A stretch of 63,567 nucleotides of DNA, taken from positions 1 to 63,567 of the IMG/VR virus record IMGVR_UViG_3300036783_000072; one strand, written 5' to 3'. Positions 1 through 63,567 of the stretch are shown here, one piece after another. Position numbers and translations under genes: made by a program. Numbering within the stretch: the stretch's first letter is position 1; each line of letters starts with the position of its first letter. The notes below the pieces were generated by a model. That model was not told where the DNA came from. It did not search any database and worked only from the letters and a program-made list of their open reading frames with translations. Origin of the DNA: a virus. Taxonomy: Duplodnaviria > Caudoviricetes.

Positions 1-127
1 GGGTCTTTATAAGACTCTCTAGCCCCTTAAACCACCCAAACCCCGTGGACAGCCCAGGGTAATAGGACAACACCTAATAAGACCTTACATAAAATAGGAG
101 AATATAACCAGGTACTTATTAAGGAAA
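1..127. repeat. Terminal direct repeat, identical to 63441..63567 (probable circular-assembly overlap)
   Basis: 1..127 matches 63441..63567 exactly; 127 is a common assembler k-mer size. Confidence 0.95.
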
Positions 128-183
128 GTATTATATAATTAATATATAAGGTAATAACAATAACTAAACAGGAGTGATATATA

Positions 184-363
184 ATGGAGAAACACACACT
201 AGAAGGTATCATAAGAGCAGCTGCGGCGTTTAATAAGATAAAGTATAACGAACTAAACGGGGAAGGTAGAAACTTGTATAACGTAACAGAAGATATAATC
301 TTCTTGTTTAACGCACTAACAGAGGAACATAAGAAAGAAGATAACGAAGAAGAGGGTGAGTAA
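184..363 (+). CDS. 59-aa hypothetical early protein with acidic C-terminus (not in ORF track)
   Basis: AGGAG(TG) RBS, ATG at 184, MEKHTLEG...EEEGE*, class-A promoter at 134-150, downstream hairpin ~376-401. Confidence 0.7.
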   Translation: MEKHTLEGIIRAAAAFNKIKYNELNGEGRNLYNVTEDIIFLFNALTEEHKKEDNEEEGE

Positions 364-940
364 TAGTTTAACCAGAGAGTGATTCCTTAGTGAGTCACTC
401 TTCCTTTAACGTAATAGAGTGTCGTTGCTTAGCGTATAACACTGTACCCCGGGAACACACTACCCGGAAAAAAGCAGCGCGGAGTACTCGTCGAAACCCG
501 GGGGCATTAGGGTGCTTGCCAGTTCAAACACATGTATTCTTGCATCATGTTCCATAGGTGTTACCCCCGGAATCTGCCTAGGAGGCAAAGGCAGCTACGT
601 ACCAGGGTGTGGATACAAAAATACATAGCACATGGACAGACGCTTCGCTAACAACATGATCATACGCTTGCACAGGTGGATAGCATACACATTACTAAAC
701 AGCCGCACACTATGTAACAACATACAGAGACTTACGCTTGACTAGGTGGATAAGACACCACTGAAACAACATGAGACTGTAACCATGCGAGCGGCGACTA
801 TGCTTCGCGTACACCCACACCTGGTACGTCAAAGATGGCAGAAACTGACATACCAACGAGTTGGTAACTCAGCATTCGCAGACAAACAAAACACGGGTGT
901 ATCTCGAAAGACCAGCCTAGCCCTGTAAAAATAGCCAAAC

Positions 941-972
941 AAAAACCCGAAGGAACGGCGAACCTCCGGGTT
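941..972 (-). terminator. Intrinsic terminator after SASP gene
   Basis: Minus strand AACCCGGAGG-loop-CCTTCGGGTT followed by T run. Confidence 0.75.
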
Positions 973-981
973 AATCCTTAC

Positions 982-1344
982 TTAACTAAACATTTGACCG
1001 CTATTCGGCGCATCATCGACAGTCCCTGAAGCATGCGGTGTTGTGTTTCCATTGTTGGAAACTTGACGCACTTCATCCTTCGGTGGCATTACTTCTTCTG
1101 GCATTAATCTCTCTTCCCCTGCTTTATGTCTCTGCATGATCTGATATTGCCCGGCCGCCGTTATCCTACGGACCATTTCTCCACCAATCTGCCCTACTTG
1201 CAGTGTTGTTAGGTTCTTGAAGTTACCATCTTTGTGGATTAAATGATCTAGGCCTAAATCACTTGCAATCTCCATCTTGAATGCTTCCATTGCCGGTTCA
1301 GCTCCATGAACTAAAACCTGATGTCTTCCGCCTCGTCTTGGCAT
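982..1344 (-). CDS. Alpha/beta-type small acid-soluble spore protein (SASP) with C-terminal extension
   Basis: LVHGAEPAMEAFKMEIASDLGL and GQIGGEMVRR match the two conserved SASP helices, including the EIASE-like GPR site; AGGAGG RBS. Confidence 0.85.
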   Translation of the reverse strand: MPRRGGRHQVLVHGAEPAMEAFKMEIASDLGLDHLIHKDGNFKNLTTLQVGQIGGEMVRRITAAGQYQIMQRHKAGEERLMPEEVMPPKDEVRQVSNNGNTTPHASGTVDDAPNSGQMFS

Positions 1345-1399
1345 GCTTATTCCTCCTGTGTAGAAAAGTTGTATAAACTAAAGATTTTAGCTTATAATA

Positions 1400-1430
1400 T
1401 ATTATGACCCTAAACGCAATAAATTATTAC
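1400..1430 (-). promoter_or_regulatory. Candidate sporulation-sigma (SigF/SigG-like) promoter for SASP
   Basis: Minus strand GTAATA-N15-GGTCATAATA (equivalently TAATA-N18-CATAATA). Confidence 0.5.
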
Positions 1431-1525
1431 GAGATTCTAAAAATAGTTTACGAGTTTACCTAATTAGACAAAGACACTTTCGTTGATTCAACTTACAGGA
1501 ATTTTGAAAATAAAGTCTCTCCAAG

Positions 1526-1565
1526 GTTCAATTCAGATTCAAAATGTATAATATATAAATATAAG
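1526..1565 (+). promoter_or_regulatory. Class-B phage promoter (1 of 6) upstream of the packaging/structural operon
   Basis: GTTCAA-N17-TAATATATAAATATAAG, same 40-bp layout as five other copies. Confidence 0.75.
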
Positions 1566-1680
1566 AAGGGATGCGACACCCAACAATAAAGCCCTAAGTG
1601 ACCGTCGCGTCATTTACCTACATGTCAATATAGTGTGGCCCATTCCCTTCTACCACTATTATAAAGGAGGGGAGAAATCT

Positions 1681-2553
1681 ATGACGAACAAATTACCAGC
1701 GATCCAATGGGACCCGGGTAAACACTCGTTCAACCAAAAGCTCGGTAACTTCGTACAGTATTTCCAAGTAAACCTCCCAACTAATGGTAGTGGTATTCCT
1801 TTACAACTTATCGATCCTACGGTTATATCACCACAGTTACTCGAGTGTGAGACTACCGATGACGTAGCTGACGCAGTAGTAGAAGAAGCAACCTTAACTG
1901 TTGACCTAGATGAAGGAATTCCTGCCATTGATGGTTTACCAATTTGGGAACGCTTTGATGGAGAACAGCTAGATTATTACAAATTGTTTAAAGAGTACCG
2001 TGAGATGTTATATATTTCGGGTTCCAGAGCATTTGTAAAAGTAGCTAATAACCATAATATGGAAGGTAAGGTAATAAGCACGTTAGCGAAAGTGTACCAC
2101 TGGCATCATAGATGCAAAGCTTACGACTTCCACAAACGAATGGAAGCCGAAAGAAAGAGACACTTTGAACGTGAACAACTAGAGAACAAACACTCAAAAA
2201 CAGCATCAACACTGTTAGAGCGTGGTTTGGAATATTTAGAGGCACATCCTGAACAGCTGAATCCAAAGACGGCATTACAAATGATCGAAATGGGTATGAA
2301 AGCTGGCCGATTGGCAATGGGGATGAGTCCTGACAAGCCGGGTATAGGTGGTGAATCTTCTGGGACGAATATTAATATTCAGCAAACCGCTGCTATTAGT
2401 GAGCCAACAGAAGGAAGTTCAATCACTATAAATAATAATGTAACGAAAGAAGATACAGACTATCTTCAATCGGTTGTGCATATACTAGAACAATCTGGTG
2501 CCTTTGACAAGGAGCCAAAGATTATAGAAGCCGAGTTTAGCGAAGCAGAGTAA
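1681..2553 (+). CDS. Putative terminase small subunit
   Basis: WERFDGE..YKLFKEY..W..R..AYD pattern seen in TerS-like proteins; first gene of the late operon; AGGAGG RBS before ATG 1681. Confidence 0.6.
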   Translation: MTNKLPAIQWDPGKHSFNQKLGNFVQYFQVNLPTNGSGIPLQLIDPTVISPQLLECETTDDVADAVVEEATLTVDLDEGIPAIDGLPIWERFDGEQLDYYKLFKEYREMLYISGSRAFVKVANNHNMEGKVISTLAKVYHWHHRCKAYDFHKRMEAERKRHFEREQLENKHSKTASTLLERGLEYLEAHPEQLNPKTALQMIEMGMKAGRLAMGMSPDKPGIGGESSGTNINIQQTAAISEPTEGSSITINNNVTKEDTDYLQSVVHILEQSGAFDKEPKIIEAEFSEAE

Positions 2554-2592
2554 CTTTGGTCTTGCGAAGGCACCTGTTTTCTCCCTTTGATT

Positions 2593-2623
2593 AGAAGTCC
2601 GTCATGTGTCGGGCTTCTTTTTT
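2593..2623 (+). terminator. Intrinsic terminator inside the late operon
   Basis: AGAAGTCCG/CGGGCTTCT stem followed by T6. Confidence 0.7.
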
Positions 2624-2658
2624 GCCATCTATACCAATTAGAAGGTAGGAGGATGCAA

Positions 2659-3252
2659 ATGGGAAATATTCAAGGTGAAGAACGCACAGACTTGCATTTG
2701 TCACGGGCTGTAAAGAAAGTTATGATTGTTGCCGAAGACCCTTCCATCGAAGGAATTGATAGAACGGATTTGTATCTAAGCCGCGACGTACAGAAAGTTG
2801 TACTTGTTGGTGGAGGTGCAACCACTAAAGATGCCGGAGGAGGAATTCCAGGACCGCAAGGACCTAAGGGAGATAAAGGCGACAAAGGAGATCCGGGAAA
2901 AGATGCTGTTGTTGAGATTATTAATAATCTTACTGCTGGCGGAGCTACTAAAGCATTATCTGCCGAGATGGGAAAACAGTTGGGTATTCAGGTTAACGAA
3001 GCCCTAAATGACAATACCGTCACGAAAGAGGCAGTTGTAGAAGCTTTATTAGAACTCGATCCAAACTTAGACATAACCACAGCAAGTGACTGGCTTGCAA
3101 TCATTGAAGCTATTGCTACAATAGAAAGTGGTGGAGGAACACCAGGGGTACCACTAGGACCAAAGAAACCTATCGAGGAAATCGTATCTTTCGATGTTAG
3201 TAAGTACCCGGTAACAGACAGAAATGAAGTAACGTTGGAGGTGAAACCTTGA
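2659..3252 (+). CDS. Collagen-repeat virion fibre/decoration protein
   Basis: GXY run (GIPGPQGPKGDKGDKGDPGKD) and tail-fibre-type INNLT..ALSAEMGK repeat; start placed after AGGAGG. Confidence 0.65.
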   Translation: MGNIQGEERTDLHLSRAVKKVMIVAEDPSIEGIDRTDLYLSRDVQKVVLVGGGATTKDAGGGIPGPQGPKGDKGDKGDPGKDAVVEIINNLTAGGATKALSAEMGKQLGIQVNEALNDNTVTKEAVVEALLELDPNLDITTASDWLAIIEAIATIESGGGTPGVPLGPKKPIEEIVSFDVSKYPVTDRNEVTLEVKP

Positions 3253-4430
3253 AGGAAGAGACAATCACGATTCCTGAAATGGGAATCCGCGGCCTAATTA
3301 AGGTTGAACTTAGAGATTCCCAGACAGGAGAAATCACTAATGAACTTGAGACACACAATTTCATTTCCCCTAAAATAATTAAGACCCTTTATGCCCTAAA
3401 GGTTATGGACATCTTTACGACAGGGAGATTGAAGGCTGGATTTTCTCCTTCATCCCTAATGAAAGATCCATTTGCCCAGATATCACTCACAGATGCGACA
3501 CACCCAGAAGATCCAACAACTGAGTGGTTACGAAAAGGTCAGTTAGTAGCTTGGGCGTTATCAGACGCTTCCTATACTGGAAATAGTACGGTACAGGGTA
3601 GATATAACACTGCCGAAAGTACAACAGACTTCAAAAGTGTTAAAATGGTTTTCGATTTCGACACAAATGTAGGTAATGGGACTTTCCAGAGTATCTACTT
3701 CAACCCGAAAGACAGTGTATACGGAAGTGGGGGAGCAACGCCGGGGATAGCAAATCTACGCAGTCTAAAAGTTTTTGGGGGTAAGCGCTACCGACTTACT
3801 TCGCTAACGAGTACATCAAACGCCCTATTTGAGGAGCTTGATGCCGACGACAATCCGGTGTCTTCCTTCGATCTTGGCGATGCTACAATCAGGGACTTCC
3901 ATATTAGAAATAATGTAATTTATTACGTTCGAGATTCCGTAACGAAGTCAGTACAGTCGGCTCCACTAGCTACCCCGAACGTCTTAACGGCGGTTATTAA
4001 CTTACCATTCAATGCCGTTGGGGGATTATACTTCAACGAGAAGACAAAAGAATGGTACTTTGCTAACTATTCAGGTAACAATACTCTTTGGCTCATATAC
4101 AATGAAGCACTTACTACGGAGCTACGAAGAGAACCAATACAAACAGCCGCTGGAGTTTCTGTTGGAGCTAGTTATGCGGCGGGCCCGGTCACACAAGATG
4201 GCGACTTCCTCTTCATAGGACGTTATTACCTAGATGAGAAAGGTCACGGGTTCGAAATGGATAGGACTAATGTTTGTCGTGGGATAGACGATAAGTTCTA
4301 TTACATCCCAGGGTTCAGATATCCTAAAACATCTATTGGTTCTCGTGCCTTGTTGAAGACACCTATCACAAAGGACAGCACACAAACAATGAAGATAACA
4401 TACGAATTTATCTTACCGAATTGGCTTTAG
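3249..4430 (+). CDS. Virion fibre/baseplate-associated protein
   Basis: N-terminal IKVEL..TGE..ETHN and C-terminal PITKDSTQTMKITYEF, typical of phage structural proteins; beta-rich insert. Confidence 0.5.
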   Translation: MKEETITIPEMGIRGLIKVELRDSQTGEITNELETHNFISPKIIKTLYALKVMDIFTTGRLKAGFSPSSLMKDPFAQISLTDATHPEDPTTEWLRKGQLVAWALSDASYTGNSTVQGRYNTAESTTDFKSVKMVFDFDTNVGNGTFQSIYFNPKDSVYGSGGATPGIANLRSLKVFGGKRYRLTSLTSTSNALFEELDADDNPVSSFDLGDATIRDFHIRNNVIYYVRDSVTKSVQSAPLATPNVLTAVINLPFNAVGGLYFNEKTKEWYFANYSGNNTLWLIYNEALTTELRREPIQTAAGVSVGASYAAGPVTQDGDFLFIGRYYLDEKGHGFEMDRTNVCRGIDDKFYYIPGFRYPKTSIGSRALLKTPITKDSTQTMKITYEFILPNWL

Positions 4431-4440
4431 GAGGGATAAA

Positions 4441-5289
4441 ATGGCAATCGACGGAGAAAACAGAGATGACCTACATTTATCCCGCGAAGTGCAAAAGGTT
4501 GTAGTTGTCGGAGGCGGTGGTGGCGAAGGTATTCCAGGACCTAAAGGCCCTAAAGGTGATAAGGGCGATCCAGGAGATTCAGGCAAGGCTCCTGCAATCA
4601 TTAACAACCTTACTACCGGAGGTACCACAGCAATTCTATCGGCGGAAATGGGGAAGGTTATGAATACTAATCTCGGAGCTGCTTCCGATGGACGAAGTGT
4701 TAAGGAAGGCATCATAGATGCATTTATGCAACTTGATCCTAACCTCGGACTTACCTATACTAGTACCTGGGCTGAGATAACCGCCGCAATAGCTAACATT
4801 GAAACCGGTGGCGGAGGCGAATATAACCTCCCAGCGTTTATTTCGAACTTCGACCCTAACCGCGACTTATTATTAGTTCTTGATCGGGGTCCTTTTTATG
4901 GTAAACCCGAACAAAATGGTCAATATGTTGTTGTACTAGGACAGAATAAGACATTGTGTCGTGTCCTATGGACAACGTCACCGGAATATAATCCGAAATA
5001 TGATGTTGACTATTCCCTGGGAAAAGGAAAAACCCTTTACTTAGGAACACAGCCGATATCCCAGAAACTTTTTAGATATTATACGGATTACTCACAAACC
5101 GGATTTGCCAATGGAACGCTCAATTCTTCTAACTGGGCATTTGGTCTTTCGGGAACTATTGACCGTAATGGGGATAATCTTCTTGCTGGTATCGTTTATT
5201 GTAATACCGACCTAACGGACATTACAGAAAAGATTGTATACCGACCAGCAGATCCTAAATTATCATATATACTAAATACAAGAGCATAA
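4441..5289 (+). CDS. Collagen-repeat fibre protein, paralogue of 2659..3252
   Basis: Shares RxDLHLSR.V.KV, GXY run, INNLTTGG..LSAEMGK and LDPNL blocks; distinct C-terminal domain. Confidence 0.65.
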   Translation: MAIDGENRDDLHLSREVQKVVVVGGGGGEGIPGPKGPKGDKGDPGDSGKAPAIINNLTTGGTTAILSAEMGKVMNTNLGAASDGRSVKEGIIDAFMQLDPNLGLTYTSTWAEITAAIANIETGGGGEYNLPAFISNFDPNRDLLLVLDRGPFYGKPEQNGQYVVVLGQNKTLCRVLWTTSPEYNPKYDVDYSLGKGKTLYLGTQPISQKLFRYYTDYSQTGFANGTLNSSNWAFGLSGTIDRNGDNLLAGIVYCNTDLTDITEKIVYRPADPKLSYILNTRA

Positions 5290-5293
5290 GGAG

Positions 5294-6730
5294 GTGAGAG
5301 CTTTGGCTCTAGGACAAATTCCAATTAACGCACTAGCAAGGACGGAACAGATACAGATCGCAAAGCTCTTGCAACCTAAACAAACCGAATATATTATACA
5401 CAAACCTTACCCGAAACAAGCAGCTTTCATGTTGCTAGAAGGTAAGGAAGCTTTCTACGGAGGAGCTGCTGGTGGAGGAAAGTCCGACGCCTTACTAATG
5501 TGTGCCTTACAGTATGTAGACACACCAGGATATAGTGCTATTATCTTCCGTAAGACGTTTGCAGATTTAGTAAAGCCTGGAGCCTTGATAGACAGGGCCC
5601 AAGAGTGGCTTTCCCCCTGGACAACAACGAAGCAGGTGCGTTGGGTAGATAAAGAGAAGAAATTCGTATTTCCTTCCGGTGCAATATTGCAGTTCGGATA
5701 TATGGAAACGGCGAATGACCGCTTTAACTACCAGGGTGGGGAATATCAGTTCATAGGATTCGATGAAGTAACTCATATGTTAGAACAATGTTATACTTAC
5801 ATGTTCTCACGGTTACGTCGTCTTAAGACTGCAATGGATATCCCATTGCGTATTAGAGCGGCATCCAATCCGCCCGATGATGGGGATAATGCAGAATGGG
5901 TATATGATAGATTCGTTAATCCGAAGACTAAAGACCCAAAACGTATCTTCATTGCCGCTGGAATGGATGACAACCCGCATTTAGATGCTGAGTCATACGT
6001 TGAAGCCTTAGAAGAACTGGATCCAGTTACTCGTGCCCGCTTACGTGATGGATTGTGGGAGATCCGTAGAACAGGTAATATGTTCAAGCGTGATTGGTAC
6101 GAGGAAGTAGAATCGGCACCCCCAGGACGACGAACCGTTCGTTTCTGGGACTGTGCTGCTACTGAAGTCGACCCAGTCAAGAAGAAACGCGGAAAAGGAC
6201 CTGACTGGACTGTTGGTTTGAAGCTCAGTGAAAAGGGTGGAGTTTATTACCTAGAAGACATTGAGCATAAGCAGATGAGTGCAATGCAGGTTGAACAATT
6301 ACAGAAACAAACAGCACAAGCTGATGGATATAACGTAAAGATTCGAGAGGAAGAAGAACCCGGTGCTTCAGGTAAATATACCATTGAGAAGAAGCGTAGG
6401 GAGCTCTTGAAAGGCTTTGCATATGAAGGCGTTAGGAATACCGGTAATAAGATAGAAAGAGCAATGGCAGTATCTGCTGCATCCGAACGCGGAGCTATTA
6501 AGATTGTGAAGGGTTGTAGGAACCTTGATAAGTTCTATGATGAACTGGAAGGTTTCCCAGCAGCCCCACATGATGACTTAGTTGATGGTTTGTCCGGAGC
6601 ATTTAATGCCTTAGGAATAGTTCCTCTGTTCGGATTGCCTACTGCCGTAGGAGCTGATGATAACAGTTCTTCGTACTGGGAAGAATCCGGTGGAAGTGAT
6701 GAGACTTACGGCAGTTATTGGCAATCATAA
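5294..6730 (+). CDS. terL: Terminase large subunit
   Basis: Walker A YGGAAGGGKS, Walker B IGFDE, ASNP, RNase H-like WD..D..HDD.VD; true start may be TTG at 5303. Confidence 0.95.
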   Translation: MRALALGQIPINALARTEQIQIAKLLQPKQTEYIIHKPYPKQAAFMLLEGKEAFYGGAAGGGKSDALLMCALQYVDTPGYSAIIFRKTFADLVKPGALIDRAQEWLSPWTTTKQVRWVDKEKKFVFPSGAILQFGYMETANDRFNYQGGEYQFIGFDEVTHMLEQCYTYMFSRLRRLKTAMDIPLRIRAASNPPDDGDNAEWVYDRFVNPKTKDPKRIFIAAGMDDNPHLDAESYVEALEELDPVTRARLRDGLWEIRRTGNMFKRDWYEEVESAPPGRRTVRFWDCAATEVDPVKKKRGKGPDWTVGLKLSEKGGVYYLEDIEHKQMSAMQVEQLQKQTAQADGYNVKIREEEEPGASGKYTIEKKRRELLKGFAYEGVRNTGNKIERAMAVSAASERGAIKIVKGCRNLDKFYDELEGFPAAPHDDLVDGLSGAFNALGIVPLFGLPTAVGADDNSSSYWEESGGSDETYGSYWQS

Positions 6731-6746
6731 GAAAGGAGGTTAACCA

Positions 6747-8141
6747 ATGGAGAAAGATCCAAATGAATCCACATTCCATCCTGACTATACCGAAATAGGA
6801 ACTACCGGTATAAATAGATGGGGTGGAGATATTTATGAGGAGTTCTTGACTCAACTACAGTATCCACAAGCTGCAAAGATATACAAGGAGATGGCAGATA
6901 ACGATCCTACGATTGGTGCTATCCTTTATATGACCGAGCAATTGATTAGAAAAGCTGGTTGGGAAGTTAGACAGGCAGGCGAAACACCAGCCGATATTGA
7001 AGCCGCGGAGTTCTTACAAAGTTGTATGGACGACATGAGTATGTCGTGGGCAAATACCGTATCAGAGATTTTGTCGATGATTACCTATGGATTTAGTTTC
7101 CACGAAATCGTATATAAAATACGAAAGGGACCTAATGAGAAAAGTTCAAAATACCGTAGTAAACATACTGACGGGCGAATCGGATGGGCAAAGATCCCTT
7201 CAAGGTCACAGCACACCTTAACTGGTTGGGAAATGGCCGATAACGGTGACGTTAAAGGCTATAAACAACAAGCTCCGCCACAGTATAAACCAGTAGTGAT
7301 CCCACTGAGCAAAGGATTACTTTTCAGGACTAAAGTAGCTAGAGATAATCCGGAAGGAAGATCTTTACTGCGAAATGCCTACCGTCCTTGGTACTTCAAG
7401 AAACGTATTGAAGAAATCGAAGGTATTGGTATTGAAAGGGACTTAGCTGGTTTACCAGTTATCACACCACCAGCTGATATTGATATTTGGGATCCAGAGA
7501 ATCCAAATGCAAAACGTGTTAAAGGGATGGCAGAAATGCTAGTACGTAATGTTCGAAGAGACCGAAGTGAGGGTATTGTATTACCTCATGGATGGACTTT
7601 AGACCTTATGAGTACTGGTGGTTCCCGTCAATTTGATACGAATGCTATTATCAATCGTTACGATAACCGTATAGCAATTACAATGCTAGCAGATATCGTA
7701 ATGATGGGTGGGGATAAAGTAGGATCATTTGCACTAGGTGAAGTTAAAAAGAGTTTACTAGCTTCTTCTTTAGAGGCATTAGTACAACACATAGCAGATA
7801 CTTTAAACACCTTTGCAGTGCCTAAGTTGTTCTCGTTTAACTATTTCCCAGGAATAACTGATTTCCCTCAGATTAAGCCCGGCGAAGTAGAAACACCTGA
7901 CATCAAAGAGATGGCATTCTTATTAAGAGCCGGGGGGTTAAAGGTTGATAAAGATCTTGCCCTGATGAACTTAATCAGACGCCTAATCAGCTTAGACCCA
8001 ATCACAGAAGATGAACTTGAGGAAATGTATCCTGAAGTTACAGAACCTGCAGTAAGTACAGATCCTTTGCAGAATAGTGTTGATGAAGATCCACTCGGAC
8101 ATTCAATGGACGATGGAGATCAGAACTATGAAGCTAAATAA
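6747..8141 (+). CDS. Portal protein (Mu gp29/DUF935-like)
   Basis: Follows TerL; YGFSFHE, NPEGRSLLR, GSFALGEV motifs. Confidence 0.85.
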   Translation: MEKDPNESTFHPDYTEIGTTGINRWGGDIYEEFLTQLQYPQAAKIYKEMADNDPTIGAILYMTEQLIRKAGWEVRQAGETPADIEAAEFLQSCMDDMSMSWANTVSEILSMITYGFSFHEIVYKIRKGPNEKSSKYRSKHTDGRIGWAKIPSRSQHTLTGWEMADNGDVKGYKQQAPPQYKPVVIPLSKGLLFRTKVARDNPEGRSLLRNAYRPWYFKKRIEEIEGIGIERDLAGLPVITPPADIDIWDPENPNAKRVKGMAEMLVRNVRRDRSEGIVLPHGWTLDLMSTGGSRQFDTNAIINRYDNRIAITMLADIVMMGGDKVGSFALGEVKKSLLASSLEALVQHIADTLNTFAVPKLFSFNYFPGITDFPQIKPGEVETPDIKEMAFLLRAGGLKVDKDLALMNLIRRLISLDPITEDELEEMYPEVTEPAVSTDPLQNSVDEDPLGHSMDDGDQNYEAK

Positions 8142-8155
8142 AGGAGGTGAAATAA

Positions 8156-8896
8156 TTGCCGTATATTGATACGTACTCCAGATTCAGAACAATACTTGTT
8201 CCTGAAGCTGATGAAGATTATGCCGCCTTCCAAGGCCGAGTAGTGCCTGCTATGATGACACTTGATCCTTCCTTGGATAACGAATGTGCAAGCAGGCAAG
8301 CATATGACGCTTGGGTAGCATATCTAATGGAATCTGCTACTGAAGTAACATTAACTATGAAGCGTGATTTCTACAGTTGGGGAGATGTATACCTAAATGG
8401 TGGCTATTGGGACGAATGGAAGATAACCGATATCTTAAGTGCCACTGTGGCTAAAGCCGATCTGACTTATAGCACGTTGGCGAAGGCAAAAGCCGCTGAG
8501 GGTGAACGGTTCAGTATTGCCAAGTCCGTTGAAGATGAACAGCTTGTCTTCGGTTGGGCCAACATTGCAATTGACGCAAATGGACAATATCCAGTTGATT
8601 GGGATGGTGATGTAACGGATCCGGGTGATTTAGAAAAGTCCGCTTATGAATTTGTACTTAAGTACAGAGCAACAGGCGAACAGCATCAGGGTGAGGTTAA
8701 AGGCGATTTAGTTGAAAGTGTTATGTTCACCAAAGAGAAGCAAGCTGCTATGGGAATTCCTGACGGAGTTGTCCCTGAAGGGTGGTGGGTTGGATTCCAT
8801 GTGCCTGATGCCGAGGTCTTTGCTAAGATTAAGAGCGGAGAATACGAAATGTTCTCTGTTGAAGGTAGTGCAATTCGTGAAAAACTCGACGCTTGA
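8156..8896 (+). CDS. XkdF-like putative prohead serine protease
   Basis: QLVFGWA, DWDGD, LEKSAYEF, GWWVG, FSVEG motifs. Confidence 0.75.
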   Translation: MPYIDTYSRFRTILVPEADEDYAAFQGRVVPAMMTLDPSLDNECASRQAYDAWVAYLMESATEVTLTMKRDFYSWGDVYLNGGYWDEWKITDILSATVAKADLTYSTLAKAKAAEGERFSIAKSVEDEQLVFGWANIAIDANGQYPVDWDGDVTDPGDLEKSAYEFVLKYRATGEQHQGEVKGDLVESVMFTKEKQAAMGIPDGVVPEGWWVGFHVPDAEVFAKIKSGEYEMFSVEGSAIREKLDA

Positions 8897-8911
8897 GAGG
8901 AGGTGAACTAA

Positions 8912-9682
8912 ATGCCTGAAATTATGCCTTGGCATAAAACAAAGCTTATTGACCCTACTTATACACGAGTAGATCTTGTGAAGGAGGGAGCCAATTCCCA
9001 AGCGCACATTAAACTTTTTAAGTCCAAAGGAGGACAAGAGGATATGAAGTTAGAAGAGATTTTAGCTAAAATGAAGCCGGAACATTCGGCAATCGTGAAA
9101 GAAGCCATTGATACGGCTAATGAGGAAGCAACTAAAGCAAAGAACGACTTGGAAGAAATGAAAGATACCGTCGAAAAGAATAAAAAACCTGAAGCGGGTA
9201 CTTCACCAGAAGAAATCCTTAAATCAGTTAAAGACCCAGCGGTTCGTGCTTTATTAGAGCAGAATATTGCTAAAACAGCAGCAGCTGAAAGTGTTGCGAA
9301 AGCATTGAAAGAAGAGCAAGATACGGCAGAAGCAATCGCAAAAGCTAAAGAAGTACCTAATATTGGTGCTGAAGAAGCTAAAATGGCTGACATCTACAAG
9401 AAAATTAAAGGTCATGATAGCGAATTAGCTACTGAAGTGTTTGGAATCATGAAAGCTGCGAGTGCTTTAATTGCTGAAGGTGGCGTAATGACTGAAATTG
9501 GCAAAGCTGCCGGTTCTGCAGACAATACACTAGGTTCAGAAGGTGATGCTTGGAGCAAGATTGAAACAATGGCTTCTGAAATTGCTAAATCTTCTAACGT
9601 ATCACAAGCTACTGCTATTACACAAGTAATTAAAGAGAATTCGGGTCTATACAACGACTACATCAAAGCCCAACAAGGCTAA
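8912..9682 (+). CDS. Capsid scaffold-like protein
   Basis: Ala/Glu/Lys-rich coiled-coil sequence between protease and capsid genes. Confidence 0.55.
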   Translation: MPEIMPWHKTKLIDPTYTRVDLVKEGANSQAHIKLFKSKGGQEDMKLEEILAKMKPEHSAIVKEAIDTANEEATKAKNDLEEMKDTVEKNKKPEAGTSPEEILKSVKDPAVRALLEQNIAKTAAAESVAKALKEEQDTAEAIAKAKEVPNIGAEEAKMADIYKKIKGHDSELATEVFGIMKAASALIAEGGVMTEIGKAAGSADNTLGSEGDAWSKIETMASEIAKSSNVSQATAITQVIKENSGLYNDYIKAQQG

Positions 9683-9698
9683 TAGGAGGAATTAAACA

Positions 9699-10055
9699 AT
9701 GGGAGCATTTTCTCAAGTTTGGAAATCAGTAACAGGTACACCGGAAGTTGATCTTAAGGATCATCGTTACCACTTAGTATCTTACTCACCAGCAGGTGAT
9801 CTTAAGGTTAAACCTACAGCAGCTGGTAAATCTGCAGTTGGTGTAGCTTACGAACCTAATCAAGTAGGACAACCTACACAAATCGTTGCTTCAGGTTTTG
9901 CTTATGTTTACTTAGGCGCTACAGTTGTTGCTGGTGATGATGCGGCTTCTGATGCAGATGGTAAAGCTGTGAAGGCTGCAGAAGGTGACAGCGTTGTAGG
10001 TACAATAGTTGTCGGCGGTAGTGCAGGTGCTATCGGTACAATCTTACTTAAGTAA
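9699..10055 (+). CDS. Capsid decoration/cement protein
   Basis: Small Gly/Ala/Val-rich protein directly before the major capsid gene. Confidence 0.6.
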   Translation: MGAFSQVWKSVTGTPEVDLKDHRYHLVSYSPAGDLKVKPTAAGKSAVGVAYEPNQVGQPTQIVASGFAYVYLGATVVAGDDAASDADGKAVKAAEGDSVVGTIVVGGSAGAIGTILLK

Positions 10056-10115
10056 TAATTAAAGGCCTTCGAGCCAAGAAAAAAAAAACTTTAAATCCAG
10101 AGGAGCTGAATTACG

Positions 10116-11096
10116 TTGCCAACACGCCAACAAATTCATATTGATAGAGCACTGACAAACATTTCGGTAGCATACATGCAAGACGAAAACCGTTTCATCG
10201 CGGACAAAGTATTCCCGATTATTCCGGTACAAAAGCAATCAGATACTTACTTCATCTACAAACGTGAAGATTTCTTCCGTGATGACGCCCAAGAACGCGC
10301 AAAAGGTACTGAATCAGCTGGTGGCGATTACGACATCGAGCAAGCACCGCCTTACTTCGCACGTAAGCAAGCTTTCCATACTGACGTGACTGAAGAAGAC
10401 CGTGTAAATGCTGATGATCCATTACGCCCTAACCAAGATGCTTCTGAGTTTGTATCACACAAGTTATTACTTCGTCGTGAAAACTTATGGGCTCGTAAAT
10501 TCTTCCAAGCAGGTGTTTGGAATACTGAAATTACAGGTATCGCTTCAGGTACACCAACCGATACACAAATCGTTCAATTCGATAACCAAGCTTCAACACC
10601 TATCGAATCAATGAACTTGATGAGTGTTAAAATGGTTGAATTAACAGGATACAAACCAAACACATTGGTGTTCTCACCTTACGTGTTTAACGCTCTTAAG
10701 AACCACCCTGATATCTTAGACCGTATTAAATACACACAAAAAGGTATTGTAACGGCTGATCTATTAGCAACACTATTCGAAGTAGATCAAATCTTAGTAC
10801 CTTGGGCAATTCAAAATACACAAGCAAAAGGTGTGGATGGTGAATATGAATTCATCATGGGTAAACATGCATTACTTTGCTACGTTGAGAAAAATCCAGG
10901 TCTTAAGAAGCCTTCAGCAGGTTACACATTCGCTTGGACAGGCCTTAAAGGTGCAGGTGCTTACGGTAACCGCGTAGTTCGTATTCCAATGCCTTGGTTA
11001 GGAATGGATACAGAGCGTATTGAAGGAGAAATGGCATTCGACCACCAAGTCGTAGGAGCTGACCTTGGTATCTTCTTGAAAGACATCGTTAAGTAA
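10116..11096 (+). CDS. Major capsid protein
   Basis: LTNISVAY..FIADKVFP, KPN.LV, LKNHP motifs of capsid-E-like proteins; TTG start. Confidence 0.9.
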   Translation: MPTRQQIHIDRALTNISVAYMQDENRFIADKVFPIIPVQKQSDTYFIYKREDFFRDDAQERAKGTESAGGDYDIEQAPPYFARKQAFHTDVTEEDRVNADDPLRPNQDASEFVSHKLLLRRENLWARKFFQAGVWNTEITGIASGTPTDTQIVQFDNQASTPIESMNLMSVKMVELTGYKPNTLVFSPYVFNALKNHPDILDRIKYTQKGIVTADLLATLFEVDQILVPWAIQNTQAKGVDGEYEFIMGKHALLCYVEKNPGLKKPSAGYTFAWTGLKGAGAYGNRVVRIPMPWLGMDTERIEGEMAFDHQVVGADLGIFLKDIVK

Positions 11097-11458
11097 TGTC
11101 AGAACAGTTATACGTAGTTCGTAATGCATTCAAAGCGAGCGGCGTGCTTTATCCAGCAGGTCTTCTTCTAACTGAAGAGGACCTACACGGGATAAAGTTA
11201 TTTAAGATCCGCTTGAATGAAGGAACAGTTCGCCCCGTTCCTACGACGGAGCAAGAACTTGACTCATTATGTAACTATTTTAGTTCAAGAACAAATCTTG
11301 ATCTTAAACAGCAACTAGTTGACTATAGGGAGAAAATCGTCGCGGCCACCCAAGTAGCTACGCCTCCGGCGCCAGACAACCCCACCCCTGGTACGAACGT
11401 TGTGAAACCTTTGTCACAGACAAAAGTTGCCAAAACTACAACTACTGTTAAGAAGTAG
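11096..11458 (+). CDS. Hypothetical head-associated protein
   Basis: Translationally coupled to the capsid gene. Confidence 0.55.
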   Translation: MSEQLYVVRNAFKASGVLYPAGLLLTEEDLHGIKLFKIRLNEGTVRPVPTTEQELDSLCNYFSSRTNLDLKQQLVDYREKIVAATQVATPPAPDNPTPGTNVVKPLSQTKVAKTTTTVKK

Positions 11459-11466
11459 GTGATTAA

Positions 11467-11868
11467 ATGACCTGGACATATAGCGGCGATCCAAGTTCTT
11501 CGGATCTAGACAAGGTAAGATTCTTAGTTGGCGACACGGACGAAGCATTACCTTTAATGCAAGATGAGGAGATAAACTTCCTGATTAAAACTAAGGGTTC
11601 TGCTGATGGAGCTATCCAGAATGTTTTGCTAAGCATCATCGCCGTACTAGCACGAGAAGTCGATTATGTCATTGGACCAGAAAGTGTGAAAGCAAGTCAA
11701 AGGTTAGCAAATTATCGACAGTTGCTAAATGATATGAAAGACTTGCAATTAGGGACGAATGCCGCGCCATCTTGGCAACCGCCAAAAGAACCGCCAGGAA
11801 GACCTTTATTCGATATTGGAATGCATGACTTCTTCCATAACGATAAGGGGGATGGTTTAGGTGGATAA
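11467..11868 (+). CDS. Head-tail adaptor
   Basis: WTYSGDP..DKVRFLVGDTD..DEEI motif; synteny. Confidence 0.75.
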   Translation: MTWTYSGDPSSSDLDKVRFLVGDTDEALPLMQDEEINFLIKTKGSADGAIQNVLLSIIAVLAREVDYVIGPESVKASQRLANYRQLLNDMKDLQLGTNAAPSWQPPKEPPGRPLFDIGMHDFFHNDKGDGLGG

Positions 11869-12172
11869 GTACCTATTAAAACGATTAACACATAAGTGTG
11901 AACACATGATTAGTAATGAGCGTGATGGGTATGGTGATATAACGTTTGAAGACCCTGTTCTACACAAGTGTTATCGGTATGGGAAAGTCCAACAAGTGGT
12001 AAGTTTGAAGGGTGAACAAACTACTTCGAGTTTACAGTTACTTGTAGATGGTATCCTTCCTATTAAAGCAGATGACCAGTTTATCTTTGGGGGTCATATT
12101 TATCCTGTAAAAGCTTTTGCTCATTTTGATGGGCTTCAAGAGGGTACAGGAACAACGGTGGTGTATTTATAA
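11861..12172 (+). CDS. Head closure protein
   Basis: Synteny, DGYG motif, size. Confidence 0.6.
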   Translation: MDKYLLKRLTHKCEHMISNERDGYGDITFEDPVLHKCYRYGKVQQVVSLKGEQTTSSLQLLVDGILPIKADDQFIFGGHIYPVKAFAHFDGLQEGTGTTVVYL

Positions 12173-12597
12173 TGGCAAGAGGCGGAAATGCAACCCTTAC
12201 GCTAGATACACGAAAGTTTGAAAGAATGCTTGAAGTGGCTTTAGCTAAAGTCGATAGAGGAACTAAGAAAGCCACACAAGCTGCCTGTGAAGACATATCC
12301 AGAATGGTTATGCAACAAGTACCAAGAGATACCAATGCCCTAGCAAATAGCTTCTTCTTTGAGGTTAATGGTAGCTATAAGAACTTTACAGCTACATTAG
12401 GTTTTGGTGGTGATCATGCCGTTGTAAATCCTAAATCCGGAGAATCAACCGAAGAGTACATGATCAGGATGCACGAAGATCTTGAGGTTATTCACCCTGT
12501 AGGAAAAGCTAAGTTCTTAGAGGACCCTGTGCGGGAATACCAAGCACAGTTCGCACCTCGAGCGGCTGCTTTCATCCGAAGAGAATTGGGGGGATAA
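12172..12597 (+). CDS. HK97 gp10-like neck protein
   Basis: VPRDTNALANS, HE, KAKFLEDP motifs. Confidence 0.7.
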   Translation: MARGGNATLTLDTRKFERMLEVALAKVDRGTKKATQAACEDISRMVMQQVPRDTNALANSFFFEVNGSYKNFTATLGFGGDHAVVNPKSGESTEEYMIRMHEDLEVIHPVGKAKFLEDPVREYQAQFAPRAAAFIRRELGG

Positions 12598-12599
12598 CA

Positions 12600-12983
12600 A
12601 TGGCAGATTTGTTGGAGGATATTGACAAATATTTAGGGCAAATGACACTTACTAAAGGGCAGAAGGTTTATTACGACACAATGCTTCAAGCTGGTGATGA
12701 TGCAATAGGTATTTATGAGTATCAAGGTACTGTGCCTTTGCCTCAAGTGAGCGGGGCTTCTAGATCGATTCAGATAGTAACGAGATCTAAGAGCGTCCTT
12801 GTGGCAAAAAAGTTGGCCAATGCAATATACAAGTCCCTTCTGACAGAAGATGGAGTACTCAATCTTACCGCTGAACGTTGGGCACTCGTTATTCCGAGAC
12901 AGACGCCTTTTAAACTAAAGACGGATGACTCAGGAAGAACATATTATGCTTTTAACGTAGTAATAACTACGTACATTGATTAG
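12600..12983 (+). CDS. Tail terminator/completion protein
   Basis: Directly before the major tail gene; DDSGR..FN motif. Confidence 0.65.
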   Translation: MADLLEDIDKYLGQMTLTKGQKVYYDTMLQAGDDAIGIYEYQGTVPLPQVSGASRSIQIVTRSKSVLVAKKLANAIYKSLLTEDGVLNLTAERWALVIPRQTPFKLKTDDSGRTYYAFNVVITTYID

Positions 12984-12994
12984 GAGGTTATATC

Positions 12995-13612
12995 ATGGAA
13001 GGACAAGGTACAGGTGGTAAAGGGGTAGCGATTGGTTTACGTCAATTGACTTTCTGTTTATTATTAACAGACCCAGAAGAAGGTAAAGGCAAAGCAACCT
13101 ATGGTGAACCTCACCGTATTCCAGGTGCCATCACTGCCGGGATTAACCCGAATGCTTCAACAGAAACATTATTTGCAGATGATGGTCCCTATGAAACAGC
13201 AACTACAATTGGTCAGATCGCGTTAGAACTTAACGTGGTAGATCTTCCACTAGAGATTCAAGCATTAATCTATGGTCATACTATTGATGAACGTGGTATC
13301 ATGCGCCGTAAGGCAGGAGACGTACCTCCATGGTTAGCTGTTGGTTTCAAATCGTTAAAATCGAACGGTAGTTACCGATACACATGGTTGGCAAAAGGTA
13401 AGTTCGCCTTACCTGAACAGAACAACGAAACACGTGGTGACTCAATCAACTTCCAAACACCAACAACATCAGGATCATTCGTTAAGCGTGAATGTGATGA
13501 TGAGTGGGAAAGCCATGCTGATGAAGACTCGAAGTCATTCACTAAGGAAGTAGCAACTAACTGGTTTAATGGACCATATGCTGAAGCTGTTTCAGGTGGT
13601 AGTGGCGGCTGA
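12995..13612 (+). CDS. Major tail tube protein (phi13-like)
   Basis: IGL, LFADDG, AVGF, WL.KGKF, ETRGDSINFQT motifs. Confidence 0.9.
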   Translation: MEGQGTGGKGVAIGLRQLTFCLLLTDPEEGKGKATYGEPHRIPGAITAGINPNASTETLFADDGPYETATTIGQIALELNVVDLPLEIQALIYGHTIDERGIMRRKAGDVPPWLAVGFKSLKSNGSYRYTWLAKGKFALPEQNNETRGDSINFQTPTTSGSFVKRECDDEWESHADEDSKSFTKEVATNWFNGPYAEAVSGGSGG

Positions 13613-13694
13613 GCACAACGTAGTTTTGTAGTAAATTTAGAACGCATTAGATCAAAGGTCTAATGCGTTTATTAAATCAATCGGAGGAGATAAA

Positions 13695-14141
13695 ATGAAC
13701 ATACAGGATATCAAACAACACATGGAACCAGTAACAATGGAATTAGGTAATAAAGAAAGAACATTCCAGTTTGACATGAATGCATTTGCAGAGTTAGAGA
13801 AACGCTTTGGTACAATCGATGCTGCAATGGACCGCTTGATGTCAGGTAAGATCGGCGATGTACGAACTATTTTATGGGCTGCTTTAATCCACGAAGAGAT
13901 TGCTGAAATGGATGATGTAACAGGAGAGCCAATTAAATATAACATTACACCATTCAACATTGGCCAATGGGTTAAAACACCTGCGATGATGCAAGAGGCA
14001 AGTAAAAAACTTGCGGCTGCGATGGGTAATGATATGCCAGCACCTGAAAATCTTCCCGAGGAAGTAAAAGCACAGATGCTTGCAAAGGGTATTGATGCGG
14101 ATGCACTTGGAACAGAAACAAAAAACGCTCCTACGGCATAG
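13695..14141 (+). CDS. Tail assembly chaperone (G-like)
   Basis: FDMNAFAELE motif; between major tail and tape measure genes; slippery heptamer at 14120-14126. Confidence 0.8.
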   Translation: MNIQDIKQHMEPVTMELGNKERTFQFDMNAFAELEKRFGTIDAAMDRLMSGKIGDVRTILWAALIHEEIAEMDDVTGEPIKYNITPFNIGQWVKTPAMMQEASKKLAAAMGNDMPAPENLPEEVKAQMLAKGIDADALGTETKNAPTA

Positions 14142-14365
14142 ATGATGAGGAAGACGAACCTATGCCGTCATCTGATGGTTGGGATTGGCCTTTTCTACTT
14201 TACACGGCAACAGTAATCTTGCATCGTTCTGAGAAGCAATTCTGGAGAATGACGCCAAGAAAGCTTAATGCCTTGTCGAGAATTTATTCGCGAATTAACG
14301 ATCCGGAAGAGCAGAAGAAAGCAAAAGCAGCCCCTAAAACGGGATTCATCGATCAGGTCTTTTGA
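14120..14365 (+). CDS. Tail assembly chaperone -1 frameshift extension (GT-like)
   Basis: A AAA AAC at 14120-14126; -1 frame is open (RSYGIDDEEDEP) into ORF 14162..14365 carrying FWRMTP. Confidence 0.8.
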   Translation, partial: KKRSYGIDDEEDEPMPSSDGWDWPFLLYTATVILHRSEKQFWRMTPRKLNALSRIYSRINDPEEQKKAKAAPKTGFIDQVF

Positions 14366-14383
14366 GGAAGGAGGTTAAGCTAA

Positions 14384-17300
14384 ATGGGATTTAACGCAGG
14401 TGATTTAACAGCCAGCCTTAACTTGAACTTTCAGAACTTCACTCGAGGAATGAGAGATGCTGCTCGGCAAGCTCGTGAGATGGGTTCACAATTCAGATCC
14501 GCTTTCGAGCAAGCCGGTCGAGCTGCTGACGGGACAACTGCAGCAGTACAGAGAACAGGGAATCAAATGAAAGACCTAGAACGTATTGTGAGTGGTATCT
14601 TACTTTCACAAGCGTTCTATGCTTCTGTATCAGCGATCGGAGCAGCGTCAAGTGCTGTAGTTGAATTCACCAATAATATGGAAAAGGCTCAGATATCCCT
14701 AGAGTACTTTTTAGGTAGTGCTGAGCAAGCACGCGGATTCATGGCAAACATGAAAGACTTTGCCGCAACTACTGCCTTTAGTACGGAACAGGCATTAACT
14801 CTATCAAGACGGTTAATGGCTGCTCAGTTCGATCCTAAGCAAGTTAGGGGCGTCATGGAAATTCTTAATGATGCATCTGCTGCTTCAGGCGGTACTGCAG
14901 AACAAATGGATCGTATCGTTTTAGCCCTATCACAAATCAAGACTAACGGTAAGGTTGCTGGTCAAGAGTTAAGACAGTTGGCCGAGGCTGGTATTCCTAT
15001 TTACAAGCTATTGCAAGAAGAATTAGGCTTGACAGGTAAGGAGATCATGAACATTGGTGATCTGCAGATAGAAGGCGATCTGGGAGTTGCTGCCGTATTA
15101 AATGGCTTAGAAAAACGATACAAGGGAGCCGCTGAAAGAATTGCTGATACCATTCCGGGGATGATGGAAACCATCCGAGACAATAGTTTGTTTATTGCTT
15201 CCGAGATGATCCAAACCCCTTATAAGGCAATGGAAGAGATGTTAACTCGATGGCGGGATACCATAGAAAAAGCTCGAATCGCAATGACCTCATCCGGTCT
15301 TGGGGGAGCTATGGAAGCAATATTCCCACCAGAAGTACATGAATCCATTAGATTAATAACAGGCAGTGTTATGTCCCTAGCCCAGAGCTTCGGAATGATA
15401 CATAAAGCCTTTATGCCGGTGTATCAAATAATTGCGACCACCCTAACACAAACACTGGGAGCTGTTATCCCAGTAATTGCTGCCGTAGTAAGGCAGATAG
15501 CCAACTTGATAACCGTAGCCATGCAAGTCGCTCCACCATTGAAATATCTCGCAGCGGCAATCCTAGGATTGATGGTTGCTAACGTAGCCTCTAAGGCCTT
15601 ATTATTCCTTTGGAGTGTTACGAGAATGGGAGCTATATGTGCTGCAATAGCACAAGCCGTTACATTACTACGGAAGTCAATACAGGCTTTATTCTTAGTA
15701 ATGACACGTAACCCATTAGTTGCTGCTATTATGATTATCGCAGGGGCCTTACTTTACCTCGCAGCATCGTCCAAAACAGTATCTGCTTGGCTTGACCAGG
15801 TAATGGCTAGACTAGCTTCTCTCGGAGGTTTCGACCTTGGGAAGATATTAGAACCAAAAGATACGGGAATGGATAAATGGTCTGATGCCTTCAACGATAT
15901 GGTTGATGGTATTGGGGAAAATTTATCCGACCAATTGGACGATACGGAAGACAAAGGAAAAGAAACTGCCAAGAAAATGAAAAAGAACTTCATTGCGGCA
16001 TTCGATGAAGTCTTTGCAATGCCTGAGAATAATGATCCAAAGAAAGACGAATTACCTAAAATGCCAGGTTTGGGTGAATTAGGTAACTTAGGAGGTCTTG
16101 ACGATCTAATCACCGACAAGATGCCTAAGAAGATTAAGTTACCTGACTTTGAATGGCCTGAAATTAAATGGCCGATGGTTCCTCCAGCATTAACAAGGCC
16201 AATCAATATTAAATTCAAGATCGATATGCCGAAATGGCCTGATCCGGGTGCTTTCTTAGAGCCGGTATTGAAACCATTCGAGGCACTTCAACTGAAAATC
16301 AAAACGATTCTCGAAGGTTTGCTTCGCGACGTTAAAGGATTCGCAGTAGAGATGCCAAAGCTGTTTCCTGTGGCTTTCCCAGTAGGTGTGTTCGATGGGA
16401 TTTTAGCTGATGTAAAAGGTTGGACTGGTAATCTTGTTGGTGAACTTGCAGGATTAAAAGGTAAAATATCGGTACCATTAGCTGGAGTATGGGATGGATT
16501 AACTTTAGGATTGCCAAAAGCTTTAGGCTTAGGTCTTGGCGGTATCAAAGAGTGGTCAATCGATATCCTACAGGAGCTCGGAAAGCTTAAAGTAGGTATC
16601 GGAAGTTCCTTAAACGGTGCTTGGGATGGGTTAACCATTGGCCTCCCTGCTGTAGGAGCTCTCGTACTTGAAGGAATCAAAGAGTGGTCCGGTAACGCTG
16701 TTAACGAAATGGCCGCCTTCAAAGATAGAATCATCGAAGGAATACAAGGAGCTGCTGCTGGTGCTGCTACTGCGATGGCTGCCTTAGTTGTAGATGTAGT
16801 AGCCAAGGTTGCTGATTGGGGCCCTGCGATATCTACGGCCTTCACTACGGTCATGGCTGCCGCTAAGGTTGCCTGGGATGCCGGCTGGGGCGCAATAACG
16901 GATATCATGGGAATCATTGGTGATAAACTAGGAACAGCTATTTCAGCTGTAGGGACTTTTATTCAGGATCACTGGAAAGAAATCCTAGTTGCTATCGGTA
17001 TAGCGTTAGCTGCCGTAGCCGCCGTTATACTTATACCATTCGAAGCTGTTGGAGCCGGTGTTGCTGCTGCTGCCGGAGCTGCTACACTCACAGCGAAAGC
17101 TATAGCAACTGTTCTTGCCGGAATTGGATTAACTATTGCTGCTTGGGCTACTAAGAACAAAGATGCGATAGTAGAATGGGGTAAAGAGACGTGGGGGTCC
17201 TTATCAACATGGGCAACCGATACGTGGAAGATCTTTACTGACTGGGCTAGTGATGTTGGTGGATCTGTTCTTACGTGGGTAACTGACACTGCCTTATCGA

Positions 17301-18100
17301 TCCGTGATTTCGGGTCTACTGTTAAGACCACATTCTCTGCTATGTGGGAAGTCGCTAAGAAACATACGAAAGATGCATTCGTGAATATGTTCAAGAACAT
17401 AGTGGACTCTGTTGCTTCTATAGGTACTTCAATTTCAGGCCTAAAGAATACAGTCGTTCGATTGTTCAAAGAGTGGACTTCTGAGGCTTGGAGTAAGACG
17501 AAGACATTCGTGTCTGTCGTTATTGCTTCTATCGCAACGATGCCAGGGAAGTTTGCGACTGCTATCGCGACGATACCAGGCAAATTTGTCGATGTCATGA
17601 AACAGCTTCCAGGTAAGGCTACTAGTGCTGTGACAGACATTATCAAACCATTCACTTCACTCCCAGGTAAGATATGGGATGCAATTAAATCAATACCCGA
17701 TAAGTTTGCTCAGGTATTCAGTAAGATTAAAATACCTTCACTTGGTGGTATTGGTGATTCTGTTATGTCTGGACTTAAGAGTGTTGGTAGTGGTATTGGT
17801 AACATTGCTGGCTTTGCTGGTGGTGGTGTCATTGACCAAGATTCGATCGTACGTGTTGGTGAGAAAGGTCGTAAGGAAGCAATCGTTCCTATGGAGAATC
17901 CAACAGCATTGAAACCATTCGTTGATGCTATCGTTGCTGCATTACCTCAACAACAAGCACCAAGCAATGGTGGTGGCTCAGATAAACAACCAATTTATGT
18001 AGGTACTCTTATAGCTGATGACCGTTCATTGAAAGACTTAGAACGCCGAATGAACGTAATCAGAATGAACGAGAACCGCAGAGGGGGTCTTCCGCAATGA
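14384..18100 (+). CDS. Tape measure protein
   Basis: 1238 aa; FAATTAF and GIPIY blocks, periodic Trp/Phe repeats, C-terminal FAGGG..VGEKG.EAIVP. Confidence 0.95.
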   Translation: MGFNAGDLTASLNLNFQNFTRGMRDAARQAREMGSQFRSAFEQAGRAADGTTAAVQRTGNQMKDLERIVSGILLSQAFYASVSAIGAASSAVVEFTNNMEKAQISLEYFLGSAEQARGFMANMKDFAATTAFSTEQALTLSRRLMAAQFDPKQVRGVMEILNDASAASGGTAEQMDRIVLALSQIKTNGKVAGQELRQLAEAGIPIYKLLQEELGLTGKEIMNIGDLQIEGDLGVAAVLNGLEKRYKGAAERIADTIPGMMETIRDNSLFIASEMIQTPYKAMEEMLTRWRDTIEKARIAMTSSGLGGAMEAIFPPEVHESIRLITGSVMSLAQSFGMIHKAFMPVYQIIATTLTQTLGAVIPVIAAVVRQIANLITVAMQVAPPLKYLAAAILGLMVANVASKALLFLWSVTRMGAICAAIAQAVTLLRKSIQALFLVMTRNPLVAAIMIIAGALLYLAASSKTVSAWLDQVMARLASLGGFDLGKILEPKDTGMDKWSDAFNDMVDGIGENLSDQLDDTEDKGKETAKKMKKNFIAAFDEVFAMPENNDPKKDELPKMPGLGELGNLGGLDDLITDKMPKKIKLPDFEWPEIKWPMVPPALTRPINIKFKIDMPKWPDPGAFLEPVLKPFEALQLKIKTILEGLLRDVKGFAVEMPKLFPVAFPVGVFDGILADVKGWTGNLVGELAGLKGKISVPLAGVWDGLTLGLPKALGLGLGGIKEWSIDILQELGKLKVGIGSSLNGAWDGLTIGLPAVGALVLEGIKEWSGNAVNEMAAFKDRIIEGIQGAAAGAATAMAALVVDVVAKVADWGPAISTAFTTVMAAAKVAWDAGWGAITDIMGIIGDKLGTAISAVGTFIQDHWKEILVAIGIALAAVAAVILIPFEAVGAGVAAAAGAATLTAKAIATVLAGIGLTIAAWATKNKDAIVEWGKETWGSLSTWATDTWKIFTDWASDVGGSVLTWVTDTALSIRDFGSTVKTTFSAMWEVAKKHTKDAFVNMFKNIVDSVASIGTSISGLKNTVVRLFKEWTSEAWSKTKTFVSVVIASIATMPGKFATAIATIPGKFVDVMKQLPGKATSAVTDIIKPFTSLPGKIWDAIKSIPDKFAQVFSKIKIPSLGGIGDSVMSGLKSVGSGIGNIAGFAGGGVIDQDSIVRVGEKGRKEAIVPMENPTALKPFVDAIVAALPQQQAPSNGGGSDKQPIYVGTLIADDRSLKDLERRMNVIRMNENRRGGLPQ

Positions 18101-18459
18101 GTATGATTTTAAGGATCAATGGGGTTGATATCAAAAACCCCTCTGATCTTTCTTATTCGAGATACAATATCACAAAAGCTGGTCGTGTTGCTTCCGGTGA
18201 TATGAAATTGGATCTTGTAGCGAAGAAACGTAAGTTGTTCTTCACTTATGAAGTAATAAAAGGAAAAGACATGGAACATATCTTGAGTTTAATAGATACC
18301 GACGAATTGTTCTTCACGGTGACTTACGAAGAGAACAACGTAATAAAACAAGCTGTAATGTATGTCGGCGAGATTAGCCAAGATAGATTCCGCACGAGAG
18401 ATTCAACTACCAAGCAATGGTACTGGAAGAACTTTACATTCAATTTAATAGAACAGTGA
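18097..18459 (+). CDS. Distal tail (Dit-like) protein
   Basis: Follows tape measure; AGR.ASG and FNLIEQ motifs. Confidence 0.65.
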   Translation: MSMILRINGVDIKNPSDLSYSRYNITKAGRVASGDMKLDLVAKKRKLFFTYEVIKGKDMEHILSLIDTDELFFTVTYEENNVIKQAVMYVGEISQDRFRTRDSTTKQWYWKNFTFNLIEQ

Positions 18460-18471
18460 GGTGATGGTCCT

Positions 18472-20274
18472 ATGATAGAAACAAGTGAAGCTTTTGCTAG
18501 AAAGATTGAGGCTTCAGTCCGTAGAAGTAGGGCTATCGTCCTACTGGACTTTCTACCTGACGTAATACATAAACCTAGTATTACAACTACTTCAGAAAAA
18601 GAAGGTTATCCGGTGGGAGGCCTTTTGCAAGGACGATTAAGTTTAGATGAATCCAATTCAGTTGGGGAATATATCCCCGCAAGTAATAGAGGTACTTTTA
18701 ATGGTTGGCGAAGTGCTGAATCATCTAACCCATTAGCTCAATTTGACACTCCTCCAGTAATCGAAATAACCTACGAAGAGGAGATTGAATCAAAACATGT
18801 TTGGCTTGTAAGTTCTGCCCTTGAATATCTGGTAGACTTCAAGGTTACTATTACCTCAGAAGTAGGAGAGGCAATAGTATTAGATGTAACAGATAACCAA
18901 CAAGCTATTTGGTCTCATGTTTCTGTAGAAGCTATGAAGATCAAAACAATTAGGTTAGAAGTACTGAAAAACAATATTGAGGGAAAAGATGCATTAATCA
19001 TTAACTTCGGTGCTGTTAAGGAGTTAGTGTTAACCGACGCTGAACTTGTAGATTATGATGTACTGGAAGAGGTTACTTATAATGAAGCATTACCTTATGG
19101 TGGTGTTAGTTCGAATGAATACACCTTTGCAGTAGACAATCTTTCATATATGTTTACACCCGCTAATGACAAAGGACCATTATTTGGGCTCCTCGCACCA
19201 GGTGTGGGTGTTAAAAGCTTTTATGGCTTAGAGATAGAACCTGAAGTATTTGAATATGTTCCTTTAGGCGTTTATTTCGTATCTGAATGGAATGCTCCGA
19301 GTCAGGGAGTTCAAGCAACTATAACTTCTTATGACCTACTGTTTGACTTGCAGGAAGAAAGTGTTCCTATGTTACGCATGCAAGAGAACACGACAATAGC
19401 AGAGCTACTACTTGCCTTGTTCGAAGGTTTAGGACTTGCAAGAGAGCAGTACGAAGTGGATAGCAATATCAATGATAGAATTCCATATGGCTTCATACCT
19501 GAAGGTAATGTAGGTGCCGCCTTAGCACCCCTATGTGAAGCTGGGATCTGTCGAGTGTGTGTCAATCGTTTCGGGGTAGTAAGAGCTACAAGAGGGATTC
19601 CTACAAAAGAGGCAGTGCTTACCTGGGATGACGTCAACCAAGTAATGGAGATTGAGAACCCTGAGAAGTTTAACGCTATCTACGGGAAAGTTACGGTAGC
19701 CGTTAATATCCCAAGTTTACGAAGAACATCGGACTTAGCTACTATCAATGAGATAGAGGTTAACAGTGGTGATACATTCTTCGAAAGAGCTTCTTATTCT
19801 AAGGCACCTGTACTATCGATAGATTCAGTATCTGTCCGAGGGGGTACAGGAACAAGAACGAAGGAAATTGCATACGGAACAAACAATATAGATATTACCT
19901 TGGAAAATGGCTCTAAGAAAAGTGAAACTGTTGGGGTATTTGTGCAAGGTGTTTATTGTAGTTTTGTATCGCGGGAAGTAAGTGGTTTAACTCCAGGAGC
20001 AACTTCAAAGAAAGTATTACCTATTAAGAACCAATTGATACAGACTGAGATACATGCAATGAAATTAATCCAAGCTATTGCGCCTGCCGTCGCAGATTCA
20101 TTTGCCTACTTTGAACTAGTAACTCGAGGAGATCCAAGGGTAGAAGTTGGTGACGTACTTAAGATAAAAGCGCCGTCAGCTAATATACCGGACCAATACA
20201 TTGAAGTATATCGGGCATCACATTCTTACGATGGTGCAATTGAAGGTCGGATCGTTGGAAGGAGGTTATTGTAA
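18472..20274 (+). CDS. Tail tip/baseplate hub protein
   Basis: EYVPLGVYFV and RGDPRVEVGD motifs; synteny. Confidence 0.7.
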   Translation: MIETSEAFARKIEASVRRSRAIVLLDFLPDVIHKPSITTTSEKEGYPVGGLLQGRLSLDESNSVGEYIPASNRGTFNGWRSAESSNPLAQFDTPPVIEITYEEEIESKHVWLVSSALEYLVDFKVTITSEVGEAIVLDVTDNQQAIWSHVSVEAMKIKTIRLEVLKNNIEGKDALIINFGAVKELVLTDAELVDYDVLEEVTYNEALPYGGVSSNEYTFAVDNLSYMFTPANDKGPLFGLLAPGVGVKSFYGLEIEPEVFEYVPLGVYFVSEWNAPSQGVQATITSYDLLFDLQEESVPMLRMQENTTIAELLLALFEGLGLAREQYEVDSNINDRIPYGFIPEGNVGAALAPLCEAGICRVCVNRFGVVRATRGIPTKEAVLTWDDVNQVMEIENPEKFNAIYGKVTVAVNIPSLRRTSDLATINEIEVNSGDTFFERASYSKAPVLSIDSVSVRGGTGTRTKEIAYGTNNIDITLENGSKKSETVGVFVQGVYCSFVSREVSGLTPGATSKKVLPIKNQLIQTEIHAMKLIQAIAPAVADSFAYFELVTRGDPRVEVGDVLKIKAPSANIPDQYIEVYRASHSYDGAIEGRIVGRRLL

Positions 20275-20666
20275 TGCCTAAAATCCCTTCCGATGAAGAT
20301 TTAGTAGGTTCCATGCCCGCCAAGTATTCAACAAACAGACTTAAGAATGGTGATGCGGAAACAGGGATACTTAATCCTTGGACAGGAACACAAGCATCCA
20401 TTGTCCCAGGAGGCAGTACTGAAAAGTCACAGCACGCCTTTAAGTTAGATAAGTTGAAAGGAAGAATGCAACAAACAGTATCTGCTGGTGGTGTACAGCC
20501 TACCGACTTTAGAATCCGAGGTCATTATCTACCTGAGATTTCTCCATCCGAAGAGGATCCATTAGTACGGGCATATGTAAGAGCAACAGCACATTATGCC
20601 GACGGGTCAAAGGATGAGATCGCGTTACCGGTGAGATCGGTTGCCTCGGACGGAGCGGTAGAATAG
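20274..20666 (+). CDS. Tail protein with CBM-like N-terminus
   Basis: NRLKNGDAE.G..W motif typical of jelly-roll carbohydrate-binding modules. Confidence 0.5.
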   Translation: MPKIPSDEDLVGSMPAKYSTNRLKNGDAETGILNPWTGTQASIVPGGSTEKSQHAFKLDKLKGRMQQTVSAGGVQPTDFRIRGHYLPEISPSEEDPLVRAYVRATAHYADGSKDEIALPVRSVASDGAVE

Positions 20667-20712
20667 CTTCGCACCCACACCCTGGTACGCCGCGTAGAAA
20701 GGAGGAACTTCC

Positions 20713-21276
20713 TTGGCATTGGAGTGGTTAGAATCCGCAGTCAGTACTGTTGATGTATCCTGGAATGAATTTGAAGCAACATTACAGATTGACCAAGATA
20801 AGGAACTACTGACTGTTGACATCGAACTAATTAATAAAGAAGGCTACGCTGGTTACTTCGATGAATTATTTCTGGAGAAGAACCTTTCTAATGATAAGCT
20901 TTTCGCTTCAGAACACACATATATACCAATTGAAAAGATCGAAGCAAATAAACCTTTCGAAAGAGTTGTATTTGGTGCTCTTGATGTTACTCAGATCGCC
21001 CGAATCTCTTATATCCCTGAAGCACCTATGATAGGTAATGATACAAACTATATTCAAATGCAAATAGTACATTGCCAAACCAACAACATAATTGCTACAA
21101 GAACATTCATTAAGGATGTTAACATGGAAGCAAATAAAGTCTTTGGATTCGGACCGGTGAACAAGGAAAAAGCCTTAATCGATATCGATGATGGTGTTAA
21201 GTTGGTTATAGAAACACACGGTTCAGGTATGGAGTTACCTCGTGGAATAATTATTGTCCAATGGGACATTGCCTAG
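20713..21276 (+). CDS. Tail/structural protein
   Basis: AAAGGAGG RBS with TTG start; lies in the tail module. Confidence 0.55.
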   Translation: MALEWLESAVSTVDVSWNEFEATLQIDQDKELLTVDIELINKEGYAGYFDELFLEKNLSNDKLFASEHTYIPIEKIEANKPFERVVFGALDVTQIARISYIPEAPMIGNDTNYIQMQIVHCQTNNIIATRTFIKDVNMEANKVFGFGPVNKEKALIDIDDGVKLVIETHGSGMELPRGIIIVQWDIA

Positions 21277-21286
21277 GAGGGTTTAG

Positions 21287-23782
21287 ATGATAAATTACGA
21301 CAAACTAGAAGAACTATTTGATCAGACCTTCCTTGGTATGGGACGTACTACTACCAAGGCAATGGAACCTGGATCTATAGAAATACAAACGAGTACAAAT
21401 GATATATCCCTAGGCGATGGCTATGCCGAGAATGAAGATTATTTCTTCTCGGTCCTTTCTTTTGATGGGGGAGGAAATAACTATCAACTAATTAGATTTG
21501 ACAAGCGTAAAGGTACGGTTAAAGGTTTTAGCTTAGAGAGTGCTTACTCAGGCTTTCGAGCAGCCGGACTAGGCTTTCCTACTCTCATTGGATGCGAAGG
21601 AGATACAGTCTTCTTTAGTGGTTATGATTATGGGGGCTTTCCTCACGATACGACGTACCCACTATCAGTTAAAGTCGGTGTTATGTCTGTAAATGGTAAT
21701 GGGGTACATTCGATTAAGTCATCAGGCAATATGGGTTCTGTAGTTGAAGCATTAATACCTGCTAATGTGGATGGTATCCCACTAGCTGAGATGTCTCGGG
21801 GTATCTGGTCTACGAATGACGATGCCGGAATGACCATCGGGGCCAAGTATTTCAATACGAGAAACCAGGTGAACAAGGCCGCCTATATTGATGTTGGTTG
21901 TTCAATTAATGGAGGCGTTCATCAGATAGATTCTGGTAAGAGGGACACAGTACCAACAAATGCCACGAATAATGGCTGGCAGGATGAATGGGGCGGCTTC
22001 TGGGTAGGAAGTGAGAGAAGTCCCGTAACTATTAAAAGTTATCCCCGTCAGATTCATTCTGGTTCGGACATTAGGGAAACAAGTAAAATACTTATCTACA
22101 ATCGTGGGTCTATGGCTAGTTCCCAAATTATGCGAAACGATGCCGCTGACTCGGTTTGGTTTCCAAAAACAACTGAACGACGTTCTATATCCTCTGCTCG
22201 AGATGAAGCATCGTTTGGTCGGGCAGTTGCTTTCCAGATACCGCTATACAACACAGTTGCTGGAGCGGAACCTGCAACCTATATCACTAAAGGTGGCGGC
22301 GGCGATCTACTAATCTCAAGTTTCGATCGTAATGGACTCTCAGGAGATTACCTAGGAGTTTTTGCTGTCGATAGTTCGGGTAACTTATATACAGCATGGA
22401 AAGATTCAGGTTCAGCAGGAAATATATATCTACGCAAATTCAGTCCAAGTGGTACTATGATGTGGGATGTCACTCATGCAAAGAATACCGTATTAGGCTA
22501 CTACCTTGATATATATTTCGGGAAGGCTAGAATGAGTCCTAGGTTCATTAAAAACCAATCCAAGTTGATCTTCTCTATGGATGGTGGTGGAGTATTTAGT
22601 ACCTACTATATGCTTTATCAGTATCTAGAACTAGATGGTGCAACGGGTAAGTTTAAGGCCCCACCTCATGATGCTAGTGTATTAGAAAAACCTTCGGGGA
22701 ATAGACCATCAACTTATCTCTACCCTAAGGTCAATAACCATAATGCCAAATTAGGAATTTCTTTGGTCTGTTTAACTGATTATGATGAGGCCTCTAATAC
22801 AGGAAGCAACTGGGGATACAAGTTCTTCTTACTAGACACATATCTTAAGGGGGCATCATCTGCTGGCACTGCTTCAGGAACCTTAATGCCTTATGAAAGG
22901 TTAGATGTTTCGAATGGCTTCCTATTTAAAGTCACAGGTCGAGATGTTCTTGGGAAACCAGTACCTCCAGCAATTTACTGGAACGCAACATTCTACAAAG
23001 ACGGAATACCCCAATCAAGTGGTATGGGAAGTACCGTCGAGATAGGATTTGACAAACCATTCACATTAAGAGTTACCGCAAGACGGCCTGGATATCAATC
23101 CATAGATGAAACTATACGAGTTACTGATCCGGGAGAAATGTTTTTAACCTTAGGACCTTTAGATCTTTCAAAGCAAAAGACTTACTATGTTTCTAATCCA
23201 GCTGAACTAATAGCTGTAAGAGATGATCCAGAAGGTAAGTATATACAAACAAAGGATATTGATATGTCGGGTGTTTACTATGAGACACCATTCATGACTA
23301 AAAGTTATAATCCTTTTGTAGGTTCCTATAACGGGCAAGGATTTAAGATAAAGAACCTTACAATCAATAGTTCAGACTTTTCTGTATATGGGGATGGTTA
23401 TGGTTTATTCGGAACTACACTAAATGCTCAGTTAGGTAACATTATATTAGAAGACGTTACGGTATGGGGGCATACAAGATCAAGTGCTTTGGCTGGCGTG
23501 TTTCAGTTTGAATTGGTAAGCACCGATCCATCGCAAAGTCCACTCCCATTTATAAACAACTGCAGGATCTCAAATGCAGCAATGCACCTTTCTGAATATA
23601 GTGGACACGCCGGAGCCTATATAGGTCATCTTACGTCTACGGAAACCACTAAAGCAATAGCAATACCTGATACTTACCATATGTTCTCCGACCTAGTTGC
23701 TTCGGGTGTCACTTTTGACAATCCCGGCAGTGGTGAACACATAGGAGGCTTTCTGGGTCGTATGGATTGGGGTAACCAATAA
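21287..23782 (+). CDS. Receptor-binding/tail fibre protein, N part
   Basis: Beta-rich; C-terminal YIQTKDID..F.GSYNGQG..I.NL..GLFG block typical of GLUG-type adhesins. Confidence 0.6.
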   Translation: MINYDKLEELFDQTFLGMGRTTTKAMEPGSIEIQTSTNDISLGDGYAENEDYFFSVLSFDGGGNNYQLIRFDKRKGTVKGFSLESAYSGFRAAGLGFPTLIGCEGDTVFFSGYDYGGFPHDTTYPLSVKVGVMSVNGNGVHSIKSSGNMGSVVEALIPANVDGIPLAEMSRGIWSTNDDAGMTIGAKYFNTRNQVNKAAYIDVGCSINGGVHQIDSGKRDTVPTNATNNGWQDEWGGFWVGSERSPVTIKSYPRQIHSGSDIRETSKILIYNRGSMASSQIMRNDAADSVWFPKTTERRSISSARDEASFGRAVAFQIPLYNTVAGAEPATYITKGGGGDLLISSFDRNGLSGDYLGVFAVDSSGNLYTAWKDSGSAGNIYLRKFSPSGTMMWDVTHAKNTVLGYYLDIYFGKARMSPRFIKNQSKLIFSMDGGGVFSTYYMLYQYLELDGATGKFKAPPHDASVLEKPSGNRPSTYLYPKVNNHNAKLGISLVCLTDYDEASNTGSNWGYKFFLLDTYLKGASSAGTASGTLMPYERLDVSNGFLFKVTGRDVLGKPVPPAIYWNATFYKDGIPQSSGMGSTVEIGFDKPFTLRVTARRPGYQSIDETIRVTDPGEMFLTLGPLDLSKQKTYYVSNPAELIAVRDDPEGKYIQTKDIDMSGVYYETPFMTKSYNPFVGSYNGQGFKIKNLTINSSDFSVYGDGYGLFGTTLNAQLGNIILEDVTVWGHTRSSALAGVFQFELVSTDPSQSPLPFINNCRISNAAMHLSEYSGHAGAYIGHLTSTETTKAIAIPDTYHMFSDLVASGVTFDNPGSGEHIGGFLGRMDWGNQ

Positions 23783-23794
23783 GGAGGAATTGAA

Positions 23795-26116
23795 ATGACG
23801 TTATTTAAAAACATCGTCGTAGAGGCGGAAATCAAAGTAAATTCCGAATACGCTAGTTTTATGGGAGGCTTTGCGGGGAGGGTCGATACTCTAACTCCTA
23901 TAGATATGGATACTGTAGGTTGTGTTACTACCTTCAAAGACTTCAAAGGATATAACTGGGGACTTATTGGGAATTTCCGAACAGATGATACACAACATAA
24001 TTTTTCCAACTTAATGATAGATTTACGGTTCCAGAATAGTGCTACGCTTTCTGCTTTTGGTGGTCTCTTCGGAGGCTTATCTGGCATGGGTTCAACATTA
24101 GCCCTATCTAACTTCTATGCGGCCATAAATGCTCCCGGGATGCGTTATAGTTCAAATAATGGCTTGGGTGCTTGGGTTGCCGGAGGTCTTCCTAACTGGG
24201 TAACCTTGACCAGACAGCACTTTGATGGGGACATAAACGGTCTCGGAGTTGATCCTGGAGTTCAGGCAGAAACAACAATAGCCATGAAGAAGAAGGCAAC
24301 TTATGTGGGCTGGGATTTCGATACCATATGGAGTATTAAAGAGGGTAAAGATTATCCTAGATTTAAGTTCGCCAGTCAGGATGCTGGACCTGCGAAGATC
24401 GATATAGAGTTAGATAGTAAGCTTGTCGTTTCGGGAGCGGAAATTCGTGCTGGTGCCTTTAAGAAGATCAAAGCTACGGCGGTTATGCCTGATGGTTCTA
24501 AAGCTGTAATTACTGATGAAGCGGAGATAAAAGTCCTCGATACTACGTTAGTAACAGTTAAGGGAAATAAGCTTTCTGGGGTAAAGGTTGGATATTCTAC
24601 GCTCCAAGTTTCATATGAAGGTTATACAGAAGAAACATCCTTGGAAGTATTTGGACCTGATAAAGTAGAAATTAAACCACTTGAGAGTCCACTATTAAGA
24701 CCAGGAAGAAAGTTACGTTTAAGAGCCTATGCAACATACCGAGATAAGTTCAAAGAAGATTTAGCACTCTTTGGTAAGTGGGTTTCGAGCCAACCATTAG
24801 TAGTTTCCACAACTCAGCAAGGTGTTATTTCAGCACTTAAAATGGGTGAAGCTACTATAACTGTTGGACGCTGGGGAGTTACTGATTCAGTAGATATCAC
24901 AGCAGTCGGAATAACCCCACCGGAAATATATGGCATAGATCTTAATTCGGCGACGGCATATATCTATGTACGTCTTCCTGATCCCGTATTGGAAACAACT
25001 TATCTAAAGGCTACGGCTTATGCAGATAAGGACAAGACGCAAGAGATTGCATCGACCAATATACAAGAGAGTCCACAAGACTTCCGAGTTACTTACGACG
25101 AAGGTATTCACTGGAAGATGCTCGATTCAGGAGGTTTTATTCCGGAGTCACAAGATGATCTATACTGTATTAGATTACTTGTAGGACCGAGACATGCAGT
25201 ATCAATTACGGCTAGTGCAGCACTTATTGGTTCTAATGAAGAGGTACCTGATGATACGTTCCCACCGGTATTAGATATTAAACCACCTACGGGAATATAC
25301 AGCAAGCCAATTCAAATAGTTATTACTGCTAGTGAACCATCTACTATCTACTATACTTTAGATGGAAGTGCCCCAAGTGAAGCCAGTGCAGTTTATAAAG
25401 GGCCTATTGACATCGTACCAGGTGTGGGTGAGGTAGAACTTAGATGCTATGGTATAGATGCCTTGGATAATCCTTCAGAGATATACGAAGCAACATACGT
25501 CTTTGATATCACACCTCCAATTGTTAGTGCTAGTCTTGAAGAAGGCGAATATGCCGAAGCACAGCAGATTGAATTAGAGATGAATGAACTGGGCGAGATT
25601 TATTATACGCTTGATGGTTCTGATCCGTCTAAGACGAATCCAGAAGGGTTCCGCTACGAAGGTCCTATCTACACGGTTGCCGGTGAAACAACGATCCTTA
25701 GGTTCATTGGTTACGATCTTGCCGGTAATGTAAGTGCAATCGAAACACGTGTATATACTTCGAAGCCGGAGGTTGAAGCGGGTCCCGGGACGTCCCTAGA
25801 CAATCCATTGATTATGGAGATTAGTCCGGAATACCAATATGCTTCCAATGCAGATGGTTTTTATACACTCTTTATAACCCTACCTAATTTGGATGTAGGT
25901 CAGAAGTATAAATTCAACACGTACGATGACGATAACTTCGATACGATGTTCATAATCTTTGATGAGGACGGTAATCCTGTCTATGGAGCTGACGATCAAG
26001 GTGATGACTATACAGCAAAATTAGAATGGAAGGCAACAACTAAAACAATGAGGGTAGAATTGAAAAATGCAAACTGGGATGTGTACGAATACACAATACT
26101 ATTCGATAAGGTATGA
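23795..26116 (+). CDS. Adhesin-like tail protein: GLUG-like repeats, Ig-like (Big_2) and Fn3/chitobiase-C-like repeats
   Basis: GGFAG/GGLFG repeats, GWDFDTIW, WVSSQP.V..G.I.A, two IYYTLDGS.P motifs. Confidence 0.65.
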   Translation: MTLFKNIVVEAEIKVNSEYASFMGGFAGRVDTLTPIDMDTVGCVTTFKDFKGYNWGLIGNFRTDDTQHNFSNLMIDLRFQNSATLSAFGGLFGGLSGMGSTLALSNFYAAINAPGMRYSSNNGLGAWVAGGLPNWVTLTRQHFDGDINGLGVDPGVQAETTIAMKKKATYVGWDFDTIWSIKEGKDYPRFKFASQDAGPAKIDIELDSKLVVSGAEIRAGAFKKIKATAVMPDGSKAVITDEAEIKVLDTTLVTVKGNKLSGVKVGYSTLQVSYEGYTEETSLEVFGPDKVEIKPLESPLLRPGRKLRLRAYATYRDKFKEDLALFGKWVSSQPLVVSTTQQGVISALKMGEATITVGRWGVTDSVDITAVGITPPEIYGIDLNSATAYIYVRLPDPVLETTYLKATAYADKDKTQEIASTNIQESPQDFRVTYDEGIHWKMLDSGGFIPESQDDLYCIRLLVGPRHAVSITASAALIGSNEEVPDDTFPPVLDIKPPTGIYSKPIQIVITASEPSTIYYTLDGSAPSEASAVYKGPIDIVPGVGEVELRCYGIDALDNPSEIYEATYVFDITPPIVSASLEEGEYAEAQQIELEMNELGEIYYTLDGSDPSKTNPEGFRYEGPIYTVAGETTILRFIGYDLAGNVSAIETRVYTSKPEVEAGPGTSLDNPLIMEISPEYQYASNADGFYTLFITLPNLDVGQKYKFNTYDDDNFDTMFIIFDEDGNPVYGADDQGDDYTAKLEWKATTKTMRVELKNANWDVYEYTILFDKV

Positions 26117-26220
26117 GTGTATAGACTGGAAAGGAGGTGAGGCTTTTGTATATGGTACGCTCTCCCACAAGTATACCGTTTGCATGGTTCTGATCAAAGT
26201 ATAATTATGGGGGTTATTAT

Positions 26221-26616
26221 ATGGAAGCAATATCAGAGATAGCGACGAGCCAAGCAGTATGGGCCATATTGTGTATCGGTCTTGTGGGAGCGGTTTTAAA
26301 AGGACTACGTAAAGATGGTAGTGAACGTGAAGACAAAATAATTTCATTGTATGAGGCGGCTCGCATTGAATCACAAAAGCGTGAATCCAGATTATTGGAT
26401 CACTTGGAGCGGTCAAATGAGAGCCAGGAGAAGTCCCTAGAGATACTAGGGGCTATCCAGCTCACACAAGAAGCTACTATCGGCGGGATCGAAAAAGTAA
26501 ATCAAGTCCAGGGAGAAATGCAGGTATCTTTGGGTAAGTTAGAAGTTCGTGTTGGAGATATTGAAACACATACTAAAGGAGGAGAAACATCATATCTAGT
26601 CAAGCGAAACAACTAG
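26221..26616 (+). CDS. BhlA/UviB-like holin
   Basis: SQAVWAIL transmembrane segment then RE.K and coiled coil; lysis-module position. Confidence 0.7.
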   Translation: MEAISEIATSQAVWAILCIGLVGAVLKGLRKDGSEREDKIISLYEAARIESQKRESRLLDHLERSNESQEKSLEILGAIQLTQEATIGGIEKVNQVQGEMQVSLGKLEVRVGDIETHTKGGETSYLVKRNN

Positions 26617-26867
26617 TTGTATTAATTGCAGGGTTTTTGGGGTCTATTTATTTATTCTTACAAACAATTGGGGTATCCTTTGATTGGTTCACCGAGGATT
26701 CAATTGATGCCTTTTCAAATTGTGTTGCGGCAAGTATTGCTCTAGCCGTAGTTGCTTATGGTATTTACAAGAATACTTATGTACTTACTAGCCGGGCACG
26801 TGAAGAAAAGAAAATATTAGACGAACACAAAGAGGACGAAGACGAAGACGAGTTCGATAACGAATAG
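26592..26867 (+). CDS. Second holin-like membrane protein, probable ATA start
   Basis: Two hydrophobic segments and YGIYKNTY; AAAGGAGG at 26575-26582 lies 9 nt before in-frame ATA 26592. Confidence 0.6.
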   Translation: MSSQAKQLVVLIAGFLGSIYLFLQTIGVSFDWFTEDSIDAFSNCVAASIALAVVAYGIYKNTYVLTSRAREEKKILDEHKEDEDEDEFDNE

Positions 26868-26878
26868 GAGGAATTATT

Positions 26879-27514
26879 ATGTCAAAACAATTCATTAAAC
26901 CGTGTGAAGGGGTACTGACTTCACCGTTCGGCTGGCGCACTATCTTTGGAGCACGAAATTGGCACCAAGGAATTGATTTGGCGAAAGCAGGAACTATTTC
27001 AATCAGAGCAGCAGCAGCAGGACAAGTTGTCTATTCTGGCGTATTAAGTACTTATGGTAATACAGTTCGCATTGTCCATAATCTCAATGGCGTAACGTGG
27101 GAAACAAACTATGCACACTTGAAACTGAACTCACAAACAGTAAAAGTTGGGGATTCAGTAGCTCAAGGGCAAATCATTGGTATTATGGGTTCTACAGGGC
27201 AAGTAACGGGACAACATCTTCACTTTGAAATTCATAAAGGGAGATATGCACCAGGACAACCTAATGCGGTTGATCCATGGCCACTGATCGAACAGACCGA
27301 TTATGTAGCTAGTGTCAAACCGTCTAAACCAACTACGACAACAAAACCGAAACCAAAACCAAAGGTGTACTTGTCTATAGTTGATTACCTAAAAGATCAT
27401 GACAAGCCATCGGGTATAGCAGCACGTAAGGTGTTAGCTAAACAGCTTAAGATTCCTAACTATACAGGTACAGAAAAGCAAAATGAGTTGATGTTAAAGA
27501 TGTTACAGAAGTAA
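26879..27514 (+). CDS. Endolysin: M23 peptidase with C-terminal cell-wall-binding domain
   Basis: HQGID, YAHL and HLHFE motifs; Pro/Lys linker; SIVDYLK..R..LA..YTGT..QN domain. Confidence 0.9.
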   Translation: MSKQFIKPCEGVLTSPFGWRTIFGARNWHQGIDLAKAGTISIRAAAAGQVVYSGVLSTYGNTVRIVHNLNGVTWETNYAHLKLNSQTVKVGDSVAQGQIIGIMGSTGQVTGQHLHFEIHKGRYAPGQPNAVDPWPLIEQTDYVASVKPSKPTTTTKPKPKPKVYLSIVDYLKDHDKPSGIAARKVLAKQLKIPNYTGTEKQNELMLKMLQK

Positions 27515-27602
27515 TTCGGGCTTATCAGCTTTTGTATCCCTTTAGCAATTTAAGCATTGATATATGTATGTTCATTATGTATAGATTCTCTCCGAATCGA
27601 TT

Positions 27603-27644
27603 AAAAGAAAAGGCTTAAGGACCTATGTCCCTAAGCCTCTTTTT
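27603..27644. terminator. Bidirectional terminator between convergent arms
   Basis: A run, AGGCTTAAGGAC/GTCCCTAAGCCT stem, T run. Confidence 0.75.
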
Positions 27645-28362
27645 ATTTCTGTGGAGCTTGCCAAGCAATCTGTACATTCTTTCTTCCGAAAGCAATTGTT
27701 TGTTCGTAGGACTGTCTGAATACGTCAATTACTATCCCCGGAGCATTTCGCATAGCCCCTCCTGTATCTGCAGCAATACCTTCTTCAGTAGAACCATCAC
27801 CATAAGTTAGGATAATCTTACTACCATATGGGATCCGTTTTGGGTCAACTGCAAACTTACCATAACCCACCGTAAGACCAATTGAAGTCTTGGTCGGATC
27901 TCCCATTGATTCAATACCGCTACGATTATCAAGTGGACTGTATGCAGTAGCTTGTCCATTAGCCGTCTTCCAGCCTGCAGGTACCTTAACGACATGTTTG
28001 CTAGTCGTTCTGGCTTTTACCGCCTGCAGACTTAACTGCTTTTTTAACTTCTTGTTCTCCCTGACTAAAACCTTATTCTTGTCCTTGAGCAGTTGGATCT
28101 GCTTGTTACTCTTCTTTGCTTTCTTCTCTAGACCCAACATTTTAGTATGTGTAATCTGTAATGATTCACCCAGCTGTTTGTTCATACTATCTACTAAGGC
28201 AATTCTTCCTTTAACTTTGTCCAACTGTTCTTCGGAATCCTCTCTAAGGTTGTTAATTAGTAAAGCCTCTCCACATAACGTTATGGAAAGTGTCCCAATA
28301 AGTACTAAGGGCAATATCGACTTCCTCTTATTGCTTTTCCCCACTTCCATTCCCCCTGACAA
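27643..28362 (-). CDS. Membrane-anchored 3D-domain (MltA-like) cell-wall protein
   Basis: N-terminal TM, coiled coil, ATAYS..AVDPKRIPYGS..ADTGGA..IDVF (three Asp). Confidence 0.85.
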   Translation of the reverse strand: MSGGMEVGKSNKRKSILPLVLIGTLSITLCGEALLINNLREDSEEQLDKVKGRIALVDSMNKQLGESLQITHTKMLGLEKKAKKSNKQIQLLKDKNKVLVRENKKLKKQLSLQAVKARTTSKHVVKVPAGWKTANGQATAYSPLDNRSGIESMGDPTKTSIGLTVGYGKFAVDPKRIPYGSKIILTYGDGSTEEGIAADTGGAMRNAPGIVIDVFRQSYEQTIAFGRKNVQIAWQAPQK

Positions 28363-28394
28363 TGTATTGTACCCCGCGGCAGAGCTACTAGAAC

Positions 28395-28724
28395 TTAAAG
28401 TACCCCACCCTGGTACGCCGCATCGAACTTCTCTTGCGGAAGATATAACGTCTTGCGTACTATCTCGTGAGGGGTGAAACCATGACGTTTACAATGCATG
28501 TCTAAAAGATTATGATAACCTCCAGCAGCCTCAACCTGCTCCATAGTGAATGCAAAATCTAATAAACCCCCTTCACCATCACTATAGGTGTGATGATAAA
28601 GACCGTCCCGCGAACTATCAACAATAACCTCAATATACATTTCAGGAGCCAAGAACGAAGTATCCAAGTTCTTGACTATTTCCTGACTACGATAATCCAA
28701 AAAATACCTATCCACATCTATCAC
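28395..28724 (-). CDS. Hypothetical protein
   Basis: ORF in operon downstream of the polymerase. Confidence 0.6.
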   Translation of the reverse strand: MIDVDRYFLDYRSQEIVKNLDTSFLAPEMYIEVIVDSSRDGLYHHTYSDGEGGLLDFAFTMEQVEAAGGYHNLLDMHCKRHGFTPHEIVRKTLYLPQEKFDAAYQGGVL

Positions 28725-28726
28725 CC

Positions 28727-31264
28727 CTAGAGCTGTTCTAAGTCCTTATACCACTGCTCTTCATAAATCGGTGCTACCTTTGCTGACTCTATATCTAACC
28801 ATTCCTGAAGTGGCATTGACTTGAATTGTTTGTTACCTTCTGCATCTTTCTCTTCCCATTCTAAGCATTCTGACTTCTGGTTCAATGCTTTAAGATCTCC
28901 CCAAGTAAAACCGATATCTGTATCAGATTCAAATGGAATGTCATAACCGAATAAACGTTTAGGTACATTAATCATGTGGTTATTTACTAATCTACTAAGC
29001 TCTAAGATTACATCTGCTTCCGCAGGTACATAGAACATGATGGAGTCATGCACCAAATTGACGATAACACTATCGCGTTTCAACACTTCTGGTTCTAATT
29101 CCATTGCGGCTGTAACAGTTGTATCTGATGATGCTGATTGTATCGGGAAGTTACGTGCCTCGTTTTGTAAACCATGTAATGATTCAGGTGTTACTAATCC
29201 GAAACGTCTTCTTCTTCCGAAAGGTGTCTCTAAGTAATAACCTTTAGTTACTGCTTCAGCACACCATAACAGATACTTCTTAGCCCCTGGATAAGTGTTC
29301 ATCCAACCATCAACCATCTTCTGAGCCTCTTCCATACTAACGTTAAATTCATCGACGAATGATTTCGCCTCACGGCCATAAGGAATACCAAAGTTAACTG
29401 CCTTGGCTCTCATACGATCTTGCTTGGTATAGTTATCTCCCCAGATACCTTGTGCGGTTTCATCATGAAGATTTCGTCCCTCAACAAATACAGCCTTAAG
29501 TACCGGACATTGGCTCAAACAAGATAACCAACGCAACTCTGCACCAGTATAGTCACACTCCATTACAATATAACCTTTTGGTGCTAAGAATGATCTACGA
29601 ACATTACCTACACCGAATGCTGACGGAATGTTCTGCACGTTAGGTTCCTTACTAGATAAACGACCTGTTGCCGTAACCTGTAATGAGAAGTTTGTTCTAA
29701 CTCTTCCATCAGTATCTCGCCATTTTAAAAGACCTTTAACATATGTCGAATACTCTTTTGCGACCTTACGATGTTTCATAACCATCTTGATTAACTCTGG
29801 CGGATCTTCTATTGAATCCAGTATAGCTGCTCCAGTAGATAAACCTTTTCTAATCCTCGGACGTAGTTTAAGCTTCTTAAATACCATCCATTGCATCTGT
29901 TTCGAACTTGCCGGGTTAAATAGGTCTGGTGCGGTTTTAGCATCCATTTCAAACTTATATAATTCTGGATCCCAGTCCGGTGCTGCTAGTGTATGGATCT
30001 GATCCATGATACCGGCCAATATCTGTTCGTACTCTTCTCCATAACCTTCTAACACTGAAGGATTTACTAACAGACCATTCTGCTCAACTCTAGCTAAGAA
30101 CGGGGCTGCGGGCATAATCAAATTATGATATACTTTGTCTAATGCTGGTTCTTTAGCCAATTCAGCTAATAGAACATCTTCCAATTGGTATGTCATGTCA
30201 CAGTCAACTGCTACACGTTCGCATAACGACTCAAACCACTCTGGATAATTCTCTAATGTTATAGCCTTGAAGTTCTGATTCATCTTGTACTTATATGCTT
30301 CTGCCTGTAAGAATACTTTGGACAAATGCTCCAAGTCATGTGCCGATGTCTCATCTAACGTATAGTGCATGTACATAACATCATGATCCAAAGGTACCGT
30401 TGCAACTTTCCTACGCCACATTATCTTCGTATCATACTTGCCATGCTGCCAAGTCCACTTTAGGTTTTCTAGGGCAAAGAATTCCTTAACACGATGTCTC
30501 ATTTCTCTTGGAATGACAAAAACCTTATTCTTGTCAAATCCAATACCCAGAACTAGAAACTCAACTATACGATAGTCTAAACCAGTGGTCTCCATATCGG
30601 CTGATACTCTCGTTTTAGTTGCCAGGAACTTAAGTGCTTGATCACACAACTCTTCCGTATCTAGTATCTGATAAGCTACCTTACCAGTATCATAAGGTTT
30701 ACCACCTTTGAACAAAGTTGCAACTAATTGAAGTGAAGCTAGGAAGGGTTTATAATCCCCCGGGGATCTCATAATCAACGCAGGGTGCAATAATGGGACT
30801 GCTATGACACTTTCATTTACACCAGGTATAGGCGTTACACGTCCCATTACCTGCATTACTTTAATATTCGTATCCCCATAAACTGTTTGTATTGCCGTCT
30901 TACCTAATATTAAAACAATACGTGGTTTGACCGCATTAATCTCTTCTATGATGTTACTAAAACAGTTCCTAGGAATCTCATTGGGTATCTGTTTACCTTT
31001 TCGCTTTGGATAAGCACACTTGATTGCCGTAGTATAATAAACCTTATCATCGGCAACAGGTAATCCGACTTTGGCCATTGTCTTTCTTAATATGTCTGCT
31101 GCCGGTCCATCTAGATAAGAATTACGTTTTATTTCTATTGTATTTGGCGAATCACCAATTACCATTATCTCCGTCTCACTAGGTAAGTTACGTACCCCTA
31201 CCTTAGTGAATGGAGTTCCTTTACAGCCACCACATGTAGCAAAGCTAGGACAAAAGGTACTCAT
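28727..31264 (-). CDS. polA: Family A DNA polymerase with N-terminal family-4 UDG-like domain
   Basis: N-term C..C, IGDSP, KC, KPRIVLILG, HPA; 3'-5' exonuclease DMET/KYD; TGRLSS..PNVQNIP, DYTGAELR, RMRAKAVNFG..YG, VHDS. Confidence 0.95.
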   Translation of the reverse strand: MSTFCPSFATCGGCKGTPFTKVGVRNLPSETEIMVIGDSPNTIEIKRNSYLDGPAADILRKTMAKVGLPVADDKVYYTTAIKCAYPKRKGKQIPNEIPRNCFSNIIEEINAVKPRIVLILGKTAIQTVYGDTNIKVMQVMGRVTPIPGVNESVIAVPLLHPALIMRSPGDYKPFLASLQLVATLFKGGKPYDTGKVAYQILDTEELCDQALKFLATKTRVSADMETTGLDYRIVEFLVLGIGFDKNKVFVIPREMRHRVKEFFALENLKWTWQHGKYDTKIMWRRKVATVPLDHDVMYMHYTLDETSAHDLEHLSKVFLQAEAYKYKMNQNFKAITLENYPEWFESLCERVAVDCDMTYQLEDVLLAELAKEPALDKVYHNLIMPAAPFLARVEQNGLLVNPSVLEGYGEEYEQILAGIMDQIHTLAAPDWDPELYKFEMDAKTAPDLFNPASSKQMQWMVFKKLKLRPRIRKGLSTGAAILDSIEDPPELIKMVMKHRKVAKEYSTYVKGLLKWRDTDGRVRTNFSLQVTATGRLSSKEPNVQNIPSAFGVGNVRRSFLAPKGYIVMECDYTGAELRWLSCLSQCPVLKAVFVEGRNLHDETAQGIWGDNYTKQDRMRAKAVNFGIPYGREAKSFVDEFNVSMEEAQKMVDGWMNTYPGAKKYLLWCAEAVTKGYYLETPFGRRRRFGLVTPESLHGLQNEARNFPIQSASSDTTVTAAMELEPEVLKRDSVIVNLVHDSIMFYVPAEADVILELSRLVNNHMINVPKRLFGYDIPFESDTDIGFTWGDLKALNQKSECLEWEEKDAEGNKQFKSMPLQEWLDIESAKVAPIYEEQWYKDLEQL

Positions 31265-31275
31265 AAGACACCACC

Positions 31276-32061
31276 TTAAAAGATTCTCTTAATATTTGAG
31301 TCTTCAACCTTGCCGTGACATTCATGTTTCCAGAAACCAATATTCAGACTCAATAAGTCGTCGTCTACTGTTGTTGCTTTAAAGTCAATCGGATCTTGTG
31401 GTCGAACATCTTCTGTGATACGTAATCCCTCTGTTGAATATGCCCAAGCGATTGCACTATCAACGCCACGCACAGCTTTTATCTTACCTTGCCTAATATA
31501 GTTCTCTATGATCTTTAATTCTAACGGATTTTCCCAGCATCCTAACAAATGTATCTCCTTTTCACCAATTACATCTTGGATTGCCGTTATTGCTTTAAGT
31601 CTTGCATGTGGGTCCCCCGTTAACTTAGTTAGTATCTTCGGTACGCCGATAGTATCAACAGGCCACTTACAAAGCTCTTTAGCACAAGCAACCCAATCTT
31701 CGAAGTTATGACCTTGAGGAACCGCCATTGTTCTAATATTAGGATGATGCTTCTTAACATATGCCAAAGCCTCCCAAGTAGAATCCAATGTCCCTGCATG
31801 ATCCTGGAATACATCATTCAGAATCATTTCCTGTGCACCGATCAGTTTCGCCTTTTCGACTAACTCTTCAATCGGACGTGCATTACCTTCGATCAAACCA
31901 GTGTCCAACATAACAAAGGCACCGTCATTAGCCATCTTAGTAAAGAAGCTTGTATAGTCTTCAAAACCAGGTGCATCAACCATATGCGCTAGTGCCATAT
32001 GGTAATCATCATCCTTCGCGTACCTTAAGAATCTCTGTGGTAGTATAGTTGCTGCTTTCAT
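31276..32061 (-). CDS. dpdA: TGT-superfamily transglycosylase, probable DpdA-like 7-deazaguanine DNA insertase
   Basis: MLDTG, VPQG, IHLLG, GVDSA match TGT catalytic motifs; co-located with queC/D/E and folE; start set at ATG 32061. Confidence 0.7.
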   Translation of the reverse strand: MKAATILPQRFLRYAKDDDYHMALAHMVDAPGFEDYTSFFTKMANDGAFVMLDTGLIEGNARPIEELVEKAKLIGAQEMILNDVFQDHAGTLDSTWEALAYVKKHHPNIRTMAVPQGHNFEDWVACAKELCKWPVDTIGVPKILTKLTGDPHARLKAITAIQDVIGEKEIHLLGCWENPLELKIIENYIRQGKIKAVRGVDSAIAWAYSTEGLRITEDVRPQDPIDFKATTVDDDLLSLNIGFWKHECHGKVEDSNIKRIF

Positions 32062-32270
32062 ATAGTCATTTCCCCCTCGATGATTTCTATTTTCATAATT
32101 CCAGCACCAGCATAGTAAGGTAAATCGCCACTTTCTAATGTCCAACGAATAGCATCTCTGCGATCAGCTGTCTTCTTCCAACCGTATAGATAAATACCCA
32201 AATCTCCCGTAACTTTAACTACAATTTCGTCCTCACGGATTTCTGCTGGATTATCTGAATACTTTGCCAT
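32058..32270 (-). CDS. Hypothetical protein coupled to the dpdA-like gene
   Basis: GGGGAG RBS; ATGA overlap with the next gene. Confidence 0.55.
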   Translation of the reverse strand: MAKYSDNPAEIREDEIVVKVTGDLGIYLYGWKKTADRRDAIRWTLESGDLPYYAGAGIMKIEIIEGEMTI

Positions 32271-32338
32271 ACTCTCTCCCCATCCCTTAATTAAATACCC
32301 CAACCCCGGTTTCGTACCAGGTTGGGGTGATACTGAAA

Positions 32339-32560
32339 TTAAATTAAGCCTGTCCACTTGCTAATGGCATAGATCATCCACGCCATAAAACCGAGTACAG
32401 CTAGCAACATTACAAACCACACAAGAAAGATACCTTTGAAAGCTGTATTGAATAACTTGTCGTTTGCTTGCTCCATGTGCATCTTTCTTACTTGATGTTC
32501 TTTCACACGACTATCAAACTCTTCACGTCGACGTAAAGGAATTACTTTCTTCGCCATCAA
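32339..32560 (-). CDS. Small membrane protein
   Basis: C-terminal hydrophobic helix; coupled to queC. Confidence 0.6.
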   Translation of the reverse strand: MMAKKVIPLRRREEFDSRVKEHQVRKMHMEQANDKLFNTAFKGIFLVWFVMLLAVLGFMAWMIYAISKWTGLI

Positions 32561-33249
32561 AGAATATCGCCTGCGTATGTGATCGGGTCTAAGATATTGT
32601 TCTGTGCAAAGGCTTCAAGTCTATCAATACAAGTACTACAAACACCACAAGCAACTTCTCCGCCTTCATAACAACTCCAAGATAACTCATACGGTGCGTC
32701 ATGACGAATCCCGAGAGCAACAACATCACCTTTATTAAGATCAATCAGTGGTGCCTTAACAAGTACCTTGTTACCAGTACCTACAAAGATACCCTTACCG
32801 AAAGCATCGTAAAATTCCATAGAGCAATCCGGATAAGCATTACCTGCCGCGTCATCAGAATGTGCCCCATAAACAACAACAGAAGCATCAACGGAATAAG
32901 CAATAGCAGCCGCATAACTTAAGAACAGACCATTACGGAAAGGAACATAGGTAGGTGCAATGCCTTTCTCTTCTAACTGCTCTTTATATGTTCCCGTAGG
33001 CATCTCAGCTTGTCCTAATAGCGGATTGTTTTCCTCGAAAGTAAATACCGTTGACAGATCGCGTACTACATGAGTAACTCCGTAATGCTCGGCAATTGCC
33101 TTTGCACTTTCAAGTTCTTTGTTATGTTTCTGTCCGTAGAACATTGTTAAAGCCATCACGTTGGCTGCTCCGTGGGCTTCTACAGCCAAAGCCAAGCATG
33201 TTGTTGAATCGATCCCACCACTAAATAATACTACTGCTTCTTTTTTCAT
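32557..33249 (-). CDS. queC: 7-cyano-7-deazaguanine synthase
   Basis: SGGIDST, YGQ, TYVPFRN, YPDC, SC..CGVCSTC..R. Confidence 0.95.
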   Translation of the reverse strand: MKKEAVVLFSGGIDSTTCLALAVEAHGAANVMALTMFYGQKHNKELESAKAIAEHYGVTHVVRDLSTVFTFEENNPLLGQAEMPTGTYKEQLEEKGIAPTYVPFRNGLFLSYAAAIAYSVDASVVVYGAHSDDAAGNAYPDCSMEFYDAFGKGIFVGTGNKVLVKAPLIDLNKGDVVALGIRHDAPYELSWSCYEGGEVACGVCSTCIDRLEAFAQNNILDPITYAGDIL

Positions 33250-33250
33250 C

Positions 33251-33886
33251 CTAAAGTCCTCCTCGTTTGTATGCTTTACCACTGTAATGACGTTTGATGT
33301 GTTGTATTGCTAAAGCGAACACTTCATCCTTTGTCAGGTGTGTCGAATCAATTTCACCCTTAGGTAATCGCATGTTCATGTTTACGTAAGTGTTATTGAA
33401 GAACTCTTCATAACGTCGATGTATATCGGCTAACTGTTCTACTGCTACTTCATCGTCTCCACGTATGCGTAATCGTTCTGCTAGTACATCGACATCAGCT
33501 GTTACGTAAAGGAATAACACATCCACCTTACGTAACTCTTTGTTGAATGAACGCAGATTGTCCATTACTACTGATGTTCTACGACCGTAATGATATTCAT
33601 AGATAATGTCATCCGGGAATTGCCAACGATCCATAATAACCCCTTTACCTGTTACCTTCGGATCATATTCAGCCAATTGTCGTCGCAAGTGAGGCATAAT
33701 CTCACAACGTTCTGTAATACGTAATCCTTTGACTACTGTTGCACCTGTATGCGCTGCAAGTGCTTCAATGAGGCCAGTCTTGCCGGAACAATCAGGACCT
33801 ACTACAACTACGAATGCTTGGTTCATTGCTTCTTGTGCTTCTATTCCCACCACCTGGTACGCCTCCTTATTTACCCGTGCTGCCAA
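33251..33886 (-). CDS. Deoxynucleoside monophosphate (thymidylate-like) kinase
   Basis: P-loop GPDCSGKT, DRW, R..RG lid. Confidence 0.8.
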   Translation of the reverse strand: MAARVNKEAYQVVGIEAQEAMNQAFVVVVGPDCSGKTGLIEALAAHTGATVVKGLRITERCEIMPHLRRQLAEYDPKVTGKGVIMDRWQFPDDIIYEYHYGRRTSVVMDNLRSFNKELRKVDVLFLYVTADVDVLAERLRIRGDDEVAVEQLADIHRRYEEFFNNTYVNMNMRLPKGEIDSTHLTKDEVFALAIQHIKRHYSGKAYKRGGL

Positions 33887-34337
33887 CGCCGCCGGTTCTA
33901 ATTCTTAGGTCTTCATCTCTCTCGTTATCAGCTAATAGATAGGGAGTAAATACTCCCTGTGCTATTCTATCCCCCGGGTTAACTATATATGGTGTAGGTC
34001 CCAAGTTACGAAGAACAATTGTAAAGCCTCCGTCATTCTTCGGATTATTGTAGAAGTCGGCATCAATGACACCTGTGGTGTTTGCCAACATTACATCGTA
34101 TACGATACCCTGATTACTTCGCGGATATAGCTTGAATACTTCATTATCCTGCATATACACCTTCACATCGGTCGGAAACTCCATCTTGTCTCCTGGTTCA
34201 AGGACACCACCAGTCAGTGCAAAGATATCATACCCAGCAGCCTTCGTCGTACTTCGTCTCGGTAGTATAACTTCGGCTCCCGGAACTCTCCTAGCCCAAT
34301 CAGCTACAACCTCAAAACCACGAATCTTGATTGTCAT
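33867..34337 (-). CDS. dut: Trimeric dUTPase
   Basis: AGYD, PRS, GVIDADF, RIAQG, RTGGVGSTG motifs. Confidence 0.95.
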   Translation of the reverse strand: MTIKIRGFEVVADWARRVPGAEVILPRRSTTKAAGYDIFALTGGVLEPGDKMEFPTDVKVYMQDNEVFKLYPRSNQGIVYDVMLANTTGVIDADFYNNPKNDGGFTIVLRNLGPTPYIVNPGDRIAQGVFTPYLLADNERDEDLRIRTGGVGSTGK

Positions 34338-34503
34338 CACATGCTTCACTCCCTACGATGTCTTTATATAAAGCTTCCAATTGACCTAAATCTTCCTCCA
34401 GTGCTTTGAAACCAGTACCTTCTGGATTCGCTTGAGCATCTTGAAGATGACTCGTCATTTGTTCGATAATTTCGCACATAATAATCTTTCGGTTTTTGTT
34501 CAC
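34312..34503 (-). CDS. Hypothetical protein
   Basis: GAAAGGGTG RBS with GTG start. Confidence 0.5.
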   Translation of the reverse strand: MNKNRKIIMCEIIEQMTSHLQDAQANPEGTGFKALEEDLGQLEALYKDIVGSEACDDNQDSWF

Positions 34504-34744
34504 AATGCTTCACCCTTTCTGGGAGAGCACCGGCAGCAGCTCTGGCTCGTATCCGATGCTTCAATTGTTGGAATCTAACAGTATCTGCTATCATATTTCT
34601 TTCCACGACTTTTTAGCCATTTCTGGCGCTTAGTGTAACAAGGTATACAAACACCCTTATGAGTTGTATCTCTCGAGTGTATCTTCATACTTTTTGCCTG
34701 TATTACAGGCTCCTTGCACTTACCACAGACCATGGTAAAAGACA

Positions 34745-34933
34745 TTATAACTCCTCCTCATCTTTTTCCCAGGCCGCTACCGTTTTCATTAACTCCGCGA
34801 ACCAAAGACTTATAACCACAATACTGAAAAGAAGTCGTCCGATGGTTGCACTCCAACCAGTACCCCAAACAACCTGATACGCAAGACTACAAATACAACA
34901 TAGGGAAAATAAACGCCATAACAACATGATCAC
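34745..34933 (-). CDS. Small two-TM membrane protein
   Basis: Hydrophobic; overlaps the folE stop. Confidence 0.5.
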   Translation of the reverse strand: MIMLLWRLFSLCCICSLAYQVVWGTGWSATIGRLLFSIVVISLWFAELMKTVAAWEKDEEEL

Positions 34934-35601
34934 CCCTTGATAAGACTTAGCACTTCTAAGCGTGCTGCATCATTTGTTCTGAAAACGCCCCGCATTGAAG
35001 ATGTTACTGTCGAAGCACCTTTCTTCTTAACTCCGCGACCACACATACAATAATGCTCGGCTTCAATGACAACAGCTACACCTAGAGGATCCAATACTTC
35101 TTGGATTGTGTTTGCGATATCCGTTGTTAAACGTTCTTGTACTTGGAATCTATTAGCAAAGGCATCAGTAAGTCTAGCAAACTTTGATAGCCCGGTGATA
35201 ACATTATTACGTGGAATGTAAGCAATATGAGCTGTTCCAAAGAATGGTGCAAAGTGATGTTCACACATCGAATTGAATGGAATATCCTTAATAAGAACCA
35301 TTTCATCAAATTCCACGTCAAAGCTTTTACCTAGGATTGCTTTTGGATCCTCTGAGTATCCTTTTGTATACTCCATAAATGCTTTGAACACACGAAATGG
35401 CGTTTCTTGTAAACCATTACGTTCTGGATCGTCACCTGCAACTAACATCATACCTCTTAAACCATCCATAAAAGCTTCCGTGTTAGACACAACACCTTCA
35501 TAAGCAAAATCAATCTCAGGACGCGTGTCCGTAAGCTTCTGAAGTTGTTTGCTTGTTAGGCTATACTCTGCTGGAATGGCTTCGAATTTATCTTTTGACA
35601 T
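34930..35601 (-). CDS. folE: GTP cyclohydrolase I
   Basis: ETP.RV, SMCEHH, GLSK, QVQERLT, H.CM..RGV. Confidence 0.95.
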   Translation of the reverse strand: MSKDKFEAIPAEYSLTSKQLQKLTDTRPEIDFAYEGVVSNTEAFMDGLRGMMLVAGDDPERNGLQETPFRVFKAFMEYTKGYSEDPKAILGKSFDVEFDEMVLIKDIPFNSMCEHHFAPFFGTAHIAYIPRNNVITGLSKFARLTDAFANRFQVQERLTTDIANTIQEVLDPLGVAVVIEAEHYCMCGRGVKKKGASTVTSSMRGVFRTNDAARLEVLSLIKG

Positions 35602-35676
35602 GTAGTACTCCCTCTACGCCTGTGCGTGTTATATTTTAAGGATTGGAACTTGTGGCCCCTCTCCGATGTTAACATT

Positions 35677-35708
35677 AAAAAATCGGAACGCCTACACGAC
35701 GCTCCGAT
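35677..35708 (-). terminator. Intrinsic terminator after SSB gene
   Basis: ATCGGAGCG/CGTTCCGAT stem followed by T run on the minus strand. Confidence 0.75.
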
Positions 35709-35717
35709 GCTTTTAAA

Positions 35718-36224
35718 TTAAACGAATGATCCAGACGTTGCAGCCAAGATATCTTTTACTTGGTTACGTTTTTCGCCTTTATAATCGCCTTTCTTCTGAG
35801 TTGTAATGTTAACCACTACTTGCAATTCACGACCGATTGCAGTACCTTCATCTGCGAACGCTTGCGGATTGAATGAAGCCATGTTAGCTTCTGGTACTAC
35901 ACGGTTAAGGAACTTCTTAAGCTTACCTAAGCCAAAGTCTTTACCATTTCCAGCAAGTACCCAATAGTCAAACAGCACACGTTTCTCAAACTCACCTTCA
36001 ACGATTTTGTACTTAACAGTGAACATTGGGTTGCCTGTTGAAGACTCACCAAATTCTAACTCGTCAACTACTGCAGCATACGTACCTTTTGGTAATAATT
36101 CAAAACCTTTATCTTCCTCAACATCATTAAGGTTGAAAACTAAACCACCATTGTCCGTACCTGTGTTAACTGTAGAACCACCTGTTAAATCCATACCTGC
36201 GCCGTTTAAGAAATCTTCTGTCAT
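35718..36224 (-). CDS. DUF669-like single-stranded DNA-binding protein
   Basis: FELLPKGTY..S.GNPM..GEFEKR.LFD..RNQVK; GAGGAGG RBS before ATG 36224; same arm as the Sak4-like gene. Confidence 0.75.
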   Translation of the reverse strand: MTEDFLNGAGMDLTGGSTVNTGTDNGGLVFNLNDVEEDKGFELLPKGTYAAVVDELEFGESSTGNPMFTVKYKIVEGEFEKRVLFDYWVLAGNGKDFGLGKLKKFLNRVVPEANMASFNPQAFADEGTAIGRELQVVVNITTQKKGDYKGEKRNQVKDILAATSGSFV

Positions 36225-36374
36225 GCTAATTTCCTCCTCTGTGTCAACACATTTGATTCCTTTGGAATCTGTTCCCGACCATCCACCCTCCATTTTAAAG
36301 CATGGCTGCTTGACTAGCAAATAAGCAAGATACGAACGAATTTGTGTTGTCAAAATCGATCTCTTAATCTCTTG

Positions 36375-36414
36375 CTTATATTTATATAATATGAAAATCG
36401 AATCTCGAATGAAA
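36375..36414 (-). promoter_or_regulatory. Class-B phage promoter
   Basis: TTTCAT-N17-TATTATATAAATATAAG. Confidence 0.8.
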
Positions 36415-36460
36415 TAAATATTCAAAAATAATTAAAATATCTTTTCTGGACCAAAGACCA

Positions 36461-37168
36461 TCACCACATGGTCTTGATATTACCATACTTAGCAACGAGC
36501 GAGGCATAAAGATCTGGCATCTCTTTCTTCACTCTATTCCTTGCATGTACCCAAGCCATTTCTTCAGGGCCAAACATGTCATATACGGTATTCCATAACT
36601 CTGGATCCTCCATACGTACTAGGGCGAACATTTGCTGTACTACTTCGGCAGTATCTTGCTGTGCCCCAGGGGTCCATATTCTCTGCTGGAAGATTGTAAT
36701 TAGTGTTTGGAAATTAAACTGGAACATATAATGCAACTCTGTGCTCATGGGTAGTATAGAACGTGCTGCTTGTAATCTCTTACGTTTGATAGGATCTTCA
36801 CTCGTTGGATCAACACCACAGATTAGCGCTTGATAGTTTGCTATTGACTCGTCAGCTATCTGTTGATATACCGGATCGTTGTCTTCCACCGGAGGAATGA
36901 ACGTAGTACCCTGATTGGCTCTGAGTCCCGCACAAGCCCGCATGTCCGCGGTAGTGTAAGTGATTAGATGGTCATAGACAACTTTCGAAGTCTTAAACTC
37001 GAATCTAGCACTCTCACCTCTAAAGATAGCCAAAGCATGGCGTTTCTTCATAATGCTTAAAGGACGTTTGATGTTATCAACGTCCTCTTTACCCAGATAT
37101 ATTGCGGCGGCTTTCGCCAAGTGCAATCGTTCTGGATCCGTATAACGGGTCATTTCAACCTGCTTCAT
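36461..37168 (-). CDS. ThyX-fold (flavin-dependent thymidylate synthase-like) protein with degenerate signature
   Basis: H in RHALAIF, ARSILP, NFQTL..FQQR, AQQD..V..QM align with ThyX; RHR and the catalytic Ser are absent. Confidence 0.7.
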   Translation of the reverse strand: MKQVEMTRYTDPERLHLAKAAAIYLGKEDVDNIKRPLSIMKKRHALAIFRGESARFEFKTSKVVYDHLITYTTADMRACAGLRANQGTTFIPPVEDNDPVYQQIADESIANYQALICGVDPTSEDPIKRKRLQAARSILPMSTELHYMFQFNFQTLITIFQQRIWTPGAQQDTAEVVQQMFALVRMEDPELWNTVYDMFGPEEMAWVHARNRVKKEMPDLYASLVAKYGNIKTMW

Positions 37169-37347
37169 TCGGCGTCCTCCACACCGTGAATCTCGTGGGT
37201 AGCTGCTTCTAATGCCGCCAAGAAAGCATAACGCTCCCCCAACTGAACCCGGTTTTCTGTTGCTCCTACTGTTATGGAATGTAATCTACCCGGATCTGTC
37301 TCTGCTAGTGGTGCTGCATGTAATTTCCCTGGATCTGTCTCTGCCAT
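37165..37347 (-). CDS. Small protein with tandem AETDPG(K/R)LH repeat
   Basis: GAGGAGG RBS; ATGA overlap with the ThyX-like gene. Confidence 0.6.
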   Translation of the reverse strand: MAETDPGKLHAAPLAETDPGRLHSITVGATENRVQLGERYAFLAALEAATHEIHGVEDAE

Positions 37348-37434
37348 GTTAATTCCTCCTCAAATGGGTTTTGCCTCGCGGCCATAAAGAAATGCTTGCA
37401 GACCAACCACACCCTGGTACGCAAGCCAATAGTT

Positions 37435-37641
37435 TTAATCGTACTGCCAATCAATTGCAACTAGATCTTCTTTTGAAGGATTCCAGCGCTTAGCACTTCT
37501 GCCTTCTGGTGTATATAAGACACAACAATCCCATGTGTCGGTGGGTTCTATGGAGATCCCAGTATTCCAAGATTCTCTATAGACTTTACCATCACTAAGT
37601 GTTTGAGACATTTCAATAGCCGTAGGTAGATTCAATATCAA
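37435..37641 (-). CDS. Hypothetical protein (DUF2829-like C-terminus)
   Basis: R.SW and W.PS..DL.A.DW motif. Confidence 0.6.
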   Translation of the reverse strand: MILNLPTAIEMSQTLSDGKVYRESWNTGISIEPTDTWDCCVLYTPEGRSAKRWNPSKEDLVAIDWQYD

Positions 37642-38450
37642 ACACCTCGCTTGTTATCCCACACCAGTGTGTGTAATTGTGGTAACGGTTTCCAATCATT
37701 ACAATCTGGATCGGCTAATACCTTACTCCATAACCAATCGAGTTTATCCAACAAACGACCTGCAATCTTTTCTTCCGTCTTTGCATCTTCATTACCAACG
37801 GATACGTAGAACATTGAACGATAAGCGGTACCCTTCTCGGTTACATAACGTCGGTATACTTCTTTTGCAAACTCGAAGTCAGCATCATCAAAGATAACCA
37901 CCTTAAGAGAATAGTCAACGAGATCACTAGCATACAGCTTTTCAACGATTGCATCTAATTTCCCCCAGTCTGTTGTCATCCCTGAGCTTGGTGGTTTTGG
38001 TGAGATTGTTAGGTCATTAATCTTATAGAACCAATCCTGCCATCTTGAACCTTGTGTTTCTAGGCCAATCTGTACGCCATTATTGTGACAAATATCAATG
38101 AAATCATTCATAGCGGCTCCAATCAATGCTGGGTTACCTCCACTAATGGTCACATGATTAAAGTTTCTAGTAGGCCACCAGAAACATTCATCAGGTCCGT
38201 CAGGTGTTTCAGTTCTAACCTGTACGGTTCCAATCTCTTCTAATTGGTCCCATACTTCTTGTGCAGTCATCATTGTTGCCTTTTGTTCCCCATTCCAAGT
38301 GAATGCTGAATCACACCACGCACAAGAATAGTCACAGCCACCAGTACGAACGAACATAGTCTTACGACCAACGACCATACCTTCACCTTGAATCGTTGGA
38401 CCAAATACTTCCATTACAGGCATTTTAGGGATTCTAGTTGTCTTTGTCAT
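37638..38450 (-). CDS. queE: 7-carboxy-7-deazaguanine synthase (radical SAM)
   Basis: TIQGEG, CDYSCAWCD, SGGNP, ETQG, SPKPPSS, PQLH. Confidence 0.95.
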   Translation of the reverse strand: MTKTTRIPKMPVMEVFGPTIQGEGMVVGRKTMFVRTGGCDYSCAWCDSAFTWNGEQKATMMTAQEVWDQLEEIGTVQVRTETPDGPDECFWWPTRNFNHVTISGGNPALIGAAMNDFIDICHNNGVQIGLETQGSRWQDWFYKINDLTISPKPPSSGMTTDWGKLDAIVEKLYASDLVDYSLKVVIFDDADFEFAKEVYRRYVTEKGTAYRSMFYVSVGNEDAKTEEKIAGRLLDKLDWLWSKVLADPDCNDWKPLPQLHTLVWDNKRGV

Positions 38451-38908
38451 TACTTACCTCCTCTGTAAACAACATAAGATGTTGGCGTTTCGCGTAAATA
38501 TACTTGAACACATTGAGCTCCATGTCCTCGTTCATCGAGATAGTCTTGAACTGTCCTATGAACTTCACGAGCCACTAGTTCGGTTGTTGGGTAAACGCCC
38601 CAATGGTTTATTTCGGGCTCACCACCCTTTTCTTTTGTTTGTGAAGTGAATGCTACGTCTTCGTTCATAACCGAATGGTCGAAACGCTTATGAACTAACA
38701 TCTTAATATCCTGGAAGTTAACCAAGAAGCCTAGGTAATCTAGTTCATTACCAGCTATCGTTACGGCACATTGATAAGTATGACCATGCATATTTGCACA
38801 CATACCGGCATCATTATGCGGAATAAAGTGGGCTGCTGCGAAATGCATGTCCTTCGTTAGTTCGTATTTATAATCGTGCTGTGTTTGTGGGTAAATTTGT
38901 GATAACAT
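38450..38908 (-). CDS. queD: 6-carboxytetrahydropterin synthase
   Basis: FAAAH, C..MHGHTY, FDH, PTTE, ETPTS. Confidence 0.95.
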   Translation of the reverse strand: MLSQIYPQTQHDYKYELTKDMHFAAAHFIPHNDAGMCANMHGHTYQCAVTIAGNELDYLGFLVNFQDIKMLVHKRFDHSVMNEDVAFTSQTKEKGGEPEINHWGVYPTTELVAREVHRTVQDYLDERGHGAQCVQVYLRETPTSYVVYRGGK

Positions 38909-39150
38909 TAGAAATCCCTACTTCCTGTATTTTGTATTATCTCGTCGGCATATTCAGCCGCCTGCTCTCCGAAGTTCCAAAGGTAAGCATCTCGGAAACG
39001 TTTCATTCTAACGTCTCCGAAACCATATACCTCCTTTAAAGTCTTCTCTGCTGTACGTAAGGCAATTACTTCTAGATGATCGTAAGCCTTTTGAACTTCA
39101 TCCACATGACGTTTCGGCGTTAACTGTTTGTTACGTCTTTTCTTCGCCAT
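38908..39150 (-). CDS. Hypothetical protein
   Basis: YGFG..R..RF motif common in Bacillota phages; RBS. Confidence 0.6.
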   Translation of the reverse strand: MAKKRRNKQLTPKRHVDEVQKAYDHLEVIALRTAEKTLKEVYGFGDVRMKRFRDAYLWNFGEQAAEYADEIIQNTGSRDF

Positions 39151-39162
39151 GCCAATGACCTC

Positions 39163-40203
39163 CTAGTTATTGTCCAGATCGTACAGCATTTGCATCGTAG
39201 GATCAACGACACCCTGAGTTTTAAGGTTCGCTCCGAAACGGTGTTTAGCTGCTATGTTAGTTGCCCCATAATCGCCACCTTCTAGAATCAATTGCCGTGT
39301 TATCTTACCACCTTCAAGAGGTACTTTCTTCAGATAACCAACAACGTCAACTAGTCCTTGTACATCCTTAGATAACTTACCCGGCAGCATCGGTGCGTAG
39401 TACTTACGATTACGAGCATCCACTGTTTCATCAACACCACATACAAAGATGGCATTGATGTCAAGGTCACGGAAACGACGAACTAAGAAGTTAACCATCT
39501 CACGTGAACTACCCCAGTCTTTCCATTCGGCAGCATCCGGTTCAGCGTCCAACTTCTGAGTCAATGGATCTATCCCTAGCAATTGATACATACAATACTT
39601 TTGAGCTTCAGTCAACGAGTCAGTAATAACAGTTTTGAAACGTTTTGGTTCAGGAATCAATTCTGCCAACTTTTCCGCGTCTTGAGATAATGCAGTAATC
39701 TTTTGTGCCATCTCTTGAATAACTTTCTGTGGTTCAGTTGATGAAGGCACCCAACCAATCTTTTGAAGTAATTCTACTCCGCGTAGCTGAGCTTCGATCA
39801 TACGTAACCCTTGAACGTTATTTGAGTCACGGAATTGAATATGCTTCTTCAGTGTTTCATATAGTTGTGCATATTGCTTGTACGTTTGAATAGGCATTAC
39901 CATGATACAGGAAGGATCTACATTGTGCTCGCGGCACATCTTAGCGATAGTACGTAGGGTCTTCTCCCCACCCTCAAGACTTACATAAAGAACATCACGC
40001 ATTTCTTTTACTAATGCTGCTGAACCTGCAAGATGCGTCTTACCATCCCCATAAGGACCATAGATCAAAATGTTAGTCCAGTTGTACACTGATTCTATTG
40101 GACGTAATCCCATCATCGGAATTGCGTGACTTAAATTGGAATAATCGAATACCTCTGCTGCTGGTACTGCTGTTAACTGTTCTGTCATTGTAGTTCCTCC
40201 CAA
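39163..40203 (-). CDS. Sak4/AAA_24-like ATPase (recombinase)
   Basis: LIYGPYGDGKT, ITDSLT, DWG, DVVGY. Confidence 0.8.
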   Translation of the reverse strand: MGGTTMTEQLTAVPAAEVFDYSNLSHAIPMMGLRPIESVYNWTNILIYGPYGDGKTHLAGSAALVKEMRDVLYVSLEGGEKTLRTIAKMCREHNVDPSCIMVMPIQTYKQYAQLYETLKKHIQFRDSNNVQGLRMIEAQLRGVELLQKIGWVPSSTEPQKVIQEMAQKITALSQDAEKLAELIPEPKRFKTVITDSLTEAQKYCMYQLLGIDPLTQKLDAEPDAAEWKDWGSSREMVNFLVRRFRDLDINAIFVCGVDETVDARNRKYYAPMLPGKLSKDVQGLVDVVGYLKKVPLEGGKITRQLILEGGDYGATNIAAKHRFGANLKTQGVVDPTMQMLYDLDNN

Positions 40204-40430
40204 ACCTTTTCAGGTATTATTTTGTATCTCAAATAAAGCATTGACAGTTCCTCCATAATATAGTTACGATTCATATGTGCCCCTGGAAGTGCTATGATTA
40301 TAGTACTTTTAGGGAGTCCCCGCATTGCTCCGATATTAGCTACGTAATTATATTCCTTAGGTATTAAGTTGTGTTTTGCCAAGAAGCAGAAATATTGAAC
40401 TCGCGTTTGTGCTATTACATACTGCCTCAT
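40185..40430 (-). CDS. Hypothetical protein
   Basis: Overlapping ORF within the operon. Confidence 0.5.
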   Translation of the reverse strand: MRQYVIAQTRVQYFCFLAKHNLIPKEYNYVANIGAMRGLPKSTIIIALPGAHMNRNYIMEELSMLYLRYKIIPEKVWEELQ

Positions 40431-41800
40431 AGATCTTTGTATTCTTCTGGTAATATAACGTTTAGGATTGAATTAGCGTCTAGCGTCATCTCTTCAACTA
40501 GTGATCCAATAGCAGCTCCCTCTTTGTCCTTGTCTGGCCATGGGATACCTACGCGCCACGGTTCGATGTTGCCATCTTCCTTACGTGTTCTAGGTTCGAA
40601 GTTATCACTCAACCAACGTTGTGCTTCGACTTCCTTCCCATCATCCTGAAGAAGGCATGCATCTCTAAATGGACAATCCCAAATACAATCTCTTGTAGGA
40701 TTCGGGAACAAATATAAGTTCGGATCCGCCATCATAGTAGCTTCAGCTAGAATATGACGGTAAGTTGATTTCTTCTGACCTTGTGATCTGGTAACGAAGT
40801 CCCATCGAATGAACTTGTCCCCTTCGGGTGTTTCCTGCGAAGCTAGTACATTTAAAAAGTCTACTAGTTTTGCTGGCGCCTTACTTACTTCCTTATAATC
40901 GCGAATAATCTCATTACGCAACTGTTGGTACGTTGTCTTTTGTTTCTTATCAACTGACAAAGAACCATTGTTCAAACGTCTCGGTGGCTTAATGAGTTCC
41001 TTCGTAAGTTGAACATAAACGAAACCATGAATAGGTCGTCCGAACCACTGTTCAGCCGCCCACATATAGGCACTGATCTGATCATCGGTATCTAGCTTAT
41101 TCGTATCAGCGCTCTTGGCTGTTTTCCAGTCCATAATCCACCATCGACCGAATTTATCTTGAACAATACGGTCTAACGTTCCATGATAATACAAAGGTAC
41201 TTCTTTGATATATTGTTTAGGTGAATCATGCCAAACAGTTATCTCACCGTTGTGTAGATACTCGCCCTTATCATCAGTCAATATCTGCATATCCTTTGTA
41301 ACATTTACGATATCGCCTGTTTCCATATCGGCCCAAACTTTAATGCCAAGATCTAACATAAATGATTCCTCAATTAAAGGCTTAGCATCTTCTGTGCCGG
41401 GGGGTACTATGTTCTTATCTTTATCCCACCATACTGTTTCGAATTGCATATCTGCATTACGTGGCATATACCACTCCAAGAAATACTCTAACATACCAAT
41501 ACCGAGGAAATAATGCTCATCGGCACCCATAGGTCTTTCTGATGCTGGGAATGCCGCATAGTAAGCCTGAAATGCTTTCACAGGACTACCAAACTTATTC
41601 TCCCCGAAAAAGTCTTCCATTGCAAAATGGATCGCGGAACCAAACCAGAAATGAATATTCGTCTCTGTTCCTTTACGTTGCAGGTTCTGTCTCATAGAAG
41701 ACTGATAACCCCACTTACGCATACAACGCCTAAACACCCTACGCCCACTGGTACGTATGGTATAATGACTCACTGGTTGTTCTGTAACTTGCAGTGTCAT
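40427..41800 (-). CDS. PD-(D/E)XK exonuclease (Cas4/AddB-like, Fe-S)
   Basis: N-term C, GSAIH, GTLD..DWKT, Q..AY, C-term CIWDCPFRDAC. Confidence 0.85.
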   Translation of the reverse strand: MTLQVTEQPVSHYTIRTSGRRVFRRCMRKWGYQSSMRQNLQRKGTETNIHFWFGSAIHFAMEDFFGENKFGSPVKAFQAYYAAFPASERPMGADEHYFLGIGMLEYFLEWYMPRNADMQFETVWWDKDKNIVPPGTEDAKPLIEESFMLDLGIKVWADMETGDIVNVTKDMQILTDDKGEYLHNGEITVWHDSPKQYIKEVPLYYHGTLDRIVQDKFGRWWIMDWKTAKSADTNKLDTDDQISAYMWAAEQWFGRPIHGFVYVQLTKELIKPPRRLNNGSLSVDKKQKTTYQQLRNEIIRDYKEVSKAPAKLVDFLNVLASQETPEGDKFIRWDFVTRSQGQKKSTYRHILAEATMMADPNLYLFPNPTRDCIWDCPFRDACLLQDDGKEVEAQRWLSDNFEPRTRKEDGNIEPWRVGIPWPDKDKEGAAIGSLVEEMTLDANSILNVILPEEYKDL

Positions 41801-41883
41801 TGTACTCCCCCCTATAATTCGGTGGAATTAGTTTCCACAAGCAAGACACATAATATATGCCCTCCTTGTGAAGGCTAATGCCC

Positions 41884-42570
41884 TCACTTCTCTGTTACTA
41901 ACTTGTTCGCAATTGTGAATTTCAACATACGAATATAATGCTGAAGTTCTTGTTGGGTTACGTCAGGATCCAATCCCTTCTTTACTGCCTGGGCTATCTT
42001 CTTGCTAACGTCATATAGAACTATCTGTAACTGACTTACCTCGTAATTCTCCATAGATTCTAATTCGTATCTTTCATCCCATCGGAACTCTTGGTAACGC
42101 TTAAGAACCTTATAGTCTTCTGACACACGTTCCCGTAGTTCTCTGATAGTTTCTTCTCGGGCTTCTACTTCCCGAAGAAATGCTAAAGTGGGCGTCTTCC
42201 TCTTCAGACCTTGGAGCATTGTTTGTGTCATGTTAAGTAGTACACTCATGCGCCATACTTTATTTAACGTGGTGTCATAATAATGTAACGGCGTATCTAA
42301 ATATTCATATAGTCGTCTAACCGCTTGCTGGGTCGATTCAACTGTACTGAAATCTAATGATACTCTCAAAACCTGCCATTCAATATTGAAATGTGCTAGT
42401 TTCGTTATCTGCATACTATTCACCCCATCCGAAGTATAATTCTGTCGGTTTGTACGAATAACGTGCTCTTCCTGATTCTCTTGCTCCCTTACAGATAACG
42501 CGGCCATCCTCGTACCCAACCACATATCCTTTGAAAGTATACAGCGTATGTATCTTTTCTCCCACTGCAA
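41884..42570 (-). CDS. Hypothetical protein (start uncertain, probably ~42414)
   Basis: Long ORF; GGGGTGA RBS before MQITKL. Confidence 0.55.
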   Translation of the reverse strand: MQWEKRYIRCILSKDMWLGTRMAALSVREQENQEEHVIRTNRQNYTSDGVNSMQITKLAHFNIEWQVLRVSLDFSTVESTQQAVRRLYEYLDTPLHYYDTTLNKVWRMSVLLNMTQTMLQGLKRKTPTLAFLREVEAREETIRELRERVSEDYKVLKRYQEFRWDERYELESMENYEVSQLQIVLYDVSKKIAQAVKKGLDPDVTQQELQHYIRMLKFTIANKLVTEK

Positions 42571-42784
42571 AATCAGCTATATATTTACCTTTACGTTTTC
42601 TATCTGGTTTCTCCTTCTTGGCCTTGTCTGTTGGGCCTACTACGTTATTTAATTGGGACACATGTACTTTCTTAGCATCCGTACTGATTTCTGGATTATA
42701 TAACATTACTGTTTCCCCTGTTTGGCTTAATACGCGATAAGGTACATCCTCAAAGATTGCAAACGCTAGTTGTTGATTAGACAT
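42416..42784 (-). CDS. Hypothetical protein
   Basis: AAAGGAGG RBS. Confidence 0.65.
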   Translation of the reverse strand: MSNQQLAFAIFEDVPYRVLSQTGETVMLYNPEISTDAKKVHVSQLNNVVGPTDKAKKEKPDRKRKGKYIADFAVGEKIHTLYTFKGYVVGYEDGRVICKGARESGRARYSYKPTELYFGWGE

Positions 42785-42816
42785 AATAATGTCCTCCTTT
42801 GGGTTAGTTTAATATG

Positions 42817-42902
42817 TTCCGTGTAGCCATCCAAACACTTGGGAGTACAGTTAAGCTCTATGCAGGTTGAAAATAACTGAGTGTTTGAATGACTACACGG
42901 AA
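42817..42902 (-). other. Long intergenic RNA stem-loop
   Basis: ~23-bp stem whose two internal DNA mismatches become G-U pairs only on the minus-strand transcript. Confidence 0.7.
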
Positions 42903-42906
42903 GATA

Positions 42907-43161
42907 CTAAATATCCTCCGTCTTGGTATCCAGTGCGAAATACCTCCAAAAGTAATTACGTGATCGTGGGATGAAGTTGAAATCCAATCTTTCACGCCTA
43001 TCATCTCGAATCACGACACTGATTGTTCCATTTGTTTCCCTTGTTGCTGAAATCTTATATGATTTTCCGATTGTGAATTTACCATCTCTATGAGCTTTAA
43101 GACAACGTACCGAACGCATAGATCTTGTACTCTGTATACCTAGAGGTAATTCGTTAGCCAT
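42907..43161 (-). CDS. Hypothetical protein
   Basis: Directly downstream of a class-B promoter. Confidence 0.55.
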   Translation of the reverse strand: MANELPLGIQSTRSMRSVRCLKAHRDGKFTIGKSYKISATRETNGTISVVIRDDRRERLDFNFIPRSRNYFWRYFALDTKTEDI

Positions 43162-43195
43162 CTTATCAGCTTCTTTCTCGTTTGTTTATTATTTG

Positions 43196-43235
43196 CTTAT
43201 ATTTATATAATATGCAAATTGAAACTCGAATGCAA
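43196..43235 (-). promoter_or_regulatory. Class-B phage promoter
   Basis: TTGCAT-N17-TATTATATAAATATAAG. Confidence 0.8.
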
Positions 43236-43408
43236 TCAAAAATAAAATATATTTTACGCCGGTCCGCCAGACAGTACTCAATACGGAAGGTTTTATAGGG
43301 CGAACTGTTGCGTCGAAGAAACTGCTGTTACAAAGTGTTATACAAACCCCTTATTGGGAATGCACCGCGAACAACTCGGGCACATCTCCAATAGAAGTTA
43401 TTGTGGAA

Positions 43409-44875
43409 CTATCTTCTCTTCTTAATCATTTGGGCGAAACGTTCCTCACTTGACAGAATCAAATCGGCTCCCGATTGCTTGTCATTTAGAATTCTAATAA
43501 CGTCATCTTCAACGGTATCTTTATGGAGCATATAATAACAGTTGACTGTTCTTGTTTGCCCTATACGATACAATCGGTCTTCGGCTTGGGCGTTTTTGTT
43601 GAAATCATATTCATAACCAATGAAGAAGGCTGTTGCCGCACAAGTAGCATGGAACGATGCACCGGACTTAATAACACATATTAATACCCGAGCACCGCGA
43701 CCATTCTGGAAGCCTTGCCATTGAGCCCCGAACTCTTCGGGAGTCAAGCCCCCAGTGATTGTATGGATCTTGATACCTCCATACTTTTCACGTAAAGCCT
43801 CCTGGATGTATGGTACTGCTTTTCTAAATGGGGTAAAGATAACAAAAGGATCTTTCTCAAGTACCAAGTCCTCTGACATTTCCAACATTGTTTCAATTGC
43901 AGCCCCTTTAGTCTTCAGGCCAAGTACTTGCGGACATGCTAATAACTGACGTTGCCTAACGGCTAAGGTTAACAAACTAGGTGTCATTATTAGTTCACCA
44001 TTAGCCGTTAGGGTAAACATCTCTTCGGTAAGCTCTTTGTAAACTCTTGCTTGTTCTGTATCCATAAGTACCGGAATTGCTTGACGAACCTTCTCAGGCA
44101 TGTCGTGTAAGTAGTCAATCTTCTTCAGGATACTTGAATGACTCCGTAACATCTGTCTAAATGCTGGAACATTCTTAGGATTCCGTTCTATACCCTTGCC
44201 AAATCCCGAATCAATAGTAACACAGTGTGTATTTACGTATTTCCAGTAACTATCGAACTTTCTAGATTCTATGATACTCAAAGGCCCAAAAAAGTCGACT
44301 ACTCCTCTTCTATAAGGTGTTCCTGTAAGTAAGAATACGACTGGTGTTTCCTTAGCTAACTGCGTGAACGTTCCGTATGTCTTCGTCTTATGGTTAAACA
44401 AACCACCTAATTGAATCTCATCAGCCACAAGGGCTCCAAGCTTCATCTTCGTACCAGGTGGTGGGATTATTTCAGCTTTAGTCTTTTCGTCCGCTTTCAC
44501 TATCCCAAATCGCTGTCCTAATTCATGGCTCAAGCTAAAATTGGTAATAATAAAAGGAGCTCCTGTGGTAGCGAACTCCTTCCATATTTTACCTCTCTGT
44601 TTAGGCGTACCTACATAGATTAAAGCTTTTGCATTGAACCATTTTTCAAGTTCTAGTTGAAGAACAAACATTGCGGACTTACTACACACTATCATACAAG
44701 GGAAGGCTTCAAGCTCCATGACAGCTAATAATGTTACAAGGCTCTTACCCATCCCCATATCCATGTAGTTCAACCAGCGGCGCGCGCGGAGCATATCATC
44801 CACAACACCCACCTGGTACGGACGCAACATGTCCCTAACTTGTTGCAATTGCTCAGTCGATGTAGTTGGTACCAC
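43409..44875 (-). CDS. SNF2-like superfamily 2 helicase
   Basis: LRPYQ, DMGMGKS, ADEIQ, LTGTP, QAEDRLYRIGQ. Confidence 0.9.
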   Translation of the reverse strand: MVPTTSTEQLQQVRDMLRPYQVGVVDDMLRARRWLNYMDMGMGKSLVTLLAVMELEAFPCMIVCSKSAMFVLQLELEKWFNAKALIYVGTPKQRGKIWKEFATTGAPFIITNFSLSHELGQRFGIVKADEKTKAEIIPPPGTKMKLGALVADEIQLGGLFNHKTKTYGTFTQLAKETPVVFLLTGTPYRRGVVDFFGPLSIIESRKFDSYWKYVNTHCVTIDSGFGKGIERNPKNVPAFRQMLRSHSSILKKIDYLHDMPEKVRQAIPVLMDTEQARVYKELTEEMFTLTANGELIMTPSLLTLAVRQRQLLACPQVLGLKTKGAAIETMLEMSEDLVLEKDPFVIFTPFRKAVPYIQEALREKYGGIKIHTITGGLTPEEFGAQWQGFQNGRGARVLICVIKSGASFHATCAATAFFIGYEYDFNKNAQAEDRLYRIGQTRTVNCYYMLHKDTVEDDVIRILNDKQSGADLILSSEERFAQMIKKRR

Positions 44876-45224
44876 TAGCAGCCCCTCCTAAGAATATTGG
44901 ACGCTCTTTACGAATTGCATCTAGAACAATTTGTAACGTTCCTGTAGGTAGTGGATTATCCCCTACATTGTTCTGGAAGAAGTATGCGTAAGCTAATGGA
45001 CAATGTTGTCGCATCAGATACGTAGCTCTCTCAGCTAGTTCTACCAGATTCTTTGGGGTAAGTGCACTATCTGCTGGCTCATCGATAAACTGCCATGCTA
45101 CCATTGCACAAGCTGCTGATAAGTACTCCCCTGACATCCAAGAAATTTCTTCTCTTTCCTCGTGCACTGTCTTTGTTTCCCCATCAGAAGGGAATGTTAC
45201 TACTGTCTCTTTGTCCATTGTCAT
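44853..45224 (-). CDS. Hypothetical protein
   Basis: AAGGAGG RBS. Confidence 0.6.
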   Translation of the reverse strand: MTMDKETVVTFPSDGETKTVHEEREEISWMSGEYLSAACAMVAWQFIDEPADSALTPKNLVELAERATYLMRQHCPLAYAYFFQNNVGDNPLPTGTLQIVLDAIRKERPIFLGGAASGTNYID

Positions 45225-46323
45225 AGACCTCCTTAATTACTACTGCTAAATCGTTCTGTGCTTCCTCCGTAAGAAGATGACCATGATTAGCTAGCCAATC
45301 CTCGAATGCCTGTAGAGGACGTCGTACTATCATTTCCGGTTCTTTGTACTTCTTACTACTTTTCAATACTATTGCATACGTTGGACTTACAATCACCGGT
45401 TTAACTTCTGGTGGTAGATCTGCCAACTCTTGCGTAGTAGTTACTGGATGTGCATTTTCTCCGTGTTCTTGAGTAAATTGTTCAAATGAAATTTCAGGTA
45501 CCTGAGCATCAGTGATATGACGTTGATTTGGTACATATAAGACATCGGGTGCTTCCTCTTTGAGTAACTGGGCAATGATGTTGGCATAAGCCAATTCCGT
45601 CGATAAACCTGCCCACACGTTAGAAGCTAACCATGAAAGAGCAAAGTCAGAAACCAACTTACGGTCACGATCCAGATCAAGCTCTCCCGGCTTAAAGTCA
45701 TATCCATAAGCATACTTCTCATAGTGGGTTACATACAAACCGTTTACATAAATATTACCCTTGAACTTAGGATCGAATAAAACACTACCCTTATGTGACT
45801 CTGCGAACTCACCTTTCGGTTGGAAATGTAGATTCGAGGAAGCTACTTCTTCCCATTCTTCCGGAGTAATTCCTTGGATACTGAATACTAGATTAGAATC
45901 TAACATCTTTGTCCAAAAAGCTCCCGTTTCTATGAAGAATGTTAGTACATCTGCTCCGTATCGTGTAGACTTCACAAAGCGACAGTACCACTCTTCTTTC
46001 TTTGCATGGTTTCTAATTGTTAATTTCTTCCCTAGACGGGTTAATACCAATGCGGCTATCTTATAACCTTCACCAAATTGTCCTACCGTGGCTTTATCGT
46101 CGGTCTTAGTTGATGAACCTAAGAGTAGTGTACGTCGTTCAAGTGATGAATTCCTACTACCAATATATAATGTTTGTGTACCTACTTCGTATTTGTGGTA
46201 CATCCGATTGTCCGGATCCTTAGTTTCTTGGTCTACTGCATTCTGTACAATCTCACGGATTGCGTCTACTATCGTCCATCCAGGTACATAATCAGGGGTT
46301 AAAGATAATTCAAATTTTGCCAT
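45184..46323 (-). CDS. GHKL (HATPase_c) family ATPase
   Basis: AIREIVQNAVD (N box), LG.STK, GQFGEGYK. Confidence 0.8.
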   Translation of the reverse strand: MAKFELSLTPDYVPGWTIVDAIREIVQNAVDQETKDPDNRMYHKYEVGTQTLYIGSRNSSLERRTLLLGSSTKTDDKATVGQFGEGYKIAALVLTRLGKKLTIRNHAKKEEWYCRFVKSTRYGADVLTFFIETGAFWTKMLDSNLVFSIQGITPEEWEEVASSNLHFQPKGEFAESHKGSVLFDPKFKGNIYVNGLYVTHYEKYAYGYDFKPGELDLDRDRKLVSDFALSWLASNVWAGLSTELAYANIIAQLLKEEAPDVLYVPNQRHITDAQVPEISFEQFTQEHGENAHPVTTTQELADLPPEVKPVIVSPTYAIVLKSSKKYKEPEMIVRRPLQAFEDWLANHGHLLTEEAQNDLAVVIKEVYDNGQRDSSNIPF

Positions 46324-46398
46324 TGTATTCCCTCCCTTTCCCCACTCTGCATTTATACGGGCTTGTGACCGCCATTGGCTGCATTAGGAAGGATGTCG

Positions 46399-46596
46399 TT
46401 AGACACCCAGTTTCAAAGTATGTTCAACTCTTGTATTACATAGTACGTGGAATTCCTCAAACTCCGTAGGTTCTGTCTCCACTAGTTCAAGTGATTCCCA
46501 CGCTACATTACTTTCACACTTAGGACAATAATATTCGTGCATTTCTTCTTCCTCCTCGTTAGGGAAGGGGCCGAAGCCCTTATTTTTTCTTCCCAT
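46399..46596 (-). CDS. Small Zn-ribbon-like protein
   Basis: CPKC..H..C. Confidence 0.5.
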   Translation of the reverse strand: MGRKNKGFGPFPNEEEEEMHEYYCPKCESNVAWESLELVETEPTEFEEFHVLCNTRVEHTLKLGV

Positions 46597-46777
46597 ATAT
46601 TATGTCGAATACATTACGTAACTTCGGATTACTTACGGTACAAACACCTTGGAACTCCATCGTTTCTCGTGTACCGCAGTTAGCACAATAAGGCTTACCT
46701 CTTTTTATGTCCTTGTCCAGATAAGTCATATGTCCGCAACCTGTTCGGCATTCCCAAGCAAATACCTCTTTTAGCAT
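46580..46777 (-). CDS. Small Zn-ribbon protein
   Basis: CRTGC..CANC. Confidence 0.55.
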   Translation of the reverse strand: MLKEVFAWECRTGCGHMTYLDKDIKRGKPYCANCGTRETMEFQGVCTVSNPKLRNVFDIIYGKKK

Positions 46778-47094
46778 GGGAACTCCTCCTTTTGTGGTTG
46801 CTCGGCACGATTATCACTCGGTGGTTCACAAGTAACCAGGATTAACTTCTGATCGAAGCCTACCTTGTAGTGTTGTACCCTTCCCAGATAATCAATGGAA
46901 TAGATAGTGAATATGTTACGTGGATCATCTTCATTTTGCCCTAGGTCGAATGCAAATTCTAATACTTTCTTAGATCCCCTTACCAATTCCATTCGGAAGT
47001 GTTCATCCATCTTACCAGCTGCCCAAGCCATGCTACCTGCCTCAATGGGTTTAGTTGTTACTACAATGAATGTTCCATCTTGTGGGTATCTCAT
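46771..47094 (-). CDS. Hypothetical protein
   Basis: GAGGAGG RBS; coupled to neighbours. Confidence 0.6.
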   Translation of the reverse strand: MRYPQDGTFIVVTTKPIEAGSMAWAAGKMDEHFRMELVRGSKKVLEFAFDLGQNEDDPRNIFTIYSIDYLGRVQHYKVGFDQKLILVTCEPPSDNRAEQPQKEEFPC

Positions 47095-47402
47095 TATTCT
47101 TCCTCCTCATCGATTCTTGCTGTTATGACTTCGTCAGCATCCTTTAATAAGTTAACATAAGCACAAAGGGTCTCGTCAAGATCTTCCTTGAGGAATTCCT
47201 TATAGCACTCATCATCACAGTAACGTTCATCTGTGCGTGTATCTACTATATGTGTTTCTCCTAAACGGATTGGCTTTCTACAACTATTCAAGGCACAATT
47301 ATCGATGATGTCAGGACCGAACTTAGGTCTAGTTGACATGGCGGTCTTCCTCCTCCATCCAGCGGACATTTGGTCCCAGTTCCAGATACTCAACCTTTCC
47401 AT
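47094..47402 (-). CDS. Hypothetical Cys-containing protein (probable start MSTRPK)
   Basis: C....C..YC...C; GGAGGAGG RBS before MSTRPK. Confidence 0.55.
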   Translation of the reverse strand: MERLSIWNWDQMSAGWRRKTAMSTRPKFGPDIIDNCALNSCRKPIRLGETHIVDTRTDERYCDDECYKEFLKEDLDETLCAYVNLLKDADEVITARIDEEEE

Positions 47403-47631
47403 TGGAAGTGATCTTCACCGTGTCCATCTCTATTTGTTCTACCTTTGCAATCTTACCTGAAGCACCTAATAATTGACCACCTGAATAACTACCTGTTAAA
47501 ACCATACCTTCTGTTAATAATGTAACCTGTTCTAATGGACCCATGTTTAAACCTCCTCCAATGTTTTCGTTATAGTATTCTTCGCAACCTACTAGTTCAA
47601 ATGTCATGAATGTTTCCTCCTGTATTCCCAC
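47329..47631 (-). CDS. Hypothetical protein (start uncertain)
   Basis: ORF in operon with internal RBSs. Confidence 0.5.
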   Translation of the reverse strand: MGIQEETFMTFELVGCEEYYNENIGGGLNMGPLEQVTLLTEGMVLTGSYSGGQLLGASGKIAKVEQIEMDTVKITSNGKVEYLELGPNVRWMEEEDRHVN

Positions 47632-47641
47632 CTGAAGTGGT

Positions 47642-48124
47642 TTATTTAGTATCTAACATCTTGTCGAACAATAAGAAGTAAATCCCATGGCGTATAGAAT
47701 CTCGCGCATGCTTCTCACCCCTTATGTACATCTTCCATTCTTTCAACTTTTCATCCGATACGAATCCCTTGGCCTGATGAGCCATTTGATTGTTGTGGGG
47801 TATCCCAAACTTGACATCACATAGGAACTCTATAACCCCCACGAGCCGTAAGGTGTATACCTCACTATTCGAATGTCGTTCTAACTTGTGTGCATATACT
47901 CGGTAGTTCTCAAAGACTACCATCGTCGGTTGGATGTCGTTAAATAGGTCGTTTATGCAATGCCATCCTTCTTCCAAAGTAGCGGCTTGACCTTGAGCCG
48001 TTAGCTTGCCCTTCTCGAATAAACTCCACCCGGTAGTATGTCCGGGGTCCAAGCACAATAGGCGTTCTGGTGGCTGAAAAGCAACCCCCCGTCGCTTATA
48101 TAATAAATCTTGGAAATCAATCAC
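47642..48124 (-). CDS. RuvC-like Holliday junction resolvase
   Basis: LCLDPG..TGWS, VFE, H..D acidic/His active-site pattern. Confidence 0.75.
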   Translation of the reverse strand: MIDFQDLLYKRRGVAFQPPERLLCLDPGHTTGWSLFEKGKLTAQGQAATLEEGWHCINDLFNDIQPTMVVFENYRVYAHKLERHSNSEVYTLRLVGVIEFLCDVKFGIPHNNQMAHQAKGFVSDEKLKEWKMYIRGEKHARDSIRHGIYFLLFDKMLDTK

Positions 48125-48312
48125 ATTACCCCACCTCTGGCTTTCACTAACTCAAAAGCTTCTTTCCTAGTGAATCCCTGCTTCTGTAAGGCCTGAAAGT
48201 TGCTCCACATCAACTCTATCTGGATATTATTGATGCACTTGATCTCTTCCTTATTGTCTTCCATGTAAGCTATCTGGGCAACCAGTTCTGTGAAGCTTGG
48301 CAATTCCGCCAT
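48121..48312 (-). CDS. Hypothetical protein
   Basis: GFT..EAF.L motif; RBS. Confidence 0.55.
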   Translation of the reverse strand: MAELPSFTELVAQIAYMEDNKEEIKCINNIQIELMWSNFQALQKQGFTRKEAFELVKARGGVM

Positions 48313-48324
48313 ATTAAATCCCCC

Positions 48325-49176
48325 TTAAATCGAATAACCATGTTTAATCAACTCAGCACGAACAGCGGCAATAACTTTCTTATGGCGTAGGCGTAGGTTC
48401 TGTGGTGTTGAATTTAATTGTACTGCCATTGCCGTGAAAGTAAGACGTTGTTGCTGAGATGTTTCCTCCGCCATGCCCATGAAGTACTTGATTTCAAGGT
48501 CACGCCATAACTCCATATTCATTCCATTACTACGTGTTCCATATTGATTGATACATGGGATAATGATATTGTAGAATAATGTGTCTACCTCAGCCTCCGC
48601 TAAGAAGTCATCCAATTCACCCTCCGCTAACATATCGTAAACCGTTTCATGACGGTCTTGAACATCCCCGTTACCCAGTTCCGTCGGGGCATCAAGCGAA
48701 TCCAAGTAGCTCGCCGCCTTAGCTTCAAACGAGTTGTTCTGTTTCTTAAAGACCGCACGGATCTCACGTTCTATGCAGAAAGCGGCGTAGTTATGGAACG
48801 GAACCCCTTTATCCAGAAGGTACGTATCCGCGGCCTTAAGGAGCCCCACACAACCGTTTTGGAACTTATCAGCATTGAAGAATCCGTACTTCTTTAACAC
48901 CTGGGTTACCAAGCGCATATTATCAACTACAATCTCGTTACGAATTTCACGGCGAGTCTCTTCATCAGGTGCATTTGACATTTTTGCTAACTTCTGCATT
49001 GTTGCGAACTTCAGTTGCTTTACCTTGTTGTCGGATAACAGGATCTCCTCTTCCTCCGCCAGCACCCGTTGGACGCGTGCCTCTGCTACCGGTTCTGTGA
49101 AGTTAATACGTGTTCCTACGCCTTCCTCAACTTTTACCACTGCTACCATTTCTGCTTCTACGATTACGTTTGTCAT
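48325..49176 (-). CDS. Sigma-70 family factor, sporulation type (SigE/SigK-like)
   Basis: RNEIVVDNMRLV..V.KKY, G.VGLLKA.DTY..DKG..F..YAAFCIEREI, SLD, region-4-like HTH; GGAGG RBS before ATG 49176. Confidence 0.85.
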   Translation of the reverse strand: MTNVIVEAEMVAVVKVEEGVGTRINFTEPVAEARVQRVLAEEEEILLSDNKVKQLKFATMQKLAKMSNAPDEETRREIRNEIVVDNMRLVTQVLKKYGFFNADKFQNGCVGLLKAADTYLLDKGVPFHNYAAFCIEREIRAVFKKQNNSFEAKAASYLDSLDAPTELGNGDVQDRHETVYDMLAEGELDDFLAEAEVDTLFYNIIIPCINQYGTRSNGMNMELWRDLEIKYFMGMAEETSQQQRLTFTAMAVQLNSTPQNLRLRHKKVIAAVRAELIKHGYSI

Positions 49177-49246
49177 TTGAATTCCTCCATTAGTCCCTAT
49201 CACATAAGAAAGTTTCTCTTTTGTAATGGCTTGTTATTATTTAACT

Positions 49247-49263
49247 CTATAATTAATTATAAC
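49247..49263 (-). promoter_or_regulatory. Class-A (SigA-like -10) promoter of the sigma gene
   Basis: GTTATAATTAATTATAG, same motif as the end-region cassettes. Confidence 0.65.
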
Positions 49264-49332
49264 CGATATCTTTGAAAATCACACGTAATATTTTCAATTA
49301 TAGCGAAAGAATTTTTCACAGGGACGGACGGG

Positions 49333-50106
49333 TTATTCTTCAAACTCCGTAGGGTGAGCATCTATGTATCGCTCAGCCAAAGCAAGTATACCATCTACTT
49401 GATCTGCTTTAAGTTCACGGGCATCTTTCTCACGGGTCAAGTTGCAATTAGCATGTGTAGACGCAATGTTGGTAAAGCAATCTAGGCCTCCCTGAACTAC
49501 AGGAACAACATGGTCCAGATGCAAACTCTTACCTGAAATATCTTCGATGGGTTTAGTACATAGATAGCAGATAGGTGCTCCATGCCCAGCAAACTCCCCA
49601 TCACGGCGGATGATCTGTTCTCTCGTATACGGAATGCCTGCGTTCTCTGCTAGAGACTTATGTCGCTTAGCATGTGCTCTTGCCATCACCTTTTTGCCCT
49701 TCTTAGAGCTTACGTAAGCCTTATGCTTTGCCGTGAGTTCTTCTTTGTTCTCCTGATAGTACTTACGTGCTGCTGCCTGTTTGGCTTCCTTGTTCTCTTG
49801 GTAGTACTTCTTGTGATTACGAGAGTTCTTGGTCTTCTTGTACGACTTTTGTGCAGTCTGTTTCTGACATTCCTTACAAGAGCCCGACGTATTAGTCTTA
49901 CTATCTTTGTTCTTGTTGAACAGATAGAACTTCAGTGCTTCTCCACATTTACCACAGCGTTTGTAGCCTTCTGGGATTTCGCTATCTTTTTCCACAGGTC
50001 CGATGTTGTCCTTGGCTTTAAGGTAGGCGTCTGCACTAGCTTTGTCAAACTGCAAGCCTGCATCTTCTGCACGTTGCAACATCGTTTCCATTATTAAAAC
50101 TTCCAT
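49333..50106 (-). CDS. HNH endonuclease with N-terminal Zn finger
   Basis: CGKC..CKEC; CYLC..DHVVP..GG..N....H..CN. Confidence 0.85.
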   Translation of the reverse strand: MEVLIMETMLQRAEDAGLQFDKASADAYLKAKDNIGPVEKDSEIPEGYKRCGKCGEALKFYLFNKNKDSKTNTSGSCKECQKQTAQKSYKKTKNSRNHKKYYQENKEAKQAAARKYYQENKEELTAKHKAYVSSKKGKKVMARAHAKRHKSLAENAGIPYTREQIIRRDGEFAGHGAPICYLCTKPIEDISGKSLHLDHVVPVVQGGLDCFTNIASTHANCNLTREKDARELKADQVDGILALAERYIDAHPTEFEE

Positions 50107-50161
50107 GACTCGTTCCTCCTATTAGGTCTATTATCTGGCATCTCTCCTGCGAGAGTATAAT

Positions 50162-50187
50162 AAAAGGCCGATCCGAAGATCGACCCT
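50162..50187 (-). terminator. Intrinsic terminator after the triple-HTH gene
   Basis: GGTCGATC-TTCG-GATCGGCC followed by T run. Confidence 0.75.
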
Positions 50188-50196
50188 GGATTATTA

Positions 50197-51051
50197 TTAG
50201 TCGTTATAAACTGAAGTATCTTCAGTCGATTCTACTGCTAATGAACCTTCTTCAACTTCCTCTTCGACTTTAACCTCAAGTTCAAGTAATTGTTCGATTA
50301 AAAGGTTGAATGATTCTGTATCAACTACTAATTCGCCCAATTTCTTGATGCGGTTGATACCGTCTGTGTACTTGTCTTCGTCAGACTTAAGTACTTTTAA
50401 TGCACTCCATACAACCGGGTAATCAACTTCAAGTTCTTTCGCAATATCGGCACGTGATTTACCTTCTGCGAATAATACGCGGATGTACTCACTACGAGAA
50501 AGTGTTTCGCCGTTATACTCAATTTCATGACGTGCAGATGCCCCAGCAACTTCTTTTGTGATTCCGTAAACAACACCGTAAGAAACGTCTAATTTCTTAG
50601 CAACGTCACCACGAGATACGCCTGCTTCAACTTGCTCTTTGATCCAAGTGTTACGATCAACTTCAACAACTTCGCCTTCGTAAGCTTCTTCGCCGATTAG
50701 GTAGCCAGCGGATTCATCACCAGTTACTACATCACCTTCAGGTGTTACAAGGATCTTAACTTGTGCTGCTGAACGACCACGTGTAGCAGGTTCTGCTTCG
50801 TTAACCATGTTAACTGTAGCACCATAAACTGTGCGGTAGTTGATATCGAATTGATCTGCAATTTCTTTGCGAGATAAGTTATTGTCCGTGAATTGGTGAC
50901 GGATGAATTCTGATTTAGATACTTCAGTTCCATCTGCAAGTGTCCATACACGCGTATCCTTTGCTTCTGCTGCTGCTTCCTCTGTTGACGGTGCTGCAGT
51001 CACATCTACTACTTCTGTTCCTTCTACTTGCTCGAATTGTTCGTTTGACAT
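50197..51051 (-). CDS. Acidic protein with three tandem HTH repeats
   Basis: SRKEIADQFDINYRTVY, SRGDVAKKLDVSYGVVY, SRADIAKELEVDYPVVW. Confidence 0.75.
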   Translation of the reverse strand: MSNEQFEQVEGTEVVDVTAAPSTEEAAAEAKDTRVWTLADGTEVSKSEFIRHQFTDNNLSRKEIADQFDINYRTVYGATVNMVNEAEPATRGRSAAQVKILVTPEGDVVTGDESAGYLIGEEAYEGEVVEVDRNTWIKEQVEAGVSRGDVAKKLDVSYGVVYGITKEVAGASARHEIEYNGETLSRSEYIRVLFAEGKSRADIAKELEVDYPVVWSALKVLKSDEDKYTDGINRIKKLGELVVDTESFNLLIEQLLELEVKVEEEVEEGSLAVESTEDTSVYND

Positions 51052-51115
51052 TATGGTTTCCTCCCAGGAAATGATTTATTTTTATTATTTAGGTGCAAGT
51101 GTTATTATTACTTGC

Positions 51116-51155
51116 TCTATATTTATATAATATGAATTTGCAAAATGAATTGAAA
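51116..51155 (-). promoter_or_regulatory. Class-B phage promoter
   Basis: TTTCAA-N17-TATTATATAAATATAGA. Confidence 0.8.
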
Positions 51156-51454
51156 CAAATAATGAAAAATAATTGAAAAAGATTTTGATCTGGTTTCCTT
51201 GGCGAAAGTGAACGTAATTCGCACCTAGGTTCGCGGCTCAAGCCATACCCCACCCTGGTACGGAAGCCTCGCAGCAAGCTGTGTTATAAACGGCTTTGCC
51301 ACTATTTGGGAAAGCCCCGCGAACAACTTAGGCATCTCTCCGCGAATACATTTATGGGACAAGATAACCACAGCTAAAAAATTGCCATATATAAATAAGG
51401 AAGAGATTCAGCATTTTTAGGGGATTATCTCCAAAAAGAAATTTTCATTATTTG

Positions 51455-51494
51455 TTTCATTCTAAAATCAATTTGTATATTATATAAATATAAG
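51455..51494 (+). promoter_or_regulatory. Class-B phage promoter (divergent from 51116..51155)
   Basis: TTTCAT-N17-TATTATATAAATATAAG. Confidence 0.8.
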
Positions 51495-51515
51495 CTATTT
51501 AATAGCTGGTAGGAG

Positions 51516-51710
51516 GTGAATATGTTCATGGAATCGAAAGTGCAACCAGAAGACATTGAAGAGTTGGGTACAAAAATGTTAGGGGCTCAAGTTGAAGAAG
51601 ACGTATATCGGAAGTTTAAAGCAGTTGCAGCAATGCGCGGAGAAATGTTAAAGGATGCTGTAGCTCATGCAGCACACATGTACATCGGAGCAGGAGGGGA
51701 AAATAAATGA
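51516..51710 (+). CDS. Ribbon-helix-helix DNA-binding protein
   Basis: KMLGAQV strand, EEDVYRKFKAVAA helix, G, LKDAV..YI helix. Confidence 0.6.
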   Translation: MNMFMESKVQPEDIEELGTKMLGAQVEEDVYRKFKAVAAMRGEMLKDAVAHAAHMYIGAGGENK

Positions 51711-52741
51711 CCACATTAGATAGTATTGCAGAATTTGCTGCTACTGTAGGGATTATGAAGCCTAACGCTCCTAAAAAGGGTGATAAGAAGGCAGAAGCTA
51801 AGTTGGATGCTTTGTTAGACAGTCCAGATTATATCATTGAAGAGAAGGTGGATGGCTGTCGTTATAAATTAGTAGGTGAACGTTTCTTCAGTAAGGATAA
51901 TAAGGAAAAGACATTGAATTTTCCGCATGTCGTTAAGTTCCTAAAGCAATTACGTATGAAGAACCTTATTCTTGATGGGGAAATGCATTATCCAGGCAAG
52001 ACAAGTCAATATGCAGTATCGGTTACTGGTGCTAATACAGATAACGCTATAGCCTTCCAAGAACAGAATGGATATATTCATTATACTATTTATGACATCT
52101 TACGCACACCTAAATCATCATGGCTTATCAAGAATACGTACTTAGAAAGACGTAAGTTACTTGAACACTTCTATGAGAAGTTCGTTATGGGAACGGAGAT
52201 GGAAGAATTTATTCATATTTCCGAGATGCGTCATGAAGGTAAGCGTGAATACGTAGAAGATCTTATTGCTCGTGGATTAGAGGGTGGTGTACTTAAGCAA
52301 AAGACAAGTCTTTACATGATGGGTAAAAGTCCTATGTGGCAATGGATGAAGATTAAAAAAGCTGATTCAACGGACCTAGTGATTATGGGTTTCTTACCAG
52401 GTAAGAAGGATTATGAAGGTAAGGAATTGTCATCCTGGAAGTACTGGGAAGATGATCCAGTTACTAACGAGCCTATTCCAGTAACAAAAGCTTATGCTAT
52501 GGGCTGGATTGGTCGAATTATATTAGGGGCTTATGTAGATGGTACGCTTACAAAGATTTGTACCGCAGCAGGCTTCAAGGAGTCATTGCAAGAAGACATG
52601 ACAAACAATCCGGATAGTTATATCGGAAGAGTTGCTCGTGTTGACTTCATGGAATTAACAACTGATGGATTTCCTCGCCATCCAACCTTTAAGGATATGC
52701 ATGAAGATAAAATGCCGGAGGAATGTACTTGGGAGTTTTAA
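51707..52741 (+). CDS. ATP-dependent DNA ligase
   Basis: EKVDG.R, LDGEM, YD, EGGVLK, WMKIK, RHP.F. Confidence 0.9.
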   Translation: MTTLDSIAEFAATVGIMKPNAPKKGDKKAEAKLDALLDSPDYIIEEKVDGCRYKLVGERFFSKDNKEKTLNFPHVVKFLKQLRMKNLILDGEMHYPGKTSQYAVSVTGANTDNAIAFQEQNGYIHYTIYDILRTPKSSWLIKNTYLERRKLLEHFYEKFVMGTEMEEFIHISEMRHEGKREYVEDLIARGLEGGVLKQKTSLYMMGKSPMWQWMKIKKADSTDLVIMGFLPGKKDYEGKELSSWKYWEDDPVTNEPIPVTKAYAMGWIGRIILGAYVDGTLTKICTAAGFKESLQEDMTNNPDSYIGRVARVDFMELTTDGFPRHPTFKDMHEDKMPEECTWEF

Positions 52742-52761
52742 GTTAGGGGGAATGAAGCGCT

Positions 52762-55386
52762 GTGTTAGATAGAAATGAGCAATTAAGACGGATGAATGAT
52801 GCAATTGATGAATATGTAGGTTTAGGCTTACCCATCATTCCTTTGTGTTCGCATGATCATGAGGGTTACTCGAAGAGACATATAGAAACGTGTAACCAAG
52901 CAGGTAAGATACCTCTAATCAAAGGTTGGCAAACGCATCAGGAAACAAACAAAGCACAGATAGGTTCTTGGAAACGAGAATTCAAAAATATCAACATCGG
53001 TCTTCCGTTAGGTCATATCTCAGGTTACATAGGTGTTGACGTTGATGGTCTAGCGGGTGAAGATATCTTATTGGAATTATCCGATGGGGAAATTCCAGAA
53101 ACTTGGGAATATGTTACAGGTGCAGGACGTCGTTTAATGTACACTATTCCAATCGGCATGAAAACTAAGAAGTCTGTCAATACAGGAGCAGGAGTTCATG
53201 AAGAATGTTCTATTCTTGCTTTCGGACAGCAAACAGTATTACCTCCATCAATACATCATACAGGACGTTTGTATGAGTGGTTAGCGGATAGATCTCCAAG
53301 TGAGATAGATTGTGCGCCTGCTCCAGGGTGGTTGTTAGCTTTAGTAAAAGAAGATGAGGTGGCTCCTGCACGAGGCACTGTAGATTTGAATAGCAGTGAT
53401 CCTGTCTTTGTGGTAGAAAAGAAGAAAGAAATAAATCCTATTCTCGTTACTAAGGATTCGATTCCATTGGAGTTTATCGACTATTTCGATATTCCATTAG
53501 ATACCGAAAAGCCTTCAGATGATTATCAAGGACAGAAAGCAGTAGCACAGGAAAAGAAAAAGAAAGCTGGTATGTCTGAAGAAGAGTTAATGCAAGTCTT
53601 CTCAGAGGGTGGTCGTGATAATCAGATGGCCAAAGTTATTGGTCACTTCTGTGCAAAGCATCGTTCATTAGGTAAGAACTATGTAATGCTCATGGCTAAA
53701 GTACACAATCAAAACTTCATGGTACCTCCGTTATCCGATGCTGAGATAGAAGTTAAGGTAAATCACTTCTGGGAAAATGAAGAAATGAAATCAGCCGCTT
53801 ATAAAACGCAACGCCTTGATGGAGGGGAAAATAAAGTATTTGCACCTTCCCAAGTGGCTCAAGTAGTTATCAATCAACTAGAAGAGAAAGGTTATCTTCT
53901 TAAGGCTGATAAAACTAGTGGCTTCTTATGGATGACTAAAGCAGACGAAGGTCCTTGGATGTCCTATGATTTACAAGGTTCCGCTGATGGTTTTGCACTA
54001 CACATTTCGGATGCATTGGAGAATCCATCATTAGGAGGTAATCCAGCTTGGGGCGTGCGACGTAACTTTGGTGAGGTTGCAGCAGCCATTCTTCGTCATC
54101 TACGAGCAGCTGGGCGTTTCTGGACTATTGTAGATACAGAAGCCAATACACAGTCTCTTAAGGATCATAAGTATATTCCATTAGCGAAAGGTCGTTTATT
54201 AGAATGGAGAACTGGACAATTACATCCATGGATTCCAGATTCTAATATTACGTACACATTACCTATTGAATATGATCCTAACGCAAAATGTCCAGAATGG
54301 GAACGTCGTATGAATCAATGGTTACCTGATAAGGGAGCACAGAACATCATTCAAGAGTTTATAGGTTATTCTTTTGTTCCTTATATGGGATTTGAGAAAG
54401 CTCTAATGATTCAGGGTGAGGGAGCAAACGGTAAGTCAATGCTTCTTGAAACTATCTCAGGTATGATGGGTTCATCATTCTGTTCGTCTATTGGTATGAA
54501 ACATCTTTTCCAACGATTTGGAGCTTATCGACTTTTAGGTAAGGGATTGAATATAGTAAATGAAGCTGGTGCTGATTACTTAAGAAATGACACAGCAGAT
54601 GACTTCAAGAACATGGTATCCGGTGGAGCAATGACGGCAGATATTAAGAACAAAGAACCTATCACGTTCAATAACACTGCTAAGTTTATCTTCTCAGCCA
54701 ATCATGATATCAAGACGAGTGATAAGTCAGCTGGTTGGCTTCGTCGTATGATTCTTGTTCCATTTGATCAGGATTTCCGTAATAGTAAAGAATCCAAGGC
54801 AGATATGATGGATGCATTAGCTACGGAATACTCCGGTATCTTCAACTGGGCAATAAAGGGTCTTCATCGTCTTCTAGAGCAGGGTGCTTTTAGTGAGTCG
54901 CAATCTGTTAAGGACAAGATGAAGTCATATGAAACACAAAATGATATCGCTGCCGACTTCTTCGAACATTGCCTAGAGATTCGTCCTAAGTTCGCTGTTG
55001 ATGGGGAAGCATATGAAATGGGTGTTGCTAGCTCAGCAGTTAACGATTTATTCAAACAGTTTGCCGCATATAGAAGTTCTGACCTGAAGAAGGTAAACGA
55101 AAAGATCAAACAGTACTTGGAAAAGACACATGGACTGAAAGCATTACGTAAGGATGTTAAATATCTTACAATGACCGATGCGAAGAAAACATCTGGATGG
55201 ATGTCTCTTAAAGTGCATGTAACAGATCCTGATTTCCTGGAGTGGTTATTAGAAACTGGAAATATTATGGAATTGTCCCAAGCTAAGTTACGAAACTATG
55301 TTGGTGATCGCTTAGAGGAACTTAATGGGGAAGACAGTCCTCCAACACCTCCAAGAACAATCAACATGGAAACAATAGCACAGTAA
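52762..55386 (+). CDS. PrimPol (AEP) - PriCT - D5/SF3 helicase fusion
   Basis: GK.P, NIG, VDVD, VLPPS.H; EGGRDN; QEFIGY, GEGANGKS, SAN, RR..LVPF. Confidence 0.9.
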   Translation: MLDRNEQLRRMNDAIDEYVGLGLPIIPLCSHDHEGYSKRHIETCNQAGKIPLIKGWQTHQETNKAQIGSWKREFKNINIGLPLGHISGYIGVDVDGLAGEDILLELSDGEIPETWEYVTGAGRRLMYTIPIGMKTKKSVNTGAGVHEECSILAFGQQTVLPPSIHHTGRLYEWLADRSPSEIDCAPAPGWLLALVKEDEVAPARGTVDLNSSDPVFVVEKKKEINPILVTKDSIPLEFIDYFDIPLDTEKPSDDYQGQKAVAQEKKKKAGMSEEELMQVFSEGGRDNQMAKVIGHFCAKHRSLGKNYVMLMAKVHNQNFMVPPLSDAEIEVKVNHFWENEEMKSAAYKTQRLDGGENKVFAPSQVAQVVINQLEEKGYLLKADKTSGFLWMTKADEGPWMSYDLQGSADGFALHISDALENPSLGGNPAWGVRRNFGEVAAAILRHLRAAGRFWTIVDTEANTQSLKDHKYIPLAKGRLLEWRTGQLHPWIPDSNITYTLPIEYDPNAKCPEWERRMNQWLPDKGAQNIIQEFIGYSFVPYMGFEKALMIQGEGANGKSMLLETISGMMGSSFCSSIGMKHLFQRFGAYRLLGKGLNIVNEAGADYLRNDTADDFKNMVSGGAMTADIKNKEPITFNNTAKFIFSANHDIKTSDKSAGWLRRMILVPFDQDFRNSKESKADMMDALATEYSGIFNWAIKGLHRLLEQGAFSESQSVKDKMKSYETQNDIAADFFEHCLEIRPKFAVDGEAYEMGVASSAVNDLFKQFAAYRSSDLKKVNEKIKQYLEKTHGLKALRKDVKYLTMTDAKKTSGWMSLKVHVTDPDFLEWLLETGNIMELSQAKLRNYVGDRLEELNGEDSPPTPPRTINMETIAQ

Positions 55387-55391
55387 TAGTT

Positions 55392-55438
55392 AGGATCTGT
55401 ATGAGCGTTGGCCAGGCTCGTACAGGTCCTTTCTTTTT
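55392..55438 (+). terminator. Intrinsic terminator after primase-helicase
   Basis: AGGATCTGTATGAGC/GCTCGTACAGGTCCT stem followed by T-rich tail. Confidence 0.8.
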
Positions 55439-55525
55439 GCACTTTTTCGGGAAGCCAAGATGAAGGTAGAGTCATTAAAAAGATAAATAAAAGGTAAATC
55501 TTTTCAAATTAATTTTCAGTATTTA

Positions 55526-55565
55526 GTTCAATTCATTTTCAATTTGTATATTATATAAATATAAG
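55526..55565 (+). promoter_or_regulatory. Class-B phage promoter
   Basis: GTTCAA-N17-TATTATATAAATATAAG. Confidence 0.8.
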
Positions 55566-55621
55566 CAAAAGAAATAAAGAAGCTTATACATCCTACATAT
55601 ATAATAGGGGGAATTGTAATC

Positions 55622-55894
55622 ATGTCCACGAAAAATGGTGAACTATCATTATTGTCTGAAGAGGGTATGGAATACATTAAAGCTATGAAACAGGGGAAAT
55701 ACGAAGGAAAGGCTTACATGCCTAAAAAGAAGATTCTTGGTTCTTTCGGCTTTGTAGATGAACGGGTAGCTCCTAAGTTCGTATGGGTAGTTAATTTAAG
55801 AAAAGATCGTCGTCATGGGGTTGTTGACGTTCCTGAACCATTGAGTCCTTATGGTAAAAATTTATTAGAAGGGATGTTTAAGAATTGGGATTAA
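55622..55894 (+). CDS. Hypothetical protein
   Basis: AGGGGG RBS after the promoter. Confidence 0.6.
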   Translation: MSTKNGELSLLSEEGMEYIKAMKQGKYEGKAYMPKKKILGSFGFVDERVAPKFVWVVNLRKDRRHGVVDVPEPLSPYGKNLLEGMFKNWD

Positions 55895-56169
55895 CGGATC
55901 TTATGTTTGTATCATCTAGAAAACCAGCCAATCCATTACAGAAACGTTTTGGAACTACCTTAGCAGGTCTTCTTAAGTTACGTAAAGAGAATCCAGACAG
56001 TGGTCTTATCTCTGAAGAATGGCGCGTTGAGTATATTGAACCTACGTACGGTCAAATCAAGAAGCTACAGGATAATAACTGTAGAATCTACTTTCGAGAC
56101 GAACGCGGTACTTTCTATCATGTAGCCGGTTCGGATAACTTATTGCATTTGCATCGTGTGTATCTTTAG
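55885..56169 (+). CDS. Hypothetical protein
   Basis: Coupled ORF. Confidence 0.55.
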   Translation: MGLTDLMFVSSRKPANPLQKRFGTTLAGLLKLRKENPDSGLISEEWRVEYIEPTYGQIKKLQDNNCRIYFRDERGTFYHVAGSDNLLHLHRVYL

Positions 56170-56210
56170 TCTTGTGAAGTAATTGATAACCTTGAGGGGA
56201 GGTGGACAAC

Positions 56211-56375
56211 ATGACACACAATACTGAAAAGGTACTCAATGCAGTTGGTTTTATGGAACCCAAGAGCAAAGCAAATGTGTTGAGTCTTTCAAATGCACTT
56301 GCTGAAGTGATAAAAGATAATGAAGCTTTTCGTGCTCGTAGGCACGCTGAACGTGAGGTGTATAAAGAACGATAG
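56211..56375 (+). CDS. 54-aa hypothetical protein (not in ORF track)
   Basis: GGAGGT RBS; MTHNTEK...VYKER*. Confidence 0.6.
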   Translation: MTHNTEKVLNAVGFMEPKSKANVLSLSNALAEVIKDNEAFRARRHAEREVYKER

Positions 56376-56453
56376 GCCTTATTAATTAGAACATTTCAGG
56401 TACTCGTAAATCTGATGCGAGTACCTTTATTATAATCCTAGGAGGAGACAATT

Positions 56454-56906
56454 ATGTCAAACACAAATACATTCGTAGCGGTAGTAGAGTTCATCAAGGA
56501 ACAGGGGTACAATCAACACAAGCATTATGATTTCCTATGTAACCTTCCAGTTAAGTCAGGTAACATCGTGGTAGTCGATACAGTGAATGGCTTGCAATTA
56601 GCTGAAGTTGTAGGTATTAAGAATTCATCAGGTAGAGCAGCTAAGTGGGTAGTTGATAAGGTTAATGTAGAAGCACATCAACAACGTATTGCGGCTGAAC
56701 AAGCACGAGCTAAGCTACTAACGCAGATGCGTGCACAAGCTAAGAAGGCTAGTGAATTAGAACAGTTCGAACGTATTGCACAGACTGATCCAACTATGGC
56801 ACAAATGTTAGTATTGTTCAAGCAGGCGGATGAGCAATCAGCTTCGGTAGTTAATAACTGGATTCCGAATACAATCAACCTTATGGAAGTCGAGGAGATA
56901 AAGTAA
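56454..56906 (+). CDS. Hypothetical protein
   Basis: AGGAGG RBS; beta-rich N-terminus and coiled coil. Confidence 0.7.
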   Translation: MSNTNTFVAVVEFIKEQGYNQHKHYDFLCNLPVKSGNIVVVDTVNGLQLAEVVGIKNSSGRAAKWVVDKVNVEAHQQRIAAEQARAKLLTQMRAQAKKASELEQFERIAQTDPTMAQMLVLFKQADEQSASVVNNWIPNTINLMEVEEIK

Positions 56907-57157
56907 TGAAAACTCTTAAGTTCCAGCTGAGCGTCAATCTAAATGCTGATGTTGAATGGATAATCAAGCCATTCGAGGAGCAAGAGCTCTTGGAGGCACA
57001 ACAGCAAATGCACGAAGAGTTGGCACAATATCAAGTGTTAATGGTGGAAAAGGCTAAAGCGGAGATCGAGAAGCAAGCAGAGCTCATAAAGAAGCGAATT
57101 GACCTAGTAACACAGGAAATGTTAACAAAGGAGGATGATTCTGATGGCGACAATTGA
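56906..57157 (+). CDS. Hypothetical coiled-coil protein
   Basis: TAATG coupling. Confidence 0.6.
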   Translation: MKTLKFQLSVNLNADVEWIIKPFEEQELLEAQQQMHEELAQYQVLMVEKAKAEIEKQAELIKKRIDLVTQEMLTKEDDSDGDN

Positions 57158-57233
57158 TGCCTTAGAGTTCGATATACAACAGTATGATAAAAACCTGAGA
57201 GGGAAGGAATGATATTTGTAGCCGTCGTAATTA

Positions 57234-57554
57234 TTGGCGGCTTCATTTATTACCATAAAAAGAACATTAAAGAGAGACGTGAGTACTTCGACCAGAAGAA
57301 GTCGCGTCTTGATAAACTCTTTAAAGGAGAGGATTAACTTGACTCGACTTAAACTGATTCAATCTTTGTTGGGTATTTTCATTGCCCTTCTTTTTGTTTC
57401 TTTGTTATTGTCTATAGATTTGATGTTCACGGATAATTTCTCAAAAGGTTATGTCATATTCCTAATCGGTTCGAACATCTTCTTACTTTCATATTGGATT
57501 CGTATCTTATTACATCTTTTAATGAAGGAGCGTGCGAATAAACATGGAGCCTAA
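57234..57554 (+). CDS. Membrane protein (probable start at TTG ~57339)
   Basis: Two hydrophobic helices; GGAGAGG RBS. Confidence 0.5.
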   Translation: MAASFITIKRTLKRDVSTSTRRSRVLINSLKERINLTRLKLIQSLLGIFIALLFVSLLLSIDLMFTDNFSKGYVIFLIGSNIFLLSYWIRILLHLLMKERANKHGA

Positions 57555-57765
57555 AACACACTGGCACTATTATACGGATGTCGTAGGTGATTGGTATACA
57601 GCTCGAAGAGCATACTTCAAGGTCGAAGTTAATTCGGAAACAAGAAGTGCAGTTAGGGATCCCATAGAAATAGGAGTGGAGGAGTTCACTAATGTCTGGC
57701 AGCAAGCTATTGGAAATACTGGCGCCAAAGCCGAAGGTAACGAAGAGTCTTTCAGGCTTGTATGA
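57532..57765 (+). CDS. Hypothetical protein
   Basis: AAGGAG RBS. Confidence 0.5.
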   Translation: MRINMEPKTHWHYYTDVVGDWYTARRAYFKVEVNSETRSAVRDPIEIGVEEFTNVWQQAIGNTGAKAEGNEESFRLV

Positions 57766-57924
57766 AATGAAAAGGGAATTTGTCGGTGGTTGGCATTTCC
57801 CGTTCTATGCATATTATGCTCGTAATGTTAAGTATACACAGACAGGTGCTAAGGTATTTACCGGTGATTGGTTCAAGATTACGTACAACGAATACATTCA
57901 AAAAAGAATAGGAGTGGATTATTG

Positions 57925-59427
57925 ATGAAAAGAGAAATTATTGTTCGGGCAGTTTCAGAAGCAGCTCAGGTAGGTGACTTTGTTGTCTTTACAGATCCTA
58001 ATCCGGGTCATGGTATTACTAAGGATTGTATCTACGGTCCGATCACAGAGCATCCCGATGATTCCGCGTACCAGGTGGTGGGTGATGGTGGCGAAGCCAA
58101 AGATGTATGGTCTTCAGCTGGCAATAGAACCCCAACAAACACTTGCATTTATTATCCGGTAGCTGTAATACAGTATGAAGCCCTTGCTAAAGAGTTGGCC
58201 AAAAGATCTAACAGTGAGCTGCAACATGGAAAAGGATCTGGATACCCTAGACCGCAAACATTCCATCTATACCTGGATTCAGATCGTCCTGGTGCTATTA
58301 AGCATGGTTTTGCTACGGCTGAGAGCATTCGCGGGCTTTTATCGAAACATAAGGACTTACAAGAAGACCATATTGTACAGTCCGCCTTGGATATGGAAGA
58401 TGCACAGTTAGATCTGCATGTAGCCTTTAAGGATATCTGTAGCTTTGTGGAGGAACAGTCAGAGAGGGATCTTCTCCCTAATAAGACGATTATGGTAGAA
58501 AAGCTGAGTACGCCTAATCATCAGAATATCAAGGTTACTTTGGCTATTGAGTCTGAAGAAATGGAGTTAACTGATAAGGAGAAACGTGCATTACGTAAAC
58601 ACTTTAGTTTAGGTGAAGCTTATGGTTCTAGTCTTGGTGGGTCTGAGTTAGCTGTTTCAGAGGAATCTAAAGGACATATACGTTTTGACCAACATCAGGG
58701 CATAGTTGATCCTTTATATCTTGAACATCCTGTACATGAAGTAGTTAGACATGTACGCCTTGAACAACCTACTTGGCCTCATGATGCAATTGAACATGTA
58801 GGTCCTGCTAAGCTATATGATCCGGCGACGAACGAGGAGATTAAGTTCGAAGGATTTAAACTTCCTAAACAGCAACAAGCGACAGATAGGGCGGCTTTCG
58901 ATAAAGATAAGGACACTAGTGCTTCGCTACCCCACACTGGTACGGAGACGAAACCTGAGAAATATCACTATATGCATCACACTGTAGGTTCCGTAACTAT
59001 TAAGAACGTTCCTTTTCGTGATGCTTCGGTATTTGACACGGTTTCTCATCCGTATATGGACGAAGCGACAAAGAGGAACGTAGATGCAATTATTGCTCAC
59101 TGTAAGGAACGTGGATTCGTAGAATGGGAATTCGGCGAAGGTATAAGATATCTACATCAGAGAGGCATGAACATATTTGTTTCGTCACCAACCAGATTTG
59201 AGGATATAGTGCGTAATGATCGTCATCTACTCTCTGTTCCGTTCGATCTTAAAGGTAAAGGACTTAAGAAGGATCCTTATATCTCGGGACTAGTGAAGGA
59301 TTGCTTTGCTTACATGGAATTGTACAATGTAGTATCTGTAGCATTCCCTAATGCATTAACACACTTAGCTGTATTGCAAGCCGCGCAAATGCAGTTACAC
59401 AAGAACGATGTAGGTACTAAGGAATGA
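57925..59427 (+). CDS. Large hypothetical protein
   Basis: ~500-aa ORF with AGGAG RBS; no family recognised. Confidence 0.65.
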   Translation: MKREIIVRAVSEAAQVGDFVVFTDPNPGHGITKDCIYGPITEHPDDSAYQVVGDGGEAKDVWSSAGNRTPTNTCIYYPVAVIQYEALAKELAKRSNSELQHGKGSGYPRPQTFHLYLDSDRPGAIKHGFATAESIRGLLSKHKDLQEDHIVQSALDMEDAQLDLHVAFKDICSFVEEQSERDLLPNKTIMVEKLSTPNHQNIKVTLAIESEEMELTDKEKRALRKHFSLGEAYGSSLGGSELAVSEESKGHIRFDQHQGIVDPLYLEHPVHEVVRHVRLEQPTWPHDAIEHVGPAKLYDPATNEEIKFEGFKLPKQQQATDRAAFDKDKDTSASLPHTGTETKPEKYHYMHHTVGSVTIKNVPFRDASVFDTVSHPYMDEATKRNVDAIIAHCKERGFVEWEFGEGIRYLHQRGMNIFVSSPTRFEDIVRNDRHLLSVPFDLKGKGLKKDPYISGLVKDCFAYMELYNVVSVAFPNALTHLAVLQAAQMQLHKNDVGTKE

Positions 59428-59687
59428 ACAAAGTATTCCCACAGTTCGAGTCGGCCTATTTCAAAGTCACGTGGAGGGATGAGCTCATTCGTTGGGCTCC
59501 TGCTACTCCCTTAGCCATACGTAATATTAAAGTCGGAGATGTCATACAGTTTGAGTTCCTGCTTAATGCAACGGACTTAAGAAAGAACTTACGCATGACC
59601 AATCATACACAAGGTAATAGCTGTGTCATACCTGCTGGCAACTTCCACAGGATGTTAGCACCATACGATTGGAGAAAGCATTCATAA
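59424..59687 (+). CDS. Hypothetical protein
   Basis: ATGA coupling. Confidence 0.55.
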   Translation: MNKVFPQFESAYFKVTWRDELIRWAPATPLAIRNIKVGDVIQFEFLLNATDLRKNLRMTNHTQGNSCVIPAGNFHRMLAPYDWRKHS

Positions 59688-60060
59688 GGAGGAAAGCAGA
59701 TGGTAGGATATATCAAGAGGAACAAAGCAACGATGTTATTGTACATGCAAGTAGTAGCAATGTGTGTATTAGCAAAGATCATAATGGGTTAGTCAGAACG
59801 GAAGAGGACACCATAACAGACAGATTGTCTCGCGTAGGATCGTACCAGTGGTGGGTATGGTTAGCGGAGCACAGTGTCTAGTTATGGTGTCTTTTATTTA
59901 CATGTCTGCGGGCTTCTTGGTTGTAAGCGCAGCAATAGGTTCTCTATGTTCCTTCAGAGGTCAAGGCTTCTGCACTGCGTGCAATGGCTGGTTAGTTATC
60001 CACCGCGTTAAATTACATACATACAGCAACATGTTTAACAATTGGCTTCTTTGCGTGGTT

Positions 60061-60423
60061 GGTCTTGGTCTTGATATTTTAATATCTTGGTCTTGTGTCT
60101 CCGCTTACTCTAAGTAAGGGGAGATAAGTTTAAGACCATCAAGACCTTCAAGACCAAGAAATTTTAATAAAGTAGGATATAGGTCAGAATCACTACCTAC
60201 TAGTCTCTCCAGAGACAATATGACACAGATAATACCACCGACCCAATAGGGAGTCCCAATATAGTATCTTCTCTATAGGCATGGAGAGACTCTCTCCTAC
60301 ATAAGCCATTATACCGATATGCTTTTCTACTCCCTAGTCTATATATAGAGATCAATAAAAATCGCAGTTGGTCTTGGGTTTTCTGGTCTTTTTGGTCCAA
60401 GAACCCCTTTGTTGGATGGTCTT
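60061..60423. repeat. Cluster of GGTCTT/AAGACC hexamers
   Basis: Nine exact copies, three of them at a 9-bp period (60132, 60141, 60150). Confidence 0.7.
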
Positions 60424-60564
60424 GACAGTAAAAGTGTTTGGTCCAAGGCTCGGGTCTAATAGCTCGTCACAACAACACGGAGCCAGTCAAACAATGGGAG
60501 TTAATCAGTGCGGCACGAGACCAAACCCTCCACAAGCCCCCCCCCCTGGTACGCATCACTTGCA

Positions 60565-60673
60565 GTTGGTATTCAACGCAGTTCGTTTTATGGGCCTCAC
60601 GTTGCTACTCAAGCAGTTTTGTTTTATAGGGCCTCGAGTTGTACTCAATCGCAGGGGTTTTATAAGCCCAACT
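60565..60673 (+). repeat. Three degenerate ~35-bp tandem repeats
   Basis: GTTG(n)TA(C/T)TCAA(n)GCAG..GTTTTA..G.CC units. Confidence 0.65.
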
Positions 60674-60751
60674 GGGAGGCGGAGATGGGCCATCGTTGCT
60701 CGCGGGTCGTCGGGGAAACGGCTAACCGGTTAATCGAACAGACTCCTGAGC

Positions 60752-60780
60752 AAAAAGAAAAGGATTCCTAATGGAATCCC
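60752..60780 (-). terminator. Intrinsic terminator
   Basis: GGATTCC/GGAATCC stem followed by T run on the minus strand. Confidence 0.7.
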
Positions 60781-60999
60781 TTAAACAATTTCCTTGTTTC
60801 GCCAAGCAGTCAATATCTCCTCCGCGTCGATGGAGTCGTAGACGAACCGGATAGTCCTTTCCACATCATCCAACGAAAGTAAATCAGTTTCCACGGAGAC
60901 CCAGAGAAACTGTTCTAGGGTCTGTGCGGGGATACGGTGTTTCGCACACTGATTGTTTGCTCGAGCGTACATTTTCAATAGGTTAGTAGGTTCTACCAT
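60781..60999 (-). CDS. Hypothetical protein
   Basis: GGAGGAGG RBS; TAATG coupling. Confidence 0.6.
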   Translation of the reverse strand: MVEPTNLLKMYARANNQCAKHRIPAQTLEQFLWVSVETDLLSLDDVERTIRFVYDSIDAEEILTAWRNKEIV

Positions 61000-61400
61000 T
61001 ACGCCTCCTCCGTCATTGCTGTTTCCGCTTCCGCTTCACTAACCGGGTTATCAGCTGTATACTTCTTAAGCACGTTATACACGTAGTTATAGTTCGTCTT
61101 AAGTTCCACGCTGATTTCCTTCTTAGTCTTACCTTCTAGATGTAGCTTGATGATTTCTTCCTTCTTACCAGCTTTAACAGTCTTTTCAATTTTAACGTCG
61201 TTCACGACACTGTAGTTACTTATCACGTTATACACGAAGTTATATCGTACTTCCATTGCTTCCGAAATTTGTTTTACTGTTAAACCGGCTTCGAACAATT
61301 GTACCATTCGTGCTGACTTAGATAAATCCTCTTGCGTGATAATTTTAGTGATAGCCACCTGTGATAGTTCTTTGAAAGTTCCTTCGATTTGTTTTTTCAT
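60999..61400 (-). CDS. Protein with two tandem HTH repeats
   Basis: GLTVKQISEAMEVRYNFVYNVI and GKTKKEISVELKTNYNYVYNVL; start at MKKQIE after GGAGG. Confidence 0.7.
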   Translation of the reverse strand: MKKQIEGTFKELSQVAITKIITQEDLSKSARMVQLFEAGLTVKQISEAMEVRYNFVYNVISNYSVVNDVKIEKTVKAGKKEEIIKLHLEGKTKKEISVELKTNYNYVYNVLKKYTADNPVSEAEAETAMTEEA

Positions 61401-61462
61401 GGTTTGTTTTCCTCCAATAATTTTAGTTTTTGGTTTATAGATAATTGGTTTCCTCAATCATC

Positions 61463-61500
61463 CTATAATTAATTATAACACACGTTTTATAAAATGTCCA
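61463..61500 (-). promoter_or_regulatory. Class-A SigA-type promoter
   Basis: TGGACA-N17-TATAAT with extended TG, then TAATTATAG. Confidence 0.75.
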
Positions 61501-61664
61501 CACATATTTGAAATCAATGTATTTTGTTTTATAGGTTTAAACGTTCCACGACTCCCCGTTTCCCCAATTAAACCTTTCATACTGTACCACATTAGTGGCT
61601 GAGCCGGCTAACCTGTTATTGACTAACCGATTCCTTTGCTAAACTGTTTCGCTGGCTACTCGAT

Positions 61665-61754
61665 TCATGCTTTAAACAAAGTTATGCTAGCCATAAAGCA
61701 AATCAAGATAATTAGTACAACAAATAAAATCTTTAACACCACATCCTTGCTCAT
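61665..61754 (-). CDS. 29-aa single-TM peptide (not in ORF track)
   Basis: AAGGAGG RBS; MSKDVVLKILFVVLIILICFMASITLFKA*; class-A-like promoter at 61792-61810. Confidence 0.6.
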   Translation of the reverse strand: MSKDVVLKILFVVLIILICFMASITLFKA

Positions 61755-62174
61755 ACTTGTTCCTCCTTTAAGTGTTTTCTCTTTCTTAACTCTAATATAA
61801 TTATACTACAGATACAGTAATCTCTCTCTGCGGTAAATGGCTTATTTTTAGTAGCTGAGCCAATTCGCCTGTATTGCTCGAGGTTTTGTCTGACTAATCG
61901 ACTAAGCAAAGAATGTGTTACTCACTAAACAACAAAGACAACGTAGTTAAGGTGGTTTATAGGATTACCTAACTAAACGAGTACTTAAACGATCGGTTAC
62001 CCGACGAAATTGCTTCGCTGTCTAATCTATTCATTGGTTACTCGGAGAAACACAAAAGTTGTTGGGTCGTAGGGGAAACAAAGAGTGTGTCCCTGAACAG
62101 AAAGTAAAACACGACAATCTTCCTAGGTACCTACCCCTTATTATGTAGTATAATTAATATATAGAAAAGAGAGG

Positions 62175-62426
62175 ATGATTATTATGGAATTTACACTAAG
62201 AAGTGAATTTGAGGTAAAAATGTTAGTAGAGTTACTTGAGGAAAAAATAGAGATTATTTTCGATGGAAATAGTAATGAGGAAATACTTGAGAATGAAGAG
62301 GTTTACAGTGAATTCTCCTCATATAATAAGATGTTTGATCGTTTAGTAGAGGAAGGTGTCCTACAAGAACCTGAGGGGTTAGGTTGTTTGGTTGGTGGGA
62401 GAAACTTCTGGAAGATTAACCAATAA
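62175..62426 (+). CDS. Acidic early protein
   Basis: Class-A promoter at 62144-62164; GAGG RBS. Confidence 0.65.
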   Translation: MIIMEFTLRSEFEVKMLVELLEEKIEIIFDGNSNEEILENEEVYSEFSSYNKMFDRLVEEGVLQEPEGLGCLVGGRNFWKINQ

Positions 62427-62516
62427 TACACTATCACACGAAACATCTCGAAATAACACGTGAGATGTTTCGTAATGTGTGATATAATTAATATATAGGA
62501 AAGAGGAGGAAACAAT

Positions 62517-62702
62517 ATGGAATTTACTGATAAGGAACTTATGATAGTACTAGAAGCTACAAAATCTAAAATGCTTGAGGTAATAGATGGTCATGAACAT
62601 TATCTCGAGTATAGTTTCGAATATGTAGAGGAAGTAGGTACATTGTATAACCGCTTCTACGACGAAGCCGTGAAACGTGGTTTAAAGGAAGCAGAAGGTT
62701 AG
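62517..62702 (+). CDS. Acidic early protein, similar to 62175..62426
   Basis: Class-A promoter at 62478-62498; both contain MEFT near the start and YN..(F/Y)D..V..G. Confidence 0.65.
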   Translation: MEFTDKELMIVLEATKSKMLEVIDGHEHYLEYSFEYVEEVGTLYNRFYDEAVKRGLKEAEG

Positions 62703-62767
62703 GGCTTATGCTCTAGCTTTTTCTTTTGGCCAAAATAAATAGGGCCCGGGGGAGGGACCCTATCGTG

Positions 62768-63007
62768 TTATTTCCTTGTCTCTTTTGAAGCCAGCCGTGC
62801 AAAGCGTTCTTGGTGTCTTTCTACGACGGTGTCGATCTGGTGCTGACATGTCTCACATACATGTAGAATTGACTTCGTTTCTTCTGGGTCGTCTGACGCA
62901 AAGTCGTTATAACATTTACAGCAATTGTAAATTAGTAACGACTCTACATCTACCTCGAAAAGGTCAAAGCGTCTAGCCTCAGCGGCTGTCATTTTTCTAC
63001 CATTCAT
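62768..63007 (-). CDS. Small Zn-finger protein
   Basis: CCKC..CETC; AGGAGGTG RBS; class-A promoter at 63021-63037. Confidence 0.6.
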   Translation of the reverse strand: MNGRKMTAAEARRFDLFEVDVESLLIYNCCKCYNDFASDDPEETKSILHVCETCQHQIDTVVERHQERFARLASKETRK

Positions 63008-63192
63008 TATCTCACCTCCTAAATTAATTATAGCACATTTAAGAGAAAGTAACACGTGATGAACTTCATGAATGTTGCTGCCCTAAAAAACATGACATTC
63101 TTCATATGGTAGAAACTTCATATACATAGTATAATTAATTATAAGTTAAAAGAGTAACTACCTTTTAATTTAAATAAATTATAGAAAAGAGA

Positions 63193-63429
63193 ATGTATAT
63201 GTTTCCACGAATTGGTTCTTTAGACGGTAAGAAGACAATGTACCTAATTAGTGTGTTTGAACAACAGCTAATGGATTTGATGAGTACACCATACAACCCG
63301 ACAATAGACCATCAACAGTTCATTGACGCAATTTGTTTCTGCGTAGAGTCACTATACGAACTAGGCTGGGTACCTGTCTCCGACGAGTCTATTGAAGCAG
63401 TTTCGTATTATGACATTCTGAAGAAGTAG
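63193..63429 (+). CDS. Hypothetical early protein
   Basis: Class-A promoter at 63127-63145. Confidence 0.55.
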   Translation: MYMFPRIGSLDGKKTMYLISVFEQQLMDLMSTPYNPTIDHQQFIDAICFCVESLYELGWVPVSDESIEAVSYYDILKK

Positions 63430-63440
63430 TTATTTGCAGG

Positions 63441-63567
63441 GGGTCTTTATAAGACTCTCTAGCCCCTTAAACCACCCAAACCCCGTGGACAGCCCAGGGT
63501 AATAGGACAACACCTAATAAGACCTTACATAAAATAGGAGAATATAACCAGGTACTTATTAAGGAAA
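63441..63567. repeat. Terminal direct repeat, identical to 1..127
   Basis: Exact 127-nt match. Confidence 0.95.

What the first reader, a model, noticed from the sequence alone, without database searches (positions are those of the whole stretch)
598..60553. Genome-wide 15-nt asymmetric motif C(C/A)6-CTGGTACG, a candidate sequence-specific PrimPol priming system
Seen: CTGGTACG occurs 17 times in my manual scan. Plus-strand copies start near 814, 11381, 20674, 28403, 33846, 37407, 41742, 44806, 51248, 58930 and 60538; minus-strand copies near 598, 25414, 32313, 44450, 58067 and 59841; near-matches at ~5726 and ~19194 (minus). A given 8-mer is expected about 1-2 times in 2 x 63 kb. In 16 of 17 copies the 7 nt 5' of the core contain only C and A. 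Copies lie in intergenic DNA and inside genes in different frames and strands (AYQVVG, PPPGT, IRTSG), so selection is on DNA, and orientation does not follow transcription. Every minus copy is followed by a plus copy, often as close back-to-back pairs (598/814, 44450/44806, 58067/58930, 59841/60538). Established: primase sites combine a fixed 3' element with a compositionally restricted 5' tract (T7 (G/T)(G/T)GTC). Human PrimPol and herpes primase prefer 3'-GTC(C)-5', which this motif contains (3'-GCATG-GTC-MMMMMMC-5'). Phage NrS-1 PrimPol reads an 8-nt site, and RSF1010 uses paired ssi sites on opposite strands. Inference: the encoded PrimPol-helicase (52762..55386) primes here and makes ~9-nt pppA-G-(G/T)n primers, giving a distributed multi-site initiation scheme. 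Alternatives are binding sites for the tandem-HTH proteins, Chi-like sites for the PD-(D/E)XK nuclease, or nick/modification sites.
Basis: partly seen in the sequence, partly recalled or inferred. Interest (0 to 1): 0.88.

Follow-up and report, generated by a model that had tools for sequence, protein, structure and literature searches.

The report
Strand-specific DNA word, likely priming signal
An uncultured soil phage and its relatives keep a 16-letter one-sided DNA word (a run of C and A followed by CTGGTACG) about every 4 kb; it travels with the phage's own DNA-copying genes and most likely marks where its primase-helicase starts new strands, but nothing has been tested at the bench.

Summary
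CTGGTACG occurs 17 times (11 +, 6 -) against 1.1 expected, and 16 of 17 copies follow a C/A-only 7-mer (P about 8e-32). The window is a complete 63.4-kb phage record.

The word is conserved in every relative that carries the same replication module. It is absent from 17 of 17 phages that share the capsid gene but carry other replication genes. In distant relatives (PrimPol 26-37% identical) only TGGTAC survives, still preceded by a G-free tract whose alphabet changes with lineage.

Majority-strand copies are evenly spaced. Close pairs are nearly always minus-then-plus. Two such pairs in the window flank repeat-rich non-coding DNA.

This best fits single-strand initiation signals for the PrimPol-SF3 helicase (confidence 0.4). 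Duplex binding sites and nick sites remain rivals.

Earlier notes of this scan describe comparable words in other soil phages. I found nothing in print.

The parts
598..613 (-). motif copy (core 598-605, C/A tract read on the - strand 606-613); left member of the close pair 598/821
630..752 (.). three ~21-nt direct repeats (ACA..ACGCTT..) and two 20-nt repeats (TACGCTTG..AGGTGGATA) in non-coding DNA between the pair 598/821
11380..11395 (+). motif copy inside the 120-aa head-module ORF (reads NPTPGT); orthologue of G001 25292(-)
19194..19208 (-). near-copy CCCACAC-CTGGTGCG (1 mismatch in the core)
20674..20689 (+). motif copy, intergenic, GCTTCGC 16 nt upstream of the core, followed by a ribosome-binding site
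25414..25429 (-). motif copy deep in the 773-aa tail ORF, antisense
28402..28417 (+). motif copy downstream of the PolA gene; orthologue of G001 7589(-)
32313..32328 (-). motif copy between queC and the 289-aa gene; orthologue of G001 3977(+)
33846..33861 (+). motif copy at the junction of the dUTPase and kinase genes; orthologue of G001 2534(-), with conserved flank
37406..37421 (+). motif copy between small ORFs
41740..41755 (+). motif copy at the 5' end of the PD-(D/E)XK nuclease gene; the only copy with a G in the tract
44450..44465 (-). motif copy inside the SNF2 helicase gene (reads IPPPGT); orthologue of G001 58180(+); left member of a close pair
44805..44820 (+). motif copy near the 5' end of the SNF2 gene; right member of the pair (363 bp); the same pair is present in L220
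51247..51262 (+). motif copy in the divergent intergenic region between the triple-HTH gene and the ligase-PrimPol operon; a copy stands at the same place and orientation in G001, L212, L214, L216 and L220
58067..58082 (-). motif copy with GCTTCGC upstream, inside the window-specific 519-aa ORF
58929..58944 (+). motif copy with GCTTCGC upstream, inside the same 519-aa ORF (pair, 870 bp)
59841..59856 (-). motif copy; left flank of the origin-like region
60047..60447 (.). origin-like non-coding region: TTGGTCTTG / CAAGACCAA iteron-like repeats in both orientations around AT-rich GATATTTTAATA
60538..60553 (+). motif copy; right flank of the origin-like region (pair, 705 bp)
52762..55386 (+). PrimPol (1-198) + linker + helix bundle/PriCT-1 (273-349) + D5_N + SF3 helicase (P4-family primase C-terminal domain) + C-terminal winged-helix-like domain; the favoured reader of the word
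51707..52741 (+). ATP-dependent DNA ligase, directly upstream of the PrimPol gene in the relatives where that stretch was held
50197..51051 (-). triple-HTH protein (rival reader); detected in 15 of the 16 module-bearing loci
49333..50106 (-). zinc-ribbon + HNH nuclease, endonuclease VII-like (rival: nickase)

Best explanation
The word is a cis-acting replication signal of this phage family's own replication module. Most likely it is a single-strand initiation (priming) site read by the PrimPol-SF3 helicase.

Proposed mechanism (all of it inferred):
1. The strand carrying 5'-[C/A tract]-CTGGTACG-3' is the template.
2. The helix-bundle (PriCT-1) domain binds the fixed TGGTAC(G) element.
3. Synthesis starts at or next to its 5' edge and copies the G-free tract, which cannot pair with itself.
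4. An optional upstream hairpin or GCTTCGC module keeps the site exposed or limits primer length.
5. The evenly spaced majority-strand copies would prime the lagging or displaced strand of forks moving rightwards in window coordinates.
6. Minus-then-plus pairs around repeat-rich non-coding DNA would start both strands at origins, each first primer crossing the origin to become the opposite leading strand.

Shown: the word exists, is under selection, is strand-specific, is evenly spaced on one strand, forms oriented pairs, and travels with the replication module. Not shown: which protein reads it, and that priming occurs there.
For: 1. Selection. 17 copies against 1.1 expected. The same word is present in every relative with the module:
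- G001: 15 copies in 65 kb.
- G003: 7 in 36.6 kb.
- G002 (a 12.5-kb fragment of structural genes): 6 copies.
- 11 of 11 metagenome loci with PrimPol 46-57% identical: 1-8 copies each.
- G011: 10 in 59 kb.
Of 86 pooled distinct elements, 77 have a C/A-only tract. Seven of the 17 window sites sit at orthologous positions in G001, although DNA identity is only about 68%.

2. It goes with the replication module, not the virion module. Of 18 large records with a related capsid gene (46-63% identity), only G011 is enriched; the 17 others hold 0-2 copies. Only G011 has the PrimPol (1 of 18) and the triple-HTH gene (1 of 18).

3. Primase-site architecture. There is a fixed 3' element, a compositionally restricted 5' tract and a sharp 3' edge. 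Compare:
- T7: 5'-(G/T)(G/T)GTC-3', with a cryptic 3' base and primers made from two NTPs only (PMC2910064).
- NrS-1/pRN1 PrimPols: the helix bundle binds the site and synthesis starts at the first base 5' of it. The NrS-1 site is the 8-mer TTTGGTTA (PMC8718748).

4. Deep conservation. In relatives with PrimPol 26-37% identical only TGGTAC persists, and the tract alphabet changes with lineage: C/A, C/T, or A/C/T. It stays G-free. A G-free upstream 8-mer reaches or exceeds expectation in 23 of 23 sequences, with p < 0.05 in 16. The controls (G-free downstream, C-free upstream) show nothing. C/A-only and C/T-only alphabets cannot self-pair, which suits a single-stranded template.

5. Even spacing on the majority strand. 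Window +: CV 0.47, p = 0.007. G001 -: CV 0.32, p = 0.0009. G011: CV 0.47 and 0.22, p = 0.065 and 0.015.

6. Oriented pairs. 10 of 24 minus-then-plus neighbour pairs are under 1 kb apart, against 2 of 46 for the other three arrangements (Fisher p = 2e-4). Two window pairs flank iteron-like/AT-rich or direct-repeat non-coding DNA. L214 and L215 carry a pair fused into one palindrome. This resembles the oriV of RSF1010, with ssiA and ssiB on complementary strands (PMC8567376).

7. Upstream modules. GCTTCGC is present in 25 of 77 elements (0.35 expected), GCTNCGC in 32 of 77, and CGCGGAAC in 11 of 77 (0.11 expected). GCTNCGC starts mostly 16-25 nt upstream of the core. Its complement GCGAAGC is the stable DNA mini-hairpin reported at phage and plasmid priming sites (PMC13037366).

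8. The enzyme fits. Pfam finds Prim-Pol, PriCT_1, D5_N and DUF5906. TIGR01613 scores 166 bits against a cut-off of 108.7. The predicted fold matches the SaPI5 primase-helicase and ASFV PrimPol. An ATP-dependent ligase is encoded directly upstream.
Against: - No direct data. Only assembled contigs of one soil metagenome hold the phage.
- The co-occurrence test does not single out the PrimPol. The triple-HTH protein, HNH nuclease, SNF2 helicase, ligase and others travel with it. The two loci that share only a PrimPol (L331, L335) avoid GTAC altogether and are uninformative.
- Known PrimPol sites are 3-8 nt, not 16 nt plus modules.
- TGGTAC alone is not enriched over a second-order Markov model in the window (44 against 42.5).
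- Hairpin support is modest. Mean duplex energy is -7.16 against -5.69 +/- 0.25 for shuffles, but the reversed-sequence control gives -6.67. Window copies do not fold better than random windows (z = +0.08).
- Minor-strand copies are few and unevenly spaced, with a gap of 24.8 kb. Spacing of about 5.8 kb is long for lagging-strand priming.
- In G011 the base before the core is mostly A or T, so a purine start opposite position -1 is not general.
- The spacing and pair tests reuse orthologous sites across relatives, so they are not independent.
- The Paenibacillus chromosomal loci with a related PrimPol domain show no clear enrichment (2-3 copies per 20 kb, no tract).
Confidence: 0.4

Rival explanations
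1. The words are duplex binding sites of the tandem-HTH protein (50197..51051, three HTH units; perhaps also the two-unit paralogue 60999..61457). This protein would mark or organise phage DNA, act as a replication initiator or loader, or regulate transcription. Three HTH units in a row could read an asymmetric site of about 16 bp.
For: - The gene is part of the module in nearly every genome that has the word.
- One copy of the word always lies in the divergent region next to this gene.
- There is weak similarity to Cbp1, a tandem-HTH protein that binds CRISPR repeats (NCBIfam E = 1e-4, far below its cut-off).
- 11 of 17 copies lie in or near non-coding DNA.
- A/C against G/T is a distinction that can be read in the major groove (my inference).
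Against: - The tract is a composition rule, not a sequence, and its alphabet changes between lineages while staying G-free. That is unusual for HTH recognition.
- The word has no internal threefold repeat.
- Orientation is unrelated to the neighbouring genes.
- Even spacing on one strand and deep intragenic, positionally conserved copies are not expected of operators.
- L314 lacks a detectable homologue and still shows a weak signal: 13 TGGTAC against 7.9 expected, and 6 of 13 with a G-free tract, p = 0.12. This is not significant.
Confidence: 0.22
2. The words are site-specific single-strand interruptions (nicks), as in T5, phiKMV-like phages and Pseudomonas phage tf. They would be made late in infection by the conserved zinc-ribbon HNH nuclease (49333..50106) and sealed by the phage ligase after injection.
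For: - The word has a sharp one-sided boundary.
- A conserved zinc-ribbon + HNH nuclease and an ATP-dependent ligase are in the module.
- Zinc-ribbon HNH nickases of Firmicute phages cut xG^GT (CG^GT, SG^GT, YG^GTY; PMC3592412, passages read), and the core contains TG-GT.
- Phage tf has 14 nicks within a 9-nt consensus (PMC3517423, passages read).
- Outward-facing pairs could also prime divergent strand-displacement synthesis from nicks (my inference).
Against: - In tf all nicks lie in the top strand; in phiKMV-like phages they lie in the non-coding strand (PMC3517423, passages read). For T5 I recall the same; no passage I read states it. Here the ratios are 11:6, 9:6 and 6:4.
- Those sites show no composition-restricted tract.
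- The HNH protein matches endonuclease VII-type families and is only about 29% identical to any cultured-phage protein. None of the listed hits was a described nickase.
- It lies in the early module, not beside the terminase.
- Nick positions in tf cluster in one half of the genome instead of being evenly spaced (PMC3517423).
Confidence: 0.13
3. The words are ends or relics of a small mobile or recombining element. Outward-facing inverted copies would act like terminal inverted repeats, and single copies would be solo ends or recombination hot spots that shuffle gene modules.
For: - Conservation is strongest at the outer end and decays inwards.
- Close pairs are always cores-outward.
- 6 of 17 copies lie in the variable right arm (55.4-63.5 kb plus 0-1 kb).
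- The optional upstream modules could be decaying common ancestry.
Against: - The DNA between pairs is unrelated from pair to pair, from 75 bp to about 1 kb.
- Many solitary copies keep orthologous positions inside conserved genes across about 50% protein divergence.
- No transposase, integrase or HUH nuclease was found among the proteins scanned.
- Even spacing on one strand is not expected.
Confidence: 0.07
4. The word directs a DNA modification, for example insertion of a 7-deazaguanine by the phage's own pathway at a G of the core.
For: - queC, folE, queD and a queE-like gene are present.
- Some phages carry only about 50-230 such modified bases per million nucleotides (PMC6884629, passages read). 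Seventeen sites would be about 134 per million.
Against: - Known phage DpdA targets are 2-3 nt (GA, GGC): PMC10484667 (abstract) and PMC7544227 (title and the start of the abstract in the search listing).
- The 289-aa gene called DpdA-like has no support from Pfam, NCBIfam or PDB sequence searches.
- A five-gene pathway for 17 bases is costly.
- Nothing about spacing, pairing or the G-free tract follows from this idea.
Confidence: 0.05

Closest known systems
Bacteriophage T7 gp4 primase recognition sites, 5'-(G/T)(G/T)GTC-3'
   Same: A fixed element at the 3' end of the template site. The bases 5' of it are drawn from a two-letter alphabet, because the primer is made from two nucleotides only. 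The site is strand-specific, scattered through genes and used repeatedly along the genome (PMC2910064, passages read).
   Different: T7 sites are 5 nt and very frequent, and are read by a zinc-finger DnaG-type primase. Here the site is 16 nt with about 17 copies, the enzyme is of the AEP/PrimPol type, the tract alphabet is C/A (primer G/T) rather than G/T, and there are optional upstream modules.
Template sites of pRN1 ORF904 / phage NrS-1 PrimPols (5'-GTG-3'; 5'-TTTGGTTA-3')
   Same: The same enzyme type: Prim-Pol domain plus a helix bundle that binds the site, fused to or working with an SF3 helicase. Synthesis starts at the first base 5' of the site. NrS-1 has an 8-nt site that shares TGGT with this core (PMC8718748, passages read).
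   Different: No tract rule, no pairs and no genome-wide spacing are reported for those. NrS-1 also accepts plain GTG. Recognition of this word by the window's enzyme is untested.
ssiA/ssiB of IncQ plasmid RSF1010, read by the AEP-fold primase RepB'
   Same: A long, complex single-strand initiation signal with a hairpin 5' and the start site 3' of it. There is one on each complementary strand within an origin that also has iterons and an AT-rich stretch. DNA primers of 11-12 nt need only ligation (PMC8567376, passages read). ssiA holds a mini-hairpin of the GCGAAGC kind (PMC13037366, passages read).
   Different: RSF1010 has one pair per replicon and replicates only in leading-strand mode. Here there are about 17 copies, most of them solitary, and the hairpin is optional and weak in the window itself.
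Localised nicks of T5, phiKMV-like phages and Pseudomonas phage tf
   Same: About 4-14 copies of an asymmetric 7-19-nt consensus per phage genome, of unknown purpose, in phages that encode a ligase (PMC3517423, passages read).
   Different: In tf and phiKMV-like phages the sites lie on one strand only, and they are not evenly spaced. Nicks are not shown here.
Satellite phage P4 alpha protein (primase-helicase) with its ori and crr repeats
   Same: The C-terminal half of the window's protein belongs to the P4-family primase C-terminal domain (TIGR01613). From memory, P4 alpha binds short repeats at ori and at a second distant site through its C-terminal domain.
   Different: From memory, P4 uses clustered direct repeats at two loci, not dispersed single copies. 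No call tested this.
Stoperators of Cluster A mycobacteriophages and start-associated sequences of Cluster K (recalled, no call)
   Same: Tens of copies of a 13-nt asymmetric word spread over a phage genome. In Cluster K a subset has an extra inverted repeat upstream.
   Different: From memory, those words keep one orientation relative to transcription. Here 6 copies lie on the coding strand and 8 on the other.

Membership tests
Primase template recognition site (T7 type / PrimPol type) | A primase of the matching class is encoded by the same genome | tested here: met
   Pfam Prim-Pol (E = 6.7e-25), PriCT_1 (21.5 bits, cut-off 21.1), D5_N and DUF5906; TIGR01613; the fold matches the SaPI5 primase-helicase and ASFV PrimPol.
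Primase template recognition site (T7 type / PrimPol type) | A fixed element at the 3' end of the site and a restricted or free copied stretch 5' of it; strand-specific | tested here: met
   Position counts, pooled counts, and the G-free tract across 23 family sequences with negative controls.
Primase template recognition site (T7 type / PrimPol type) | Primers start at the site on single-stranded template | not testable with these tools
   Needs enzyme assays or 5'-end mapping. Only contigs of one run were available.
Primase template recognition site (T7 type / PrimPol type) | Presence of the word follows presence of the primase | tested here: inconclusive
   Among 18 capsid relatives, 1 has both the word and the PrimPol, and 17 have neither. 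The whole replication module co-varies, however.
RSF1010-type ssi signal | A base-paired hairpin 5' of the start site that is essential for function | tested here: inconclusive
   Pairing of the GCTNCGC arm: -7.16 against -5.69 +/- 0.25 for shuffles, but -6.67 for the reversed control. All 77 elements: z = -0.59 on this strand. The window's 16 elements: z = +0.08.
RSF1010-type ssi signal | One copy on each strand within an origin that has iterons and an AT-rich stretch | tested here: met
   The pair 59841(-)/60546(+) flanks iteron-like repeats and AT-rich DNA. The pair 598(-)/821(+) flanks direct repeats. Most copies, however, are solitary and lie outside such regions.
Localised phage nicks (T5 / phiKMV / tf) | All consensus sites on one strand | tested here: not met
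   11 + and 6 - in the window; 6 and 9 in G001; 4 and 6 in G011.
Localised phage nicks (T5 / phiKMV / tf) | Ligatable single-strand breaks in virion DNA at the sites | not testable with these tools
   No raw reads and no virion DNA.
Operator or stoperator of a phage repressor | Fixed orientation relative to transcription, or location at promoters | tested here: not met
   6 copies on the coding strand, 8 on the other, 3 unassigned; 6 of 17 deep inside ORFs.
DpdA (7-deazaguanine transglycosylase) target motif | A short (2-3 nt) frequent motif and a recognisable DpdA/TGT-family enzyme | tested here: not met
   The word is 16 nt with 17 copies. The 289-aa candidate has no Pfam, NCBIfam or PDB sequence support.
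Known RNA family | Match to an Rfam model | tested here: not met
   0 matches at gathering scores over the whole window.

The most novel reading that the evidence does not exclude
A widespread family of ~60-kb soil phages of spore-forming Firmicutes replicates from a hard-wired set of long start signals for its PrimPol-helicase. One strand carries evenly spaced signals for discontinuous synthesis, and opposite-strand pairs bracket the origins. The first 7-8 primer bases are written in a two-letter, non-self-pairing alphabet that differs between lineages: template C/A in this phage, C/T in others. That would make primer sequence, fragment length and origin use genetically fixed features of a viral genome, and would give PrimPols a specificity of about 16 nt.
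Probability: 0.3. Interest if true: 0.8.

Novelty: new variant of a known kind. Interest (0 to 1): 0.68.

Why it matters
If the word is a priming signal, three things follow.

- Phage AEP primases could read sites two to three times longer than any described.
- A virus could fix where its discontinuous strand starts, about every 6 kb.
- Origins could be built from two such signals on opposite strands. So far that design is known only from IncQ plasmids.

It would also give a purely sequence-based way to predict replication direction and origins in uncultured phages. The enzyme-site pair could be useful for sequence-specific, primer-free DNA synthesis.

If instead it is a nick site or the binding site of a triple-HTH protein, it is still a family-wide, positionally conserved genome mark with no described counterpart. 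I found no paper that treats the 8-mer as a motif (one search returned only papers where it stands in primers or constructs).

Tried and rejected
Searches for close relatives.
- Close relatives among 50,697 GenBank phage records: none by DNA. PrimPol, capsid, PolA and HNH proteins gave only distant hits.
- A first PrimPol pattern scan of IMG/VR found nothing.
- Relatives were first found by scanning for two exact instances of the word. That biases those first relatives towards having it. The later relatives came from protein searches.

Readings I rejected.
- Promoter: orientation is unrelated to genes. The sigma-70 and terminator scan of 50900-51750 gave nothing at the site.
- RNA element: no Rfam match.
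- Chi-like site: too long. AGCGG occurs in 18 of 77 upstream regions against 2.45 expected, but it is part of the CGCGG/AGCGG module. I did not pursue it.
- Enrichment of TGGTAC as such: it is not enriched over a second-order Markov model in the window (44 against 42.5) or in G001 (45 against 54.1). My first composition-only expectation overstated it. I rely on the tract test instead.
- L331 and L335 as 'PrimPol without the word': they hold 10 and 9 GTAC in 14-20 kb, against 38-108 in the other loci, so the absence of TGGTAC is uninformative.
- Paenibacillus chromosomal loci with a related PrimPol domain: 3 and 2 copies without tract. No conclusion.

Sequencing runs. One DNA run (X1, soil metagenome, kept as contigs, possibly the source of the record) holds the stretch, and no RNA holder is listed. 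Laying it showed one 63,467-nt contig without differences and no information on ends or nicks.

Papers. RSF1010 papers PMC2683140 and PMC50773 are not held, so the relative orientation of ssiA and ssiB could not be compared with the pairs here. Supplementary files were not consulted.

Tools not used. Complex prediction was not used, because no protein-protein claim is made.

Rows dropped before counts.
- One search dropped elements closer than 70 nt to a locus end or containing N, and merged copies identical over 48 nt (87 to 86).
- One search left out G003, L215 and L222 as near-duplicates of G001, L214 and L221. It also dropped the N-containing duplicated end of G002, counted only copies with at least 6 of 7 C/A (except in G011), and left out L217-L219, which hold one copy each.

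Full report
WHAT THE WINDOW IS

The window is a whole IMG/VR virus record of 63,567 bases. Its last 127 bases repeat the first 127, so it is a complete phage genome of about 63.4 kb, with 42% G+C. No tRNA gene and no Rfam family was found.

ORFs run in three blocks:
- + from about 1.6 to 27.5 kb: head, tail and lysis genes. The capsid protein is about 44% identical to those of Roseobacter phage RDJL Phi 1, Pseudomonas phage KPP23 and Arthrobacter phages.
- - from 27.6 to 51.3 kb.
- + from 51.5 to about 60.8 kb.

The two latter blocks hold a replication and nucleotide-metabolism module:
- PolA with an N-terminal UDG-like domain;
- queC, folE, queD and a queE-like gene;
- dUTPase, a kinase and an SSB-like DUF669 protein;
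- a Sak4-like annealase and a PD-(D/E)XK nuclease;
- an SNF2 helicase;
- a sigma factor nearest to sporulation sigmas;
- a zinc-ribbon HNH nuclease;
- a triple-HTH protein;
- an ATP-dependent ligase;
- an 874-aa PrimPol-helicase.

Only one soil-metagenome run, kept as contigs, holds the sequence.

THE OBSERVATION

CTGGTACG occurs 17 times, 11 on + and 6 on -, against 1.13 expected. None of 100 shuffles reached 17. In 16 of 17 copies the seven bases 5' of the core are only C or A. Such 7-mers make up 0.96% of the genome, so P is about 8e-32. Positions -7 and -6 are C in 16 of 17. The base after the core carries no information, so the word has a sharp 3' edge. Two degenerate copies exist: 19194(-) with one mismatch and 5727(-) with two.

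Copies avoid the interior of genes: 6 of 17 lie deep in ORFs, against 72% of the genome (p = 0.0015). Those inside ORFs sit in frames that give P-x-P-G-T (4 of 4 sense copies) or (A/P)YQ(V/G)(V/G)(G/V) (4 of 6 antisense copies). Orientation is unrelated to transcription: 6 copies on the coding strand, 8 on the other, 3 unassigned (my reading).

THE WORD IS LARGER THAN DESCRIBED

I pooled 86 distinct elements from the window and its relatives; 77 have a C/A-only tract. Two further modules lie upstream:
- GCTTCGC in 25 of 77 (0.35 expected), and GCTNCGC in 32 of 77. It starts mostly 16-25 nt before the core.
- (T)CGCGG(A/C)A further up: CGCGG in 30 of 77 (1.9 expected) and CGCGGAAC in 11 of 77 (0.11 expected).

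The two modules can pair. For example, CGCGGA pairs with TCCGCG where the module reads GCTCCGC, and with TTCGCG through a G-T pair elsewhere.

Statistically this hairpin is only modestly supported. Mean duplex energy is -7.16, against -5.69 +/- 0.25 for shuffled upstream sequence, but -6.67 for reversed sequence. The window's own copies fold no better than random windows.

GCTTCGC is the complement of d(GCGAAGC). That is the very stable DNA mini-hairpin reported at the phage G4 origin; variants occur in RSF1010 ssiA and in N4 promoters (PMC13037366, passages read). Which strand matters cannot be decided from sequence.

CONSERVATION

The first relatives were found by scanning IMG/VR for two exact instances of the word:
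- G001: 64,993 bases, collinear with the window, about 68% DNA identity in conserved genes, 15 copies.
- G003: close to G001, 7 copies in 36.6 kb.
- G002: structural genes about 50-63% identical, 6 copies in 12.5 kb.

A protein-based scan of metagenomes with the PrimPol then gave 11 loci, 46-57% identical. All 11 carry the word, with 1 to 8 copies each.

Seven of the 17 window copies sit at orthologous places in G001:
- in the gene after the capsid gene;
- after PolA;
- between queC and the 289-aa gene;
- between the dUTPase and kinase genes;
- inside SNF2;
- in the divergent region between the triple-HTH gene and the ligase-PrimPol operon.

THE WORD FOLLOWS THE REPLICATION MODULE

Eighteen large IMG/VR records share the capsid gene at 46-63% identity. 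Among them:
- Only one, G011, is enriched (10 copies). The 17 others hold 0-2.
- Only G011 has the PrimPol (1 of 18).
- Only G011 has the triple-HTH gene (1 of 18).
- Only G011 has a close PolA. Seven others have weak PolA matches.

G011 shares the whole module.

DISTANT RELATIVES

An alignment of 13 PrimPols retrieved 18 full-length relatives, 26-37% identical. Sixteen keep the module in synteny.

Counts of the full 8-mer per locus of about 20 kb:
- L321: 10
- L312: 7
- L320: 5
- L308: 4
- L309: 4

Other lineages shift the word:
- L310 and L311 use ATGGTACG.
- L317 and L313 use (C/A)AAC-TGGTAC.
- L326, L316 and L318 use a T/C-rich tract followed by TGGTAC.
- G011 uses an A/C/T tract.

The common denominator is TGGTAC preceded by an 8-nt tract without G. 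This combination reaches or exceeds expectation in 23 of 23 sequences tested, with p < 0.05 in 16; L326 has 17 of 25, p = 1e-9. The controls (G-free downstream, C-free upstream) show nothing.

TGGTAC by itself is not enriched over a second-order Markov model in the window (44 against 42.5). Two loci that share only a PrimPol (L331, L335) avoid GTAC altogether and say nothing.

GEOMETRY

Majority-strand copies are more evenly spaced than chance:
- window +: CV 0.47, p = 0.007;
- G001 -, the equivalent strand: CV 0.32, p = 0.0009;
- G011: CV 0.47 and 0.22, p = 0.065 and 0.015.

Minority-strand copies are not evenly spaced.

Neighbouring copies in the order minus-then-plus have their tracts facing and their cores outward. 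They are under 1 kb apart in 10 of 24 cases, against 2 of 46 for the other three orders (Fisher p = 2e-4). Orthologous sites recur among relatives, so these tests are not fully independent.

- The pair 59841/60546 brackets TTGGTCTTG / CAAGACCAA repeats around an AT-rich stretch.
- The pair 598/821 brackets three ~21-nt direct repeats in non-coding DNA.
- In L214 and L215 a pair 75 bp apart is one long palindrome through the GCTTCGC modules.
- The G001 pair 41923/42212 shows no such repeats.

INTERPRETATION

The layout is a fixed 3' element, a 5' tract restricted in composition and a sharp 3' edge. It matches primase template sites.

- T7 primase reads 5'-(G/T)(G/T)GTC-3', does not copy the 3' C, and builds primers from ATP and CTP only (PMC2910064, passages read).
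- pRN1 and NrS-1 PrimPols bind the site with their helix bundle and start at the first base 5' of it. The NrS-1 site, TTTGGTTA, is also 8 nt and shares TGGT (PMC8718748, passages read).
- RepB' of RSF1010, an AEP-fold primase, uses two 40-nt signals on complementary strands of an iteron origin. Each has a hairpin 5' of the start site and yields 11-12-nt DNA primers (PMC8567376, passages read).

The window's protein has the matching architecture. Pfam finds Prim-Pol, PriCT_1, D5_N and an SF3 helicase domain. It belongs to the P4-family primase C-terminal domain. The AlphaFold model has mean pLDDT 76.9, with a helical bundle at residues 273-349. The nearest folds are the SaPI5 primase-helicase and ASFV PrimPol.

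C/A-only and C/T-only alphabets cannot pair with themselves, which fits a template that must stay single-stranded. That is my inference.

I therefore favour priming signals, at confidence 0.4. The C/A-tract strand would be the template. Solitary majority-strand copies would serve discontinuous synthesis. Pairs would start both strands at origins.

WHAT SPEAKS AGAINST IT, AND THE RIVALS

- Nothing direct is available.
- Known PrimPol sites are much shorter.
- The minority strand is poorly served.
- The hairpin is weak.

Rival 1: the triple-HTH protein (confidence 0.22). It could read a 16-bp asymmetric duplex site, and one copy always lies beside its gene. A composition-only, lineage-shifting tract and even one-strand spacing are hard to explain this way.

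Rival 2: nicks (confidence 0.13). A candidate enzyme exists, and the core contains the xG^GT cut by zinc-ribbon HNH nickases of Firmicute phages (PMC3592412, passages read). But the tf and phiKMV-like nick sites lie on one strand only (PMC3517423, passages read), and I recall the same for T5. This HNH protein looks like endonuclease VII.

Rival 3: mobile-element ends (confidence 0.07).

Rival 4: a modification target (confidence 0.05). Known DpdA motifs are GA or GGC (PMC10484667, abstract; PMC7544227, title and start of the abstract in the search listing). The gene called DpdA-like is unsupported.

NOVELTY

I found no paper that treats the 8-mer as a motif (1,827 papers hold it; the 15 listed use it in primers or constructs).

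Earlier notes of this scan report comparable genome-wide words in other ~62-kb soil phages and also favour a primase. These are unchecked AI notes, not independent evidence. One such reading partly fell when checked later (e1-4039141).

I class the finding as a new variant of a known kind, namely primase or single-strand initiation signals. It is unusually long, composite and positionally conserved, and its reader is unproven.

Noticed in passing
window 32557-38908: A 7-deazaguanine precursor pathway is present: QueC (32557-33282, E = 2.5e-58), GTP cyclohydrolase I (34930-35601), QueD/PTPS (38450-38908) and a weak radical-SAM QueE-like gene (37638-38450), with a ThyX-like gene between them. 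It matches only phrog_20335, of unknown function.
   Followed up: partly
window 28727-31264 (-): A family A DNA polymerase with an N-terminal uracil-DNA-glycosylase-superfamily domain and a 3'-5' exonuclease domain. The nearest cultured relatives, about 30% identical, are phages of Weizmannia coagulans and Bacillus subtilis.
   Followed up: no
window 48325-49203 (-): A phage sigma factor whose region 2 is nearest to the sporulation sigmas SigK, SigG, SigF and SigE (all far below the family cut-offs). It is conserved in most relatives of the module.
   Followed up: no
window 57868-59427 (+) and 45184-46323 (-): Two large ORFs (519 aa with no family at all; 379 aa matching phrog_6077, of unknown function) are specific to this phage and absent from all relatives held. 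The 519-aa ORF contains a minus/plus pair of the word.
   Followed up: partly
L331 and L335 (IMG/VR loci): Two phages with a distant PrimPol (28-29% identical) almost lack GTAC: 10 and 9 copies in 14-20 kb, against 38-108 in the other loci. This looks like restriction-site avoidance. They have their own frequent 8-mers: AGCAGGTA 9 times and ACCGAGGA 13 times.
   Followed up: no
L313, L312, L316 (IMG/VR loci): Other highly repeated words occur in relatives: ATTCTCTA 22 times in 22 kb (L313), TTGTTTAT 18 times (L312) and TGTCGTAT 10 times (L316).
   Followed up: no
window, genome-wide: AT-rich words recur: TATAATTAAT (10 times), TATATTTATATA (6 times) and TAATTAATTATA (6 times).
   Followed up: no
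L306, L307 (Paenibacillus oryzisoli; Paenibacillus sp. PvR008): Chromosomal loci encode a PrimPol domain 46-48% identical to the N-terminus of the window's enzyme, without the rest of the phage module. This is a hint at the host group and at exchange of the primase domain with other mobile elements.
   Followed up: partly
L205 (G002) 12307-12446: Two copies of the word with identical flanks lie 132 nt apart at the contig end, and one flank contains N. This is probably an assembly repeat, so I left one out of the pair statistics.
   Followed up: yes
window 1-127 and 63441-63567: The 127-nt ends are identical. Either these are true terminal repeats or the assembly overlaps on a circularly permuted genome. 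The Logan contig of the same run is 63,467 nt and starts elsewhere.
   Followed up: partly
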